From positions 3,904,001 through 3,968,000 of the forward strand of contig CBDBDQ010000005.1 in NCBI GenBank assembly GCA_965203905.1: 64,000 nucleotides of DNA. The letters run 5' to 3'. Origin of the DNA: Spirochaetia bacterium (GTDB lineage: Bacteria > Spirochaetota > Spirochaetia > SZUA-6 > Bin103). The position numbers were made by a program, and so were the translations under genes. The first letter of the stretch is position 1; the number at the start of each line of letters is the position of its first letter. The notes beneath the pieces are model-generated. The model did not search any database, had not been told where the DNA came from, and saw nothing but the letters and a program-made list of their open reading frames with translations. Positions 1-64,000 of this stretch are shown one piece after another.

Positions 1-138
1 GCCGTAGTCGAACTCGACCCGCTCGTAGGTGAAGCCCTCCAGCGGCGCCACCGCCTCCAGGATCTTGCACGCCTCAGCGGTGACCTCGGGCCCGGTGCCG
101 TCGCCGGGTATCACGGCCAGCTTGATGGAATCGGACAT
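1..138 (-). CDS. leuB: 3-isopropylmalate dehydrogenase (isocitrate/isopropylmalate dehydrogenase family), 5' part, runs off window
   Basis: Manual translation MSDSIKLAVIPGDGTGPEVTAEACKILEAV contains the family motif IAVIPGDGxGPEV; GGAG upstream. Not in the ORF track. Confidence 0.8.
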   Translation of the reverse strand, partial: MSDSIKLAVIPGDGTGPEVTAEACKILEAVAPLEGFTYERVEFDYG

Positions 139-209
139 GGTTCTGCAGATGCTCCGTAGTTGTTGGTGAGGATGGGATCGTGCCGCGGCCGCGGCGGCCG
201 GGCGCCGCG

Positions 210-239
210 AGTATACCGCCGGCCGGCCGCACCCGGCAA
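210..239 (-). promoter_or_regulatory. sigma70-like promoter TTGCCG-N18-TATACT facing leuB, at the 3' edge of the HNH element
   Basis: Minus strand -35 at 239-234 and -10 at 215-210. Confidence 0.55.
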
Positions 240-358
240 CGAAGCCTCGGGGGAGCCGGGACTATCCCACGCTGCGCGAGAAGCCGACTACCGATCGTTG
301 CTCCCGCTGCCCTTGGACCGACGCCCGACGACCCAACTCGCATCCTGGCGAGCGCCGA

Positions 359-1936
359 TCACGTGGCCCCGTCTGGCGGCGATCCGTACACCCGATGCCG
401 GAAACGGTGGTGAGCAGAACAATGAAGCCTCAAGTTCCGCGGCTCGGCACTGCCGCCAAGCGCGAAGGGAACGATGTGGTCGAGCTCCAGCAGGAAGCAG
501 GACCCGCAGCGCCGTCCGCTGTGCGGATCGACGTAACTGCAGCGGCCGCCGTCGCGGCGCCACACCTCGCGCTTCACTGGTGCCGGGATGTAGCGGGATC
601 GACGCGCCCGGTGGGGCGGCGGCGCACTGCCTCCGGAGGGGCCGGATGCCGCGGGCGGCGGCCGCGAACGGCCATCGAGCTGCGCCGCCCCTGGCCGCTT
701 CGCTGGCGAAGTACGGTTGCGACCGCGATCCGCCCCTGCCCGCGCGGTCGGCATACTCTGTTCTGCCGGCGGCGTCGGTACGGTGGCGTGGGACCCACGA
801 TTGGCTACCGACTTCGCCGCCGAAGCAGCGGTTCCGGACGCCGCCGCTGGCTTGCCACTCACCGGGATGATGCTGTCGCAAGTCTCGCGCCCCGCCGGCG
901 GCGCGGGCAGCGCTGCCATCGCCGAGGTGCTGGCGCCGCCAATCCCGCGCGCGGGCTCCTCTGCGGACAGCGCTGCCGGCGCCGGGGTGCTGCCACCGGT
1001 GATCGTGCCCTCCGGCGGCGGCGGCACTCCGGGTTGCTCTTGCGCGTCCCGCTTCGCCGGCGAATCCGCCCCGCCCGCCGGCCCTTGCTGCGCCTGCGGC
1101 TCCGGCGCCTGGCCCGCGCTTGCCTCCCGGCGCCCACCTCTGCGCCCGCGCGGCGGCCGCCCCGGGTCGTAGCGCTGCAGGCCGTCCTGCACCAGCCGCT
1201 CCACGAGCTGCCCCAGCGTCAGGTGCGGGTCCACGTGCGACAGCAGTGCCCGTAGCTGCTCGATCCCGCGCTGACACTCGGCGTCGATCACCACCTTCAG
1301 CTCCCAGCGGCCGTCGCCCAGCGCCCGCATGCGATCGGCCGGCCGCGCCAGCTCGGGAGCCACCCCGGCCAACAACTGCTTCACCTCGCGCGTGCTCTTG
1401 CCGCTCGCCTGCGCCACCAGCTCCTGCCGCTGCGCCGCGTCCAGCGCCGGCACCGGTGGCGCCGGCGCCGCTGCCCCGGTCCCCAAAGCCCCCGCCTCCG
1501 GCGTCGTCCCGGTGGCGCCCGGCAGCAGCTCCGGTGCCGCGGGTGCCGCGCCGGGGTCCGCGGCGGCGGTCGCGGTGCGCTGCAGGAGATCGAAGGTGTT
1601 CTGCAACTGCGCCGCCGCGCTCAGGGAGAGTGAGCCGTCCTGCAGCCGCTCGCGTGTCCCGGCGGTCTCGGAGCACAGGCGCATAGCCTTTATACGGCGC
1701 CACGCGGCGCCTTCGCTGTAGCCCAGTTCCCGCACCGCGTAGTCGAACAGGCTGGAGAACCCGAGGCGCAGGTGCAGGTGGCGGGCGTGGATCTCGCGCA
1801 GGTGGTCGAGGACGGCGAGCTGCAGCGCCTGCTCGTGCAGGACGAGGGACCTGGTGTGCGCCAGCAGCACCTGGTCGGGGAGCCCGGAGAGCGAGGAGGC
1901 GAAGCCGGTAGGGGTCGCGGTAGCCACAGTAGCCAT
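359..1936 (-). CDS. HNH endonuclease with DUF222-like N-terminal domain and low-complexity linkers
   Basis: C-terminal RYIPAPVKREVWRRDGGRC...C...LELDHIVPFALGG...NLRLHCSAHH; N-terminal LGFSSLFDYAVRELGYSEGAAWRRIKAMRL. Confidence 0.85.
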   Translation of the reverse strand: MATVATATPTGFASSLSGLPDQVLLAHTRSLVLHEQALQLAVLDHLREIHARHLHLRLGFSSLFDYAVRELGYSEGAAWRRIKAMRLCSETAGTRERLQDGSLSLSAAAQLQNTFDLLQRTATAAADPGAAPAAPELLPGATGTTPEAGALGTGAAAPAPPVPALDAAQRQELVAQASGKSTREVKQLLAGVAPELARPADRMRALGDGRWELKVVIDAECQRGIEQLRALLSHVDPHLTLGQLVERLVQDGLQRYDPGRPPRGRRGGRREASAGQAPEPQAQQGPAGGADSPAKRDAQEQPGVPPPPEGTITGGSTPAPAALSAEEPARGIGGASTSAMAALPAPPAGRETCDSIIPVSGKPAAASGTAASAAKSVANRGSHATVPTPPAEQSMPTARAGADRGRNRTSPAKRPGAAQLDGRSRPPPAASGPSGGSAPPPHRARRSRYIPAPVKREVWRRDGGRCSYVDPHSGRRCGSCFLLELDHIVPFALGGSAEPRNLRLHCSAHHRFRHRVYGSPPDGAT

Positions 1937-2394
1937 GGCGTAAATATAAGCATGGCTGAGAAATGGCCGGTTTCTGCGAGTCCCGGATCGGCACCTGGAA
2001 GGCCTCAGGCCAGCGCTGGCGGGGTACTGGCGGGCCTGGAGGGCGTGGCGGGATGCTCGAAGGGTAGGACGGGCCGGAACGTGCGTCAGGGGGCCGTAAC
2101 GAGCGGCGCCAAACCCGTCAAGTGCTCAGCGCACCTTTTTGGCACTTTTTCGCACAATCCTGCCACGCGCCGCCAACGTGGCAGCAACGCATCGGCGGAG
2201 ACCGGCGCGTTGCGGGTAGCCCCTCGTTTCTGGACACATCGTACAGCGAACGAACCACACACCCTGAAGGCGGCGATCTACAGGCGGCGCGCCGCGCCGG
2301 GGCCATCACCGCAGCTCGCCCACACACGGGATGCAGACGTCGTTCAGCATGGGATGGCCCTGGGCGGGAGGCGAGGTTCGGATCGCCGTGCCCC

Positions 2395-4041
2395 TCAGAG
2401 TCGCCGCGCCGATTCGCCCCAGTGCCAGTCGGGCTGGTCGACGCGGTAGCTGTGGTAGCTCATCGCCGGCTGCCACCGCGGCCACTCCAGCTCCACCCCG
2501 TCCCGCTCCAGCCGCCGCTGCAGCGCCGTCAGGAGTTCGCTGTCGCCACGTACCGCGCGCGGCCGCACGCTGCGGTCCAAGCAGAAGGCCGCCAGGTGCC
2601 CCGCGGCCTCGCCGGTCGACCATTCGTTGGGGTGGAGCCGGAAGCAGCCGTTGGTGACGTGGGTTGCGCCGATGTTCTTGCACGCCGGCAGCAGGTTGTC
2701 GACCCGGATCGGCAGCAGGGCCCCGAGCGACAGTTGCTGCGGCCAGTGCTTGCGGTGCAGGCTCAAGGTGTAGCTCTGCCCTGCCGGGTGCGGCTCGTGC
2801 ACGTCGATGCGGTAGCCGCCCACCGCCACCGCGTCGGCGAACCGCTCGGGCGCCTCTTCCCGTCCCGGCTGCTCGCGGTGGAACGAGCGCTCGGTCACCG
2901 TGTATTCGGCGCGGATGCGGCGCGACTCGCGGATGTAGGGCTGGACCGCGAGGCCGTCGGCGCTGTCGAACACGTCCGGCCGCGGCCGGATGCCGGGAAA
3001 GCCGCGCCGGCCGCGGTAGCCGGGCTCGATCTCGGTCTGCAGGAAGTGCAGCAGTGACAGGCTCAACTGGCGCGCCGCCTCCCGGTTGGCCGCCGCTTCC
3101 CGCGGCGGGACGCCGCACAGCACACCATCGCGGTACTCGTTGCCGCTCATCAGCATGGTCACGTCGGCGTCGATGGTACCCGGCAGGAAGTTGGCCGCGC
3201 ACAGCACGCGCCGGAAGTTCCAGATGCAGAACTGGTAGGGCTGCGACGGGTCATCCATGGATGCGGCGAACAGGCGGCGCTGCTTCAGCGCGGGGTCGTC
3301 GGAGACGCCCACCAGGGAGGCGAAGCCGTCGCGGTAGCGGGCGTAGTCGGGCGGGCGCTCGACGGTGTGGTCCTCGCCGGGGCGGTAGTCGACGGCGACC
3401 AGGTGCGTGAAGCCCTGCTGGCGCAGGGGATCGGCGTGCTCCAGGGCGTTCGGCTCGCCGGTTTCTGCACGCGCCTCGGCGCCGATCACGTGCTCGACGC
3501 TGCCCAGCTCCAGGAGCTCGCCCAGGTCGGTGGCGTCCAGCACGTAGTCGGCCGCGACGGTCAGCAGGTCGCCGCCGCGGGTGGACTGCAGCGTGACGGC
3601 CGGTATCAGGTCGCGGTCTGATTCCACCGCCACCGGCCGATGGTGCAGCGCCAGCAGGATGCGCGCGGCCGCCAGGTAGGGGGCGAGCATCTCCTCCAGC
3701 ACCGCGCGGCCCACCTTGGGCTCGAAGCACAGCGCCGACACCCAGCCGGCCCCGGGGTTGAACGCCCGCTCCGCGCGCGACTGCGCGGTGAGCGGGTAGT
3801 TGCGCCGGTAGTAGTCGCGCACCGAGCGCCGGAACTGGCGGTAGCTCTCGCTGGAGCCGTAGCGCTCGATCCACGGGTGCTCGTCCAGCGGCACCCCCTG
3901 GGCAGTGGCCTGACCGCCGATCCAACCGCTCTCCTCGGTGAGCACCACCCGGCGCCCGGCGCGCGCCGCCGCCAGGGCCGCCGACACCCCGCCGAAACTG
4001 GCCCCCACGATCAGAATCTCCGAGTCCCATTCACGATGCAC
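2395..4041 (-). CDS. FAD-dependent oxidoreductase (FAD_oxidored family)
   Basis: ILIVGASFGGVSAALAAAR, WIGGQATAQG, DATDLGEL and PYIRESRRI motifs; GTG start after GAGGGG. Confidence 0.85.
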   Translation of the reverse strand: MHREWDSEILIVGASFGGVSAALAAARAGRRVVLTEESGWIGGQATAQGVPLDEHPWIERYGSSESYRQFRRSVRDYYRRNYPLTAQSRAERAFNPGAGWVSALCFEPKVGRAVLEEMLAPYLAAARILLALHHRPVAVESDRDLIPAVTLQSTRGGDLLTVAADYVLDATDLGELLELGSVEHVIGAEARAETGEPNALEHADPLRQQGFTHLVAVDYRPGEDHTVERPPDYARYRDGFASLVGVSDDPALKQRRLFAASMDDPSQPYQFCIWNFRRVLCAANFLPGTIDADVTMLMSGNEYRDGVLCGVPPREAAANREAARQLSLSLLHFLQTEIEPGYRGRRGFPGIRPRPDVFDSADGLAVQPYIRESRRIRAEYTVTERSFHREQPGREEAPERFADAVAVGGYRIDVHEPHPAGQSYTLSLHRKHWPQQLSLGALLPIRVDNLLPACKNIGATHVTNGCFRLHPNEWSTGEAAGHLAAFCLDRSVRPRAVRGDSELLTALQRRLERDGVELEWPRWQPAMSYHSYRVDQPDWHWGESARRL

Positions 4042-4144
4042 CGCAACCCCTCTCAGACGTGGTCCCAGCTCCGCGCCGACCGACCCCGGCGCGCCGAATT
4101 GCCCGATGCGCCCCCGCAGGCGCCGTCCCCGCCGCGGGCGCACG

Positions 4145-4550
4145 TCAGCCCCGAGAGTCTGGCACTGCCGGCGGTGATTGACCAGGCTCCATATTCGTCA
4201 GTTCGCTGCAGTAGTCACGCAGATAGCCACGATCGCGAGCCAACAGCCGGTCGCTGTGGACCTGAGCGTGCGCGCCGATGAGAAGTCCGGCACGACCCGC
4301 CCCGCGGGTCCTCCGCGTTCGAGATACCGCGCAAAGTGCTGGCCGGCCAACGCCGCGGCTGCCTCGCTGCCGGGCACAAACTCGACGCCGAGATCGTGCA
4401 GCATTCAGTCAGTTCCATATTCGACTGCAGCGCGGGTATGGTTTCCGCGACTACGCATTCGCAACGCGATCAGGCGCCCTTCCCGACGGGTCCGCTGCAG
4501 GGCCTCCACGCGCCGCGCCCCCTGCTCCGTGAGTGCCCTGCATTCAGCCA
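4145..4550 (-). pseudogene. Frameshifted PIN/VapC toxin remnant
   Basis: Frames stitch to EALQRTRREGRLIA / CECVVAETIP / LGVEFVPGSEAAAALAGQHFARY...RVVPDF / LIGAHAQVHSDRLLARDRGYLRDY. Confidence 0.7.
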
Positions 4551-4627
4551 TCGTCAGCCCCATCCCCTCGGAACCTCCTCGCGCTCTACGAAGGGCTCCG
4601 GACCGGACCCTCAGGTCCAGCCTCTTC

Positions 4628-4673
4628 GGTTAGATTCTTAAATGAGGCACGCTTTCCGCAGGGTTAGATTCTT
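4628..4673 (+). repeat. 12-bp direct repeat GGTTAGATTCTT at the left edge of the AT-rich islet
   Basis: Exact copies at 4628-4639 and 4662-4673. Confidence 0.75.
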
Positions 4674-4692
4674 GATGAGTCAATGCGGCTTA

Positions 4693-4721
4693 TTGACATT
4701 CACCTCCTAATCGGGTATCGT
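4693..4721 (+). promoter_or_regulatory. sigma70 promoter TTGACA-N17-TATCGT
   Basis: Perfect -35 at 4693-4698, 17-bp spacer, -10 at 4716-4721. Confidence 0.7.
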
Positions 4722-4724
4722 CGG

Positions 4725-4816
4725 AGCGGAATGGAAGGGGAATCCGCATGCAGGGGTTCTTGCTTCGTTCTTCCTCGCATGCGGTAGAGGAACTCCTAAC
4801 CTTGCCCCATTCCACT
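4725..4816 (+). ncRNA. Putative structured small RNA or leader upstream of the HEPN-like gene
   Basis: GGAATGG 4728-4734 pairs with CCATTCC 4807-4813; CCGCATGC 4744-4751 pairs with GCATGCGG 4777-4784; starts at the expected TSS of the promoter. Confidence 0.45.
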
Positions 4817-4891
4817 ATTTTAGTAAAAAGAGCCGGCATATCGGTGTTTGGTCTGCTTGTTATCCCACCAAGGCACGTCAGTGCCGACGGA

Positions 4892-4900
4892 TGATATAGT
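4892..4900 (+). promoter_or_regulatory. Extended -10 promoter TGaTATAGT for the islet CDS
   Basis: TG-n-TATAGT; small inverted repeat GGCAC-GTCA-GTGCC at 4872-4885 just upstream. Confidence 0.5.
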
Positions 4901-4962
4901 GGCCCCCTTCAATGGGCACCCCGTACTCTTTTCTACATAGACAATTTTGGAGGACAATTCGA

Positions 4963-6084
4963 GTGGATAATTTCTATGGACTACCGATAGTGGAAATGAT
5001 GGATGATGCTATACATGAAAGGCTCTCAGGAGATCTTGATTCTGTCAGTTTAGTTGTCTGGCGAAAGGACATAGAACATGGGAATATCGAACCAGCATTG
5101 AACGAATTGAACAAATTGTTGGATACAGGGAAGAATATTGTCCGTTTTCGTAGCTGGCTCGATCTGTCAGTTTACGGCTATGACGATGATAGTCGGGAAC
5201 TTTGTGAGATATCTGATGTGTGTTCGTACTTTGAACAGTTGACAACTTCGTTTCCATATCTTTTCTTCTTTTTGAATACTCAATTTCCAACATTGAAGGC
5301 AATTATGTATTGTATCTGTGGTGGTCAGGTCTTGAGAAAACTGGCAAGTGGCATTACACAGTATGAAATAGATGATGAGAAATTTCACGCATTTTGGTTA
5401 GAGCAGTGCACTGGTCTTAACGATTTGTTTGAGAAGAACAACTTGGACAAATCGTATCCAGCACTCAATAGAGAAATCACGCTACAGGTTAAGAGCTATT
5501 TTGAACCCGAAGAAGTGGAGTCTATGGCTGATGATTCCTACATATCTGACTTTCTGGACGAATACCTGACGGATAAAGGGTTTGATTTTACTCGAATGCT
5601 CGATGACGATTTTATGGATGCTATTCGGTTACTATGGGAGAAGAACCACTACTCACCTGCGCTGAAGCTCCTGTTCATCATGCTGGATACTTTGGCCTTT
5701 GTGGAATATGGCGACGTCCCCAATGCGTTCGTCCAGTGGATAGATCGGTACTTTGATTTGCGTCCATTAGATGTAAGTTCCGAGGAATTGTGGGAACTTC
5801 GCAACGGAATGATTCACATGTCCGGGTCAGATTCTAGGAAAGTAAAGAATAACAAAGTCTCCCGTCTGGTTCTAGTGTTATGGCCTGCGACGGAGGAGCT
5901 TCCAGTAAAGACTATTAGTGTCGGTAAGTCACTTCACGTTTCGCGCTTATTTGCCGTAGTAATGCCCAAAGGTATTGTTAATTGGGTCAATGCCATGAAT
6001 GATAAAGGTCGATTCGTCGATGTGGTTAAGAAGTACGCTGACACAGTGTTGTCAATGACTCGAATTATTCGATTGGAACAATAA
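4963..6084 (+). CDS. CRR6/DUF1817-like domain fused to a HEPN-like (RxxxxH) domain; putative defence toxin
   Basis: AT-rich ORF; GGAGG at 4949-4953 before GTG 4963; GYDDDSRELCEISDV..YF..L...FPYLFFFL (CRR6-like); ELWELRNGMIH (R-x4-H). Confidence 0.65.
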   Translation: MDNFYGLPIVEMMDDAIHERLSGDLDSVSLVVWRKDIEHGNIEPALNELNKLLDTGKNIVRFRSWLDLSVYGYDDDSRELCEISDVCSYFEQLTTSFPYLFFFLNTQFPTLKAIMYCICGGQVLRKLASGITQYEIDDEKFHAFWLEQCTGLNDLFEKNNLDKSYPALNREITLQVKSYFEPEEVESMADDSYISDFLDEYLTDKGFDFTRMLDDDFMDAIRLLWEKNHYSPALKLLFIMLDTLAFVEYGDVPNAFVQWIDRYFDLRPLDVSSEELWELRNGMIHMSGSDSRKVKNNKVSRLVLVLWPATEELPVKTISVGKSLHVSRLFAVVMPKGIVNWVNAMNDKGRFVDVVKKYADTVLSMTRIIRLEQ

Positions 6085-6417
6085 GATACAAAGTGAACCA
6101 CTTAAGTTGCCCCTTAATCAGAAAATCGCGCCAACGAGACCCTTCTAAGAAATGTCTAATTGCGTCGGTAATCTCTTTAACTATATTATATTGTGGTGTG
6201 GTTCGACTGCGGTTTTCGTCTCCTCCAGTTGGAACTTGCCTGCTACTGGCACCTCGCGCCGGAACGGTACCCTCTCTTCGCCGCCCACCTGCCCTCCTGT
6301 TCCTAACGAGCCTCACCCGTCCGTGACAGGGACGACCACGAAACCCGGCTTCGGCATCGTACGCTGACCGGCACTCGGTTGTGTCAGTCGACACGGTCAC
6401 CCTGTGACGCCTAGCGC

Positions 6418-6580
6418 CTATGGCGGCGCCTGCACGGCGATACTCGGTGCGAACGCTTCGTAGTAACGCACGTTCCAGGTGATGATCGTCGATGCTTCGG
6501 CCTTCAGTGCGGCTACCGCGATGAGCACGTCGGGATACGGCGCAGGCAGTCTCTCAGGGCCGCATAGGTCGTCGACTCAC
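6418..6580 (-). pseudogene. Truncated PIN toxin (C-terminal remnant) behind the AbrB antitoxin
   Basis: YPDVLIAVAALKAEASTIITWNVRYYEAF resembles a PIN C-terminus; the frame from the GTGA-coupled start stops after 8 codons. Confidence 0.6.
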
Positions 6581-6849
6581 TCAGCCATCTCCGGCTTCTT
6601 CGGTCCGTTGCGAAGTTCCGCAATCGTCCTGGTTACCTCTGCCGCGCGCATGACCGGCTGGTTCTCGTTGGGTACTGCGACCACGAGAGAGCTGCGGCGC
6701 TGCAGGATGACCGTCAGCGGGACCGGTTCGATCTCCACGTGGCCGCCCTGCACGCGAAACTGGACCTCGGTGCCCGGGCGCAGATTGGCCGCTTCGCGAA
6801 TCGCCTTGGGCACAACGATACGGCCGGCGTGGTCAATGGTAGATCTCAT
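6577..6849 (-). CDS. AbrB/MazE/SpoVT family antitoxin
   Basis: MRSTIDHAGRIVVPKAIREAANLRPGTEVQF. Confidence 0.85.
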   Translation of the reverse strand: MRSTIDHAGRIVVPKAIREAANLRPGTEVQFRVQGGHVEIEPVPLTVILQRRSSLVVAVPNENQPVMRAAEVTRTIAELRNGPKKPEMAE

Positions 6850-6954
6850 GTCACCATCGGTACCATCTGACTTGCCATCGCACAAGCCATTGTCACGACG
6901 CCCCGAACGCGGGCCGGTTCCGGGTGGTATGATGGGCCGCGGAGGGTCGCCATC

Positions 6955-8250
6955 ATGCCCAACCTGGTGTTCATCATGTCCGACCAGGCGCGCAAGGACG
7001 TGGTGTTCCACGAGCAGTATCCCTTCGTGCGCACGCCGCACATCGACGGGTTGCGCGGCGAGGCGGTGTCGTTTTACCACTGCTTCGCCAACTACCCGGT
7101 GTGCGTGCCTTCGCGCGCCTCGGTGATCACCGGCCGCTATCCGCACCAGATCGGCGTGCTGCACAACACCCACCGCCTGCCGCCCGGCGAGCGCGACCTC
7201 GGCCACCACCTGTCGGCGCACGGCTTCGACTGCGTCTCGTTCGGCAAGACCCACAACACCAACCACGGCTTCCGCTCGGTCACCTACGACAAGGTGGCCA
7301 CCATGGGGTTCGAGAACCACGGTTACCTCGAGGATCCAGACCTGATCACCGGCGTGTTCGAGGGGCCGGCCGACGAGTACTGCGACTTCGTGGCATGCCG
7401 ACAGTTCGACGACTACCTGCGCGGGCGCGCCGGCGGCGGGCCGTTCGCGGCCTTCGTGGGCATCTACGCCCCGCACCCGCCCCTGTATCCGCCGCGCGAG
7501 TACGCCGGCCTCTACGGCGCCGAGGAGACCGCGCTGCCGCCACGGCCGAACGCGCAGGACAACGCGGCGCGGCCGTCGATCCAGACAGTCCCGCGCCGGC
7601 GCTGGAACGCCTATCCCGACGCCACCCGGCGCCAGGTGATCGCCTCGTACCTGGCTCTGATCACGTTGCTCGACGAGTGCGTGGGCCGCATCCTGGCCAC
7701 GCTGCGGGAGACCGCGACGCTCGACGACACCCTGGTGGTGCTGGTTTCCGATCACGGCGACCAGCTCGGCGAGCACGGCATGGCCGGCAAGATGGGCAAT
7801 CTCTACGAAGCGTCGATCCGGGTACCGCTGGTGATCCGCCTGCCGGGCGCCGAGCGTGCCGGCGCCGAACGTTCGCAGCTCGTGGAGATGGTGGACCTGT
7901 TCCCGACCATCTGCGACCTCCTCGGCGTGCCGCATCCCGAGGGCGTGCAGGCACCGGCGGGCCGCAGCCTGGCACCGGTCGTCGCCGACCGGCGGGCGGA
8001 GCACCGCCGCGTGGTGCACGCGATGCTGCTGGAGGGCCAGATGGCGCGCAGCCGGGACCTGAAGCTCAACTTCTACGCCGACGACACCTGCGAGCTCTAC
8101 GATCTGGCCGCCGACCCCGCCGAGATGGTCAACCGCTACGACGATCCCGCCTACCGCGACCGCCGCCAGGAACTGCTGGAAGAGATCGCCCGCTTCCTGA
8201 TCCGCCACCCCCGCGTCCCCGATCGCGGCAGAAACGGATACTTCGGGTAG
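6955..8250 (+). CDS. Sulfatase (Cys-type, choline-sulfatase-like)
   Basis: PNLVFIMSDQ, CVPSRASVITG, GKTH, SDHGD, ELYDL. Confidence 0.9.
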   Translation: MPNLVFIMSDQARKDVVFHEQYPFVRTPHIDGLRGEAVSFYHCFANYPVCVPSRASVITGRYPHQIGVLHNTHRLPPGERDLGHHLSAHGFDCVSFGKTHNTNHGFRSVTYDKVATMGFENHGYLEDPDLITGVFEGPADEYCDFVACRQFDDYLRGRAGGGPFAAFVGIYAPHPPLYPPREYAGLYGAEETALPPRPNAQDNAARPSIQTVPRRRWNAYPDATRRQVIASYLALITLLDECVGRILATLRETATLDDTLVVLVSDHGDQLGEHGMAGKMGNLYEASIRVPLVIRLPGAERAGAERSQLVEMVDLFPTICDLLGVPHPEGVQAPAGRSLAPVVADRRAEHRRVVHAMLLEGQMARSRDLKLNFYADDTCELYDLAADPAEMVNRYDDPAYRDRRQELLEEIARFLIRHPRVPDRGRNGYFG

Positions 8251-8294
8251 TTGACGCTGCTGTGTGGCGAGCATCATGGGCAGCATGCGATCGG

Positions 8295-8324
8295 TTGACC
8301 ATGTGTCTATACATTTGGTATACG
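8295..8324 (+). promoter_or_regulatory. TA promoter TTGACC-N18-TATACG with operator palindrome TATAC-N5-GTATA
   Basis: -35 at 8295-8300, -10 at 8319-8324, inverted repeat 8308-8322. Confidence 0.55.
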
Positions 8325-8333
8325 AAACTGAAG

Positions 8334-8591
8334 ATGGCTCAGGTGAACTTCAGGATGAAAGATGAGCGCTTGGCGCTGATTGATCGGGCTGCGGCGATCC
8401 GTGGGGTGACGCGGACGGAGTTCGTGCTGCGATCGAGCGAGGCGGCGGCGATCGAGACGCTGAATGAACGTCCGGTCATCGTGTTGGACGCTGACGTGTA
8501 CAAAGCATTCGTCGCCGCACTCGATGCGCCGCTGAAACCGAATAACCGCTTGCAGGAACTGATGTCGCGCCAGCCGTTGTGGGAGCGATAA
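8334..8591 (+). CDS. DUF1778/TacA-type ribbon-helix-helix antitoxin
   Basis: MAQVNFRMKDERLALIDRAAAIRGVTRTEFVL...FVAALDAPLKPNNRLQELM. Confidence 0.85.
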   Translation: MAQVNFRMKDERLALIDRAAAIRGVTRTEFVLRSSEAAAIETLNERPVIVLDADVYKAFVAALDAPLKPNNRLQELMSRQPLWER

Positions 8592-9082
8592 CCGCTCCGG
8601 AGCCGCTGAATCCCCGGCACGACGTATCGCAGTTCGACTGCGGAGCACCTGGCCTGAATACCTGGCTGCAGCGAAAGGCCCGGCTGAACGAGGCCAAGGG
8701 TGGGGCCAGGACATACGTCGTCTGCGACGAGGATCGCGTAGTCGCCTTTTACAGCTTGGCAGCCAGTTCCGTCGAACGACGCCGGGTGTCGTCTCGCGTC
8801 GGCCGGAGTATGCCCGAACCAGTCCCGGTTATCCTGCTCGGACAGCTTGCAGTCGACGCGGCATACCAGGGAAGGGGCCTGGGAGCTGACCTGCTGTCCG
8901 ATGCCGGAAGAAGATCGCTGGCTGCGGCCGAGGTAATCGGAGCGCGTGCCATCATCGTCCAGGCGCTCGACGAGCGAGCGGCGACATTCTACCAGCGATG
9001 GGGCTTCCGTCCGTTGTCGGATCGCGAGCCGCTCATGTTGATCCTCCGCCTCTCCGAGCTGAGCTCGGCGCTGAGAGGATGA
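8579..9082 (+). CDS. GNAT acetyltransferase toxin (TacT/AtaT-like)
   Basis: HDVSQFDCG...LGQLAVDAAYQGRGLGADLL...FYQRWGF; overlaps the antitoxin. Confidence 0.9.
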   Translation: MGAITAPEPLNPRHDVSQFDCGAPGLNTWLQRKARLNEAKGGARTYVVCDEDRVVAFYSLAASSVERRRVSSRVGRSMPEPVPVILLGQLAVDAAYQGRGLGADLLSDAGRRSLAAAEVIGARAIIVQALDERAATFYQRWGFRPLSDREPLMLILRLSELSSALRG

Positions 9083-9258
9083 CCGTGCCGGTGTCGCCGG
9101 GTGAGGTCGCCCGGACCAGGCAGAGCAGCGCACTGTTGCGGCGGGGAGAGTGCGGCGCATATCATTTTTCACTACGCCCGTCCGGCTTGGCGTTGCTTGG
9201 TTCTGCGCAGGCCGAACGGACTATGGTACGGCACGGCGCGCAGCGCCGGGGAGGGCAG

Positions 9259-9609
9259 GTGCGCAAGAGTCATACCGCGGCCATGGAGATCTTCTCCGCC
9301 AAGGCCAACGGCCCCGTGGCGACCGAGCCGTACGAGGCTGGCTGGGCGCGCGAGGCGCTGGCGGTGATCTACTGCCACGAGGTGCACGGGCCGGCGCCGC
9401 GGCTGGAACTGCGAGTAGAGATCTCCGCCGACGGGGTGCGCTGGATCGACTTCGGGCAGGCGTTTCCCGCCGTCAGCGAGCCGGGCGGCTATTTCCTGAA
9501 CCTGGCCGGCTTCGGCAACTGGCTGCGGCTGGCGGGTGCCGTGTCCGGCGGCCCGGATGACGGCGCGGCCGCCATGGTGGTGGACATCTACTGGGTGTTG
9601 AAGGAGTAA
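9259..9609 (+). CDS. Conserved hypothetical beta-rich protein
   Basis: GTG after GGAGGG; TEPYEAGWAREA...VEISADGVRW...FGNWLRL; 3 bp from the next gene. Confidence 0.7.
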   Translation: MRKSHTAAMEIFSAKANGPVATEPYEAGWAREALAVIYCHEVHGPAPRLELRVEISADGVRWIDFGQAFPAVSEPGGYFLNLAGFGNWLRLAGAVSGGPDDGAAAMVVDIYWVLKE

Positions 9610-9612
9610 CCG

Positions 9613-10593
9613 GTGGCGGAGCTGCCTGATCGAGGCCACGACGAGGCGCTGCGCAAGGCACTGCTGCGCGCCGATCCGCTGCTGTCGCGCTATGACCCGC
9701 TGGAGCGGATGCTGATGCACTGCGACTTCGACGACGGCATCCACGGCTGGCAGACTTACTTTCCCGACTACGACGGTGAATCCGACTATCCGGGCCGCGA
9801 CCCCCACTTCCAGCCGCTGGACGAGATGGTCTCCCAGTCGCGGACCGATCCGAGCATGCGGGTCGATCGCCGCGCCCCCACCGGCGTGCGCGGGGTGCCG
9901 ATGCTGAGCACGCTCACCTCGTGGGACGTGGGCACCTCCGGCAGCTTCCGCGGCACCTACGCGCTGAAGATCCCCACCGCGCCGCTGGCTGGCACCCATA
10001 GCTGGGCGCTGCGCCGGGTCACCTCGCCGTGGCGCGGCAAGGTGCGCTTCGAGTGCTACTTCACCTACAAGGCGGAGCCGTCAGACTTCCGTCTCGGCGA
10101 GTTGGATGTGCGCAGCGTGTTCCTCAGCGTGGATGCCATGGACCTGGGCAACGTGCGCGGCGCGGCGCGGGCGCCGGTGCGCTGGTGGCCGTCGGTGCGC
10201 TACCACAACGCCGAGGGCGGCGAGCTGATCCAGCGCTGGCAGGTCAACTTCAGCGGCTCCAAGGGCACCAAGGACGGCCCCTTCACCGACCTGGAGGACG
10301 GCTACCAGGAACTGGGTTTCAACCGCTCGCCCACCAAGTACCAGTGGCACTACCTGCGCTTCACCTTCGACACCGCCCGCCACGAGTACGTCGACCTGCA
10401 TTGCCACGGACGGGAGTTCGATGTCGCCGGGCGCCGCCACGTGTTCGACCCGCCGCTGACCGGCTTCAGAGCCTCCACCGACCGCTGCGCCGGCCTGCTG
10501 AACTTCGGCATCGGCATCGAGACCAACAGCGACAAGCGCTGCTTCCTCTACCTCGACTCCATCGTGGTGTCGGTGGAGCCGGAAGTCCCCTGA
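9613..10593 (+). CDS. Hypothetical protein, probably DUF6772 family
   Basis: DPLLSRYDPLERMLMHCDFDDGIHGW and PTKYQWHYLRF; strong GC3 bias. Confidence 0.65.
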   Translation: MAELPDRGHDEALRKALLRADPLLSRYDPLERMLMHCDFDDGIHGWQTYFPDYDGESDYPGRDPHFQPLDEMVSQSRTDPSMRVDRRAPTGVRGVPMLSTLTSWDVGTSGSFRGTYALKIPTAPLAGTHSWALRRVTSPWRGKVRFECYFTYKAEPSDFRLGELDVRSVFLSVDAMDLGNVRGAARAPVRWWPSVRYHNAEGGELIQRWQVNFSGSKGTKDGPFTDLEDGYQELGFNRSPTKYQWHYLRFTFDTARHEYVDLHCHGREFDVAGRRHVFDPPLTGFRASTDRCAGLLNFGIGIETNSDKRCFLYLDSIVVSVEPEVP

Positions 10594-10610
10594 GGTGCGT
10601 CGCACAGGGA

Positions 10611-10770
10611 TTACGTTTTGCCTTCCTCACGCTCCGGTTTCTGCTCCTCCGGTCCGTTGCGAAGCTCCGCAATCGTCCGATCCACGTCTGCCGCGCGCAT
10701 GACTGGCTGACCGGCCTGGGGAACCGCGACCACGAGCGAGTCGCGGCGTTGCAGGGTGACCGGTGGCGGG
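10611..10770 (-). pseudogene. 3' half of a second AbrB-type antitoxin, paralog of 6577-6849
   Basis: VTLQRRDSLVVAVPQAGQPVMRAADVDRTIAELRNGP versus VILQRRSSLVVAVPNENQPVMRAAEVTRTIAELRNGP. Confidence 0.75.
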
Positions 10771-12150
10771 TCGGGATGCCCCGCGAGGGCTGCAGCAGGG
10801 GCACGTCCACCGCTGCGGTCGCGAGGGACCAGCCGGTCGCGCATGTTGTTGCGGATCGCGGGAGTCGGCGAGCAGGCGGTCACGGACTGCGGCGCTATCC
10901 ACGTCACGGATTCCGGTGCGGCGGCCCAGGGCGAGGGCGGCGGCGTGCGCCACGGCTTGGCCCGCCAGGCAACTCGTGGCCATTATGCGCGCCGACGCCA
11001 TCGCCGGCCGGTCAGCGGAGAAGCAGCGCCCGGCGACGAAGCAGTTGGCCAGCCCCGCCACCACCAGCAAGCGGTAGGGGATCTGATAGGGCGGCACCAC
11101 TTCGTCGTGGTTGTGGGCGTCGATGGTGAAGGAGCCGTGCGCCACGCTGTCGGCGAACTGGCGCCCGGCGCGGACATCGGCCGCGCCGAGCACGTAGTCG
11201 CCGCGGATGCGCCGCCCCTCCCGCACGCCCAGCACCGGGGCGGCGAAGTCGAACACCCAGCGCGCGTCGTGGTGCTCCTGGAAGTGGCGCACCGCCTCGG
11301 GGATACGGGCGCGCATCTCTTCCTCCGCGCGTGACAGGCCTTCGCCGGAGCCGGTATCGAACGTGTAATCGAACAGCTTGAACTTGAGGCTGGTGCGCCC
11401 CCGCGGCTCGGCCCAGACGCTGTAGTCGGGCTCCTCGCCGGGGCGGTAGTGGCGCAGGATCAGTGGCTGGCGCGCCGGGGCCGGCCCGTCGACCCGGCGC
11501 AGGAAGATCATCAGGCTCGGCTTGATCATCTGTGGCAGCACCGGATCGGCCACCGGCAGGGTGCGCGCGCCGGCGTGGCGCGCCAGAATGGCGTCACCGG
11601 TGGCATCCACGAATAACGGCGCGCGCACCGCCTGCAGCAGGGAGCGGTTGTGCAGCACCGTCTCGGTGATGCGGTCGCGGTCGACAGCCGCCCCCACCAC
11701 GTCGGTGCACAGCAGCAGTTCCACGCCGGCCTCGCGCGCCAGATGCTGCAGTACCAGCGGCAGCACCGCGTGGTCGTTGGTGTGATTCTCCCGCTCCAGC
11801 GGGGCGCTGCGCCTGACCTGCCAGCCGGCCTCCTCGCCGATGGCGCCTGCCGCTGCCATCGCCTCCAGCACGTCGTCGAACACGCGGCCATTTCCGATGG
11901 GAGCGCCGAAGCCGTAGCAGAAGTTGCCCACGCCGCCGGCGGTACCCATGCCAAGCTGGGCTTGGCGTTCGACCAGCAGCGTCTTGAGCCCGGCGCGCCC
12001 GGCGGCGCAGGCGGCGCCGAACCCTGCCATGCCGCCTCCCGCCACCACCAGGTCGAACTCGCCGGCCACCGGCACCTCGCGCCGGAACCGGATTGTCTCC
12101 CCTCCAGGGCCCCGAGGCGCCCCGGAATCCGTCACGCGTCGTGACCTCAT
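10627..12150 (-). CDS. FAD-dependent oxidoreductase; C-terminus reads into the AbrB remnant
   Basis: DLVVAGGGMAGFGAA, FVDATGDA, GVREGRRIRGDY, YQIPYRLL, AGRCFSAD; ATGA-coupled to the upstream gene. Confidence 0.85.
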   Translation of the reverse strand: MRSRRVTDSGAPRGPGGETIRFRREVPVAGEFDLVVAGGGMAGFGAACAAGRAGLKTLLVERQAQLGMGTAGGVGNFCYGFGAPIGNGRVFDDVLEAMAAAGAIGEEAGWQVRRSAPLERENHTNDHAVLPLVLQHLAREAGVELLLCTDVVGAAVDRDRITETVLHNRSLLQAVRAPLFVDATGDAILARHAGARTLPVADPVLPQMIKPSLMIFLRRVDGPAPARQPLILRHYRPGEEPDYSVWAEPRGRTSLKFKLFDYTFDTGSGEGLSRAEEEMRARIPEAVRHFQEHHDARWVFDFAAPVLGVREGRRIRGDYVLGAADVRAGRQFADSVAHGSFTIDAHNHDEVVPPYQIPYRLLVVAGLANCFVAGRCFSADRPAMASARIMATSCLAGQAVAHAAALALGRRTGIRDVDSAAVRDRLLADSRDPQQHARPAGPSRPQRWTCPCCSPRGASRPATGHPATPRLARGRGSPGRSASHARGRRGSDDCGASQRTGGAETGA

Positions 12151-12941
12151 GGAGCGGCGAAGTTCGCAAGGAACCGGCGGCACGCTAGCGCTACCTCGTC
12201 CGGCCGCTCGACGTGGAGGTAGTGGGAGACGCCCCGGATCACGTGCAGCTCGATGTTGCCGCGCGCGGGGATGCCGAGCGCCTCCCGGGTCGGCGCGGCC
12301 CGGCCGCGGTCGCCGTAGAGCTCCACCACGGGCAGCCGAATGGCCGCCAGGATCGGGCCGCCGTCCCAGCGGCGCCAGATGCGGCTGAAGCGGGTCACCT
12401 GGTCCGGGCTCCAGCGCCCGGTGACGTGCGCCCGGCGCGCCTGCCGGTCGGCTTCCTGCCGCGCGGACAGCGTACCGGTCATGTCGCCGCCGAACGCGGC
12501 GCGCGCCGCGCGGTGGTTGGTCCAGCCCTCCAGGGAGATCACCCCCGCGACCCGTTCCGGAGCGCTCCCGGCCACCTGGATCGCCACCATGCCGCCGATG
12601 CTGTGGCCGCCGACGCACACCGGGCGCTCGTACAGCCGCTCGAGCACGCCCACCACCTGCTTCGCGAACCGTTCGATGGAGCCGTCCACCGCCGGCGGCC
12701 AACTGCGCCCGTGGCCCGGCAACTCGACCACGCAGACCGCCATCCCGTCGCCGAGGCGTTCGATGAGCGGGGCAAACACGCGGCGGTCGTCGAAGCTTCC
12801 GGGAATCAGCACCAGCGGGGTCTCCTTCCCACCCCGCGCCGACCAGCCGATCAGCCCGCCGCCCACTTCCCGCTCGATCTGCCCCAGCCGGAAGCGGCCG
12901 CCGAGCAGCGGGTCGCCGTCCGCTCCGCCCGTGCCGCTCAC
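12147..12941 (-). CDS. Alpha/beta hydrolase
   Basis: ELPGHGRS, GHSIGG nucleophile elbow, C-terminal His (VSHYLH). Confidence 0.85.
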   Translation of the reverse strand: MSGTGGADGDPLLGGRFRLGQIEREVGGGLIGWSARGGKETPLVLIPGSFDDRRVFAPLIERLGDGMAVCVVELPGHGRSWPPAVDGSIERFAKQVVGVLERLYERPVCVGGHSIGGMVAIQVAGSAPERVAGVISLEGWTNHRAARAAFGGDMTGTLSARQEADRQARRAHVTGRWSPDQVTRFSRIWRRWDGGPILAAIRLPVVELYGDRGRAAPTREALGIPARGNIELHVIRGVSHYLHVERPDEVALACRRFLANFAAP

Positions 12942-13837
12942 TGCTTGAGGCCGCTCAGCACCACGCCGCGCACGATGTGACGCTGCAGCACGAAGAACAT
13001 CACGATGGTCGGGATCGTCACCATGATCGACGCCGCCATCAGCCAGTTCTCATGCGGGTCACCGCCGGAGTCGACCAGGTAGTTGCTCTTGATGTAGCTC
13101 AGGCCGAGCTGCAGCGTGTACTTGGCGGTCGAGTTCAGGTAGATGAGCGGGTCGATGAAGCTGTTCCAGTGCGAACGGAAGCCGAGGATGCCGACCGCGA
13201 TCAGCGCCGGCTGGATCAGCGGCATCAGGATGCGCCAGAACACGATCCAGGGGTTGGCGCCGTCGATGCGGGCGGCGTCGTCGAAGTCGCGCGGCACGGT
13301 CATGAAGAACTGGCGCAGCAGGAACACGCTGAAGGCGTGGCCGAACCAGAACGGCACGATCAGCGGCAGGTAGGTGTCGATCCAGCGAAGCTGCGCGTAC
13401 AGCAGGTACTGCGGTATGAGGATCACCTGCTGCGGCAACATCATCGTGCTCAGCAGCAGCACGAACAGCGCGTTGCGGCCCTTGAACCGGAAGCGGGCGA
13501 AGCCGTACGCCACCAGGGCGCTGATGAGCACCTGGCCGGCGAGCGCCGCGACGGTGATGATGACGGAGTTGCGGGCGAACAGCAGGAAGGGGACGATGCG
13601 GAACACTTCCAGGTAGTTCACCCACTCCCACTCACGCGGAAAGAGCTGCGGCGGGTAGCTGTACAGGACGCCGGACGACTTCAGCGAGCCCGTGATCGCC
13701 CACAGCATCGGCAGAAACAGCACCGTGGATGCGACCAGCAGGCTCAGGTAGGTGAACGCCAGGCCGAGGTCGCTCGTCAGCCGCCGGCCGTGCCGGTAGC
13801 CGCGACTCGGCGTCGCCAGTGGCTCAGGAGCCGCCAT
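12938..13837 (-). CDS. Carbohydrate ABC transporter permease (MalG-like)
   Basis: TM helices; DAARIDGA EAA loop. Confidence 0.92.
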   Translation of the reverse strand: MAAPEPLATPSRGYRHGRRLTSDLGLAFTYLSLLVASTVLFLPMLWAITGSLKSSGVLYSYPPQLFPREWEWVNYLEVFRIVPFLLFARNSVIITVAALAGQVLISALVAYGFARFRFKGRNALFVLLLSTMMLPQQVILIPQYLLYAQLRWIDTYLPLIVPFWFGHAFSVFLLRQFFMTVPRDFDDAARIDGANPWIVFWRILMPLIQPALIAVGILGFRSHWNSFIDPLIYLNSTAKYTLQLGLSYIKSNYLVDSGGDPHENWLMAASIMVTIPTIVMFFVLQRHIVRGVVLSGLKQ

Positions 13838-14714
13838 AGTAGACCCAGCGCCGGGCGCCGCGGAACTGAATCAGCGTGAACGCCAGCAGCAGGAGGAGCA
13901 TGATCCAGGCCAGCGCGCTGGCGTAGCCCATGCGGAAGTAGTTGAACGCGTTGCGGTACAGGTACAGCACGTAGAACAGGGTGGAGTTGTCGGGTCCGCC
14001 GTCGGTGGCGATGTAGGCCACCGAGAATTGCTGGAAGCTGCCGATGATGTCGATGATCACGTTGAAGAAGATCGTCGGCGTGAGGTGGGGCAGCGTGACC
14101 GCGATGAACACCCGCCACACGCCCGCTCCGTCGATGCGCGCCGCTTCGCGCAGTTCCTCGGGCACCCCCTGCAGACCGGCCAGGTAGATGATCATGCGCG
14201 CGCCGCCGATGCCCCACAGCGTGACCAACGCCAGACCGGGCACCGCCCATTCGCGGCTCGCCAGCCAGGCGGGGCCATCGATGCCGAACAGGGCGAGCGC
14301 TCCGTTCATCAGGCCGAACCGGGGCTGCAGAAACCACAGCCAGATCGAAGCCGCCGCTACGATGGGCGTCACCGACGGCAGGTACAGAACGGTTCTGAAG
14401 AACGACTTGAACCGAATCTGGCGATGGATCAGCAGCGCCAGCGCCAGCGAGCCAACCTGGCCAAGCGGCACGTCCAGCGCCAGGTAGTAGGCGGTAACGG
14501 CCAGACTCTTCCAGAACAGGGGATCGAACGCGATCTCGTAGTAGTTCTCGATCCCGAGGAAGCTGAGTCCCGGCGCGATGATGCTGTAGTCGGTGAAACT
14601 CAGCACCAGCGACGCGACCATCGGCCCGATGAAGAACACCAGGACGCCGATCAGCCAGGGTGAGATGAACAGGTAGCCCTGTACGTCCTCGCGCTGCAAT
14701 CCGCGCCGCAACAT
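13824..14714 (-). CDS. Carbohydrate ABC transporter permease (MalF-like)
   Basis: LAGLQGVPEELREAARIDGA; FRMGYASA. Confidence 0.92.
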   Translation of the reverse strand: MLRRGLQREDVQGYLFISPWLIGVLVFFIGPMVASLVLSFTDYSIIAPGLSFLGIENYYEIAFDPLFWKSLAVTAYYLALDVPLGQVGSLALALLIHRQIRFKSFFRTVLYLPSVTPIVAAASIWLWFLQPRFGLMNGALALFGIDGPAWLASREWAVPGLALVTLWGIGGARMIIYLAGLQGVPEELREAARIDGAGVWRVFIAVTLPHLTPTIFFNVIIDIIGSFQQFSVAYIATDGGPDNSTLFYVLYLYRNAFNYFRMGYASALAWIMLLLLLAFTLIQFRGARRWVYYGGS

Positions 14715-14734
14715 GACCGGCTTCGGCGGCTAGG

Positions 14735-14778
14735 CGAAGTGGCGTGGGCGGCGCACCACCCGCGGCCACGCCACTTCG
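14735..14778. terminator. Intercistronic stem-loop between solute-binding and permease genes (mRNA stabiliser or attenuator)
   Basis: Perfect 13-bp inverted repeat CGAAGTGGCGTGG / CCACGCCACTTCG. Confidence 0.6.
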
Positions 14779-14788
14779 AACCGCGACT

Positions 14789-16075
14789 TTACAGGCTGCG
14801 CTGCCGCAGCAGGCGGGTGATGTCGCGATGCAGGTCGGGCAGCACGTCCGCCGGCTGCTCACCGAGGACGTACATGCGCTCGATGGCGTTGCGCACCAGC
14901 TCGACGTACTGCGGGCGGCGCAGGTTTTCCGGCCAGACCGGGAGGTTGTAGGGGCGCACCTCGTAGATCGGCAGGAACTGCTGCACGAACGGATCGTCGG
15001 CGAACTGCGGATCCTGGTTCACCGCCGGCCGCGTGCCGATGTTGAAGCCCATCTCGACGTATTCGCGGTTGATCTCTTCCGACGTGAAGTACTTGATCCA
15101 CTCGAACGCGGCCTGCGGACTGCGCGTGCTCTTCAGGATGCTGAGGCAGCCGGCCACGTACTGCTGAAACCTGCCCATCGGCCCGGCCGGCAGCGGCGCC
15201 ATGTTGAACTCGTCGTCCTCTCCCATCTGCGCCTTGTAGAAGTTGCGGTTCCAGTAGTTGCCGATATTCATGGCGATCCGCCCGGAGCCGAACATCTCGT
15301 GCAGGTTGCCCTCCATCTGGTCGCCGGTCGGGGCCGAGTTGTCCTGGTAGATCAGGTCGTAGATGAATTGCGCGCCGGCCAGCGACTCGGGCGTGTCTGC
15401 CAGCGACTCGGTGCCGTCCCGACTGAGGAACCCGCCGCCGAAGCCATTGAGAATCATCTCCACCTCGACGTCGCTCATCGAGTAGCCGGTGCCGAACACC
15501 TCCGGGTTGCCGTCGTTGTCACTGTCCACCCGCAGGCTGCGCGCGGTTGCCGCCCAGTCGTCGGTGGTCCAGTCGGCGGACGGCGCCGCCATGCCGGACC
15601 CGGCGAAGAACTTGTTGTTGTACCACAGCACCGGGCGCGGCAGCGCGGTATACGGCAACCCGTACAGCTTGCCGTCGACCGTCAGCATGTCGATGGCCGC
15701 GGCGTAGTAGTTCTCCTTGTCGAGCCCGCTCTGCGCGGCGTACTCGTCGATCGGCACGATGGTGCCCTGGCGCGCGTACTGAGTGAGGTTGATCTCGGGG
15801 TTGGTGCGCACCACGTCGACGTGCTGGTTGGTGGCCACCGCGATCAGGATCTTCTGGTCGGCCTCGGCGCGGCTCGACGACAGGTGCACCACCTCCAGCT
15901 CGATGTCGGGAAACGCCTCCTCGAAGCGCGGCTTCAGGTCGTCGCGGATCCACTCGAACTCGGCGGCACCGATGCGGTACCAGAACACCACCTTCTCCGC
16001 GACCGCCAGTGCCGGCACCAGTCCACACCAGACCAGCGCCGCCAGCGCCACCAGGCCAATACGATTGCGTAGCAT
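14789..16075 (-). CDS. Sugar ABC transporter substrate-binding protein
   Basis: Signal peptide MLRNRIGLVALAALVW..ALA; DGKLYGLP; FGSGRIAM; AAFEWIKYFTS. Confidence 0.9.
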   Translation of the reverse strand: MLRNRIGLVALAALVWCGLVPALAVAEKVVFWYRIGAAEFEWIRDDLKPRFEEAFPDIELEVVHLSSSRAEADQKILIAVATNQHVDVVRTNPEINLTQYARQGTIVPIDEYAAQSGLDKENYYAAAIDMLTVDGKLYGLPYTALPRPVLWYNNKFFAGSGMAAPSADWTTDDWAATARSLRVDSDNDGNPEVFGTGYSMSDVEVEMILNGFGGGFLSRDGTESLADTPESLAGAQFIYDLIYQDNSAPTGDQMEGNLHEMFGSGRIAMNIGNYWNRNFYKAQMGEDDEFNMAPLPAGPMGRFQQYVAGCLSILKSTRSPQAAFEWIKYFTSEEINREYVEMGFNIGTRPAVNQDPQFADDPFVQQFLPIYEVRPYNLPVWPENLRRPQYVELVRNAIERMYVLGEQPADVLPDLHRDITRLLRQRSL

Positions 16076-16142
16076 TTGTTTCCTCTCCTTGGCCGCGGCG
16101 TGTCGGGACGGCCCGCCGGGCCCCAACCAAATTGTGGCGGCG

Positions 16143-16170
16143 ATTATATTCCGCCCCTCCGGCCCGTCAA
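16143..16170 (-). promoter_or_regulatory. sigma70 promoter TTGACG-N16-TATAAT for the ABC operon
   Basis: Minus strand -35 at 16170-16165, -10 at 16148-16143. Confidence 0.65.
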
Positions 16171-16222
16171 GCGATGCAGCCGGCGCGGCAGGGCGGCGTG
16201 GACGCAGTGCCGCGCCCGGCGG

Positions 16223-18334
16223 TCATCGAGCAGGAACGGGCTGGCGTTCCTTGAGCGCAGCGACCAGGTCGGCGCTGTCGTGGTGCCAGTTGGCGTCCGC
16301 GGCCCGGGCGTGCGCACCATCGCTGACGACGGCATCGAGCGCCACGCGGAGGCAGCGAATCGCCGCGCCGTCGAGGCACGCCAACACGACGCCGTCCGCG
16401 GTCGCGGCCATGGCACACGGGCCGCTGCCGCCGGGTACGGCTACCATGGTCTGCCGCCAGGAGCCGCCACCGGTGGAGGTGCCCAGCACGACACCTTCCT
16501 GGGTAGCCCACGCCGCCGCGTACAAGCGCCGCGTGCCGAGGGCGGCGTGATCGTCCTCGGTAAGCGTCAGCGCCACCACCGCGGCCCCCGGCGCGGGCGG
16601 TACGGCCGCCGCGGCCCCGTTGGCGCCGGCGGTGCCATGCGCGGTTCGCCAGCTGCGGCCACCGTCTGCGGACATCCAGCGGCGGTCGCCATCGGACACG
16701 ACCACCTCCGGTGGCGCATCGGTCTCCACTACCTCGGAGGCCATGGCGGCTACCTGCTCCACGCCCTCGGTGCGGCTGCGTGCGCCGTCCGCCACCGCGA
16801 ACGCCAGGCGGACGCCGGCCGCCGCGGCCTCCAGGCGGCCTACGGCGACCGCCGGCTGCCAGCGCTCCTCGTAACGGCGCAGCACGCTCAGCGTGCCGCC
16901 GGCCGCGTACGCGACCAGCACTTCTCCCGTGGGCAGCTCGGCGATCGCCAGGTCGCTGACCGGCGCAGCCACCTGCGCTGCGTGCTCGACGTAACCGCGG
17001 CGGCGACGCAGGTAGCTGTAGTAGGGGGCCAGGTCGAGGCGCGCGCCGGCTTCCCGCAGGCGTGCGCGCAGTGCCGGCACGTCCACCGCATCCACCGAAC
17101 GCGCCGGCGCCGCCAGCGCGGCCGCTACGCCGGCCGCGAAGCCGGTCTGGGCGCAGGTGCCCATCACCCGGAACGAGCTGGTGGCCAGGTGGTCGCCGCC
17201 CAGGCAGCGGCCTGGCACCAGCAGGTTGGCTGCGCCGCGCGGGCGCATGGCGCGCAGCGGTATCTGGTGCGGCGGGCACTGCACCGTGATGCCGGTGCCG
17301 GCGCGTTGCACCACGGTGGGCCAGTGGTAGTCGGTGTGGTAGGAGCCCACCGCCACCGCGTCGGGGAAGTGGCGCCCGGCGAGGATGTCGTCGGCGCGCA
17401 GCGAGTAGACCGCGTCCACCCGCCGCCCCTCGCGGATGCCGATGTGCGGCGCCACCCACGCCAGGCGGTGGTTGGGATAGCACGCTCCGCGGTAGCCGCG
17501 CGTCTGCAGGTAGTGCACCACCCCGATCATCTGCCGCCGGCCCGCCTGCTCCGCCGCCGACAGCGAGGCGCCGTCGGTGGCGTCGTGGCCGATCACCTTC
17601 ATCTTCACGGTCACGTGGTAGCCATGTGGGATGACCGTGATCATCGGCACGTCCTCGTCGTCCCGGTAGCGCGGACAGCCGGGCGGGAGCTGCGGCTGCA
17701 CCGGCGCGCCGTTGTCCACCAGGGTGAAGTAGAGGCTCATCGGCAACTGGCGCCGGCCCGCCGCCTCGTCCACCGTCGGCGGGTCGCCCGGCATCAGCAC
17801 CGGGCCGCCCTTGCGGAACGGCCAGCCGCCGCGCGCCACCAGGTCGGCATCGCCGGTGGCGTCCACCGCCACCGCGGGTGCGACCCGGGTCAGGCCGCTC
17901 TTGTTGGCCAGCACCACGCCGGCCACGCGTTCGCCCTCCCGCTCCACGGCCAGTACCTGCGTGTGCAGCAGCAGTTCCACGCCCGCCTCGGCGAGCATCT
18001 CCTGCAGCACGAACTTCAGGCTCTCGCAGTCGAAGGCGCGCCCGTCGGCGTTGGGCCGGTAGCGGTGGATGCCGCCGAAGGCGTCAAGCCGGCGCAACAT
18101 CTCGCGCCAGCGGTCGTTGACGAAGCGGGTCTCGCCGCAGAAGGTGTGCACCCCGCCGGCGGTGCCCTGCCCGCCGACGAAACCGTGCTGCTCGACCAGC
18201 AGCACGCCCGCCCCGTGGTCCGCCGCCGCGAGCGCCGCGTACACTCCGGCCACGCCGCCGCCGGCGACCAGGACGGCCACGCTCCGCTGTGCGCGGAGCG
18301 GTAACGTCACGCTACTCTCGTTCATGGTGCTCAT
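16223..18334 (-). CDS. FAD-dependent oxidoreductase with C-terminal Asp-box/BNR-like extension
   Basis: VLVAGGGVAG, VGGQGTAGGV, VDATGDAD, GIREGRR; tail with SADGGRSW and STGGGSW. Confidence 0.85.
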   Translation of the reverse strand: MSTMNESSVTLPLRAQRSVAVLVAGGGVAGVYAALAAADHGAGVLLVEQHGFVGGQGTAGGVHTFCGETRFVNDRWREMLRRLDAFGGIHRYRPNADGRAFDCESLKFVLQEMLAEAGVELLLHTQVLAVEREGERVAGVVLANKSGLTRVAPAVAVDATGDADLVARGGWPFRKGGPVLMPGDPPTVDEAAGRRQLPMSLYFTLVDNGAPVQPQLPPGCPRYRDDEDVPMITVIPHGYHVTVKMKVIGHDATDGASLSAAEQAGRRQMIGVVHYLQTRGYRGACYPNHRLAWVAPHIGIREGRRVDAVYSLRADDILAGRHFPDAVAVGSYHTDYHWPTVVQRAGTGITVQCPPHQIPLRAMRPRGAANLLVPGRCLGGDHLATSSFRVMGTCAQTGFAAGVAAALAAPARSVDAVDVPALRARLREAGARLDLAPYYSYLRRRRGYVEHAAQVAAPVSDLAIAELPTGEVLVAYAAGGTLSVLRRYEERWQPAVAVGRLEAAAAGVRLAFAVADGARSRTEGVEQVAAMASEVVETDAPPEVVVSDGDRRWMSADGGRSWRTAHGTAGANGAAAAVPPAPGAAVVALTLTEDDHAALGTRRLYAAAWATQEGVVLGTSTGGGSWRQTMVAVPGGSGPCAMAATADGVVLACLDGAAIRCLRVALDAVVSDGAHARAADANWHHDSADLVAALKERQPVPAR

Positions 18335-18414
18335 AGATTCGTAGGTGCAATTCTCGTGTCGCAATCTCGCCGCGTCAAATGCTGCGTTCGCCAAACCGGT
18401 CGGACGCGGCTTCG

Positions 18415-18618
18415 CTACCGGAACACGAGCCGCTTGCGGCTGGCGGCGCACTCCCGAAGATAGAGATTGATCAGCGTCTGGTAGGGGATGCGGCTGTCGG
18501 CTGCAAGTGCCTTGAAATACTCCAGCGTGTCCAGGTCCAGCCGTATCGTGACCTGTCTCTTGAGATGCTTCGCATAGGGATTTCGTTTCGCCTTGGAGAA
18601 GTCGTAGTTGTCTCTCAT
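18415..18618 (-). CDS. brnA: BrnA-type antitoxin
   Basis: MRDNYDFSKAKRNPYAKHLKRQVTIRLD...IPYQTLINLYLR. Confidence 0.88.
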   Translation of the reverse strand: MRDNYDFSKAKRNPYAKHLKRQVTIRLDLDTLEYFKALAADSRIPYQTLINLYLRECAASRKRLVFR

Positions 18619-18911
18619 CACGCCCACCTGCGTTCGTATTCGGCGCGCTCCACGCGGCTGGCCTTGCGGGCTGAAAAGATCCGGATGATCTCGTCATCCT
18701 CGCGGTAGCAGTGACAGACCACCAGGGTCCGCAGCGCCAGGCTCATCCCAATGAGCACAAACCGATCCTTATCGTCCGAGTGATCCGGGTCGCCGATGAG
18801 CAAAGCCCGATCGTCATAAAACACGCTCTGGGCCTCGTGGAACGAAACGCCGTGTTTGCGGTTGTTCTCGGCACTCTTGCGCTCGTCCCACTGAAATCGA
18901 ATCTCATCCAC
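18618..18911 (-). CDS. brnT: BrnT ribonuclease toxin
   Basis: FQWDERKSAENNRKHGVSFHEA...IRIFSARKA. Confidence 0.92.
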   Translation of the reverse strand: MDEIRFQWDERKSAENNRKHGVSFHEAQSVFYDDRALLIGDPDHSDDKDRFVLIGMSLALRTLVVCHCYREDDEIIRIFSARKASRVERAEYERRWA

Positions 18912-18919
18912 ACGAGTGC

Positions 18920-18949
18920 ATCATAACTACACTGTAATGATATCGTCAA
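18920..18949 (-). promoter_or_regulatory. brnTA promoter TTGACG-N18-TATGAT
   Basis: Near-consensus hexamers; TACA-G-TGTA palindrome in the spacer; -10 lies 8 nt from the GTG. Confidence 0.6.
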
Positions 18950-19396
18950 GCTCGCGATGTCGCCGTCCCGAACACCCAGCGGCAACCGGTCTGGTCTACG
19001 CGGTAGTTGTGTGCCTCATCGCCGGCGGCCGCGCCCCGCTGCCTCGGCGGTCGACCAGGCGCTTGGGGTGCCGCTCGAGCGGCCGTTAGTGATGTGGGTG
19101 GCGCCGATGTCCTCGCGCCCCAGCATATTGTCGACCCGGACTCCCGGACTGGCAGCAACGCACCGTTTTGGCAGTTGCTGCAATCAGTGCTTGCCGTGAC
19201 CTGCCGCGCACGGCGGCGCGAGTCGGCATCGATTGCTGAGCCACCCGAATCGGGCGTGGCAGCGGGCGGCGCGAGCGCTACGCCAACTTCAGTAATGCCC
19301 GGCATGCGCTGCGGCGCCTGCGGCCGCTGCGCGCTGACGGACTTTCCACGATGCCGCGCTCGCCCTGTTCGACCCCGGCGTGCGCATGCTGCTCGC

Positions 19397-19455
19397 GTGG
19401 CATACGCGGACCGGATCACTATCGAGCCTGGAAAGCGTGGCGGCAAGCCCCTGCC
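19397..19455 (+). pseudogene. DUF433 antitoxin 5' fragment
   Basis: VAYADRITIEPGKRGGKP is the characteristic DUF433 N-terminus; sequence then breaks off. Confidence 0.7.
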
Positions 19456-19520
19456 TGTGTCGATCCGGCAGTCCGTGGCCGGCGGTGGTGTATATGGCTA
19501 ATGTATGCTTTGAGTTGACG

Positions 19521-19763
19521 GTGACGAGAACTCAGATCTACCTGACCGACGAGCAGAGGGACAGCCTCGGGAGCCAGTCTGCAAGGACTGGCCGACCGAT
19601 GAGTGAACTGATTCGGGAAGCACTCGACGAGTACCTTCGACGCCACCGACCGGAGCGGCGACAAGAAGTACTTCGCAGCGTAGCGGGCCTCTGGGCCGAT
19701 CGAACAGACCTCGCGCAGTTGGACGACGCGCGCGCTACGCTGGACAGAGATCTGTCGCCGTGA
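19521..19763 (+). CDS. vapB: CopG/RHH VapB antitoxin
   Basis: TRTQIYLTDEQ...MSELIREALDEYL...AGLWADRTD. Confidence 0.85.
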   Translation: MTRTQIYLTDEQRDSLGSQSARTGRPMSELIREALDEYLRRHRPERRQEVLRSVAGLWADRTDLAQLDDARATLDRDLSP

Positions 19764-20149
19764 GTGGCATTCTCCTGGACTCCGATATCGCCATCGACTA
19801 CCTGCGCGGAGTCCAGGCAGCGGTCGAGTTCGTCCAGCGGCATGAAAATGAGATTTCCCTGTCGGCGGTGACGGTTGCCGAGCTGTTCGCCGGTGTGAGG
19901 GAGGGCGACGAGACCGACAAGCTGGAGGAGTTCGTGGGGTTGTTTCCCGTGATTCCGGTCGCCCTGGAGGTGGCGAAGACGGCAGGTCTTCATCGCCGGG
20001 ATTTCGGTCCTTCCCACGGCACCGGTCTGGCTGATGGAATGTTGGCGGCTACGGCGGACCTTCATGCACTGGAGCTGAGAACGTTGAGCACCCGCCACTA
20101 CCCGATGTTTCAGGGCCTTCGCGCGCCGTACGTGCGGCCCCCTTCTTGA
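19760..20149 (+). CDS. vapC: PIN-domain VapC toxin
   Basis: ILLDSDIAIDYLRG, TVAELFAG, LADGMLAATA; GTGA coupling. Confidence 0.92.
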   Translation: MSGILLDSDIAIDYLRGVQAAVEFVQRHENEISLSAVTVAELFAGVREGDETDKLEEFVGLFPVIPVALEVAKTAGLHRRDFGPSHGTGLADGMLAATADLHALELRTLSTRHYPMFQGLRAPYVRPPS

Positions 20150-20220
20150 CCCGGCAGCGCGCTCGGCATCGGGACGAGGGCCGCTACCGACGCTGGCCGA
20201 CCGACCCGACCGAATCACAC

Positions 20221-20252
20221 TTGCCACGTATTCCGTGCGCACGTATTCTGTG
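20221..20252 (+). promoter_or_regulatory. TA promoter TTGCCA-N17-TATTCT overlapped by tandem CACGTATTCYGTG operators
   Basis: Repeats at 20225-20237 and 20240-20252; ATG 6 nt after the -10. Confidence 0.65.
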
Positions 20253-20255
20253 TCG

Positions 20256-20483
20256 ATGAATCTCACACTGTCGGTGGATGAACAGATCGTGAAGCGGGCT
20301 CGTACCACGGCTGCGGCGATGGGCATGAGTCTGAACCAGGCGGTGCGCAACTACCTCGGCGAACTCGCCGGGCAGTCGTCGCCGGCAGCGGACATCGCCG
20401 AGATCGAACACCTGTCGTTGGTCGCGGGCGGCAATCGGCGCGGCTGGCGCTTCGACCGCGAGCATCTGCACGAACGTGCGTAG
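20256..20483 (+). CDS. DUF6364-type antitoxin
   Basis: MNLTLSVDEQIVKRAR...SLNQAVRNYL...WRFDREHLHER. Confidence 0.85.
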   Translation: MNLTLSVDEQIVKRARTTAAAMGMSLNQAVRNYLGELAGQSSPAADIAEIEHLSLVAGGNRRGWRFDREHLHERA

Positions 20484-20886
20484 TTTCTTCGACACCAACG
20501 TCCTTGCGTACACCGACGACGCCGGGGAGCCGAACAAGCAGGCCACGGCCCTGAAGCTGCACGCCGCCAGCCACCAGCGCGGCCAGGGCGTCGTCTCCAC
20601 GCAAGTGTTGCAGGAGTACTTCGTCACGGCGACGCGAAAGATGGGTGTGGACCCGGTCATCGCACGTCGCAAGCTGGAGTTGTTCTCCCGCATGAACGTG
20701 GTGGTGAATCAGGTCGACGACGTTATCGCGGCCGTGGATCTTGCGCGACTCCATTCCCTGTCGTTCTGGGACGCGCTCATCGTGCGGGCGGCTCAGCGCG
20801 CGGAATGCAGCGTGCTCTACTCGGAGGACATGCAGGACGGCTGGAGGATAGACGGCCTGCAGATCGTGAATCCGTTTACGACCTGA
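20476..20886 (+). CDS. vapC: PIN-domain toxin
   Basis: FFDTNVLAY, STQVLQEY, SFWDALIVRAA, LYSEDMQDG, NPF. Confidence 0.92.
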   Translation: MRSFFDTNVLAYTDDAGEPNKQATALKLHAASHQRGQGVVSTQVLQEYFVTATRKMGVDPVIARRKLELFSRMNVVVNQVDDVIAAVDLARLHSLSFWDALIVRAAQRAECSVLYSEDMQDGWRIDGLQIVNPFTT

Positions 20887-20961
20887 CCGCGACCCCGACG
20901 CGTTGGTCGGCGAGTGCAGTAGTGGGACGAGGAGATTGTCGTGTCTCAGTCACCATCTGGA

Positions 20962-22874
20962 TCAAGTGCCAAAAAAATTGCGCTGAGCACTTGACGGGTT
21001 TGGCGCCGCTCATAACGGCCCGCTGACGCACGTTCCGGCCCCTCCGACCCTGCGAACATCCTGCCACGGCCTCCAGGCCCATCAGAACCCGCCAGCGCCG
21101 GCCTGAGCCCTTCCAGGTGCCGGTCCGGGACTCGCCGAAACCGGGCATTTCTCAGCCATGCTTATATTTACGCCATGCCTTCCGCGACCTCCACCGGCTT
21201 CTCCTCCTCGCTCTCCGGGCTCCCCGACCAGGTGCTGCTGGCGCACACCAGGTCCCTCGTGCTGCACGAGCAGGCGCTGCAGCTCGCCGTCCTCGACCAC
21301 CTGCGCGAGATCCACGCCCGCCACCTGCACCTGCGCCTCGGGTTCTCCAGCCTGTTCGACTACGCGGTGCGCGAGTTGGGCTATAGCGAAGGTGCCGCGT
21401 GGCGCCGTATCAAAGCCATGCGCCTGTGCTCCGATACCGCCGGGACACGCGAGCGGCTGCAGGACGGCTCGCTCACCCTGAGCGCCGCGGCGCAGTTGCA
21501 GAACACCTTCGACCTCCTGCAGCGCACGGCGACCGCCGCCGCGGACCACGGCGCGCCACCCGCGGCACCGGAGCTGCTGCCGCGCGGCACGGGGCCGACG
21601 CCGGAGGCGGGGGCTTCGGGGACCGGGGCAGCGGCGGCGGCGCGACCGGTGCCGGCGCTGGACGCGGCGCAGCGGCAGGAGCTGGTGGCGCGGGCGAGCG
21701 GCAAGAGCACCCGCGAGGTGAAGCAGTTGTTGGCCGGGGTGGCTCCCGAGCTGGCGCGGCCGGCCGACCGCCTGCGGGCGCTGGGCGAGGGCCGCTGGGA
21801 GTTGAAGGTGGTGATCGACTCTGCCTGTCAGTGCGGGATCGAGCAGCTACGGGCACGGCTGTCGCACGTGGACCCGCACCTGACGCTGGGGCAACTGGTG
21901 CAGGACGGCCTGCAGCGCTACGACCCGGGGCGGCCGCGGCGCGGGCGCAGAGGTGGGCGCCGGGAGGCGAGCGCGGGCCAGACGCTGGAGCCGAAGACGC
22001 AGGAAGAGCCGGCGGGCGGGGTGACTTCGCCGCCGAAGTGGGGCGCGCAAGAGCAACCCGGAAAGCCACCGCTGGCGGGATCGATCGCCCGTTGCACCCC
22101 AGCGTCGGCAGCGCTGTCCGCAGAGGGAGCCGCGCGCGGCAATGGCGGCGCCGGTACCTCGGAGCTGTCCGCGCCGCCGTCGGGGCGCGAGACTTGCGCC
22201 GGCAGCACCCCGATGCGTGCCAAGTCAGCGGCGACTGAGCCCGGCAGGGCTACTTCGGCGCCGAAGTCGGTGGCCGATCGTGGGTCCCACGGCACCGTAC
22301 CGGCGCCACGGCCGACGCCGCCGGCAGACCAGGGCAGGCCGCCCGTGCTGGCAGCGACGGATCGCAGCCGCAACGCTCCTTTGCCAGCGAAGCGGGCAGG
22401 GACGGCGCAGCTCAATGGCTATTCGCGGCCTCAGTCGGCGGCAGCCGGCCCCTACGGAGGCAGCGCGCAGCCGCCTCACCGGGCGCGCCGATCCCGCTAC
22501 ATTCCGGCATCAGTGCGGCGCGAGGTGTGGCGCCGCGACGGCGGCTGCTGCAGTTACGTCGATTCGCACAGCGGGCGGCGCTGCGGGTCCCGCTTCCTGC
22601 TGCAGCTCGACCACATCGTTCCCTTTGCGCTCGGCGGCAGCGCCGAGCCGGGGAACTTGAGGCTCCATTGCGCTGCCCACAACCGTTTCCGGCATCGGGA
22701 GTACCGACCGCGGCCAGACGGGGCCACGTGATCCTCGCCGGGGTGCGAGTTGGGCGGTCGGGCGTCGGTCCGATGGCAACGGTCGTTACGATTGCGGCCG
22801 GTTTGTCGCGTAGCGTGGATAGTCCTGTCCCATCCCTCCACCTGTTGCCGGCGCGGGCCGGCGGGTATTACGGT
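20962..22874 (+). mobile_element. Putative HNH-nuclease element, copy 2 (inverted relative to copy 1)
   Basis: Homology to the reverse complement of 210-2147 begins at AAGTGCC (20964) and extends about 140 bp beyond the stop. Confidence 0.65.
21175..22731 (+). CDS. HNH endonuclease with DUF222-like N-terminal domain (paralog of 359-1936)
   Basis: Near-identical N-terminal domain; LQLDHIVPFALGG...NLRLHCAAHN; 4-codon deletion (ERLV) relative to copy 1. Confidence 0.85.
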   Translation: MPSATSTGFSSSLSGLPDQVLLAHTRSLVLHEQALQLAVLDHLREIHARHLHLRLGFSSLFDYAVRELGYSEGAAWRRIKAMRLCSDTAGTRERLQDGSLTLSAAAQLQNTFDLLQRTATAAADHGAPPAAPELLPRGTGPTPEAGASGTGAAAAARPVPALDAAQRQELVARASGKSTREVKQLLAGVAPELARPADRLRALGEGRWELKVVIDSACQCGIEQLRARLSHVDPHLTLGQLVQDGLQRYDPGRPRRGRRGGRREASAGQTLEPKTQEEPAGGVTSPPKWGAQEQPGKPPLAGSIARCTPASAALSAEGAARGNGGAGTSELSAPPSGRETCAGSTPMRAKSAATEPGRATSAPKSVADRGSHGTVPAPRPTPPADQGRPPVLAATDRSRNAPLPAKRAGTAQLNGYSRPQSAAAGPYGGSAQPPHRARRSRYIPASVRREVWRRDGGCCSYVDSHSGRRCGSRFLLQLDHIVPFALGGSAEPGNLRLHCAAHNRFRHREYRPRPDGAT

Positions 22875-23043
22875 TAGGCGTCATGAAGGTGCCGGAGTCC
22901 ACGTCTGTTCACGCCCGGCACGGGCGCCACCGCGCCGGTGCTCACCGCACTGACCTCGGACACTCCCACCCAGGAAACGTTGGCATCCACCGGACGGCCC
23001 CGAACGGGATGACCGCCGGCAGTGCTCCGGGAGGACTCGCGCC

Positions 23044-24234
23044 ATGACCGGACAGACGTCCATCGAACCGGCGACCCTGAGGAGGATCAGGGCCAGGAAC
23101 CTGCTGTCTTTCGGGCCTGAGGGGATCGACCTCGAACTGTCTGCCCTCAACGTCCTGATCGGTCCGAACGGCTCGGGAAAATCGAACCTGCTGGAGGTCA
23201 TCAGGCTGCTGCAAGCCGCTCCCCACGATCTAGCCGATCCCGTCCGCACCGGCGGCGGCGTCAGTGATTGGATATGGAGAGGGCAGCCGCAGTGCACGGC
23301 GACGGTCGAGGTCATCATCGACAACCCCCATGGGAAACAACCGCTACGGCACGTGATCGCGTTCAGAGAGTCCGGTCGCCGGTTCACCCTGGAAGACGAG
23401 CGGATCGAGAACGAGCATCCTTACCCTGGACAACCCGACTCGTACTTCTACTACAGACTCCAGGGCGGGAGCCCCGTGCTGAACGTAGTTGGAGACGAAC
23501 GGCGGGAGCTTCAACGGGATGCCGTCGAACCCGACCGGTCGATTCTGTCACAGCGGAAAGAGCCCGATCAGTATCCGGAGCTCGCCTATCTGAGCACGTT
23601 CTACGAGGGCATCAACCTGTACGGCTCCTGGGAGTTCGGGCGGAGCGCCGGCATCCGTGACGCGCAGAGAAGCGACGTTCGCCCGAGTCCGCTGACCGAG
23701 AACTTGTCGAACCTTGGCACGTTCCTCAACCGGCTGGCGCCGTACCCGGCCGCCAGAGCGCGTCTGACGGCGCATCTGACCGAGCTTTACGAAGGCATCA
23801 CCGACTTCGAGCTGTACTTCGATCCGAGCTCCGTACAACTCCTGTTCACGGAGGGGGATTACTCGATCCCGGCATCGCGTCTGTCCGACGGCAGCCTCAG
23901 GTATCTCTTTCTGCTGGCGGCGCTGCTGGACCCGGAACCGCCCAAGTTCCTGGGAATCGAGGAGCCTGAGCTGGGGCTCCACCCGGATCTGATTCCCAAG
24001 CTGGCGGACCTGCTGGTCGACGCGTCAAGCCGGTGCCAACTCGTCGTGACGACGCACTCCGACCTGCTGGTCGACGCGCTGTCCGAGCACGCGGAATCGG
24101 TAGTGGTATGCGAGAAGCACGACGGCCGAACCAGCATGAGGCGTCTCGACCGATCGGACCTCACCCGCTGGCTCGACCGGTATGGGCTGGGGCAACTCTG
24201 GACCAAGGGAAAGCTGGGTGGTGTGCGCTGGTGA
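23044..24234 (+). CDS. AAA_21/ABC-type ATPase
   Basis: Walker A GPNGSGKS, signature LSDGS, Walker B IEEPELGLHP, TTHS. Confidence 0.9.
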   Translation: MTGQTSIEPATLRRIRARNLLSFGPEGIDLELSALNVLIGPNGSGKSNLLEVIRLLQAAPHDLADPVRTGGGVSDWIWRGQPQCTATVEVIIDNPHGKQPLRHVIAFRESGRRFTLEDERIENEHPYPGQPDSYFYYRLQGGSPVLNVVGDERRELQRDAVEPDRSILSQRKEPDQYPELAYLSTFYEGINLYGSWEFGRSAGIRDAQRSDVRPSPLTENLSNLGTFLNRLAPYPAARARLTAHLTELYEGITDFELYFDPSSVQLLFTEGDYSIPASRLSDGSLRYLFLLAALLDPEPPKFLGIEEPELGLHPDLIPKLADLLVDASSRCQLVVTTHSDLLVDALSEHAESVVVCEKHDGRTSMRRLDRSDLTRWLDRYGLGQLWTKGKLGGVRW

Positions 24235-24836
24235 GGGCGGAGATCTACGTCGAGGGTGGAGGGCCGCCTGACAGAGTCACCAACATTCGATGCCGCGAGG
24301 GTTTTCGCAGGCTGCTTGCCAAGTGCGGCCTCGACGACAGCAGGTTCCAAGTGACCGCCTGTGGGGGAGGCGGAGATGCTCGGAACGACTTCCTGGACGC
24401 ACATGCGGTTGCCGGGGACCAATACTATGTCGCGCTACTGATCGACAGCGAGTCTCCTGTCGCGAACATCGAAGAGACGTGGAAACACCTCACCGAAGAG
24501 CATAACTGGCAGCGCCCTCCCGGCGCCCGGGATGACCAGGTGCTTTTCATGACCACGTGCATGGAGACATGGATCGTAGCGGATCGGTCGGCCTTGGGTA
24601 CGCATTTCGGTCAGTGCCTTCTGGTCAGGGAACTTCCCGACCTCGACGGTTTGGAGGAGCTGAGGCGCGGCACCGTAAAGGATCGGCTGCAGGACGCCAC
24701 CCGGAGCTGTCCGGCACGGTACGGGAAGGGGCCGAATTCGTTCCAGTTACTGGGCAGACTCGATCCGACAGTCCTGGAAGAACGCCTGCCGAGCTTCCGC
24801 CGGGCGCGGCGAATCCTGACCGACAAGCTGGGTTGA
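24231..24836 (+). CDS. DUF4276 family (TOPRIM-like) protein
   Basis: IYVEGGG, LLIDSE, METWIVAD, PSFRR; GTGA-coupled to the ATPase. Confidence 0.8.
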   Translation: MRAEIYVEGGGPPDRVTNIRCREGFRRLLAKCGLDDSRFQVTACGGGGDARNDFLDAHAVAGDQYYVALLIDSESPVANIEETWKHLTEEHNWQRPPGARDDQVLFMTTCMETWIVADRSALGTHFGQCLLVRELPDLDGLEELRRGTVKDRLQDATRSCPARYGKGPNSFQLLGRLDPTVLEERLPSFRRARRILTDKLG

Positions 24837-24847
24837 GGTCTGACGAG

Positions 24848-26545
24848 GTGCAGCGCGCTGCCACTTCGCGCTTTTTCCGGGCCGCCGAGGAGGGGGACCT
24901 CCCTACCATCCGCACGCTGGTGGCCGCCCACCCTGAACTGGTGCGGCTGGACCGCGCGGAGAACGACGAGCACACCGCCCTGCATTACGCAGTGCTCAAC
25001 CGGGACCTGGCCTGCACGCGCTTCCTCCTGGAGGCCGGCGCGGACCCCCACAAGGGCATCTACCCGCACCGCGACGCCACCTCGCCGCTGACCCTGGCCG
25101 AGGACCGCGGCTACGACGACCTCGTCGCGCTCATCGGCGGAGAGCTGGACCGCCGCGCCGCGCAGGCGGGCGCCGACCCGGAACGGGGTGACGAGTTGTT
25201 CGACCTGGTCCGCGACGGCGACCTCGACGGGGTCAAGCGGTTGTTGGAGGCGTCCCCGGCGCGCATCGCCGAGGTCGACGCGCAGGGGCGAAAGGCGCTG
25301 CACGCCGCCGCCGCGGCGGTCGACCTGACGCTGGTCCGTTATCTGGCTGCCCGCGACCAACGCCCGTCCCAGCCGGATGCGGCGGGCCTGACGCCGCTTG
25401 ACCGCGCGGTGCTGTCGTTCGGATGGACGCAGCGCGAGCGGGCGGCCGCGGCGCGCGCCGCCGCACAGGCGCTGCGCGAAGCCGGCGCGGAGCAGACGCC
25501 GCGGGCCGCAGCGGCGCTGGGTGACCTCGCCTTCCTGCGGTCGATCCCGAAACAGCGGCTGCAGCAGGCCACCGGGAGTTCCGGAGGCCTCCTCACCCTG
25601 GCGGTCACCTACGGGCAGCCGGCGGTGCTGGAGCTGCTGCTCGCCAAGGGCCTGGACCCCGACGAGCGGATCGATGTGCCCAACGTCGACGAGCCGGTGC
25701 AGAGCTGGGGCATGCCGCTGTGGCACGCAGCCGCCTACGGCGAGTACGCGCTGGCGGAGACGCTGCTCGACGCCGGGGCGGACGTGAACGCGATGGTGCA
25801 CGCATCCGGCTGTCCGATGGAGCGCGCCTACGGTGCGGGGGACGAGCGGATGAAAGCCCTGCTGCTGCGGCGGGGAGCCGTGGTACCGGTGGAGACCATC
25901 GGGCTGTACCGGGACGTGCAGGCCGCACGAGACATCATCGAAGGCCGGGCGCCGGCGGTGACCGACCGGCGCCACGTCACCGCGTACGAGCAACTGCTGT
26001 GGGCGGGCGCGTGCGGCGGCGAGCCGGAGATCGTCGAACTCTGCCTGCCGCGCATCGATCGTGCGCCGAGCGATCCGTGGTGGAGCCCCGTTCTGCGCCA
26101 GCCCATGCGTATCTGGAACCACGGCCCGCTGGACGCACCCGGCTTCGATCGGTACACCTATCCCCGCTGCCTGGAGGTGATCCTGGAGCACGGGGTCGAC
26201 CCGGACGTGACCGACCACCACGGCTTCACTGCCCTGCAGCACGTTGCGCAGGCCGGTACGACGTGGGGACGACAAGTGATCACGGAGCAGGAGCGCGTGG
26301 CGTTCGCGACGCTGCTGCTCGACGCCGGCGCCGGCCTGACCCGGCGCGACCCGCTGCTCCGCTCCACACCGCTGGGCTGGGCCTGCCGCTGGGGACGTGG
26401 CGAGTTGGCAAAGCTGCTCATCGAGCGCGGCGCCGCGGTCGACGAGCCGGATGCCGACGTGTGGGCAACGCCGTTGGCGTGGGCGGCCGGCAAGGGCCAC
26501 GACGAACTCGCGGCGCTGCTGCGCCGGCACGGCGCACGCCGCTGA
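24848..26545 (+). CDS. Ankyrin repeat protein
   Basis: Many TPLH/TALH-xA repeats with LLxAGAD ends (TALHYAV, PLWHAAAYG, TPLGWAC, TPLAWAA). Confidence 0.9.
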   Translation: MQRAATSRFFRAAEEGDLPTIRTLVAAHPELVRLDRAENDEHTALHYAVLNRDLACTRFLLEAGADPHKGIYPHRDATSPLTLAEDRGYDDLVALIGGELDRRAAQAGADPERGDELFDLVRDGDLDGVKRLLEASPARIAEVDAQGRKALHAAAAAVDLTLVRYLAARDQRPSQPDAAGLTPLDRAVLSFGWTQRERAAAARAAAQALREAGAEQTPRAAAALGDLAFLRSIPKQRLQQATGSSGGLLTLAVTYGQPAVLELLLAKGLDPDERIDVPNVDEPVQSWGMPLWHAAAYGEYALAETLLDAGADVNAMVHASGCPMERAYGAGDERMKALLLRRGAVVPVETIGLYRDVQAARDIIEGRAPAVTDRRHVTAYEQLLWAGACGGEPEIVELCLPRIDRAPSDPWWSPVLRQPMRIWNHGPLDAPGFDRYTYPRCLEVILEHGVDPDVTDHHGFTALQHVAQAGTTWGRQVITEQERVAFATLLLDAGAGLTRRDPLLRSTPLGWACRWGRGELAKLLIERGAAVDEPDADVWATPLAWAAGKGHDELAALLRRHGARR

Positions 26546-26603
26546 GCGGGGCGCAACCGGGCGGGCCGGAGTCGGGCCGGCCAACCGCAAGGGAGGAACC
26601 ACA

Positions 26604-27884
26604 TTGGCATCCGTGACCGTCGCACCGACCCACGACCGATTCCTGCGCGGCGGGCAGCCGTTCTTCTATCTCGGCGACACCGCCTGGATGGCCTTCTCCA
26701 ACGTTCCTTCTGCCATTTGGACGGAGTACGTGCGTTTCCGCAGGGAGCAGGGCTTCACCGCGCTGCAGATCAGCGTGCTGCCGATCAATCACGACACCAG
26801 CGTCGCGGCGACCAACGACAGCCCGTTCGCACCGCGCGCCGGCGGCTGGGACTACGGCGCCCGCAACGACGCCTACTTCGACAAGGCCGAGCGCATGGTG
26901 GCCGAGGCCGTGGCGGCGGGCCTGGTGCCGGTGCTGGGCGTGCTGTGGCGCAACTACGTACCCGGCACCCGGAGCTCGACCGCCAACCCGGTTGCCGGTC
27001 CGATGCCGTTCGATGTCATGGAACGGTACGTCGCCCACATCGCGCGGCGTTTTCGCCCCTTCGAGCCGATGTTCTTCATCTCGGGCGACACGCTCTGGGA
27101 GTCCCCGGACGAGCCGCGTTACTACCTCCGGGCCCTGGAGCTGATCCGTGCGGGATGCCCCGACGCACTGGTCTCCATGCACCTCACCCCGCAGGCGGAC
27201 CTGCCGGACCGGTTCGTGGACGCGGTGGATTTCTACATGTTCCAGTCCGGACACAGTGTAGACCACCCCGATCGGCCGTGGCGGCTGGCCGAGAAGTTTG
27301 CCTCTTCGCGGATTCGGCGTCCGGTGATCAATTCCGAGCCCTGTTACGAGGGCCACGGACGAGGCGTCGGCCGCGCCCGGCAGGTGCGCGGGCAGTGGAC
27401 TCGATCGGAGGTGCGCGCGGCCGCGTGGCAGAGCCTGCTCTCGGGCGCCAAGGCGGGCGTCACCTACGGCGGCCACGGCGTATGGAGCTTTCACACGCGC
27501 GAGAAACGCTTTCTGAACGATCACAAGTACGTGCCGATGGACTGGTGGGAGGCGTTGCGCCTGCCCGGCGCCTGGGACTACGGGTACGCGCGCTGGCTGT
27601 TCGAGACCTTCGGCCTGGCCGACCTTGCGCCCAACCAGGCCCTGGTGGGCAGTGACGACCCCGCTATCCGCGCCGCGGCTGGCGACGGCGCCCGGGTGGT
27701 GGCAGTCTACATGCCGCACGCCGTGAGCCTGGAGGTCAACGCCGACCTGAGCCGCCACCGCATCACGCTGCTCGACCTGGAGCGGCGGCGGCCGTATACC
27801 ACCGACGTGACGGTGTCCGGCGGGCGCACGCGGTTCCAACTCCCCAACACGAACTCCGACCTGCTGATGATCGCGGTGCGGTAG
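26604..27884 (+). CDS. DUF4038 / apiosidase-like (GH140-related) glycoside hydrolase
   Basis: PFFYLGDTAW, FQSGH, PVINSEPCYEG, GVTYGGHGVW; TTG start after GGGAGG. Confidence 0.85.
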   Translation: MASVTVAPTHDRFLRGGQPFFYLGDTAWMAFSNVPSAIWTEYVRFRREQGFTALQISVLPINHDTSVAATNDSPFAPRAGGWDYGARNDAYFDKAERMVAEAVAAGLVPVLGVLWRNYVPGTRSSTANPVAGPMPFDVMERYVAHIARRFRPFEPMFFISGDTLWESPDEPRYYLRALELIRAGCPDALVSMHLTPQADLPDRFVDAVDFYMFQSGHSVDHPDRPWRLAEKFASSRIRRPVINSEPCYEGHGRGVGRARQVRGQWTRSEVRAAAWQSLLSGAKAGVTYGGHGVWSFHTREKRFLNDHKYVPMDWWEALRLPGAWDYGYARWLFETFGLADLAPNQALVGSDDPAIRAAAGDGARVVAVYMPHAVSLEVNADLSRHRITLLDLERRRPYTTDVTVSGGRTRFQLPNTNSDLLMIAVR

Positions 27885-27953
27885 CGGCCGTCCGCCGCCG
27901 GCGGGTCGACGGAGCCGCGGCCGGCTTCCGGCGACGGTTGCGGGTGTTGCAGG

Positions 27954-28154
27954 CTAATTGCCGTGAGACCAGGTTGAGCCGGTCCGCGTGTCCGCCGCGT
28001 GCTGACCCACGTCCGGCTGCGGGGTCGAACCCGCCGGATCGTGCACCAGCCCGGCGCGGCGGCCGGCGGCAGCCAGCGACAGGCACAGCGCGCGCAGCTG
28101 GCTCAAGCGCTGCAGGCGAACCGTTACCGCGTGCGCGGACATGTCTACCTTCAC
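27954..28154 (-). CDS. Small hypothetical partner of the nucleotidyltransferase
   Basis: VKVDMSAHAVTVRLQRLSQLRALCLSL; GTGA overlap with the upstream stop. Confidence 0.6.
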   Translation of the reverse strand: MKVDMSAHAVTVRLQRLSQLRALCLSLAAAGRRAGLVHDPAGSTPQPDVGQHAADTRTGSTWSHGN

Positions 28155-28612
28155 TCCGTCGCTCCTGTCAGCCGCTTGATGTCGTCCTGGTCCTGCCCGC
28201 TGCCGCGCAACCGTTTCAACGCGACCAGCCCGGACCGCGACACCGTCCCGATGGCGCCGTGGTTCCATGCGACGCGCCGGCGCGACTGCCACACGCTTTC
28301 CAGGGCCGGCGTGACGTGCAGCAGGTCGACCATCAGAACGTCCTCCGAGTCTGGCTCCGGCTTGACCAGCCGAGAGATGGTCACCGCGCCTCCGGCGAGC
28401 CTCATTGGTGCCGCTGCCAGGCGATAACCAAGCTGTGCCAGGACCTCAGCGGCGGTCGGCACCTGATCGGGTGTGACCAGCATGTCGATGTCGATGGTCG
28501 CACGTGGAATACCGTATATCGCCAGTGCCACACCGCCGCACAGCGCGTAGTCGACGCGTGCGAGGTCAAGAGCATCGGTGATGCAACGAAGTTCGGTGAG
28601 CAAGTCGGTCAC
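28151..28612 (-). CDS. Nucleotidyltransferase (AbiEii/DUF6036-like)
   Basis: YALCGGVALAIYGIPRATIDID and LVALKRLRGSGQDQDDI. Confidence 0.8.
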   Translation of the reverse strand: MTDLLTELRCITDALDLARVDYALCGGVALAIYGIPRATIDIDMLVTPDQVPTAAEVLAQLGYRLAAAPMRLAGGAVTISRLVKPEPDSEDVLMVDLLHVTPALESVWQSRRRVAWNHGAIGTVSRSGLVALKRLRGSGQDQDDIKRLTGATE

Positions 28613-28754
28613 GGTGTTCGCACCCGACCGGAACACCTCACTTCGAACCACCATCGAGCGACTCGAATCGGGCGGCCACCTCACCCGCCATGATGCAGCA
28701 GTCTACGAGTTCCGATTACGCCCAACAACAAACGTCGCACCCGCCGCCAGACGG

Positions 28755-29126
28755 TCAAGCGGTGTAGTAGTGCGATTCGAGGAGCAGGCAGCCGCCGGTC
28801 GACTCGAAGGGGCCGTGCAGCACGCCGGGCGGGCGGCAGGCGTAGGTGTGAGCGGTGAAGGTTTCGCGCTCGCCGCCGCTGCTGCCCACGGTCAGGTCTC
28901 CTGATACCAGGAACACTTCTTCCCAGTAGTCGTGCACGAACTGCTCCGTGGTTCGGGCGCCGGGGCGGAAGCGCAGCAGCCGGGTACGCGCGCCGCGGCG
29001 GTTCTCCTCGTCCAGCCCTCCCGAAAGAATCTTCTGCTCGATCCCCGGTGGATAGCCGGCCGGCACCTCCCAGCCCGCCTCCAGGTCGACGCGGTGGAAC
29101 TCCCGATGTTCGCGTTCGAGGTTCAT
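28755..29126 (-). CDS. Cupin (ChrR-like) protein
   Basis: HDYWEEVFLVSG...RPPGVLHGPF; ATGA-coupled to the monooxygenase. Confidence 0.85.
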   Translation of the reverse strand: MNLEREHREFHRVDLEAGWEVPAGYPPGIEQKILSGGLDEENRRGARTRLLRFRPGARTTEQFVHDYWEEVFLVSGDLTVGSSGGERETFTAHTYACRPPGVLHGPFESTGGCLLLESHYYTA

Positions 29127-30595
29127 TCTCCTGATTCCTCCAGTTCGTCTTCGAGCCCGTACGAGTCCAGCATGGTGTCGACCAGGCCGGTGGCGGCGTC
29201 CCAGTCGAAGGTGCGGTACGAATGGGCGCGCGTCACGAACGGTGCGCCGGCGTAGAACATCTCGTACTGCTCGTGGCGCGAGGCGAACTCGGAGCCGATC
29301 ACGTCCCACGCCAGGCGGTAGAACTTGACCTTGCTGCGCGCGTCCGCGGCCGGCGACTGCTGGGTCTGTTCGATCAGCGCGGCCAGCTCGGGGTTGGCGA
29401 AGTCGCGCACGCTCGAGGGCTGCATGATGAGCCCACCCCCGGCCAGCTCGCGCAGCGTGGAAATGATCCTGCCGTACAGCTTCTGGGTGATCACCTGCGC
29501 CGCGTACAGGGTGTGCCGGTGTGGCACGTAGTACTTGCCCGCCATCGCCCCGCGCACCTCCATCGCCTCCACCATCGCTTCCACCATGCCCACCTCGGCG
29601 GCCAGCTCGCCGAGCGTATCGCGCACCCGCGGGAAGCCCGAGGTGCCGTTGACCTGCGCGATGCGGTGCGCCACGCCGACCAGGAAGCGCAGCTTGACGC
29701 ACAGCCGGATCTGGGCCTGGTAGTTCTGGTACACGTGCGCCGGGGTGGCGTGGAACTGCCTCTGGCACATGGCGATGTCGCGGTCCACGAAGACCCGCTC
29801 CCAGGGCACGTGCACGTTGTCGAAGTAGATCACCGCGTCGTTCTCGTCGAAGCGTGATGCGAACGGGTTGTCGAACACGCTCTCGGCGCGCTGCTCGTAG
29901 GAACGCCGCGACAGCACCTTCAGGCCCGGGGTAGCGATCGGCACGGCGAACGAGATGGCGTAGTTCTCGTCGCCGGGCTGCAGCGGCTGGATGCTGGTGA
30001 CCAGGATCTCGTTGGCCATGATGCCGCCGGTGGCCAGCATCTTGGCGCCGTGCACGGTCAGCCCGGCGGCATCCTCGTCCACCACCGCCGCGGTCAGGTG
30101 CTCGCCGCGCTGCTGGTGCGCGGCCTTGGCGCGGTCCGCCTGCGGGTTGATGATCACGTAGCTCAGGTACAGGTCGTGATCACGCGCGAAGCGGTAGTAG
30201 TCGGCCAGCGCCGCCGCCCGCCTGGGGTCGTACTCCGCGAACACCTCCAGCCCCATGAACATGCCGGAGATGGTGGAGGCGACGTGGTCCGGCGAACGTC
30301 CCAGGAAGCCGGCGTGCTGCTCGCTCCACGCCTCGATGGCGCGCCGCCGCGCGACCAGCTCGCCGTAGCAGCGGGGCAACTGCCAGATGCGGCTATAGCG
30401 CGAGCCGTCCTCGGCGGCGCAGGTCATCAGCTCGCCGTGCTCGCGGGCGCTCTGGAAGTCGTACAGGCCGCAGATCGAGCGCACCGCGTTGCGGTACGCG
30501 GGATGGGTGGTGACGTCGTCCACCAGCGCGCCGTTCAGATACACCTGCCGGCCGTCGCGCAGCGCGCGCGCATGCTGGTCGCCGGTCTTGATCAT
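29123..30595 (-). CDS. 4-hydroxyphenylacetate 3-hydroxylase-like flavin monooxygenase, large component
   Basis: LRDGRQVYLNG..DDVTTHPAY, GRSPDH, GAKMLAT, RFDENDA, RHEQYEMFYAG. Confidence 0.9.
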   Translation of the reverse strand: MIKTGDQHARALRDGRQVYLNGALVDDVTTHPAYRNAVRSICGLYDFQSAREHGELMTCAAEDGSRYSRIWQLPRCYGELVARRRAIEAWSEQHAGFLGRSPDHVASTISGMFMGLEVFAEYDPRRAAALADYYRFARDHDLYLSYVIINPQADRAKAAHQQRGEHLTAAVVDEDAAGLTVHGAKMLATGGIMANEILVTSIQPLQPGDENYAISFAVPIATPGLKVLSRRSYEQRAESVFDNPFASRFDENDAVIYFDNVHVPWERVFVDRDIAMCQRQFHATPAHVYQNYQAQIRLCVKLRFLVGVAHRIAQVNGTSGFPRVRDTLGELAAEVGMVEAMVEAMEVRGAMAGKYYVPHRHTLYAAQVITQKLYGRIISTLRELAGGGLIMQPSSVRDFANPELAALIEQTQQSPAADARSKVKFYRLAWDVIGSEFASRHEQYEMFYAGAPFVTRAHSYRTFDWDAATGLVDTMLDSYGLEDELEESGE

Positions 30596-30619
30596 CTCAT
30601 CCCCCCGTCGCCGAACCGG

Positions 30620-30957
30620 TTGGCGCGGGCCGCTCCGCAGCACCGGGGACAGGGTAGCGATGCCGATTGTGGCGTGGCCGCAGCCGCCCGGGCTCCAGAT
30701 CGGCTAGAAGAGATGGCGCCGATTGCCGAACCCGGCACGGTGGGCGGGGTGAGCAGCGCCCCGAACTGGTCCGATTGGCCTCGTGGCTCGTGACACAGCA
30801 TGGGCGCCGGTGCCGCCACCTCTTCCGAGGCGCGCAACCAGGCGGCCCGTTCGGCCATGGTGACGCCCGGTATCGGCGCCAGGCCGGAGGCTACGATGCG
30901 GTTGGGCACGCTGGCGGGATGGGTCTCCACCACCCGGATCGTGCGGGCAAACGTCAT
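30620..30957 (-). pseudogene. Proline racemase / hydroxyproline epimerase 5' remnant
   Basis: RTIRVVETH...PIPGVTMAER...HEPRGQSDQFGALLTPP, then the catalytic CGHATIG motif in another frame; truncated. Confidence 0.75.
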
Positions 30958-31139
30958 CGGTGCCCGTTGACCTTACGCGCAGATGCGGCGCAGCGCAATA
31001 TCCGCCACAACGGCCGCGCGGTACAGGCTTGGGGCTCTGCTGGGCGCGGAAACCGCGAAGACGCGGGCGAGTTTGCAGAGTTCGTCACGTAGTGACAGAA
31101 TCGGCGATCTCATCACATCAGGTGCGGCGATGCCGTCAC

Positions 31140-31246
31140 AGATGTGCGACGAGGGCAAGGTGGTGGAGATGGGCACCCGGGACGAAATGCTTGAGCACCC
31201 CCGGCATGAGCGCACGCAGCAGTTCCTGGCCCAGATCCTCACCTGA
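31140..31246 (+). pseudogene. 3' remnant of an amino-acid ABC ATPase
   Basis: DEGKVVEMGTRDEMLEHPRHERTQQFLAQIL is a GlnQ-type C-terminus with no upstream body. Confidence 0.65.
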
Positions 31247-31267
31247 GCCTGCCATGTGCCTGCCCGG

Positions 31268-32521
31268 ATGAAACTGACCACCGAGGAGCGGCGCATGGCC
31301 GCGGGCGAGCGCGGTGAGGCGGTGGCACTCGCGATGTCGGTAATGGCCACCCTCGGCGAGCGCTACGGCGCGCCCGACATGGTGCCGATCAAGGGCGCCC
31401 ACGTGGACGGCTGCATCTATCGCGGCGACGAGGAGGCGTCGCTGGTGTTTGCCGAACGGCTCGCCGCCGCCGGTGCGCGCGTAGCGGTGCCGACCACGCT
31501 GAGCGCCGGCGCGCGCGACATCGAGCGCTGGCGGGAACTGCGGCTGCCGGAGGCGTTCGCGGCCGGCTGCCGGCGCATGGAGCAGGCCTACCTGTCGATG
31601 GGCACGGTGCCGGCGTGGACCTGCGCCCCCTATCTGCACGCGGCGGCGCTGCGCGTGGGCGACCAGGTGGCGTGGGCCGAATCCAACGCCATCGTGTACG
31701 CCAACACGGTGATCGGCGCGCGCACCGCGCGCTACGGCGACTTCTCCGACATCTGCGCGGCCCTGATCGGACGCGTGCCGCGCTTCGACCTGCACGTGAC
31801 CGAGAACCGAGTCGGGCGGATCCTGGTGCGGTGCCCGGCGCCGGCGCTGGCCGGCTTCGACGTCGCCGATCCGGCCACCTGGTCGGCGCTCGGCTACGCG
31901 CTCGGCGCACTGGTGCCGGACGGCGTGCCGGTGCTGGACGGGCTGCCGCGCAGCGCGACGCCCGATCAGCTCAAGGCGCTGTGTGCGGCGGTGGCCACCT
32001 CGGGCAACGTGGCGCTGATCCACGTGGTGGGGGTCACCCCGGAGGCGGCCACCCGCGAGCAGGCGCTCGGGGGCCGGCAGCCGGTGCGGGTTGTCGAGCT
32101 CGGCGCACGCGACCTGGAGCAGGCGCACGCCACGCTGTCCACGTCCAGCGGCGGCGCGGTCGACCTGGTGAACATCGGCTGTCCGCACGCCTCCGTCACC
32201 GAGGTGGAGCGGATCGTCGACCTGCTCGCCGGGCGGCCGGTGGCGCCGTCGGTGCAGTTCTGGCTCAAGACCAACCGCGCGGTCTACCAGCGCCTGGAAC
32301 GGACGCCGCTGCTGGCGGCACTGCAGGCAGCCGGGGTCACCCTGCTGACCGACGCCTGCATCATGGCCGGGCATTACTACCGCTACTGGCCGCTGCGCCG
32401 GGTGGTGACCAACTCGGCCAAGTACGCCCACTACGCTCCCACGGGCATGCGCGTGGAGACCCTGTTCCGCTCCACCGCCGAGTGCGTGGAGGCCGCGGTG
32501 TCGGGCTCCGTCGATGGCTGA
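31268..32521 (+). CDS. Aconitase X catalytic subunit (DUF521)
   Basis: MKLTTEE, AHVDGCIY, TCAPY, AWAESNAIVYANTV.GAR, IGCPHAS, DAC, TNSAKYAHY. Confidence 0.9.
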   Translation: MKLTTEERRMAAGERGEAVALAMSVMATLGERYGAPDMVPIKGAHVDGCIYRGDEEASLVFAERLAAAGARVAVPTTLSAGARDIERWRELRLPEAFAAGCRRMEQAYLSMGTVPAWTCAPYLHAAALRVGDQVAWAESNAIVYANTVIGARTARYGDFSDICAALIGRVPRFDLHVTENRVGRILVRCPAPALAGFDVADPATWSALGYALGALVPDGVPVLDGLPRSATPDQLKALCAAVATSGNVALIHVVGVTPEAATREQALGGRQPVRVVELGARDLEQAHATLSTSSGGAVDLVNIGCPHASVTEVERIVDLLAGRPVAPSVQFWLKTNRAVYQRLERTPLLAALQAAGVTLLTDACIMAGHYYRYWPLRRVVTNSAKYAHYAPTGMRVETLFRSTAECVEAAVSGSVDG

Positions 32522-32951
32522 GCTGGTGCCGGGCACCGACCTGCCGTTCAGGACCTTCGCCGAGGGCGCGGCATGCGGCGAGGCGGTGGTCTCGGCCGAG
32601 CCGATCAGCTTCGCCGGCGAGTTCGACGCCGCCACGGGGGTGGTGACAGGCCGCCGCAGCGCGCTGCGCGGCGCGTGCCTCACCGGCAGGATCCTGGTCT
32701 ACCCTCACGGGCGCGGCTCCAGCTCCACCTCCTCGATCCTGGCCGAGGCGCTGCGCCGCGGCACCGCGCCGGCGGCCATCGTCAACGTGTCGGTCGAGCA
32801 CATCATCGTGGTCGGTGCGCTGGTGGCGCAGAAGCTGTTCGGCACCTCGCTGCCGATCATCGCGGTGGCGCCCGAGCTGCTCGATCGCGTGCGCTCCGGC
32901 GACCGGCTGGAGATCGACACCGCGCGCGGCATCTTCCGGTACCACGCATGA
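32514..32951 (+). CDS. Aconitase X swivel subunit (DUF126)
   Basis: ISFAGEFD..TG...GRILVYPHGRGSSS. Confidence 0.9.
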   Translation: MAELVPGTDLPFRTFAEGAACGEAVVSAEPISFAGEFDAATGVVTGRRSALRGACLTGRILVYPHGRGSSSTSSILAEALRRGTAPAAIVNVSVEHIIVVGALVAQKLFGTSLPIIAVAPELLDRVRSGDRLEIDTARGIFRYHA

Positions 32952-34597
32952 GCGCGCGCGAGGCGCCTGCGCGCCCCAACATCCTGCTCATCCTGGCCGA
33001 CGACATGGGGTACTGCGACATCGGCTGCTACGGGTCGGAGATCCGCACTCCGAATCTCGACGCCCTGGCCAGCGGCGGGCTGCGCTTCTCGCAGATGTAC
33101 AACTGCGCCCGCTGCTGCCCGTCGCGCGCCGCCCTGCTGACCGGCCTCTATCCGCAACAGACCGGCGTAGGGCACATGATCCGCGACCTCGGGCTGCCGC
33201 AGTACCAGGGCTTTCTCAATGACCGCTGCGTGACGGTGGCCGAGGTGCTCCGTGAGCACGGCTACAGCACGCTGATGGCCGGCAAGTGGCACGTCGGCGG
33301 CCACTAAGACCTGCTCCATCCGGAGCGCTGGCGTCCGGGCGACGCGCGTCACCCGCTGCCCACCCAGCGCGGCTTCGACCACTTCTACGGGCTCGTGGCC
33401 GGGGCCGGCAACTACTTCGACCCCAAGCCGATGCTGGAGGACGAGCGGGTCATCCCGGTCGCCGGCGAGCCCGGCTACTACCTGACCGACGCGATCAGCG
33501 AGCGGGCAGCCGGCATGTTCGACCGCTACGTTGGCGCTTCTCCGGAGCGGCCGTTCTTTCTGCACCTCAGCTACACGGCTCCGCACTGGCCGCTGCACGC
33601 CAGGGAGGAGGACGTTGCGCGCTACGCCGACCGCTACCGCGGTGGCTGGGATGCGCTGCGCGCCGCCCGCCACGAGGAACTGACCGCCATGGGCATGGTC
33701 AGCGAGCGCTGGCCGTTGTCGCCGCGAGACGAGGGCGTGCCGCCGTGGGAGGATTCGCACCACCGCGACTGGAACGCGCTGCGCATGGCCGTGTACGCGG
33801 CGCAGATCGACAGCATGGACCGCGGCATCGGACGCATCATGGCCAAGCTGCGGGAGCTGGGGCAGGAGCGCAATACTCTCGTGATCTTCGTGTCCGACAA
33901 CGGCGGCTGCGCGGAGTTCCTGGCCGAGGACGGCGACCAGCCCGAGCCGAGCCAGTTCCGGGCCACGCTGGCGGACGGGCGCGGGGTGACGATCGGCAAC
34001 CTGCCCGACCTGGCGCCCGGCGGAGCGGATACCTTCATGAGCTACGACATTCCGTGGGCCAACGCCAGCAACGTGCCGTTCCGGCTGTACAAGACCTTCC
34101 TCCACGAGGGCGGCATCGCCACCCCGTGCATCGTGTCGTGGCCCGGGACGATCACCGAGGCGCGCATCGTGCATCAGCCGGCGCACTTCATCGACATCGC
34201 CGCCACCTGCATCGCCGCCGCCGGCGCCCGCTACCCGAACGCGTGGGACGGGCGGGCGATCCAGCCGCTGGAAGGGGAGAGCCTGCTGCCGCTGATCGCC
34301 GGCCGCCCGTGGCGGCGTGAGGCGCCGATGGTGTGGGAACACGAGGGCAACCGGGCGCTGCGGGCGGGACAGTGGAAACTGGTGAGCGAATACGGGCAGC
34401 CGTGGGAGCTGTACGACATGCAGACCGACCGCACGGAGTTGCGCGACCTCGCCGGAAGCGCCGCCGGCCGCACCAAGGCCGCCGAGCTGGCGCGCGCGTG
34501 GGACGAGTGGGCACAGCGCTGCGGCGTGTCGCCGTGGCCGCTGCCCGACCAGACCTGGCAGCGACGCATGCACACCAGCCACAGCCTCGTGGTGTAG
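32948..34597 (+). pseudogene. Arylsulfatase interrupted by one in-frame TAA (33305-33307)
   Basis: RPNILLILADDMG, CCPSRAALLTG, GKWH, stop, then the same frame continues RGFDHFYG...SDNG...WELYD. Confidence 0.85.
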
Positions 34598-34615
34598 CAG
34601 CCGGGAGGGAGCACG

Positions 34616-35302
34616 GTGACGCTGGATTTGAACTTGGCGTGCATGGGCCGCAGCCCCGAGGTGCGGGCGCTGGAGGTGCGGCACCTGGTAATCGCCGGCT
34701 GGACGGGCCGCGACGCCGCGGCCACCGAGGCCCACATCAGGGAACTGGAAGCGATCGGCGTCCCGCGTCCGGCGGCCGTGCCGACATTCTATCGCACCGC
34801 GGCGGCGCTGCTGACCACCCCCGCCACGATCCAGGTGGTGGGGAGAGATTCCAGCGGCGAGGTCGAGCCGGTGCTTCTCGCCCACGACGGCGAGCTGTGG
34901 ATCGGCGTGGGGTCCGACCACACCGACCGCGCCGCCGAGCGCTCCGGGGTGAGCCGGGCCAAGCAGCTCTGCGCCAAGCCGGTCGGCCGCGACTTCTGGC
35001 TGTTCGCCGAGGTGGCGGACCACTGGGACCGGGTGATGCTGCGCTCCTGGGCGGTGGCCGGCGGCCGGCGGCGGCTCTACCAGGAAGGCCCCGCCGCCGC
35101 CCTGCTGCGCCCCGAGGAGCTGCTGCAGCGCTACCGGGCGCAGGCCTCCCTGCAGCCCGAGGCCGTGATGTTCTGCGGCACGCTGCCGGTGATCGGAGCA
35201 CTCGGCCACGCCGACCGCTTCGAGATGCAGCTCGACGACCCCGTGCTCGGACGCACCATCGGCGCCGGCTATGCCATCGAGGTGCTCCCGGTCATCGGGT
35301 AA
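34616..35302 (+). CDS. DUF2848 (FAH-like) protein
   Basis: IAGWTGRD...HIRELEAIGV..P, SSGEVEPVL, GSDHTDR, KQLCAKP. Confidence 0.85.
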   Translation: MTLDLNLACMGRSPEVRALEVRHLVIAGWTGRDAAATEAHIRELEAIGVPRPAAVPTFYRTAAALLTTPATIQVVGRDSSGEVEPVLLAHDGELWIGVGSDHTDRAAERSGVSRAKQLCAKPVGRDFWLFAEVADHWDRVMLRSWAVAGGRRRLYQEGPAAALLRPEELLQRYRAQASLQPEAVMFCGTLPVIGALGHADRFEMQLDDPVLGRTIGAGYAIEVLPVIG

Positions 35303-35450
35303 CGTCCTTCCCCCATGAGTTCTCCATCGCCGCTACGGCGGACTACTAGGCGGCGGGTACGCGGTGCGCTCCCAGCGCTCGGCATCAAGATCAAGTAGCC
35401 ACGCCCTTCCTAAGGACACGGTGGCCCGGTCGCGCTGCGCGCCGCGGCCA

Positions 35451-35915
35451 TCACACGCGCAGCACCACCATCCTGCGCTCCACGTCGACGCGGTAGGTCT
35501 CGACCCGCCCATCGGCGTCATCATCGTGGGAGCAGGCTGCGGCCTCCACCGCGACCGGGTACTTGCGTACACGGACCGCGTGCGGATTGAAGACGCTGCG
35601 CCCGTTGGTGACGTCGAACTCCCAGCCATGCCAGGGACAGCGCAGGATCTCGCCCTCCCGCGCGTAGCGGTAGCTGCCCGGCGGGCCGGGCAGTGTAGTC
35701 CCGGTAAGCGGCCCCCGGCACAGCGGCGCCCCCTGGTGGGGACAGACGTTGCGCAGCGCGTAGTAGCGGCCGCCGACGTTGAACACGCCGATGGAACGCG
35801 CTCCGACCGTCACGATGCGCCGCGTCCCGGGCGGCAACTCGTCCGCCGCGCACACCACGACCCGTTCAGCCCCCGCGCCAACCGCTTTCAAAAGAACCCC
35901 CGTCGCGCGCATCAC
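35451..35915 (-). CDS. Rieske [2Fe-2S] ferredoxin (start uncertain)
   Basis: CPHQGAPL and CPWHGWEFD. Confidence 0.85.
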   Translation of the reverse strand: MMRATGVLLKAVGAGAERVVVCAADELPPGTRRIVTVGARSIGVFNVGGRYYALRNVCPHQGAPLCRGPLTGTTLPGPPGSYRYAREGEILRCPWHGWEFDVTNGRSVFNPHAVRVRKYPVAVEAAACSHDDDADGRVETYRVDVERRMVVLRV

Positions 35916-36039
35916 GCGCCGTGCTCTTGCACACCGCGGCGCCCCTGCGTGCCAGCTTCCCCATCACTTCGGGGTGGCGGCGCAGGTATGGTACGCCGCG
36001 AGCGGCGCTGGGGTCACCAAGTCCAACAGAGGCCAAACC

Positions 36040-36670
36040 CGGCCACGCCGCTGACCTGTTGCCAGATGGCGTTCGCGGCGTTACCAGAGACGGTGACCAC
36101 GCGCTACTTTCGTGGCGACAGCGCCTGTTATGAAAACAATCACCTGGACTGGCTCAGCTCCCCCGAACGCGCGCAGGAGCCGGGCGGGCGCATCGGTTTC
36201 GCCATCAGTGCGGTGATGAGTCCGCAGTTGGCCCAGACCATCGCCGCGCTCCCGGAGGCCGAGTGGACCACCTTCGATACCGAACCCGACGGCACCTTGC
36301 GGCAGTGGGCGGAAGTGGTCTACGTCCCACCAAGAAAGCGGAGCACAAGCACTCACAGCCGTTGCGCTATGTCGAGCTGCGGCTGCTGAAGGCGCAAGGC
36401 GTGTTTGCCGACGGCTCTGATCGCCACCATCACGCGGTGGTCAGCAACCTCGATTGGGACGCGGTGCGACTGTTGCAGTGGCACCGGGAGAAGGCCGGCA
36501 CCGTCGAACACGCCCATGACGAATTCAAGAATGGCCTCGCGGCCGGGCACATGCCCAGCCAATGGTTCGCGATCAACGCGACCTGGCTGAAGCTGGCGAT
36601 CCTGAGCTACAACATCGCCAGCGCGATCAAGGGTTTGTGCTTCAGCCCCGAGGAGCGTACTGCGCGGGCG
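36040..36670 (+). mobile_element. IS1380-family transposase remnant (frameshifted, truncated)
   Basis: YFRGDSACY, then a frameshift near 36330 to WHREKAGTVEHAHDEFKN...FAINATWLKLAILSYNI. Confidence 0.75.
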
Positions 36671-37043
36671 CCGTTCTCTTCAGCCATTCAACCCCGTTCC
36701 CAGCACCACCGTAGGCACCACCACGCGCCGAGAACCGGCCTGCGGGCGGCCATCGCTGCCTGTGAACGGCCTGCTGCGCGCTTCTGGGCGTCGTGTTCGC
36801 CAGCCCTCCAGCGCAATCTGACTCGGCACCGCCTCGCACCTCTCCGGCGCCATCCGCCGGCCTGCTTCATGGCCCGCGGGAGCTGGTGGCGACCTCCGGC
36901 AGCGTTAGGCGAGGACTTGGGACGATTCCATGAGCTTGACAACCGCCGGCCACCCGCCCGGCCCGGTGGCAAGCTGGTGTACCTCCCGGAGTACGCCGGA
37001 TAGAGTACGGGCTCACGCAGTCTGGAGCACCACGGAGGCTTGC

Positions 37044-38849
37044 ATGTCCCGGCCCAACGTCATCTCCATCCTCACCGACGACCAGGGGTACGGCGATCTG
37101 TCCTACACCGGCAACCCGGTGCTGCGGACACCGGCGCTGGACCGACTGCAGGCCGAGAGCGTGCGCTTTACCGACTTCCACGTCTGCCCGGTGTGTACTC
37201 CCACCCGCGGCGAGTTGATGACCGGCCGCGACGCGCTGCACAACGGCGCCACCTTCGTCTGCATGGGGCGCTCCCTGTTGCGTGCCGACCTGCCCACCGC
37301 GGCCGACATCTTCGCCGCCAACGGCTACCGCACGGGACACTTCGGCAAGTGGCACCTGGGCGACAATTACCCCTACCGGCCGCAGGACCGCGGCTTCCAG
37401 GAGACCATCTGGCACCCGAGCTGGGGCATCACCTCCGCCGCCGACTTCTTCGGCAACGACTACTTCGACGACGTCTACCGCCATCGCGACACGCTGGAGG
37501 AGTTCCGCGGCTACTGCACCGACGTGTGGTTTGAGCAGGCGACCGCCTGGATCCGGCGCTGCCGGCGCGCCGGCGACCCGTTCTTCGCCTACATCGCCAC
37601 CAACGCGCCGCACGGGCCGCTGTGGGTTCCCGACCACTACCGCGATCCCTACCGGGATGCCGTCGCCCGCGGTGACGTGACCGCCGATCACGCCAGTTTC
37701 TTCGCCATGATCGGCTGCATCGACGAGAACCTCGCACGGCTGGACTGGTTCCTGCAGCAGAACGACCTGTACGACGACACCATCCTGGTCTTCATGACCG
37801 ACAACGGCACGGCCCACGGCGAGGCGGTGTTCAACGCCGGCATGCGCGGCAGGAAGGCCTCGCTGTACGACGGCGGCCACCGGGTGCCATGTCTGTTGCG
37901 CTGGCCGGCCGGTGGCATAGGAGGCCAGCGCGAGAGCGGCGCGCTGCCGGACGCGGTGGCGACCGCCGGCGGAGTCGGTGCGGGGTCGCTCACCGGTGGC
38001 CCCTCGGCATCCGGCCGCGACGTGGCGGACCTCACCCGCGCCACCGACCTGCTGCCGACGCTGGTCGACCTGTGCGGGCTGCGGGTCGAGCCCGGGGTGG
38101 AGTTCGACGGGGTGTCGCTGGCCGGTATCGCGCGCGGAACCGAGAGCGCGCTGCCGGAACGCATGAGCGTGGTGCAGTACGGGCATCCCAACGAGCAGCC
38201 CGCATTCAGCAAGACCGGCAAGTACGTAGCCACCGTGCTGTGGGGCCGCTGGCGCCTGGTGCGCGGCAGCGAGCTGTACGACATCGCCGCCGATCCCGGC
38301 CAGGCCTGCGACGTGGCCGTGCGACATCCCGAGGTGGTGGCGCGCATGCGCGACCACTACGAGATGTGGTGGGCCGGCGTGGACGGCACCCTGGAGACTT
38401 ACCAGCGGCTTACCATCGGCGCCGCCGAGGAGAACCCGATGCGACTGAGCAGCACCGACTGGGCGTGGGCTTACTCCAACATTCAGTCCGACATCCGCTC
38501 TCCCGCGGCCTGCAGCGGCACCTGGCACGTGCACGCCGCGCACGCCGGCAACTACCGCTTCACCCTGCGCCGCTGGCCACAGGAGTCGGGCCTCGGGATC
38601 GCCGCGCCGGCACCGCCGCTTGAGGGCGTGGACGGCGGCTGGCCGGGCGGCAACGCTCTCCCGGTGGCCTCTGCCTGGCTGCGCGCCAGCGGGGCCGAGG
38701 AGACCAAGCCGGTGCCGGACGCAGCGACCGAAGTGAGCTTCTGCCTCCCCCTGCAACGCGGCCCGGCACAGATCCGGAGCTGGTGGATCGACGCCGCCGG
38801 CAACAACCTGGCCGGCGCCTTCTACCTCACCGCGGAGCGGCTCACCTGA
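37044..38849 (+). CDS. Arylsulfatase (Cys-type)
   Basis: RPNVISILTDDQGYGD, CTPTRGELMTG, GKWHLG, TDNG; GGAGG RBS. Confidence 0.92.
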   Translation: MSRPNVISILTDDQGYGDLSYTGNPVLRTPALDRLQAESVRFTDFHVCPVCTPTRGELMTGRDALHNGATFVCMGRSLLRADLPTAADIFAANGYRTGHFGKWHLGDNYPYRPQDRGFQETIWHPSWGITSAADFFGNDYFDDVYRHRDTLEEFRGYCTDVWFEQATAWIRRCRRAGDPFFAYIATNAPHGPLWVPDHYRDPYRDAVARGDVTADHASFFAMIGCIDENLARLDWFLQQNDLYDDTILVFMTDNGTAHGEAVFNAGMRGRKASLYDGGHRVPCLLRWPAGGIGGQRESGALPDAVATAGGVGAGSLTGGPSASGRDVADLTRATDLLPTLVDLCGLRVEPGVEFDGVSLAGIARGTESALPERMSVVQYGHPNEQPAFSKTGKYVATVLWGRWRLVRGSELYDIAADPGQACDVAVRHPEVVARMRDHYEMWWAGVDGTLETYQRLTIGAAEENPMRLSSTDWAWAYSNIQSDIRSPAACSGTWHVHAAHAGNYRFTLRRWPQESGLGIAAPAPPLEGVDGGWPGGNALPVASAWLRASGAEETKPVPDAATEVSFCLPLQRGPAQIRSWWIDAAGNNLAGAFYLTAERLT

Positions 38850-38916
38850 CCAGTCGGGTCGGCTGGAAGCCTCCCACGGTTGTCACGTTACCCGATGAAC
38901 GATCCACTGAGGAGTG

Positions 38917-39435
38917 CTCCTTAGAAACCAAGCATTCAGGCAGCCTCCGGAACGAGTTTGAAGCCGAGAGCGCGGGCCTGATTTCGAAGTCGCCGTTCAT
39001 GGCGTTTACGGTCCTGGCGCTGTTGCTGGAGCAGAACGTTGTCATCGTAGAGGACGTGGCGGGTCACCAGGTGGTAGATGATGCGCGCCAGCTTGTGGGC
39101 GGTGTCGGTAATCGCCTGCGGGGAGCCGACGCGGGCCCGCTTGCGGCGGAAGAAGTCACCGAGCGCGGAGTGGCTGCGGTACAGGGTCTGGGTTGCCATG
39201 CGCAGCGCCTGTGCCGCACGGTTGGCGCCGGGCCCCGTCTGAGAGCTGATCACCTTGCCGCCGGTGATCTTGTTCTGCGGACAGAGGTTCAACCAGGATG
39301 CGAACTGCGCGGCGCTCGGAAAGCGTGACAGATCGGGGCCGAGTTCGCTGAACAGCACCAGCGCGGTAGTGTCGCCGATACCGGGAATGAGGGTCAGGTC
39401 GGTGCCGAACAACCGCGTCAGGTGGGCTTTCATGT
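38917..39435 (-). mobile_element. IS110-family recombinase C-terminal fragment with probable right end
   Basis: LTLIPGIG...ELGPDLSRFPSAAQFASWLNLCP...TGGK...AHKLARIIY; N-terminal DEDD domain absent. Confidence 0.8.
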
Positions 39436-39527
39436 TGCACGACACGGTACACGGCGTACACGGACACGGCTCAGCCGCTGGACAATCGAGGCGTTATGGG
39501 CTATCGAAACTGGACGGAGGATGACGG

Positions 39528-39971
39528 ATGGAAAACGAAAAAAGGTCCACCGAGGCAGATGTAGCTCAGTTCAGCGCACCGAAGACGCTGACCGAGGCTA
39601 CCACGGTAAATCCCGATGACGTCGACTGGCTGTTCCTGAAGAAGCCGGGTGGCGTCGTCGACGTGGTGGAGTCAGGGGATAGCTGCTTCAAGATCGTGAT
39701 TCCGGGAGAAAAGGTGCAGGCCGGTATCTGGCAGGCGTTGCCCGGTGAGGTCTTCTGGATGGACCTGCACCCCGAGAGCGACGAGTTCTGGTACATCATC
39801 AAGGGTGAGTGCACCTTCTGGCTTCCCGACACCAAAGAGATGAAGACGGCCAGGCAGGGCGAGTTCTTCTACGTTCCCGCCGGTGTGCGGCACCAGTCGA
39901 TCAACCGCTCGACTGAAGAGCTGGTGCTGATTTACGCGTCCGCACCCGTGGTATCTGCCACTCATCACTAG
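39528..39971 (+). CDS. Cupin domain protein
   Basis: HPESDEFWYIIKG...FYVPAGVRHQSIN; GGAGG RBS. Confidence 0.85.
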   Translation: MENEKRSTEADVAQFSAPKTLTEATTVNPDDVDWLFLKKPGGVVDVVESGDSCFKIVIPGEKVQAGIWQALPGEVFWMDLHPESDEFWYIIKGECTFWLPDTKEMKTARQGEFFYVPAGVRHQSINRSTEELVLIYASAPVVSATHH

Positions 39972-39993
39972 GCGCGCGCCGCCGGAGGTAATC

Positions 39994-41034
39994 ATGGAAA
40001 CTCGCGGTATCTATCTGCCGGGCAACAAGGAAGCCCACGTCAAGGAGTGGACCGTTTCCGAACCGCGCGGCGACGAGGTGCTGATTCAGGTGAAGGCGGC
40101 CGCACTGTGCGCCAGCGACATGAGCATCTACAAGGGGAGTCCCCTGATACCGGGTTACCCTTCGGGAACGTTCATCGTCGGGCATGAGCCGTGTGGCGTC
40201 GTGGCCAAGACCGGCCCCGAAGTGCGGCGTGTGCACGAAGGCGACCGCGTGGCGATCATCGCGTTTACGAGCTGCGGCCATTGCGATTATTGCCAGACCG
40301 GGGAGCCGATGCTGTGTGCCGAAATGGGGGTGATCGGGTTCACCGCGCACGGCGGCGATGCCGATTACCTGGTCGTGCCCGAGCGCATGTGTCTGCCGCT
40401 GCCGGATGCCGTCAGCGACGTGGTCGGCGCCATTTCAACCGATGTCCTGGGCAACCTGTACTCCACCATGAACGAGCTTGAGTTGAGTGGTGACGATCTC
40501 GTGGCAATCGCCGGTTGCGGCCCGATGGGCCTGGCGGGCGTACTGGCCGCTGCCGCGCGCGGTGCAACGGTGGTGGCAATCGATCCCATCGACAGCAGAC
40601 TGCAGATCGCTCGCGAACTCGGTGCGGAGTATACGATCAACCCGGATAGCACCGATCCGCTGGCGGCGGTACAGGAGATCTCTTCCGGCGGGGTCGACAA
40701 GGCGGTGGACTGCTCGGCCACCAACGGGGGCATCAACACCGTCCTCGACATCACCGGGAACCATGGGGTGGTCGCCCAGATCGGCGAGCCGGGCGACAAG
40801 CCGATTTCCATCAACCCCAGCGAGCAGTTGATCAGAAAGAAGCTGACGTACCTCGGGTCGTGGTACTTCAAGCTGACCGAGTGGGACGAGATAGTCGACT
40901 TCATCCTGAAGGTCGGCAACGACAAGGCCGAACGGATCGTCTCGCACCGCTACCGGCTGGAGGAAGAGGCCGCAAGCGAGGGCTTCCGTCTGTTCAGCGA
41001 GCACAAGACCCTCAAGGTAGTCTTCACCCCCTGA
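39994..41034 (+). CDS. Zinc-dependent alcohol/polyol dehydrogenase
   Basis: CASD, GHE, CGHCDYC..C, GCGPMG. Confidence 0.92.
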   Translation: METRGIYLPGNKEAHVKEWTVSEPRGDEVLIQVKAAALCASDMSIYKGSPLIPGYPSGTFIVGHEPCGVVAKTGPEVRRVHEGDRVAIIAFTSCGHCDYCQTGEPMLCAEMGVIGFTAHGGDADYLVVPERMCLPLPDAVSDVVGAISTDVLGNLYSTMNELELSGDDLVAIAGCGPMGLAGVLAAAARGATVVAIDPIDSRLQIARELGAEYTINPDSTDPLAAVQEISSGGVDKAVDCSATNGGINTVLDITGNHGVVAQIGEPGDKPISINPSEQLIRKKLTYLGSWYFKLTEWDEIVDFILKVGNDKAERIVSHRYRLEEEAASEGFRLFSEHKTLKVVFTP

Positions 41035-41041
41035 GCGCGCA

Positions 41042-42757
41042 ATGAACCTGCACGCTTCCAATACCCGCAGAAGGCTGGATCTTGCCGGGCTCTGGCAGTT
41101 CAGCCCGGCAGCGGCGGAGTTGCCCCCCGTTGACTGGCGCGACGACCTGACGATGCTGCTGCCGGGGTGTTGGAACACGCAGAACCCCGAGTACTACTAC
41201 CAGGCCACAGCCTGGGTCAGGAAGGAGGTGTTCGTGCCCTCCGACTGGCCGGTCGCCTGCCGGCTGTTCTGCGGAATCCATGCCTGGGAGCTCGCGGTGT
41301 GGGTGAACGGCAGCCGGGCCGGCGTGCACACCGGCTACCTGTCCGCCTGGATCGATGTCGAAGTCCAGCCGGACCAACTGAACACCTTCCTGCTGCGCAT
41401 GGACGCCTCCGAGACGGACGACCGCATTGGTACCCGCTTCGACGTCAACAACCCCGGCGGCGTATTCGGCGCGCTGATCCTGGAAGCGCGGGAGGCAGTG
41501 TCGATCAACGACCTCGACGTCCGCACCGAGCTTGCCGGCGACGGCGCTCTGGTGCGGGTGAGGGCGCGGATGTCAGGTCAGGGGGACGCGTTGCGCTTGC
41601 GGGTCCTCGACCGCGGGAACGAGGTCGCGGCACACGAGACCGCAACGGCGCGCGGCACCGTGGAAGCGGCGATCACGTTGCCGGCGGCGCGGCCGTGGTC
41701 ACCGGACGCCCCCTACCTGTACACGCTCGAAGCGGAGGTCGAGGCCGCGGGTGCCGTCGATCAGGTGTCGCTCCAGTTCGGCATCCGGACCGTCGAGGTG
41801 CGGGGGACGGGTATCCATCTCAACGGAGCGCTCCAGTCGATTCGCGGAATGCTGACGTTCAACGATCATCCTGATACCTCGCGTTACCTCCCCACCCACA
41901 TCATTCTGAAGGACTTCTGGATCGCGAAACACGCCAACGTCAATGCCTGGCGCCATCACTACCCGGCATCCCAGGAGTTTCTCGAGCTGGCCGACCGCTA
42001 CGGCTTCCTGGTGATCGAAAGTGTCCCGCTGGTGTGGAACGACAACCTTCGGAAGCCGGAAATCGTACACCAAGCCAAGCAGCAGCTGCGCGAGATGATA
42101 GAGCGGGGCCGCAACCATCCCTGTATCATTGGCTGGGGGATCTGGAACGAATTGGGAGTGTTCCACGACTGGTATTCGGATGAGGAATACAAGCAGATCG
42201 TGAAGGACGTCACCAGAGAACTGCTGCACGAGGCGGAGCGGCTGGACCCGACGCGGTTCGCACTGTTCGCCACCGGTCTGATTCTCGATGAGCCGTGCCT
42301 GGAGCTGGAGGAGGCGCAGGTGCTCGGCATCAATCTGTACCCGCGGGTGTACGATCCGCACATCTGGAAGACCAGCGATCCGCTGGAGGCAGAACTGAAG
42401 AAGGGAGTCGAGGTCCTGAGCTTCGTCAGGGAAAAGTTTCCCGACAAGGCGATTCTGATGACCGAATTCGGGTGGCAGACGATTCCCGGGCTGAGAGATT
42501 TTCGTAACTGCAATTGGTCTGAGGACTACCAGGCGAAGTTCATCGCCAAGCTGGTACCCGAGATGACGCGCATCGGGGTCTGCGGGTTCATGTTCTCCTG
42601 CTACGCCGACTGGATGACGCGTCCGGTCATGAAAGCGCCAATCGAGGCCGAGCGGCCGGGCGAGTTGGGTTACTGGGGAATGTTGGATCAATACCGCAGG
42701 CCAAAGCTGGTGTACAACACGATTCGGGAACTGTACGGGGAAATGAAATCACAGTGA
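41042..42757 (+). CDS. Glycoside hydrolase family 2 (beta-glucuronidase/galactosidase-like)
   Basis: WSPDAPYLY, FGIRTVE, RHHYP, NHPCIIGWGIWNE, LMTEFG. Confidence 0.88.
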   Translation: MNLHASNTRRRLDLAGLWQFSPAAAELPPVDWRDDLTMLLPGCWNTQNPEYYYQATAWVRKEVFVPSDWPVACRLFCGIHAWELAVWVNGSRAGVHTGYLSAWIDVEVQPDQLNTFLLRMDASETDDRIGTRFDVNNPGGVFGALILEAREAVSINDLDVRTELAGDGALVRVRARMSGQGDALRLRVLDRGNEVAAHETATARGTVEAAITLPAARPWSPDAPYLYTLEAEVEAAGAVDQVSLQFGIRTVEVRGTGIHLNGALQSIRGMLTFNDHPDTSRYLPTHIILKDFWIAKHANVNAWRHHYPASQEFLELADRYGFLVIESVPLVWNDNLRKPEIVHQAKQQLREMIERGRNHPCIIGWGIWNELGVFHDWYSDEEYKQIVKDVTRELLHEAERLDPTRFALFATGLILDEPCLELEEAQVLGINLYPRVYDPHIWKTSDPLEAELKKGVEVLSFVREKFPDKAILMTEFGWQTIPGLRDFRNCNWSEDYQAKFIAKLVPEMTRIGVCGFMFSCYADWMTRPVMKAPIEAERPGELGYWGMLDQYRRPKLVYNTIRELYGEMKSQ

Positions 42758-42794
42758 TAGTTCGCGCAGCGCACGCCATACAGGAGGCTAGGCA

Positions 42795-44093
42795 ATGCTG
42801 AAGAGAATGGTTCTGTTGGGAGTGATGTGTCTGATCGTTCCCGCGTCGTTCGTGGCAGCCGCACCGGCGGGAGAGGAAGTCGAGATCCGGGCCGTTCTCT
42901 ACGGCTATCCACAGTGGTATGGGTGGCTGGATGAGTTGAAGGCGTCGTTCGAAGCCGCCAACCCGGGCGTGACCGTCAATCAGGAGTACGTTTCCACCCA
43001 GGAGATGCGGGAGAAGCTGTCGGTCGACGTTGCCGGCGGTGATCCGCCCGAGGTGGCGTCCATGGATGCGCCCGACGTGGTCGATTTCGCGAGCATGGGA
43101 CACCTCGAGAGCGTCAGCAAGTGGATTTCGGACGCGGAGTTGGACAAGTATCACGCCGCAGCGTTCGAGGGCATTACAATCGATGGCGAGTTGTTTGCCC
43201 TGCCCAGCGCGCTGTGGGTGGACTCCATCATCGTGCGACAGGACTTGATCGAGGAGGCTGGGTTCAAGGTTGAGGACATCCGCAGCTGGGATGATCTGCT
43301 CGAGGTTTCCAAGGCCACAACCATCGACAAGGATGGCGACGGTACCATCGATCAGTACGGAGGCCTGCCGTTCAATGGCAAGAGCGCGTTCGAGGTGTGG
43401 TACCGGTGGGTGGGGTTTCAGTATGGGAACAACTTCAGTCCGGTCGATCTCGAGGAACGCGAGAAGTGGCTGGAATTCCTGAACTACGTCAAGGAGAACG
43501 CCAAGTACATTCCGGAAGCCACCGTCGGATGGGAAATGTCCGATGGACGGCAGGCGTTCCTCAATGGCACGTTCGTGATGTTCCTCGGCGGGACCTGGGA
43601 GTTCGGACAGGCGGCGATTACCCATCCCGAGATGGTGGCGGCCCCCGGCCAGCTATCTACGATTCAGAACCCGCTTGGGCCGTCCGGCAAGAGTTATTGG
43701 AACTTCAGCGGTGCGCATACCTACGGCATGTTCAAGACCGATCATCAGGAGGCGGCTTGGGCGTACCTGCTTCACATTACGCAGCCTGAACGTGTCGCAC
43801 CATGGGCGTGGAACCTGGGCGTATCGGCGCGCAAGGATCTGAGCACCGAGCTGATGATCGACGAGACGGCGCGCTGGCTGGGCGACGACGCGGTACGCAA
43901 CTCAAGCTGGTACAAGAAGCTGTTCGAGCCCTTCGGGGCCGGTCTGAAGCCCAATACATTCGTCCCGCACCAAGGCGAGTACTACGATGCCTATTCACTC
44001 ATGCTTACCGAAGTGAGCTTGGGCAAAAAGACGGCAGAGGAAGCACTCGATCGCTACCTCGAGACCGCCGCCCGCCTGCTCGGAGACTCCTGA
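42795..44093 (+). CDS. Sugar ABC transporter substrate-binding protein
   Basis: Signal peptide; FEAANPGVTV; DGELFALP; DKDGDG loop. Confidence 0.88.
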   Translation: MLKRMVLLGVMCLIVPASFVAAAPAGEEVEIRAVLYGYPQWYGWLDELKASFEAANPGVTVNQEYVSTQEMREKLSVDVAGGDPPEVASMDAPDVVDFASMGHLESVSKWISDAELDKYHAAAFEGITIDGELFALPSALWVDSIIVRQDLIEEAGFKVEDIRSWDDLLEVSKATTIDKDGDGTIDQYGGLPFNGKSAFEVWYRWVGFQYGNNFSPVDLEEREKWLEFLNYVKENAKYIPEATVGWEMSDGRQAFLNGTFVMFLGGTWEFGQAAITHPEMVAAPGQLSTIQNPLGPSGKSYWNFSGAHTYGMFKTDHQEAAWAYLLHITQPERVAPWAWNLGVSARKDLSTELMIDETARWLGDDAVRNSSWYKKLFEPFGAGLKPNTFVPHQGEYYDAYSLMLTEVSLGKKTAEEALDRYLETAARLLGDS

Positions 44094-44114
44094 AAGAGTC
44101 GGAAGCGCATGTGA

Positions 44115-44230
44115 GTCAGCACGGTCACTCCGTGGTACGGAGACCATGAGAGTGGCGCGTGGGCCAGTGCACGGTGGCCGCCATTTTTGGGTCAGTACGC
44201 AAGGCCACTCCGTGGCGCCATAGACCATGA
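44115..44230 (+). repeat. Degenerate intergenic direct repeat with hairpins
   Basis: GTCAG..GGYCACTCCGTGG..AGACCATGA at 44115-44149 and 44191-44230; the first copy folds (CTCCGT/ACGGAG). Confidence 0.55.
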
Positions 44231-44332
44231 AAACGGGTGCACTAGGTTCGTCTGCTGGACATGGTTTTCGGACTAGTCACCTCGGAGCCGTGTTGCGGGG
44301 GCTCCCCGGGCGGCCCCCGTGACCAGCTAGTG

Positions 44333-45223
44333 ATGACCGGGTCCCGCCGGCGCCATTACACGCCGTATCTCCTCATTACGCCCGCCCTGTTGCTGCTCAC
44401 CACGGTACTGCTGCTCCCGTTGGCGAGCGGCGTGACGGCCAGCCTGACCGATCTGGGCCTGCTGGCCGGCTGGCAAAGAGCCCAGTTCGTGGGACTCGCA
44501 AACTACCGGAAACTGGCGCAGGACCCGTTGTTCTGGAACTCGCTCCTGAGGACCGTCTTCTGGGTTGGCTCGGTCGTCGCCGGGCAACTTGGCGTCGGCT
44601 TCGTCGCGGCGCTCCTGATGCACCGCGAGTTCCGGTTTCGCTTGGTCGCGCGCACGCTGATGCTCATTCCATGGGTCACCCCCAGTCTTACGGCGGTACT
44701 CACGTGGCGCTGGATGTTCAACAGCGAGTTCGGGTTCGTGAATTATTACCTGGGGGTCCTCGGATTCCAACGTCTTGAGGAATTGAGCTGGTTCACCAAT
44801 ACGTGGACCGTTTGGCCGGTCATGATAACCGCGGCGGTCTGGAAGGGATTCCCCTTCTTCTACGTCAACATCCTCGCCGGATTGCAGATAATCTCCGACG
44901 AGCTGTTCGACGCCGCGAGGATCGACGGGGTCCGTCCGATGCAGACGTTTCGTTACATCATCGTTCCGTCGATCAGGCACGTGCTCACGGTCGCGACGCT
45001 ACTCGCGATCATCTGGACCTGGAATGACTTCGCCTGGATATGGGCGTTCACCGAGGGCGGGCCTGCCAACGCGACCATGGTGTTGTCTCCTCTTGTATAC
45101 GTGTTTTCCTTTCACTACTACAAGCTGGGATACTCCGCCGCGGTCGCCGTTGTGGCGGCGATCGTCATGATCTGCTTGGCGGCCTACTACATCCGTCACC
45201 TCAACCGCACGGAGACGGCATGA
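44333..45223 (+). CDS. Carbohydrate ABC permease
   Basis: LAGLQIISDELFDAARIDG. Confidence 0.9.
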   Translation: MTGSRRRHYTPYLLITPALLLLTTVLLLPLASGVTASLTDLGLLAGWQRAQFVGLANYRKLAQDPLFWNSLLRTVFWVGSVVAGQLGVGFVAALLMHREFRFRLVARTLMLIPWVTPSLTAVLTWRWMFNSEFGFVNYYLGVLGFQRLEELSWFTNTWTVWPVMITAAVWKGFPFFYVNILAGLQIISDELFDAARIDGVRPMQTFRYIIVPSIRHVLTVATLLAIIWTWNDFAWIWAFTEGGPANATMVLSPLVYVFSFHYYKLGYSAAVAVVAAIVMICLAAYYIRHLNRTETA

Positions 45224-46062
45224 ACAGCACCACTTCACGCTTGGGAAGGGCCACACTCGCCGTGCTGACAATCGGCCTCTGCGTCTTCGTGCTGGTGCCG
45301 TTTGCATGGATGGTGTCAACGTCGCTCAAGCCGATCGCGGACACCCATTCGTATCCGCCGCGCTGGATTCCGGAACGAGTGAGCCTGCAAGGCTATGGCT
45401 GGGTGTTCAACGAGTCGCGTCTCGGCCGCAACTTCCGCAATTCGATTGTCGTTTCGTCATCCAGCGCCGTCCTCGTGTTACCGGTCGCATTTCTGGCAGC
45501 GTTCGCGTTCTCGCGCTTCCGTTTCCGCGGCCGGCGTGTCGCGGAGACGACGATCGTCTTTTCGCAGCTCTTTCCTCAGGTGCTGCTCATCATTCCGCTA
45601 TTCGTCATTCTCCGCGTGCTGAGGTTGATCGACACGTACGCCGGTTTGACGCTGGCGTTCATGACGTTCACGTTACCCTTTGCGACGTTGATGCTGCGCG
45701 GGTTCGTCGATTCCATGCAGGTCGATCTGGAGGAGCAGGCGATGGTGGACGGGTGCTCCAGACTGGGTGCGTTCGTCAGGATCGAGTTGCCGCTCAGCGC
45801 GCCCGCGATCATCTCCACGCTGCTGTTCGGGTTCATCATTGCCTGGAACGACCTGCTGTACTCGCTGGTGATCACCCGCTCCATGGATACCGAGACGTTT
45901 GCGCCGGCGTTCCTGCGCCTGCACGACGCCCAGATTACGGCCGTGAACTGGCCCGGGCTGATGGCAGGGAGTGCGCTCAGCTCCATTCCGGTGTGCGTGT
46001 TGTTCGCCGTTTTCCAGCGTTACCTGGTACGTGGATTGAGTGCCGGCGCGGTAAAGGGATGA
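45220..46062 (+). CDS. Carbohydrate ABC permease
   Basis: LEEQAMVDGCS; FQRYLVRGLSAGAVKG; ATGA coupling. Confidence 0.9.
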   Translation: MNSTTSRLGRATLAVLTIGLCVFVLVPFAWMVSTSLKPIADTHSYPPRWIPERVSLQGYGWVFNESRLGRNFRNSIVVSSSSAVLVLPVAFLAAFAFSRFRFRGRRVAETTIVFSQLFPQVLLIIPLFVILRVLRLIDTYAGLTLAFMTFTLPFATLMLRGFVDSMQVDLEEQAMVDGCSRLGAFVRIELPLSAPAIISTLLFGFIIAWNDLLYSLVITRSMDTETFAPAFLRLHDAQITAVNWPGLMAGSALSSIPVCVLFAVFQRYLVRGLSAGAVKG

Positions 46063-46088
46063 GCGCCCTGGCCCGTCGGCGCCGCTGC

Positions 46089-47303
46089 TCAGTGGATGTG
46101 CACGTTGGCGTAGCTCGGCACCCAGTCCGGTACCGGGATAGGAGGCTCGCCCTCGACCCAGATCACCTTGTCCTTCGGTAGCCGGCGGTAGCTGCGCGCG
46201 TAGTAACAGGCGGCTGAGCCCACTATCACGATCTTGCCGTCGAACTCCTCCGGGTCGGGCGGGAGGTACGGATCGCGGCCGACAATGACCAGCCAGTCGT
46301 GGTCGGCGAGCTTGCCAAGCTTGTGGAGCTGGTCGAGCGCCCAGCGGGTGCGACAGCGCTCGGCGCGGCAGACCGCGCCTTCGATCACCGTGACGTTCGG
46401 GTACACCCCGGTGATGTGGTAGTCGGGCTTTCGGAACTCGCGGCGCACGCGTTCGATGGGCTCGCCAACCACGTCGATCTCGTTCCGATACATCACGCCG
46501 ACGCCCTGCTGATAGGCGATGCGGAAGTGGTCGATCTCATAAGGGTCGAACCCCATGATGCGCGCGGTGGTGGCATCCACGGCCAGCGGGTCGGCGCTGG
46601 CGGTGATCAGGTTCATGGTCAGGGGGTCGCCACCCAGCGGCCCCAGCCCTTCCATCGCCGTGATGCCGTCTATCAGGGTGAGCACCGGGTTCAGGGCACG
46701 GATCAGGTCGACCAGCTTCTGGTTGATGTCGTCGCGATGATACTTCCAGAACTTGTCGGCATCCGCGATCACGCCATGCCAGCACTTGATGCCGAGCGAG
46801 ACATCGGTGTCGTAGTGGGTCTTCATCACCGGTACGCTGATCAGCTTGTCCGCGCGCACGATGCTGCGGAACAGGCGCACGTCCCGATAGATCACCCCGT
46901 CCGGGACGGTCCGCACCTCGTATCCCTCGTCGTCGAGGCACACCACCTCCACGCCGCGCCGTTCGCAGATATCGAGCGTGCCCGTCTTCCTGAAGGCGTC
47001 CATGACGGTGAAGCCGTCCATCGTCTTGGGTACCGGGGCCCCGCCTTCTCCCACGATGATGCGGCCGGCCCCAGCCTCCTGCACCAGCTCGATCACCGCG
47101 TCGGTCACCCGCGGATCGGTGGTGAGCGGCGGCGGAGCAGGGTAGATCAGGTTCGGCTTGATCAGCACGGTCTCGCCGGGCTCGACAAAGCGGCCGATGC
47201 CCCCCAGCAGGTCCACGCTGCGGCGCACGGCGGCGCGCACGTCCTCGTCGCTTCGCACGACGCTTACCATCGACTTCCCGCTCCCATTGTGGTACTCACG
47301 CAT
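46089..47303 (-). CDS. DUF362 domain protein (putative Fe-S / LarA-like fold)
   Basis: GETVLIKPN, TTDP, PVMKTH, SLGIK, DGITAMEGLGP, DPLAVD. Confidence 0.85.
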   Translation of the reverse strand: MREYHNGSGKSMVSVVRSDEDVRAAVRRSVDLLGGIGRFVEPGETVLIKPNLIYPAPPPLTTDPRVTDAVIELVQEAGAGRIIVGEGGAPVPKTMDGFTVMDAFRKTGTLDICERRGVEVVCLDDEGYEVRTVPDGVIYRDVRLFRSIVRADKLISVPVMKTHYDTDVSLGIKCWHGVIADADKFWKYHRDDINQKLVDLIRALNPVLTLIDGITAMEGLGPLGGDPLTMNLITASADPLAVDATTARIMGFDPYEIDHFRIAYQQGVGVMYRNEIDVVGEPIERVRREFRKPDYHITGVYPNVTVIEGAVCRAERCRTRWALDQLHKLGKLADHDWLVIVGRDPYLPPDPEEFDGKIVIVGSAACYYARSYRRLPKDKVIWVEGEPPIPVPDWVPSYANVHIH

Positions 47304-48504
47304 CCTCGTCTCCTTGCGTCGGTGTCTCACCGGAGGCGTCCACCAGGAACGCCTGCACCGCGTCTTCGTCCAGATCGATGCCCAGCCCCGGGCGCTCCGG
47401 CACGCGGACCCGGCCGCCGGCGTCGGCTTCTATCGGGTCGACCAGTATCCGGTCGCGCAGTGGGTTGGGATTCTGGTCGAGCTCCAGCAGCCCGCCGTTC
47501 GGCCAGGCGCAGAGAGCGTGCAGCGACGCTGCGAGCAACACTCCGCTGCTGAAACTGTGCAGCATCACCGTCTTGCGCCGCATTTCCGCGTGGCCGGCGA
47601 TCTTGCGGCACTCGGTGACGCCCCCGGTCCACGACAGGTCCGGCTGTACCACGTCCACGCAGTCCCGCTCGATGAGCCCATGGAAGCGGCTGGCGAGCTG
47701 CTCGGTCTCGTAGCCGGCGACCGGCACGTCGAGTGCGGCCGCGAGTCGCCGGCTGGCATGCCGATCGTCCGGGGACACGGGCTCCTCGAACAGTGCTACA
47801 CCGAGGCGGTCCAGCTCGCGCCCCACGCGCAGCGCGGTGGTGTGATCCCACGCCGCGTTGGCGTCCACGAACAGCTGCACGTCCGCGCCGAGGGCGTTCT
47901 TCACCGCCTCCACCCGTTCCAGATCCGTCTCGACGCTGACGCTCAGGTCCGGGTCGGGCATCAGCGGCAGAGGGTTCAAGGGTGAGTGGTTGCGGCCGAT
48001 TTTCATCTTTGCCGCCCGGAAACCCTGGTCGGCGTACCCCGTAATTTCGGCAACGATCGCTGCGGTGTCCTTCCCCCGCCGGTAGAACCCTCCGCTGGCA
48101 TACGCCGGAACCGAACGGCGGAATCCGCCCAGGAGCTTGTACAGCGGCGTGCGGGTCGCCTGGCCGATGATGTCCCAGAGCGCTATATCGATCCCGCTCA
48201 GCGCGCAGATTACGACGCCGCCGCGCCCGTGCTGAAACGACTGGTGATAGAGCTTGCGCCAGATGCGCTCGACGCGAAACGGATCCTCACCGAGGAGCCG
48301 TGGGGCCAGCTCCTGGTCGATCAAGTGAGCGGTGGTCGACAGCGGTCCGCCGAACGAAGCGGCCTCCCCGACCCCCGCGATTCCGGCGTCGGTTTGGATG
48401 CGGACCAGGAGCGCCTGTCTGGCGGCAGCCTTGAAACTCGCATCATAGATCGGCTCGTCGTACGGGTACCGCAGCGGAAGGCACTCTACTCTGGTGATCT
48501 TCAC
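47296..48504 (-). CDS. Mandelate racemase/muconate lactonizing enzyme family (acid-sugar dehydratase-like)
   Basis: SGIDIALWDI, KMK, VDAN, FEEP, GYE, VQPD, H. Confidence 0.92.
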   Translation of the reverse strand: MKITRVECLPLRYPYDEPIYDASFKAAARQALLVRIQTDAGIAGVGEAASFGGPLSTTAHLIDQELAPRLLGEDPFRVERIWRKLYHQSFQHGRGGVVICALSGIDIALWDIIGQATRTPLYKLLGGFRRSVPAYASGGFYRRGKDTAAIVAEITGYADQGFRAAKMKIGRNHSPLNPLPLMPDPDLSVSVETDLERVEAVKNALGADVQLFVDANAAWDHTTALRVGRELDRLGVALFEEPVSPDDRHASRRLAAALDVPVAGYETEQLASRFHGLIERDCVDVVQPDLSWTGGVTECRKIAGHAEMRRKTVMLHSFSSGVLLAASLHALCAWPNGGLLELDQNPNPLRDRILVDPIEADAGGRVRVPERPGLGIDLDEDAVQAFLVDASGETPTQGDEDA

Positions 48505-48541
48505 GGCGTTTCCCGCCGGTCCGGTCGGTCTCCAGGCGGCG

Positions 48542-49543
48542 TCATTCGAAGTCGGCCGGATTGAAATAGACCCCCAGCCTGACGAAGACGCCGTTCCTGA
48601 CCGTAAACACGCTGCATCCCCGCACCTCGCGTGGTGCTCGCTCCGAACCGGATCCGGCGCGCCACTCGACCGCGAGTTGATCGCCCTGTTCCACGGAGTT
48701 CTCGACGCTCACCGAAACCGAGTCGAACGACTCTACCATCTGCTCATGGTAGCGCCGTATCTCGGCAAGTCCCGTGACGGTCATCGTCGGCGTTACGATC
48801 GTGGCGCTCTCTGCAAAGTGCGAAAGAATGGCGTCCGGATCACGTGCGGCCGCCGCGCGCCAATAGCTGGTGGCTAATTCGAGGTGCGTACGCGTCGCAG
48901 CCGGCGGTTCCTCGATCAAGTAGGCACGTGTCGGCGAACCATCGGCGCCCTCCAGACGCAGAGGGGCCGCGGAGAACCAATAGTGCCCGGGCCGGATTCC
49001 GTTCAGATCCACCCCTTCGACGATCGTCACTCCCTGGCCGAGCAGGATCTTGTGCGTCGGTGCACCGGGCGCGTCGTAGCCTTCCACGGCCAGGTGGTCG
49101 AAGGCGACGGTCTTGATCCCGCGGCGCACGATCTCTTCCGCCCCGTCCGGGGCGATGTATACATACCGGTCGCTGAAGCGCTCCCAGGTCTCGAGCGCCG
49201 TAGAGTTGCGCGTCTTCAGCACCAGGATCGAGAAGGCACGCGCCGCGGCAACCGCTCGAGCCACGTCCTGGGCGCCGATCGCCGACTCCACTCCGGTGAG
49301 GTCCGCCACGTAGGCGGCGCCGACGAAGCGGGACAGCGGGACCTGCTCGATCGTCTCGCCGTCGGCAAAATGATGGAAGGCAGCGTCGGCGTGGCTGCCG
49401 ACGTGCGTGCAGCAGGAAAGATTGGTGACGTTGACCGGGTCGCCCTTGGCGATGCGCTCGTGCTCCGTCAGGCGGGTCGGCACGAGCCCCGGCCAGATGA
49501 CCATGCGGTCATGAACCGTAACGGAGATATCGTGGATTCTCAT
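48542..49543 (-). CDS. Cyclase/kynurenine formamidase-like protein fused to a SnoaL/NTF2-like domain
   Basis: HVGSHAD, HKILL, IVE, PLRLEGADGSPTRA, then about 110 aa of NTF2-like tail. Confidence 0.8.
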   Translation of the reverse strand: MRIHDISVTVHDRMVIWPGLVPTRLTEHERIAKGDPVNVTNLSCCTHVGSHADAAFHHFADGETIEQVPLSRFVGAAYVADLTGVESAIGAQDVARAVAAARAFSILVLKTRNSTALETWERFSDRYVYIAPDGAEEIVRRGIKTVAFDHLAVEGYDAPGAPTHKILLGQGVTIVEGVDLNGIRPGHYWFSAAPLRLEGADGSPTRAYLIEEPPAATRTHLELATSYWRAAAARDPDAILSHFAESATIVTPTMTVTGLAEIRRYHEQMVESFDSVSVSVENSVEQGDQLAVEWRAGSGSERAPREVRGCSVFTVRNGVFVRLGVYFNPADFE

Positions 49544-49550
49544 GACTGCC

Positions 49551-50309
49551 CTACACGGAAGTGAATCCGCCGTCGGCCATGAGGTTGGCCCCGGTTATGA
49601 AGCTGGCGTCGTCGCTGCACAGGAACGAGATCGCCTTCGCGACTTCCGCCGGCTCGGCGAGACGGCCAAGCAGGTGCAGGTTGCCGACGCTCTCCTTGAT
49701 CCTGCTGTCGTCCCATCCCCACTGGTGGTAGAGAAGATCGTGGACGTTTTCGGTCATGACCCACCCCGGCGATACCGTGTTCACGCGTATGTTGTCGTCC
49801 TTGAGGTCGAGAGCAAGGCAGCGCGACATGTGGATCATGGCGGCCTTGGTGACGGCATAGGTGAGTTGCATCGGCTGGGCGATCACGCCGCTGATGGAGC
49901 CCAGATTGACGATCGCCCCGCCCCCGGCTCGCTTCATCGCCGCAACCGCGTAGCGAGACATCAAGGCCTGTCCGGTGACGTTCACCCGGAGCATGAGGTC
50001 CCACTCGTCGGGGGTCGCTTCGAGGGACTTCAGAACCGACGCCCGGGCGTTGTTGACCAGCAGATCGACCTGACCGAATGCCTCCTCGGCGACGGCCACG
50101 GTACGCTCGCAGTCGACTTCCCTGGTAATGTCCGCATCGACGGCGCGCACGCGGTCCCGCGGAAGGCTCTGCATGGCCTGCTCAGCGGCCTCGGAATTCA
50201 CGTCGCAGAACACCACGTTGGCGCCCTCCGCCAGGAAGTCCTTGACGACGGCGAGCCCGATTCCAACCGCGCCGCCGGTGACGATGCCCACCTTCCGCTG
50301 CAAACGCAT
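49551..50309 (-). CDS. Short-chain dehydrogenase/reductase
   Basis: TGGAVGIG, VNNA, YAVTK, IRVNTVSPG, DGG. Confidence 0.93.
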   Translation of the reverse strand: MRLQRKVGIVTGGAVGIGLAVVKDFLAEGANVVFCDVNSEAAEQAMQSLPRDRVRAVDADITREVDCERTVAVAEEAFGQVDLLVNNARASVLKSLEATPDEWDLMLRVNVTGQALMSRYAVAAMKRAGGGAIVNLGSISGVIAQPMQLTYAVTKAAMIHMSRCLALDLKDDNIRVNTVSPGWVMTENVHDLLYHQWGWDDSRIKESVGNLHLLGRLAEPAEVAKAISFLCSDDASFITGANLMADGGFTSV

Positions 50310-50332
50310 GATCTCTCGCCCGATCCGCATGC

Positions 50333-50361
50333 ACGTTAGACAACCCACGTCCCGGTGTCAA
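50333..50361 (-). promoter_or_regulatory. sigma70 promoter TTGACA-N17-TAACGT for the SDR operon
   Basis: Minus strand -35 at 50361-50356, -10 at 50338-50333. Confidence 0.55.
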
Positions 50362-50444
50362 CGAATCAACGAATCCGCACGCCACGCCGTCGCGCCTTGT
50401 TGCGGCCGACTCCTCCGCACCGATAGAATCGACCGTCGAGATTG

Positions 50445-52019
50445 ATGACCGATCGCACCAACGCGGCCGCTGACGAGCGGCCCAACATCCTGGTCGTCGT
50501 GCCGGAGCAGTGGCGCGGCGACCTCACCGGCTACGCGGGCCATCCGGTGATCCGAACGCCGAACCTGGACGGGGTGGCAGAGGACGGCGGCGTGGCGTTC
50601 ACCCGTGCGTTCACCACCAATCCGATCTGTGGCCCGTCGCGTTGCGGGATGCTCAGCGGCTGGTACCCGCATACTCGCGGCCACCGCACTCAGCGCTACC
50701 TCCTCGGACCCGGTGAGCCGAACCTGATGCGGGATCTCAAGCAGGCCGGCTACCGGACCGCCATGATCGGCAAGAACGACGTGTTGCACCATTCGGTCGT
50801 CGCCGAGTCACTCGACCTCGCCGGCGTGCCGGCGCGAGGAGGCCGGCCGCCGGAACGCCGGATGAACCCCTTCGCTCCCGGGGATCCGCGCTACTACACG
50901 TTCCTCTGGGGGGCGGAGCCGTTCCCCGCCGAAGAGCACCCCGACTCCCACGCCAACCGCTCGGCGTTGGCCTTCATGGATGCGGTTGCCGGGGACGCGC
51001 CATTCTGCTGCTGGCTCAACTATGAACTCGCCCATCCGCCGTATCGGGTGGAGGAGCCGTGGTGGTCGATGTACGAGCCTGCCCAGGTTGGCAACCTCGC
51101 GCCGCCGCCGCCGCCGCCGTCAGCCGGAAGCGGTACCGGCCGCAAGCCCGTCTATGTCGATCTGCTGCACCGGGCGCACCGGCTTCATGAACTCCCGGAG
51201 CAGACGCTGGTCGAGATCCGCGCCCGGTACATGGCAATGATCTCCCGGGTCGACGCCCTCATAGGTGAGTTGCTCGCCGGCCTCGAGGATCGCGGACTGC
51301 GCCAGTCGACCGCACTCTTCATCGTGGCGGATCACGGCAACTACGGCGGCGACTACGGGCTGCCGGCCAAGTGGTGGACGGGAATGGAGGACGCCCTGCT
51401 GCGTGTCCCGCTGGTCGCGCGTATCCCGGATCAGGCGCGCACCGGCGTGTGCCATGAACTGGTGCAGCACCTGGACCTGAACCAGACCATCCGCGATCTC
51501 GCCGGGGTGCCGCCGCGGCACGCCACCAGCTCGCGATCGCTCGTCCCCCTGCTACGCGGCGCAGCTTCGGCGCATCGGGACCACGTCATTGCGTGCAGCG
51601 GCCACTGGTTCGGCCAGGAAGCGCCGCTGGACCTGGACCGTTCGCATTTCGTGACGCTGGATGACCCGGCCGACCTCTATTTCCCGTGGAAACAGGTGAT
51701 CGCGGAGCAACCCGCTGCGAGCTGCCGTACCTTCGCCATCCGGGACGCACGCTGGAAATACGTCTGGCGCAGCCACGACGTGGACGAATTGTACGACCTG
51801 CAGGCCGATCCACGCGAGGAACGCAACCTGCTGGGAGGACGCGGAGATGGCGCGCCTGGCGGCCCCGCGGGGCAGGCATGGGAACGCTTGCGGACCCGGG
51901 TGATGCATGAGGTGTTTCTCTCCGTCGATGCGGTCCCTCCGATCTATCCCGATGAACCGGGCAGCGTGCACTTCATCCCGGCGGACCGCCTCGGCGTATG
52001 GAAGCCCCAGCGCCCTTGA
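50445..52019 (+). CDS. Sulfatase (Cys-type)
   Basis: RPNILVV, CGPSRCGMLSG, GKND, ADHG, ELYDL. Confidence 0.9.
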   Translation: MTDRTNAAADERPNILVVVPEQWRGDLTGYAGHPVIRTPNLDGVAEDGGVAFTRAFTTNPICGPSRCGMLSGWYPHTRGHRTQRYLLGPGEPNLMRDLKQAGYRTAMIGKNDVLHHSVVAESLDLAGVPARGGRPPERRMNPFAPGDPRYYTFLWGAEPFPAEEHPDSHANRSALAFMDAVAGDAPFCCWLNYELAHPPYRVEEPWWSMYEPAQVGNLAPPPPPPSAGSGTGRKPVYVDLLHRAHRLHELPEQTLVEIRARYMAMISRVDALIGELLAGLEDRGLRQSTALFIVADHGNYGGDYGLPAKWWTGMEDALLRVPLVARIPDQARTGVCHELVQHLDLNQTIRDLAGVPPRHATSSRSLVPLLRGAASAHRDHVIACSGHWFGQEAPLDLDRSHFVTLDDPADLYFPWKQVIAEQPAASCRTFAIRDARWKYVWRSHDVDELYDLQADPREERNLLGGRGDGAPGGPAGQAWERLRTRVMHEVFLSVDAVPPIYPDEPGSVHFIPADRLGVWKPQRP

Positions 52020-52108
52020 TCGAGCTGCGGGTGCGGCGTATCGTGGGCGATCGGACTGCGGGAGCGTAGCCCGCAGGCAGTCCCGCGCACCGCTTACAGG
52101 GGGTAAAG

Positions 52109-53824
52109 ATGGCGCTGATCAGTCGGGCCACTGCGGGTGGGCGGAGCGTGACCACCGTCGCTCACGCCGTCGCCGAGTGGCGCTTCCAGTCGACCGCGTC
52201 GTACGCGGATCCGTTCGCCGCGGTGGAGGCGGACGCCATCTTCACTGCCACCACCGGCGGCGCGACCTGGAAGGTACCGCTGTTTTGGGCCGGCGGTGCC
52301 GACTGGGGGCTGCGCTTCGCGGCCGCATGGCCCGGCATCTACCGTTTCCGTACCGTGTGCAGCAACGCCGATGACGCTGGCCTGCACGGTCGTGAGGGGG
52401 AGCTGGTGGTGAACGGCGTCGACGGCTCCAACGCGCTGCTGCGCCATGGGGCGGTGCACGTGGCGGACGGTGGCGGCCACTTCGCCCACGCCGACGGAAC
52501 GCCCTTTCTGTGGCTCGGTGATTCCTGGTGGCACGCCATGACCAAGCGCCTGAGCTGGCCCGATGGCTTCCAGGAGCTGGTGCGCGACCGCCGCGAGAAG
52601 GGCTACAACGCCCTGCAATTCACCATCGGGTTCGCCTGCGACATGCCGCCCTACGACCCGCGTGACGCCAACGAGGCGGGACACGCGTGGCTGCCGGACT
52701 ACGCGTCGATCAACCCCTACTACTTCGACCACACCGATCTGCGGATCGCGCACCTGGTGGAGAACGGCATCGTCCCCTGCCTCATGGGTCTGTGGGGCTA
52801 CGTCATCTACTTCATGCGGGTGGAGAAGGCGAAGCTCCACTACCGCTATCTGGTCGCGCGCTACGGCGCGTTTCCGGTGGTGTGGAACCTGGCCGGTGAG
52901 ATCCGCCTGGTCTGGTACCACCGCTACCCGGAGACCGAGCACGAGCACGCCCGGCGCCAGGTCGCGATGTGGACGGAGGTGGCCGCGTATCTCAAGCGGA
53001 TCGATCCGTTTCGGCGCATGCTGACGGTACACCCGGCGGTCAACCGGCCCGTGCTCGAGGGTGTGGACCCGCTCGCTGACATGGACCTGCTCGACTGCTT
53101 CCTCATCCAGGGCGGGCACAACGAGTACCGGGCGATGGCGCAATCCCTGGACCAGCTCCGGTACTACCGGAACATCGATCCGGCGCGGCCGGCCGTCATC
53201 AGCGAAGCGGGCTGGGAGGGGATGTTCGCCGGCACCGGTCCGAAGGTGCAGCGCCAGCTGTTCTGGGGGGCGGTGCTCTCCGGCATGCCGGGGCATTGCT
53301 ACGGTGCCGACTCCCTGTGGCAGATGAACTCACGCCGGCAGCCGTTCGGACCGTCGGCCTTCGGCCAGACCTGGCAGGATACCCCGTGGGAGGTGGCCTA
53401 CCAATGGGACGGCGCCCGCCACGTGGCCATCGGCAAACGGATTCTCGAGAACTTCCGCTGGTGGGAGCTGGAACCGCACCCCGAGTGGATCGACCACCCC
53501 TGGAGCCCGGAGACGCCCGAGGGGGTGTTCTGCGCGGGGATCCCCGGCGAGCTGCGTATCTGCTACGTCCCAGTGGCGCTGCCGTTCATCAGCGAGTTTC
53601 ACCTGCTGGGCCTGGAGCGCGACTGCCAGTGGTGGGCCTCGTTGTACGACCCCACCAGTGGCCGGCGGTTCAACCGGGGGCCGATCGAGGTGGGCGCCGA
53701 GGGACGCTGGCGGATCGTCGGCTCGCCGATGTCACAGGACTGGGTGGTGGTGCTGGAGCGGATGGACACCACCGAGACGCTGGAGCCTCTGGACGGCTCC
53801 AACGCCGGATCGGGTGCGTCGTGA
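52109..53824 (+). CDS. DUF5060-DUF4038 apiosidase-like glycoside hydrolase
   Basis: YADPFAAVE, DGTPFLWLGDSWW, WNLAGE, QGGH, SEAGWEG. Confidence 0.85.
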   Translation: MALISRATAGGRSVTTVAHAVAEWRFQSTASYADPFAAVEADAIFTATTGGATWKVPLFWAGGADWGLRFAAAWPGIYRFRTVCSNADDAGLHGREGELVVNGVDGSNALLRHGAVHVADGGGHFAHADGTPFLWLGDSWWHAMTKRLSWPDGFQELVRDRREKGYNALQFTIGFACDMPPYDPRDANEAGHAWLPDYASINPYYFDHTDLRIAHLVENGIVPCLMGLWGYVIYFMRVEKAKLHYRYLVARYGAFPVVWNLAGEIRLVWYHRYPETEHEHARRQVAMWTEVAAYLKRIDPFRRMLTVHPAVNRPVLEGVDPLADMDLLDCFLIQGGHNEYRAMAQSLDQLRYYRNIDPARPAVISEAGWEGMFAGTGPKVQRQLFWGAVLSGMPGHCYGADSLWQMNSRRQPFGPSAFGQTWQDTPWEVAYQWDGARHVAIGKRILENFRWWELEPHPEWIDHPWSPETPEGVFCAGIPGELRICYVPVALPFISEFHLLGLERDCQWWASLYDPTSGRRFNRGPIEVGAEGRWRIVGSPMSQDWVVVLERMDTTETLEPLDGSNAGSGAS

Positions 53825-55299
53825 ATGTCGTCGTACTGATCTCGGACACGTTCCGGCGCGACTACCTGGGGTTCTCGGGCAACAGGCGAATCTACACCCC
53901 GCAACTCGACCGGCTGGCGGCGCGCAGCGTGTTCTTCGAGCAGGCGTATTGCGCCTCGTTCCCGACGGTCCCGGCGCGAGGCGATCTGCTGACCGGGCGC
54001 TTTACCCTGATCGAGCGCGGCTGGGCGCCCCTTCCCGACGATGTGCCGGTGCTGCCGCAACTCCTCTCCGACGCCGGCTACCGGACGGTGGGCGTGGTGG
54101 ACACTCCGTTTTACCTGCGCCACGGCTACGGCTACGACCGCGGCTTCGACGAGTTCCGCTTCATTCGGGGCCAGGAGCCCGGCGACGCCGACATAGCCTA
54201 CGAGCGGCGCTACGAGGAGCACCACGCCGCCGCCATGACCGCGCACGCCGCCTGCCGCTGGATGGAGCGCCATTACCGGGACGACTTCCTGCTGTGGGTG
54301 GACATGTGGGACCCGCACGAGCCGTGGGATCCGCCGCGCCACTACGTCGAGCGCTATCTGCCGGACTGGGACGGCACCTGCGTCTGGCCGGCGTACTGGT
54401 ACACGTCCGACGTGGAGACCGCGGTGGACGAGGAGTCCCTGGCCTACCGGCAGGCTATGTGGACCGCCTGGGCCGACCGCCGGGCTCAGGTGGCGAGTCC
54501 CGACGACCACGTCAACCGCGAGATCGGGATGCGCTTTCGGCGGGGCACGCCGGACAGTCCCGTGGTCGTGGGGCGTACGCCGGAACTGGTGAGGGTCGCC
54601 GAGGCGTGCTACGCTGGCGAGGTCAGCATGGTTGATCGGGCGGTGGGCGCGGTGATCGAGCGCCTGGAGACCCTGGACCTGATGGATCGGACCATGATCT
54701 TCTTCCTGGCCGATCACGGCTTTCTGTTCGGCGAGCATCACATCTTCGGCAAGGCGCTGCTGGCCCGCGGCACTCACGTACGTGCCCCGCTCTACGAGGA
54801 GATCGCCGGCATCCCGCTGCTGGTCAGCCATCCTGACCTGGAGCCGCGCCGCGAGCGCGCCCTGGTCTCGCTCCCGGACGTGCCGGCCACGATCCTCGAC
54901 GCGCTGGCCATGGCCGTACCGGGCAGCATGCAGGGGCGCTCGTTCTGGCCGCTGCTGTCCGGCAGCGCCGGCGGCCACCGCGACTTCACCGTGTCCACGA
55001 TGGAGCTGCGCAACCCCGGCGAGACCTCCCGCATCGTGGACGACGCCGAGAGGTTGGTGACGGAGTTCACGCCGGCGACGCTCACCACCGACGAATGGTC
55101 GCTGCTGCTGGCCCCGGCGAGCAACGCGCACGAGCTGTACCACCGCGGCCGCGACCCCCGCCAGCAGCGCAACGTCGCGGCGGAACACCCCGAAGTGATC
55201 CGCCGGCTGCACGCCGACTACGTCGCGTTCCTGGAACAGCTCGGCACCGAAGAGCGGTTGCTCGGCCCGCGTCGGGAGCTGCTCCTGCCCGAGTCGTAG
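53821..55299 (+). CDS. Sulfatase-like alkaline-phosphatase-superfamily enzyme with T-x-P-x-R motif
   Basis: NVVVLISDTFRRD, SFPTVPARGDLLTG, WDPHEPW, ADHG. Confidence 0.85.
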   Translation: MNVVVLISDTFRRDYLGFSGNRRIYTPQLDRLAARSVFFEQAYCASFPTVPARGDLLTGRFTLIERGWAPLPDDVPVLPQLLSDAGYRTVGVVDTPFYLRHGYGYDRGFDEFRFIRGQEPGDADIAYERRYEEHHAAAMTAHAACRWMERHYRDDFLLWVDMWDPHEPWDPPRHYVERYLPDWDGTCVWPAYWYTSDVETAVDEESLAYRQAMWTAWADRRAQVASPDDHVNREIGMRFRRGTPDSPVVVGRTPELVRVAEACYAGEVSMVDRAVGAVIERLETLDLMDRTMIFFLADHGFLFGEHHIFGKALLARGTHVRAPLYEEIAGIPLLVSHPDLEPRRERALVSLPDVPATILDALAMAVPGSMQGRSFWPLLSGSAGGHRDFTVSTMELRNPGETSRIVDDAERLVTEFTPATLTTDEWSLLLAPASNAHELYHRGRDPRQQRNVAAEHPEVIRRLHADYVAFLEQLGTEERLLGPRRELLLPES

Positions 55300-57062
55300 G
55301 GGAGTCGCCGGAGACAGATAAGCGTGTGGGCATCCACCTCCAGCCGCGTCGCCGCGCCCGCCGGTTCCAGGCTGTAACGCGCCATCGCCGGCAGGGTGAG
55401 CACCGGCTCCGGCGCGGCGGTGCCGTGCACCTCCAGCTCCACCGTCACCGCAAACCCGTTGAAGTTGTGCAGCACCAGGTAGCGGTCGCCGAACAGGTGC
55501 ATGCTTACCCGGGTCGGACCCCGCAACGAGCAGCCGAACGGCGCCAGCAGCGCGGCGCGCAGGTAGTCCAGCGGCAGCGGGCCACACCGTGGCGCGGATT
55601 CGTCGTCGGCGAACGCGGGGTCCAGGTCGGTACGGCGCAACTGGATGCCCAGCACACGCGCGGCCATCCGCACGTCTCCCAGGTATTTCATCGAGAGGCC
55701 CCAGCCGGAGTCGTTGGCCAGCGCCTCCCACGCGGCGCGTGCGCCGCGCACCGGCCGCAGCCGATCCTGCTTGTCGTAGGGGTCGCGCTCACCGGCGAAG
55801 TCGACCACCGCCGGATAGTCGACGCTCGCCTCGATGACGTGCACGTTGGGGCGGTCCAGAAACGCCTTATCCAGGTTGGCGGCGAGACCGTCGGTCACCA
55901 GCATCGGTAGACTCGATCCCCGCAGGAACTCGATCCTGGCCGCGAAGTCGGGGAAGGATCGGGTGTGCAGGGAGAGGAAGAATCCCTCCGCGTCGTCCGG
56001 GAAGTCGTGCGCGGGCCGTAGGGGAATGCCCAGTTGACCGACGTAGTCGAACACGTTGGTGTCGCTGGCGCGTCCGAAGTCCCACGGTTCCGCCCGATTC
56101 GGCCGCGCCGCTACCAGACCGCGTACCGGGTTGGCGCGCACGATGCGCATGAGCTCCCGGATCGTGCCGGCGTCCCTCGCGAGGGTCGGAAACTGGCCGG
56201 CGCCGCCGGGGAACGCCCAGCGGTAGTCCGGACCCAGGCCACCGTAGGGGTGCAGCACCAGCTCGCGCGGCGCGCCAAGCAGGGTCTGGTACGCGCTGTC
56301 GAGGGTGTGGTCCGTGTCCTGCAGCGGCATGATCCACGCTCCGCCGAGCCTGCTCCCCGCCAACTCGTTCATCCAACCCATCAGGAACCAGGCGCGGTAC
56401 GGCCCCTGACTACGCAGCGCGTTCTGCGGTGATTCCTGAAACGGCCCCACTTCCGTCCCCACCCAGATGCCGTCGAACTCCTGCAGCAGGTAGTCCACAT
56501 CCTGACCCTGGCGGGCGAGCATCTCGTACATGGCCGGCAACTTGTAGATCAGCCGCACGCCGGGATTGACTGCGCGCGCCGGCGCCACGGCGTGATGGCG
56601 CACCACTTGGCGTAACTGGTCGCAGCGGAAGCGCGTCCACGAGCGGTCCCCCTTGGCGGCTCGACACGCAGCGCACCGGCAGTGTGACCAGATGTACTCG
56701 TCGATGAGAAGGGTGTCGAACAGGCCGGCGGCGAAGGTGAAGATCCGTTCGAGGGCGCGCCGGGAGCGGTCGTGCGTGAGGCAGGGGAAGTCGGTCAGCA
56801 CCGTGCCGGGCTCGCCGTAGCGGGTGGTGCATACCGCGCCGGCGGTGTCGAAGCCGAACGCCCGGAGGCGGTCCCGAGCTCGGGCCACCAGGTCCGCGGA
56901 TACCTGGAAGCCGTTGCGGAAGGTTTCCAGGTAAATGCGCGCCGCGCCGTGGCGCCGACACACGCCGACCACCTGGGCGACGGCCGCCTCGGTGGACAGG
57001 TAGCGGTCGATCTCGTCCGCCATGAAGTAGGTGGACAGAACAGGTTGAGTTCCGTTCCTCAT
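55218..57062 (-). CDS. Hypothetical protein, possible glycoside-hydrolase-like TIM barrel
   Basis: Long ORF with coding GC3 bias; IDE followed by CRCAAC; GTE. Confidence 0.65.
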   Translation of the reverse strand: MRNGTQPVLSTYFMADEIDRYLSTEAAVAQVVGVCRRHGAARIYLETFRNGFQVSADLVARARDRLRAFGFDTAGAVCTTRYGEPGTVLTDFPCLTHDRSRRALERIFTFAAGLFDTLLIDEYIWSHCRCAACRAAKGDRSWTRFRCDQLRQVVRHHAVAPARAVNPGVRLIYKLPAMYEMLARQGQDVDYLLQEFDGIWVGTEVGPFQESPQNALRSQGPYRAWFLMGWMNELAGSRLGGAWIMPLQDTDHTLDSAYQTLLGAPRELVLHPYGGLGPDYRWAFPGGAGQFPTLARDAGTIRELMRIVRANPVRGLVAARPNRAEPWDFGRASDTNVFDYVGQLGIPLRPAHDFPDDAEGFFLSLHTRSFPDFAARIEFLRGSSLPMLVTDGLAANLDKAFLDRPNVHVIEASVDYPAVVDFAGERDPYDKQDRLRPVRGARAAWEALANDSGWGLSMKYLGDVRMAARVLGIQLRRTDLDPAFADDESAPRCGPLPLDYLRAALLAPFGCSLRGPTRVSMHLFGDRYLVLHNFNGFAVTVELEVHGTAAPEPVLTLPAMARYSLEPAGAATRLEVDAHTLICLRRLPYDSGRSSSRRGPSNRSSVPSCSRNAT

Positions 57063-57133
57063 ACGTTGTTCATCCGGCCTCGGCGACCGGCACAACCGGT
57101 GCGCCCTTGACGGTACGCAAGTACCTGGTGAGG

Positions 57134-58141
57134 ATGGGCGGGATGCGCGCGTACGCCATGAGAAGAGTGCTGCTCATAGTGCCGACTCTCCTGGTGACCA
57201 CGCTGGTGATCTTTCTCCTGATCCGGATGGTGCCCGGAACCGTGGTGGACGTCCTGATCGCCCAACAGGCGGAGAGTGGCATAGGCGGCGAGCAGTTGGA
57301 AGCAGCCCGCGCCACCATCACGCGCGAGTTGGGGCTCGACGCACCCATCCCCGTGCAGTATGGGCGGTGGCTAGGCGTGCTGCCGCGTACCGACGGCCGG
57401 CTGGCCGGCATCATCCAGGGCGACTTCGGCATGTCGTTTCGCACCGGCGGTCCGGTGGCCGAGAGGATCAGACCCCGGCTGCCGGCGACCGTCGAGCTGA
57501 GCATCCTGAGCCTGATCATCACCTATCTCATTGCGGTTCCCATCGGCGTCTATTCCGCGGTGCGGCAGGACACCGCGGGTGACTACATCAGCCGCAGCTT
57601 CGCCATCCTGTGGCTGTCCGTGCCGGGATTCTGGATCGCGACCATGGTCATCGTCCTGCCTTCGATCTGGTGGGGTTGGTCGCCGTCGATCCACATCATA
57701 CCGTTCTTCGAGGATCCGCTGGGGCACCTGGGGATGTTCATCCTTCCGGCGGCCATCATGGGGCTGACGTTCGCCGGCGGCACCATGCGCGATACCAGGA
57801 CCTGGATGCTGGAGGTGCTCAACCAGGACTACATAAGGACCGCATGGGCCAAGGGTCTCAACGAGGAGACCGTCCTCATACGGCACGCATTCAGGAACAC
57901 GCTGATACCGGTCGTCACTCGCATCGGGTACCAGCTTCCGACCCTGGTGGGCGGCGCGGTGATCATGGAGAACATTTTCGGCGTGCCGGGATTAGGCCAG
58001 CTCCTGCTCGCTACGCTCACCGAGCGGGACTATCCGGTGGTTACCGCACTGCTGCTGATCGGCGCTCTGGCCATCGTGGTGGCCAACCTGCTGGCCGATC
58101 TCGCCTACGGTGTGGTCGATCCGAGGATTCGCTACCAGTGA
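57134..58141 (+). CDS. Peptide/nickel ABC permease (OppB/DppB-like)
   Basis: GDFGMS, QDYIRTAWAKGL, RHAFRN, RDYPVV, DPRIRY. Confidence 0.92.
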   Translation: MGGMRAYAMRRVLLIVPTLLVTTLVIFLLIRMVPGTVVDVLIAQQAESGIGGEQLEAARATITRELGLDAPIPVQYGRWLGVLPRTDGRLAGIIQGDFGMSFRTGGPVAERIRPRLPATVELSILSLIITYLIAVPIGVYSAVRQDTAGDYISRSFAILWLSVPGFWIATMVIVLPSIWWGWSPSIHIIPFFEDPLGHLGMFILPAAIMGLTFAGGTMRDTRTWMLEVLNQDYIRTAWAKGLNEETVLIRHAFRNTLIPVVTRIGYQLPTLVGGAVIMENIFGVPGLGQLLLATLTERDYPVVTALLLIGALAIVVANLLADLAYGVVDPRIRYQ

Positions 58142-59157
58142 GACGGCGCTGCCGCGCCAACGAAGTCGGTGGTGCAGCCGAGGTCGAGGCGGCAGCTGAC
58201 GTCGCCGCCGATGGCGACGACCGCGGCCGCCCGCGCCCGGCTGCCATCGCGGTCACCCTGCTGACCAGGAAACCGCTGGGCGCGGCAGGCGGGATCATCA
58301 CCATCCTGTTCCTGCTCATCGGTGTGTTCGCCGACGTTCTGGCGCCCTACGGCATGAACGAACTGCACACCAGGGACATGCTCTCGCCACCATCCGCCAC
58401 CTACTGGCTGGGCACGGACAACCTGGGTCGCGACATCCTCAGTCGCGTCATCTTCGGGGCCCGCATCTCCGTGATCGTGGGGCTGGCCGCATCGGCGCTG
58501 TCCACTGCAATCGGCGTGATCATCGGCATGCTGTCCGGCTACGTCGGCGGCAAGTTGGATCTAGTCCTGCAGCGCGTGGTCGACGGCATCATGAGCCTCC
58601 CGCTGCTCCCGGTGGTGCTGGTGGTGGTGTCCATGTTCGGGCCGGGCATGCTGACCCTGATCCTGGTAATGGGAATCCTCTGGGGGATCGGCAGTTCCCG
58701 GAGCATGCGTGCCATCATCATGAGCTTCAAGACCAATGTCTACGTTGTGGCCGCGGCGGCGGTGGGCAGCCGCACCCGGCGGATCCTGTGGCGTCACCTC
58801 CTGCCCAACGTCATGCCGTTCATCGTCACCGGTTTCACCATCACCGTGCCGGCGGTAATCCTCACCGAGGCGGCGCTCAGCTTCCTCGGCTTCGGCGTTC
58901 CGCCGCCCGCGCCGAGCTGGGGTGGCATGCTGGGGCGCGACGGACGCCAGTTCATGTACCTGGCGCCGTGGATGGCCATCTGGCCGGGGCTCGCCCTCAG
59001 CATCGTCGTCTACGGAATCAGCATGTTCGGCGATGCGCTCCGCGACGTGTTGGACCCGAGGCTGAAGGGCGGGGTGGGGCGCTACGGAATGGATCAGAAC
59101 CGCACCCGTCGCGCCACGCTGGCGGCAGAGCCGGCTCGGCCCGGCAGCTCAGGATAG
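58138..59157 (+). CDS. Peptide/nickel ABC permease (OppC/DppC-like)
   Basis: LGTDNLGRDILSRVIFGAR, RHLLPN, LSFLGFG, GDALRDVLDPR. Confidence 0.92.
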   Translation: MRRRCRANEVGGAAEVEAAADVAADGDDRGRPRPAAIAVTLLTRKPLGAAGGIITILFLLIGVFADVLAPYGMNELHTRDMLSPPSATYWLGTDNLGRDILSRVIFGARISVIVGLAASALSTAIGVIIGMLSGYVGGKLDLVLQRVVDGIMSLPLLPVVLVVVSMFGPGMLTLILVMGILWGIGSSRSMRAIIMSFKTNVYVVAAAAVGSRTRRILWRHLLPNVMPFIVTGFTITVPAVILTEAALSFLGFGVPPPAPSWGGMLGRDGRQFMYLAPWMAIWPGLALSIVVYGISMFGDALRDVLDPRLKGGVGRYGMDQNRTRRATLAAEPARPGSSG

Positions 59158-59199
59158 GCTTCTCCGCGACCATGCCGGGCGCGGGCCCACCAAGTCAGC

Positions 59200-59228
59200 T
59201 TGACAGCAGAGGGGCGCGGGAATAGGGT
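59200..59228 (+). promoter_or_regulatory. Internal promoter TTGACA-N17-TAGGGT for the solute-binding gene
   Basis: -35 at 59200-59205, -10 at 59223-59228. Confidence 0.5.
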
Positions 59229-59267
59229 GCAGGTTTACAGACGCGCTTGCGCGCGAGGAGGTGCGAA

Positions 59268-61013
59268 GTGAAGCAACGGATCACGGCCGTCATGGTCGCG
59301 GCTCTTCTCGTCGCCGGGTTTCCGGCATTCGCCAGCGGCACCGTCGATGAGGCCGCCGAGGCGGCGCCCGTCGCCGCCGGCCCGCAGTACGGCGGCGTAC
59401 TGACCGTGCAGCACTGGGGAACCGACCCGCCCAACGCGGACATCAATACCGGCGGCGGGTGGCAGGCTATGCAGTACTTCTACGGCACCGTCGAGACGCT
59501 GGCCGGGGGAGATTTCGAGACCTATGGCCCGCGCGGCAACAACGCGTCCGGGTTCGAGTCCACCCGTGACTACCCCGAGACCTTCTGGAAGGGGATCCTG
59601 GCCGAGAGCTGGGAAGCGACGCCGAGCAGGATAACCATTAACCTGCGTCGCGGCGTCATGGTGGCTCCCAACGACCAGGTCGGGCTGCAGGCGCGCGAGC
59701 TTACCTCCGCCGACGTGGTGCTCGGCCTGGACCGCTACATCGACGGCCGGGCGGGACCCGGCAACAGCGGCGACCGGACCGAGAACGGCGGCTGGATCGT
59801 GGGCGTGCGGGCGGAAGACGACTATACCGTGGTCGTAGACCTCAGCAGCTTCAACGTCGCCCGGTACCTGCAGATGATGGAGCGGGCCCCGATCTATCCC
59901 ATCGAGGTAGTGGAGGCCAACCCGCAGGAGTTCGACAACTTGGCCGGCACCGGCCCCTTCATCCTGGAAGAGTACGTGGTCGGCTCGTCGCTGACCTTCG
60001 TCAAGAACCCGGATTACTGGGGGACCACCACCATCGACGGCGAGGAGTACGGGTTGCCGTTCGTGGACAAGTGGGTCAATCCCATCATCGCCGACGAGTC
60101 GGCGCGCTTGGCCGCGCTGCGCACCGGCAAGCTCGACATCTTCAGTTTGGTGCAGCCGCTGTTCGCAGAGTCCCTGGACAAGAGCAATCCCGAGTTGGAG
60201 AAGGCGGTCTGGATGCACCCGGGTGCCATGACCTTTGGGCTGAACGTCAAGAACGAGTATCTCGCCGACCGGGTCGTGCGGCGCGCCTTGATGATCGGAC
60301 TGGACCGGGAGGCGATCCTCCAGGCCGCGTTCGGCCTGGGCGAGAGCTACGGCTGGCCATTCACCGCCTCCATCATGCCGGGTGCGCACATCCCGCTCGA
60401 CGAGCTGCCGCCTTCGGACCAGGAGTTGTTCACCTACAATCCGGAGCGGGCCAAGGAGCTGCTGGCGGAGGCCGGCTATCCGGACGGGTTCGTGCTCGGC
60501 GACATCATCGTGACGCCGGGAAAACCGGAACCGCACGAGACCATGGCCACCATGGCCGCGGCGTTCTGGGCCGATATCGGCGTGGAGGTGAACATCAAGG
60601 TGATGGAGTTCGGCGCGTGGGCCGACCTGATTGCCTCGGGCGAGGGCTACGACATCGTCTCCGGGACCACGCCACACGACAATCCCGGGTTCTTCTTCGG
60701 TTCGCGGTTCGGGGTCACCACCGGCGACGGCGGCAACCACAGCAACTACCACAACATGGCGGTGATCGAGCGGTACAAGCACGCGATGACGCTGACCGAC
60801 GCCGCCGAGCGCGATGCCATCATGAAGGAGCTCACGTACACGGTTTGGGAGGACCTGCCCTATATCCCGATCGGGATCCCGGCCAAGCTGAGGTACTGGT
60901 GGCCCTGGGTGCAGAACTACTATGGAGAGTTCGAGGCGCCGCCCATCAGCATGGCGCGGTACGCCGCCCAGATCTGGATTGATCAGGCCCTGAAGAAGGA
61001 GATGGGCTTCTAA
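59268..61013 (+). CDS. ABC substrate-binding protein family 5
   Basis: Signal peptide ending FASG; PQYGG, LAESWE, GTGPF, KNPDYW, AKELLAEAGYPDG. Confidence 0.92.
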   Translation: MKQRITAVMVAALLVAGFPAFASGTVDEAAEAAPVAAGPQYGGVLTVQHWGTDPPNADINTGGGWQAMQYFYGTVETLAGGDFETYGPRGNNASGFESTRDYPETFWKGILAESWEATPSRITINLRRGVMVAPNDQVGLQARELTSADVVLGLDRYIDGRAGPGNSGDRTENGGWIVGVRAEDDYTVVVDLSSFNVARYLQMMERAPIYPIEVVEANPQEFDNLAGTGPFILEEYVVGSSLTFVKNPDYWGTTTIDGEEYGLPFVDKWVNPIIADESARLAALRTGKLDIFSLVQPLFAESLDKSNPELEKAVWMHPGAMTFGLNVKNEYLADRVVRRALMIGLDREAILQAAFGLGESYGWPFTASIMPGAHIPLDELPPSDQELFTYNPERAKELLAEAGYPDGFVLGDIIVTPGKPEPHETMATMAAAFWADIGVEVNIKVMEFGAWADLIASGEGYDIVSGTTPHDNPGFFFGSRFGVTTGDGGNHSNYHNMAVIERYKHAMTLTDAAERDAIMKELTYTVWEDLPYIPIGIPAKLRYWWPWVQNYYGEFEAPPISMARYAAQIWIDQALKKEMGF

Positions 61014-61021
61014 GCAGGGAA

Positions 61022-61049
61022 GAGCCGCCCGTTGCCGGGCGGCTCATTT
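61022..61049 (+). terminator. Stem-loop after the solute-binding gene
   Basis: GAGCCGCCC-N6-GGGCGGCTC followed by ATTT. Confidence 0.6.
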
Positions 61050-61057
61050 CAGTCGTC

Positions 61058-62212
61058 ATGGCCGCCGAGACTTTCTTCAACGACGTAGCGGTCGGTTCCA
61101 GCCGCGACTCAGTGGCTGGGCGGCGCTATCGGGGCCCCATCATCGATTGCGACGTACATCAGTCGTGGGCTGACGAGGGCGAGATCCGGCGCCGCCTGCC
61201 GGCGTACTTTCAACAGCCCTGGGCGGGGCTGGCCTCCAGCCCGTGGCCCAGCCCGATCGGCGTGCTCCGGGCCGACGCCGTTCCCGAAGGGGGCGGCCCC
61301 GCGGGGTCGTCGCCGGCCCTGATGGCGGAGCAGCTGCTCGATGCGTACGGCATCGTGCGCGCCATCCTGACCGGGCAGAGCGTGCTGACCGCCGGTGTGC
61401 ACGCCGACGCCGACTTCGGCTGCGCGCTGGCGAGCGCCTACAACGACGCCCTCCTGGAGACCTGGCTCACCGCCGACGATCGGTTCCTCGGATCGCTGGC
61501 CGTCGCGCCGCAGCGCCCGCGGCAGGCGGCCGCCGAGATTCGCCGCGTCGGCGGGCATCCACGCATGGTGCAGGTGATCATGACCAGCGCCACCCGCATC
61601 CCGTACGGCGACCGTTTCTACTGGCCGATCTACGAGGCCGCGTGCGACCTGGGGCTGCCGGTGGCCATTCATCCCGGGGCCGAGTGCAAGGGCATCGCCA
61701 ACCCCTACGCCGCCGGCATGCCCACCCGCTACCTCGACTGGCATACCAACATCCCGCAGAACTTCATGGGGCAGTTGACCAGCCTGGTGTGCGAAGGCGT
61801 GTTCGTGGAGTTCCCGGATCTCCGCTTCGTGATGATCGAGGGCGGTCTGGCCTGGATTCCGGCGGTGCTGTGGCGCCTGGACAAGAACTGGAAGGGTCTG
61901 CGCCACTCCGTGCCCTGGCTCACGCGTGCGCCGAGCGAGTACGTGTTCGAGCACGTACGCTTCACCTCGCAGCCGATCGAGGAGCCGGAGCGGCCGCAGC
62001 ACCTGCTGGCGCTGTTGGAGGCGGTGCACGCCGAGCAGACCGTGATGTTCGCGACAGACTATCCTCACTGGGATGGCGACTCACCAGACCACGCCATCCC
62101 GCCGCTGCCGCCGCGCCTCGCACGCCGCGTGTTCTTCGACAACGCGGCCGACCTGTACGGCCTGCACGCTGCCGCCGCCACCGCCGGCGCGCAGGCGGCG
62201 GCCGTACGGTAG
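61058..62212 (+). CDS. Amidohydrolase_2 family protein (possible dinuclear oxygenase subunit)
   Basis: IIDCDVH, YNDAL, AIHPG, EGVF, IEGG, QPIEEP, FATDYPHWD. Confidence 0.88.
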   Translation: MAAETFFNDVAVGSSRDSVAGRRYRGPIIDCDVHQSWADEGEIRRRLPAYFQQPWAGLASSPWPSPIGVLRADAVPEGGGPAGSSPALMAEQLLDAYGIVRAILTGQSVLTAGVHADADFGCALASAYNDALLETWLTADDRFLGSLAVAPQRPRQAAAEIRRVGGHPRMVQVIMTSATRIPYGDRFYWPIYEAACDLGLPVAIHPGAECKGIANPYAAGMPTRYLDWHTNIPQNFMGQLTSLVCEGVFVEFPDLRFVMIEGGLAWIPAVLWRLDKNWKGLRHSVPWLTRAPSEYVFEHVRFTSQPIEEPERPQHLLALLEAVHAEQTVMFATDYPHWDGDSPDHAIPPLPPRLARRVFFDNAADLYGLHAAAATAGAQAAAVR

Positions 62213-62367
62213 GCTGGGCTGGGCCGAAAGCGACGCCGGCAGGCGACGGTTTCGGGGCGGTAGGAGTCTGTCGGACTGACGCGTCAGCGTCAGGACGTCA
62301 GGACTCCGTACGGTAGGCTGGGCTGGGCCGAAAGCGACGCCGACAGGCGACGGTTTCGGGGCGGTAG
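62202..62367 (+). repeat. Tandem pair of 62-bp REP-like palindromic units
   Basis: 62202-62263 and 62306-62367 differ at one loop base; GTAG near both ends; CCGAAA..CGCC..GGCG..TTTCGG stem. Confidence 0.85.
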
Positions 62368-62398
62368 CGGACGCCACGAAAAACACAGGAGGGGCACT

Positions 62399-63403
62399 AT
62401 GGAGCAACGCAGGTTCGGTGACAGCGACCTTGTCGGTTCGGCGCTCGGGTTCGGAACCTGGGAGTTGAGCACCACCGACTACGGCAAGATCGACGTCAAG
62501 GAAGCGCAGCGCGCGGCGCAGGAGGCGATCGATCACGGCATCACGCTGTTCGACACCGCCGAAGCGTACGGCCCGTATCACTCGGAGGAGCTGCTCGGCA
62601 AGGCGCTCGGGAGCCGGCGTTCGGAGGTCGTGCTGGTGACCAAGGTGGGGTTCGCCTACGAGGGCAACCGGTTCACCGCGACAGACTCATCCTTCGAAAA
62701 CGTCGTGACACGCGCCGAAGGCTGTCTGCGGCGCCTCGGCACCGACTGGATCGACCTGCTGCTGATTCACTGGCCGGATCACGACACCCCCTACGGGGAG
62801 CCGATCGCGGCGCTGGAGAAACTGAAGCAGGACGGAAAGATCCGCCACTACGGGGTCTCCAACTTCTCGCCGGCGATGCTGGAAGTCTGCGAGAGTGCCG
62901 GACACCTGACGGCGAACCAGGTCGGCTACAACCTGTTCGACCGGCGCATGGAACGGGCGGTGCTGCCGTACACCAGGGCCCACGGGATCGGCTTCATGGC
63001 ATACGGAACGCTGTGCTACGGCCTGCTGACCGGCGCCTTCACCGAGTCGACCACCTTCCTGGACTGGGACTGGCGCTCGCGCGGCCGGGCATTCGGTCTG
63101 CCGCTGTTCCGGCGCGAGCAGTTCCTCAAGGAGCTGCGGGTCGTCGAGCGGCTCAAGGAGATCGCCGCGCGCCACGGCAGATCGGTGGCGCAGCTCGCCA
63201 TCGCGTGGGTGCTGGGGCACCCGGCGGTTACCGTGGCGCTGGTGGGTATACGCCGGAGCGAGGAGCTGAAGGAAAACGTGGCGGCGGTAGAGTGGCGCCT
63301 CTCCGCCGAGGACCGGGAGCAGATCGACCGCGCCTTCGCCGAGGAGGGGGTTCCCACCCACGTCGACACCCCGCAAATCGTAGAGCCGTTTCTGCCGGCG
63401 TGA
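62399..63403 (+). CDS. Aldo/keto reductase
   Basis: LGFGTW, FDTAEAYG, TKVG, IDLLLIHWPD, GKIRHYGVSN. Confidence 0.93.
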   Translation: MEQRRFGDSDLVGSALGFGTWELSTTDYGKIDVKEAQRAAQEAIDHGITLFDTAEAYGPYHSEELLGKALGSRRSEVVLVTKVGFAYEGNRFTATDSSFENVVTRAEGCLRRLGTDWIDLLLIHWPDHDTPYGEPIAALEKLKQDGKIRHYGVSNFSPAMLEVCESAGHLTANQVGYNLFDRRMERAVLPYTRAHGIGFMAYGTLCYGLLTGAFTESTTFLDWDWRSRGRAFGLPLFRREQFLKELRVVERLKEIAARHGRSVAQLAIAWVLGHPAVTVALVGIRRSEELKENVAAVEWRLSAEDREQIDRAFAEEGVPTHVDTPQIVEPFLPA

Positions 63404-63419
63404 TCCGCCGGGCCGTCGA

Positions 63420-64000
63420 TCAGGATCTCGTGAGGTCGGCGAAGCGGTCCACGCAGGCGTCCGCAACCTGGTCGGGAGTCTGCCGCCACCAGTTGCGTTC
63501 CGAAAAGATCTCGAACTCCAGCGGCCCGGAGAAGCCGGTGGCGGCTACCTGCACCAGGAATCCCGGCAGGTCGATCACGCCGTCGCCGGGCATGCCGCGG
63601 TCCAGGCGTACGTCGCGGGTGTCGGCCAGCCAGTCGGCCAGATGCAGGTGCAGCAGGCGTGGGCCGGCGCGCACGATCTGCTCCGCCAGCGCGGGGTCCC
63701 ACCACACCGCGTAGCTGTCGAGGGCGATGCCCACGCTGGTTCCGGCGTCGAGCAGGTCGCACCAGTCGTTGGCCTGCGCCAGGGTGGTGAGCACGCCGCG
63801 GAAGGCGCAGGTCATGGGATGGAGCGGTTCGAGCGCCAGCTTGATTCCGGCCGCGCGCGCGTCGGGCAGCAGCGCCGCGATGCCCTCCAGCGCCCGGTCA
63901 CGGGCGAAGCGGAGATCGCGTTCGCCCGCCGCCAGCCCGCCGGCGATGGTGACCAGCGAATCGGCGCCAACCGCCGCGGCGGCGTCGAGCAGTCGCCGGT
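63420..64000 (-). CDS. Sugar phosphate isomerase/epimerase (xylose-isomerase-like TIM barrel), 3' part
   Basis: LALEPLHPM, DSYAVWWDP, HLADW, RGMPGDGVIDL, EFEIFS; continues past the window. Confidence 0.85.
   Translation of the reverse strand, partial: RRLLDAAAAVGADSLVTIAGGLAAGERDLRFARDRALEGIAALLPDARAAGIKLALEPLHPMTCAFRGVLTTLAQANDWCDLLDAGTSVGIALDSYAVWWDPALAEQIVRAGPRLLHLHLADWLADTRDVRLDRGMPGDGVIDLPGFLVQVAATGFSGPLEFEIFSERNWWRQTPDQVADACVDRFADLTRS

Follow-up and report, generated by a model that had tools for sequence, protein, structure and literature searches.

Background

Mobile insertion cassettes (MICs), of which MIC231 of Bacillus cereus is an example, are bounded by the inverted repeats of an insertion sequence (IS) family and carry a passenger gene and no transposase gene. 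Their mobility depends on a transposase. IS of the ISAs1 family appear in the ISfinder table as 'CAGGG, DR 8-10'. A stand-alone nuclease that serves transposition is found in TnsA of Tn7, an endonuclease-fold partner of a DDE transposase. For elements of the ISKra4 group, one report describes oriented insertion upstream of sigma-A promoters (PMC3942029), and in another, 'REP13E12/HNH endonuclease/DUF222' is listed among repetitive elements near insertion sequences (PMC10589994).

The stretch of 64,000 nucleotides analysed here (the window) holds two copies, A and B, of what is a genuine multicopy mobile element without a transposase gene. It resembles MICs in its IS-type inverted repeats, its passenger gene and a mobility that would likewise have depended on a transposase. 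It differs from them in its very high copy number (~55 loci in an 8-Mb genome, ~1% of its length), in a passenger that is a nuclease gene under purifying selection in nearly all copies, in having no cognate transposase left in the genome, and in a passenger family found between ends from two different IS families. We put the probability at roughly 0.8 that the element is a non-autonomous, MIC-like derivative of an ISAs1-family IS, in which an HNH nuclease gene has taken the place of the transposase gene.

Results and discussion

Copies and ends of the element

When the genome was searched with the element by blastn, 91 HSPs were obtained, of which 30 covered the whole ORF region at 84-89% identity; fragments were also present, as was a subfamily of ~74% identity with 11 loci (subfamily 2). 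Copies A and B are homologous, with a mean column identity of 87% between 257-2362 (-) and 20964-22827 (+), and have intact ORFs of 525 and 518 aa, as a preliminary description of two diverged HNH-encoding copies had it. Copy A is 85.7-95.3% identical to other family copies. The non-coding DNA on both sides of each ORF and the unrelated neighbouring genes were likewise borne out at both window copies.

Element boundaries were set by aligning 20 genomic copies together with their flanks. Full-length copies measure 2.1 kb and end in imperfect terminal inverted repeats of 17-24 bp (CAGGGCCATCCCATGCT...), seen in 20 copies; the left end is CAGGGCCATCCCATGCTGAACGAC and the right end, as its reverse complement, CAGGACTATCCCACGCTACGCGAC. 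Insertion generated a 9-bp target duplication: among the 17 copies with both ends located, the flanking 9-mers matched at 9/9 positions in five and at 8/9 in three, compared with 7/9 or better in 2 of 272 mismatched control pairs. The features of the two window copies are as follows.

257..2362, minus strand: copy A, complete non-autonomous element from left to right inverted repeat, 2,106 bp (20-copy alignment)
2339..2362, minus strand: left terminal inverted repeat of copy A (CAGGGCCATCCCATGCTGAACGAC), 0 mismatches in the 17-mer core
1937..2338, minus strand: 5' non-coding leader of copy A, ~400 bp, presumed promoter site, pairwise distance 0.12-0.21
359..1936, minus strand: passenger ORF of copy A, 525 aa, intact (ORF, HNH profile, structure model)
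257..280, minus strand: right terminal inverted repeat of copy A (...GCGCAGCGTGGGATAGTCCCG), 1 mismatch to the family right-end 17-mer
2363..2371, minus strand: 9-bp target duplication of copy A, left copy (CCTCCCGCC), decayed, 6/9 bases matching 248-256
248..256, minus strand: 9-bp target duplication of copy A, right copy (GCTCCCCCG), decayed, partner of 2363-2371
210..239, minus strand: sigma-70-like promoter of the downstream gene (TTGCCG, 18 bp, TATACT), score 8.5; coordinates derived from its offset, the start lying 17 bp past the copy A right end
20964..22827, plus strand: copy B, 5'-truncated, 1,864 bp, without the first ~215 bp and the left inverted repeat
21175..22731, plus strand: passenger ORF of copy B, 518 aa, intact, C-terminal HNH motif
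22804..22827, plus strand: right terminal inverted repeat of copy B (...GCGTAGCGTGGATAGTCCTG), from the junction alignment

These boundaries replace the earlier ones of 210-2147 and 20962-22874, for which neither terminal inverted repeats nor a target duplication had been reported. The upstream limit had been placed at AAGTGCC, but the family's left end lies ~215 bp further on, at window position 2362 in copy A, and was missed because copy B lacks that segment: it aligns only to 554-2442 of the copy A query, whereas other full copies align from 337-339. The right ends fall at 257 (earlier 210) and 22827 (earlier 22874); the additional ~47 bp of likeness between A and B is similar promoter-like target DNA.

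The preliminary description had also allowed for only two copies with ragged boundaries. Plain segmental duplication of an immobile gene, to which we give practically no credence, would explain the flanking non-coding DNA common to the two window copies and nothing further. It is refuted by the ~55 dispersed loci, which share sharp ends, lie in unrelated surroundings and have copies that bear inverted repeats and 9-bp duplications. The proposed blastn search for copies and empty sites succeeded in its first part; 10 congeners and the contigs of 4 public runs yielded no empty site, so that insertion is seen in the duplications only. A homing endonuclease gene was considered separately and rejected, as the flanks of 20-30 copies share no homology (flank distance ~1.7-1.8).

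The encoded HNH protein

Pfam and NCBIfam searches of the element returned HNH only, in agreement with the initial view that it has no transposase gene, and neither window ORF matched NF033564 or DDE_Tnp_1 with DDE_Tnp_1_assoc. In the copy A protein, helical, DNA-binding-like N-terminal domains are connected through a disordered Pro/Ala/Gly linker to an HNH nuclease at the C terminus. Its own Pfam HNH score, 20.1 bits, is below the cut-off of 21.4, and HNH was matched in 25/25 family members. The multicopy habit and C-terminal HNH are shared with the REP13E12/DUF222-HNH repeats, but the DUF222 assignment did not hold: PF02720 matched 0/25 members at E <= 0.1. The present element has clear IS-type ends and duplications. 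Actinobacterial matches align to the HNH part only (residues 425-515 or 483-515).

Structure prediction, suggested at the outset, was carried out for the copy A protein with AlphaFold2, and the model has confident domains at residues 21-126, 167-255 and 447-516. In fold searches of this model, residues 34-256 resembled the ParB/KorB DNA-binding domain (Z 7.2) and residues 437-520 resembled HNH nucleases (Z 6.6). No DDE fold was returned, only ParB/KorB-like and HNH folds, although failure of a fold search to return a domain does not prove that it is absent. As modelled, the protein looks like a ParB/KorB-type DNA binder and an HNH nuclease held together by a disordered linker.

We examined whether the leader or tail might encode a guide RNA for the HNH protein, as in an IscB-like RNA-guided system and as the preliminary description had envisaged. 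The ~400-bp leader does sit upstream of the ORF, and the HNH segment is structurally like IscB HNH domains (Z 5.7-6.0) and gives a weak match to the NCBIfam IscB model (NF040563). This match, at 17-18 bits, is confined to the HNH segment and far under the cut-off of 175, and fold searches of the protein gave no RuvC-like fold. Rfam had no match in the whole window at gathering thresholds, and no conserved RNA fold was detected in leader and tail on both strands of the 20 copies, with consensus z-scores of -1.29 to +1.46 against shuffled alignments. Divergence of the non-coding parts is close to the synonymous rate, and that of the leader is near neutral (distance 0.12-0.21, compared with 0.155 at synonymous sites of the ORF); the leaders of the main family and subfamily 2 are unrelated. 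An RNA-guided system is highly improbable on this evidence.

Source of the ends

Three congeners (G009, G011 and G019) contain an element of 2,114-2,170 bp bounded by CAGGGCGATCCCATGCT on the left and CAGGACGATCCCACGCT on the right. It encodes a 606-aa DDE transposase that matches the ISAs1 transposase model NF033564 with 148.1 bits (cut-off 70) as well as DDE_Tnp_1_assoc. The ends of this 2.17-kb ISAs1-family IS are nearly identical to those of the HNH element: 16 of the 17 bases of the left 17-mer agree, the right end is similarly alike, and the left/right asymmetry of the ends is the same in both. Both have ends that start with CAGGG and a 9-bp target duplication, which was perfect around 4/4 copies of the IS in G011. 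Likeness stops ~20-40 bp from each end, beyond which the sequences are unrelated, and the HNH element lacks the ISAs1 transposase.

In the genome studied here, the ISAs1-family IS is represented by a decayed transposase remnant (C5:4758228-4758768) and a right-end remnant with 93% amino-acid identity (C5:4213322-4213730). No intact ISAs1 transposase was found in it, the best match to NF033564 being a single 28.3-bit fragment (cut-off 70); as the genome is 98.7% complete, an unassembled copy is possible. None of the genomes examined had both an intact ISAs1-family IS and HNH elements on these ends.

Judged by its termini, the element was most likely moved by a foreign transposase. On the strength of the shared ends, a DDE transposase supplied by a cognate element of the ISAs1 family would have acted in trans, binding the common 17-24-bp inverted repeats and inserting with a 9-bp staggered cut, and the target duplications would be the trace of that insertion. 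One old burst may then have expanded the family to its present loci, as its star-like tree suggests. In this genome the gene for the cognate transposase has meanwhile decayed, and for that reason the copies are probably now stranded. Copy A would be a complete fossil with a decayed duplication and copy B one that has lost its left end too; as regards end recognition, the HNH protein would be cargo.

A self-propagating element, moved by its own protein and flanking DNA or RNA, had been proposed initially and is unsupported, the ends being ISAs1-family termini with that family's duplication. In such a case the HNH protein would itself be the transposase of an autonomous element that recognises its own conserved ends, and the resemblance of these ends to those of ISAs1 and ISKra4 would be coincidence or mimicry. 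The HNH gene is indeed the sole ORF of the element and under selection, its N-terminal part is like site-specific ParB/KorB-type DNA binders, and an intact cognate transposase is absent from this genome. We nevertheless consider it very unlikely, given the agreement in end sequence and asymmetry with the ISAs1-family IS and a duplication identical in length. Moreover, for each of three unrelated types of end there is a matching DDE IS, co-occurring or related, and MITEs and an Rpn-like cassette use the main family's ends without an HNH gene. Strand transfer is not a known activity of HNH nucleases.

Related elements and other cargo

Subfamily 2 elements of this genome are bounded by GGGTGCATTC... 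ends, which are those of the sole intact ISKra4-family IS in the genome, and they retain remnants of an ISKra4 transposase gene. In a related genome (G001), HNH elements have a 24-bp repeat in common with a 1,523-bp ISKra4-family IS, present in at least 9 copies (NF033572, 214.6 bits, cut-off 205). A cognate autonomous IS is thus present in the same genome both for subfamily 2 and in G001. HNH elements on these ends have duplications of 8-9 bp, those of subfamily 2 being 9 bp. The ends that they use are of the ISKra4 family, which has TnGBS and ISLre2 as promoter-targeting relatives, in contrast to the ISAs1-type ends of the window element. As judged from these sequences, the HNH gene is not restricted to a single type of end, and is found on both ISAs1 and ISKra4 ends.

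The main family's ends also bound other DNA. In this genome they enclose a 1,290-bp element with an Rpn/YhgA-like gene (PF04754), and in genome G006 they delimit MITEs of 138-142 bp with 9-bp duplications.

Age of the copies and selection on the HNH gene

The median pairwise identity of the copies is 88.1% (190 pairs) and their tree is star-like, with terminal branches summing to 2.06 and internal branches to 0.33; by this measure the copies appear to be old. Passenger ORFs are intact in 28/30 copies, compared with 18% stop-free copies expected in a neutral simulation of substitutions alone. Pairwise dN/dS is 0.07, 0.24 and 0.21 in the three folded domains, and pN/pS relative to the consensus is 0.08, 0.26 and 0.22 there and 1.03 in the linkers, values that indicate purifying selection on the folded domains.

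Intact ORFs and evident selection on a star-like tree, in copies that look stranded, are at odds with inert cargo.

The HNH protein may instead be an accessory factor that helps the cassette to spread or persist on borrowed ends, a reading compatible with a DDE transposase acting in trans. It might cut the second strand at the ends or donor site in the manner of TnsA, by analogy only, as TnsA has a restriction-endonuclease-like fold and not an HNH; or it might turn autonomous IS copies into HNH-bearing ones. Selection on the three folded domains and the excess of intact ORFs speak for such a role, as do the numbers of cassettes relative to their parent IS: ~55 and 0 intact in the main family, 11 and 1 in subfamily 2, and at least 35 and at least 9 in G001. 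The HNH gene is furthermore joined to the ends of two IS families, and the other cargo on the main family's ends, the Rpn/YhgA-like gene, is also of nuclease type. Yet the selection signal lies on terminal branches, after the burst, when the copies appear immobile and the transposase gone, a stage at which selection for a mere helper of transposition should have ceased. The N-terminal domain, moreover, is ~75-80% conserved (a by-eye alignment estimate) between subfamilies with unrelated ends and shows no sign of end-specific binding. We regard an accessory role as doubtful, if a real possibility.

A broader and rather unlikely reading is that the HNH nucleases of this family, and perhaps the Rpn/YhgA-like nuclease on the same ends, are 'hyper-parasites' of DDE insertion sequences that seize the ends of unrelated IS families (ISAs1, ISKra4), outcompete the parent and, once the transposase has gone, are still maintained by selection in dozens of copies. 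If so, they would themselves have some activity in the spread or retention of copies, and other puzzling multicopy HNH families could be accounted for as well.

With regard to target sites, no promoter was seen adjoining the ISAs1-family IS copies of G011 (scores <= 7; n = 4, too few to judge). A sigma-70-like promoter on the same strand adjoins 10 of 30 right ends of the main family, and in nine of these ten its -35 box starts 11-19 bp from the element.

Family size and element ends

The two stretches singled out in the preliminary description are homologous, with a mean column identity of 87% in pairwise alignment. Their neighbours are unrelated, as had been stated: a FAD-dependent oxidoreductase gene adjoins copy A, and copy B has a PIN-domain gene on one side and an AAA_21 ATPase gene on the other.

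Features of the window
257-2362, minus strand: copy A, complete element, its 9-bp duplication decayed (6/9)
359-1936, minus strand: ORF of copy A, 525 aa, intact
19380-20886: two neighbouring small-gene pairs, a PIN-domain (VapC-like) ORF last in each
19760-20149 and 20476-20886: these PIN-domain ORFs, immediately upstream of copy B
20964-22827, plus strand: copy B, 5'-truncated
21175-22731, plus strand: ORF of copy B, 518 aa, intact
23044-24836: AAA_21 (AbiEii-like) ATPase gene overlapping a DUF4276 gene

The AAA_21/DUF4276 pair resembles a defence-type module of two genes. The same stretch occurs again elsewhere in the genome (contig C5:7715484-7717303, 93% identity) and in the related genome G011 (96%).

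Copy B was compared by blastn with its own genome (G000; 7.99 Mb in 5 contigs, 66% G+C), yielding 91 HSPs, of which 30 spanned the whole ORF region at 84-89% identity. By our own count from the blastn table, fragments and interrupted copies included, the main family occupies about 55 loci; subfamily 2, about 74% identical and only in the coding part, occupies 11 further loci. Homology had been described as ending abruptly at AAGTGCC. With copy A and its flank as query, most copies proved to be homologous for about 215 bp farther left. The left limit of the family lies at window 2362-2364, and copy B is truncated short of it.

Both ends were present in 20 copies. The left end of the main-family element is CAGGGCCATCCCATGCTGAACGAC and the right end, as its reverse complement, is CAGGACTATCCCACGCTACGCGAC; the two pair as an imperfect terminal inverted repeat. 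Flanking 9-mers agreed at 9/9 positions in 5 and at 8/9 in 3 of the 17 copies with both ends automatically placed, a count that leaves out three copies with one end not located and in which several low scorers were shifted by one base. A perfect duplication flanks, for example, the copy at C5:1450945-1453083. When the left flank of one copy was paired with the right flank of another as a control, 2 of 272 pairs reached 7/9. The element therefore has both a terminal inverted repeat and a target duplication, the two features that it was first said to lack.

Origin of the ISAs1-type ends

A 17-mer of the end was found in 12 of 24 genomes searched within the taxonomic family, G000 counted. In three related genomes, G011 (4 copies), G009 and G019, it bounds a 2,114-2,170-bp insertion sequence (IS) whose 606-aa ORF matches the ISAs1 transposase profile NF033564 at 148.1 bits and also contains DruA-like and DDE_Tnp_1_assoc domains. 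This ISAs1-family IS and the HNH element have in common the asymmetry between left and right ends (CAGGGC...ATGCT versus CAGGAC...ACGCT) and the direction in which the gene runs between them. Perfect 9-bp duplications flank all four IS copies in G011.

A profile search of G000 with NF033564 returned a single fragment (28.3 bits, cut-off 70), and tblastn with the G009 transposase returned remnants and unrelated DruA-like N-terminal matches only. Two relics of the IS were located in G000, namely a frameshifted transposase piece (C5:4758228-4758768) and a right-end remnant (C5:4213322-4213730) in which 30 residues share 93% identity and the terminal repeat is spaced as expected. G000 was also scanned for other transposons with these ends, with up to 2-3 mismatches allowed; this yielded an Rpn/YhgA-like cassette, and the remaining matches examined were single-copy or chance.

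Rpn/YhgA-like cassettes in G000, outside the window
C5:5515052-5516341: cassette of 1,290 bp with a terminal inverted repeat near-identical to that of the HNH element; its cargo, a 328-aa PD-(D/E)XK gene (PF04754, 58.5 bits), lies on the opposite strand
C5:3261700-3262970 and about C5:6957013-6957520: further copies

A similar cassette was observed in the related genome G017 (locus L123). The 3-Mb draft genome G006 has 46 matches to the 17-mer pattern, and two loci in it (L121, L122) are MITEs of 138-142 bp that share both of these ends and are flanked by 9-bp duplications.

The HNH gene on ISKra4-type ends

HNH elements of 1.5-1.8 kb in the related genome G001 are bounded by GGGCGCACTTCCAATTTGTTGGTA and have duplications of 8-9 bp. 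The 19-mer end pattern occurs 62 times in that genome (reversed control, 0) and also bounds at least 9 copies of a 1,523-bp IS whose 467-aa product is a transposase of the ISKra4 family (NF033572, 214.6 bits, cut-off 205). In G000, the ends of subfamily 2 read GGGTGCATTC...; GGTTGATCG and ACTGTAGCA are examples of its 9-bp duplications, and inside it are ISKra4-type transposase-gene remnants and a MITE-like deletion derivative. Only one ISKra4-family IS is intact in G000, and it has the ends of subfamily 2.

ISKra4-family and ISKra4/ISLre2-like insertion sequences in G000
C5:2122487-2124020: intact ISKra4-family IS, 465-aa transposase at C5:2122519-2123913, duplication CAATCCTGG
C5:5005554-5008474: 2,921-bp IS with GGGTGCGGCTCTTTT ends; 4 more copies (5 in total)

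About 130 bp separate the intact IS from an HNH copy of the main family (C5:2120197-2122353), and a promoter-like motif, TGACCC...TATTAT, lies in front of the right end of the IS at a distance of about 19 bp. At C5:3696708-3699174 and about 10 similar loci, subfamily 2 forms a composite that runs, left to right, from an ISKra4-type right end through transposase-gene remnants and the HNH gene to a MITE-like derivative of about 227 bp, with a 9-bp duplication around the whole unit. The MITE-like part is a deletion derivative of the same ISKra4-type IS. One ORF of the 2,921-bp IS encodes a DruA-like protein (320 aa), the other an ISKra4/ISLre2-like transposase (537 aa). This IS was considered as a partner of the HNH element and rejected, as its ends differ. 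It has probably been active recently, since its copies are 99-100% identical.

The HNH gene thus occurs between three kinds of ends, every one of them from a DDE insertion sequence, which argues that DDE transposases, and not the HNH protein, would read the ends. We take the element to be a non-autonomous derivative of ISAs1 that resembles a mobile insertion cassette and has an HNH nuclease gene as its passenger. From the shared ends and duplications we infer that the HNH cassette was mobilised in trans; we go no further because no empty site for copy A or B was found in 10 congeners and the contigs of four public sequencing runs, and no genome among those examined combined an intact ISAs1-family IS with HNH cassettes that bear its ends. 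The genes flanking the two copies match congeners at 87-96% and synteny breaks at the element, so that no empty site is definable in the congeners. What appeared to be a transposase-less, self-propagating HNH element becomes a testable and largely ordinary cassette on borrowed ISAs1 ends, and annotation of such HNH repeats should include a search for IS-type ends before novel mobile elements are named. Our literature searches, which did not extend to subscription journals or the ISfinder/TnCentral pages, yielded no account of an HNH gene carried between ISAs1 or ISKra4 ends.

Non-coding regions and the HNH protein

A functional RNA in the flanking DNA, one of the possibilities raised at first, found no support. 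Consensus folding (RNAalifold) of the 20 full copies was run on each strand for the leader, whole and in halves, and for the tail; z-scores relative to column-shuffled alignments were -1.29 to +1.46. Rfam had no match within the window at gathering thresholds, and the NCBIfam IscB match was limited to the HNH segment (17-18 bits, cut-off 175). Leader and tail have diverged by 0.12-0.21 substitutions per site, compared with a synonymous distance of 0.155 in the ORF.

In the two window ORFs the only Pfam match is a weak one to HNH at the C-terminus (20.1 and 20.4 bits, cut-off 21.4). HNH matched 25 of 25 aligned relatives and DUF222 (PF02720) none of them at E <= 0.1; the label 'DUF222-like' is therefore unsupported. 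About 1,300 homologues were collected, metagenome proteins at 78-87% identity among them, some on contigs of 1.7-7.1 Mb. The predicted catalytic His of the HNH protein belongs to a DH motif. An AlphaFold2 model built from 25 sequences had a mean pLDDT of 58, with confident regions at residues 21-126, 167-255 and 447-516 and low-confidence Pro/Ala/Gly-rich linkers between them. A Foldseek search of the PDB with this model gave no match at E <= 0.001. Using VIA-align, residues 34-256 matched the DNA-binding domains of ParB and KorB (Z 7.2; 119 residues at an rmsd of 6.9 Å and 99 at 3.1 Å, respectively), and residues 437-520 matched HNH nucleases (Z 6.6 for the GVE2 enzyme). No DDE/RNase-H-like fold was among the VIA-align matches, a list from which absence does not rule such a fold out. 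The predicted protein may consist of an HNH nuclease tethered to a site-specific DNA-binding part, a reading that we treat as a lead because the VIA-align scores are middling (Z of 7.2 or less). A PADLOC defence search with two family members returned no families.

Age of the copies and selection on the passenger gene

Among the 20 full elements, pairwise identity had a median of 88.1% and a maximum of 95.3%. The tree of the 28 intact ORFs is star-like, with terminal branches summing to 2.06 and internal branches to 0.33, and 5 perfect duplications in 17 copies is, by our arithmetic, about what is expected if the insertions date from one old burst of expansion. Intact reading frames were retained in 28 of 30 passenger ORFs, and neutral simulation at linker rates left 17.9% of copies free of a new stop codon; at p = 0.18, the binomial probability of at least 28 of 30 is of the order of 1e-18 (our arithmetic). 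The linkers have a pN/pS of 1.03 relative to the consensus; for the three folded domains the values are 0.08, 0.26 and 0.22. Given this retention and these low ratios, selection appears to keep the passenger gene in immobile-looking copies, in a genome without the cognate transposase.

That selection is a puzzle, and because of it we keep, as a rather unlikely reading, one in which the nuclease itself would act in spread or retention. If the nuclease did aid either, its role would be an accessory function of a kind new to bacterial transposons and would point the way for other multicopy families of HNH genes. The less ordinary side of the cassette is evolutionary: in a genome of 8 Mb, a nuclease passenger gene came to occupy about 1% of the sequence; inside one bacterial clade it turns up between the ends of two different IS families; and it is under purifying selection although its copies look immobile.

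Target choice

The four ISAs1-family IS copies of G011, a small sample, had promoter scores of 7 or less and the pattern described here was absent from them. In G000, 10 of 30 main-family copies have a sigma-70-like promoter (score >= 8) on the same strand within 75 bp past the right end, compared with 1/30 on the opposite strand and a random-genome rate of 2.5%, for which positions were not restricted to intergenic DNA. The -35 box starts 11-19 bp from the right end in 9 of these 10 copies, which include copy A (promoter at window 210-239). This suggests that insertion is oriented and promoter-proximal. Such insertion is reported for ISKra4-group, ISLre2 and TnGBS elements in PMC3942029, and the promoter-side placement of the main-family copies resembles it.

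Public sequencing runs

Contigs of four public runs were placed on window 1-3000; none connects 257 with 2363, which tells nothing either way. The left junction of copy A was present in two runs of different studies, with 0 and 1 differences. One RNA-library run has contigs matching the element, from which we claim no expression because DNA carry-over is possible. The HNH family is present in public runs from several studies. In runs X1, X2, X5 and X19, labelled sponge metagenome or plain 'metagenome', the summed contig depth over window 1-3000 was tens of times higher on the element than on its flanks.
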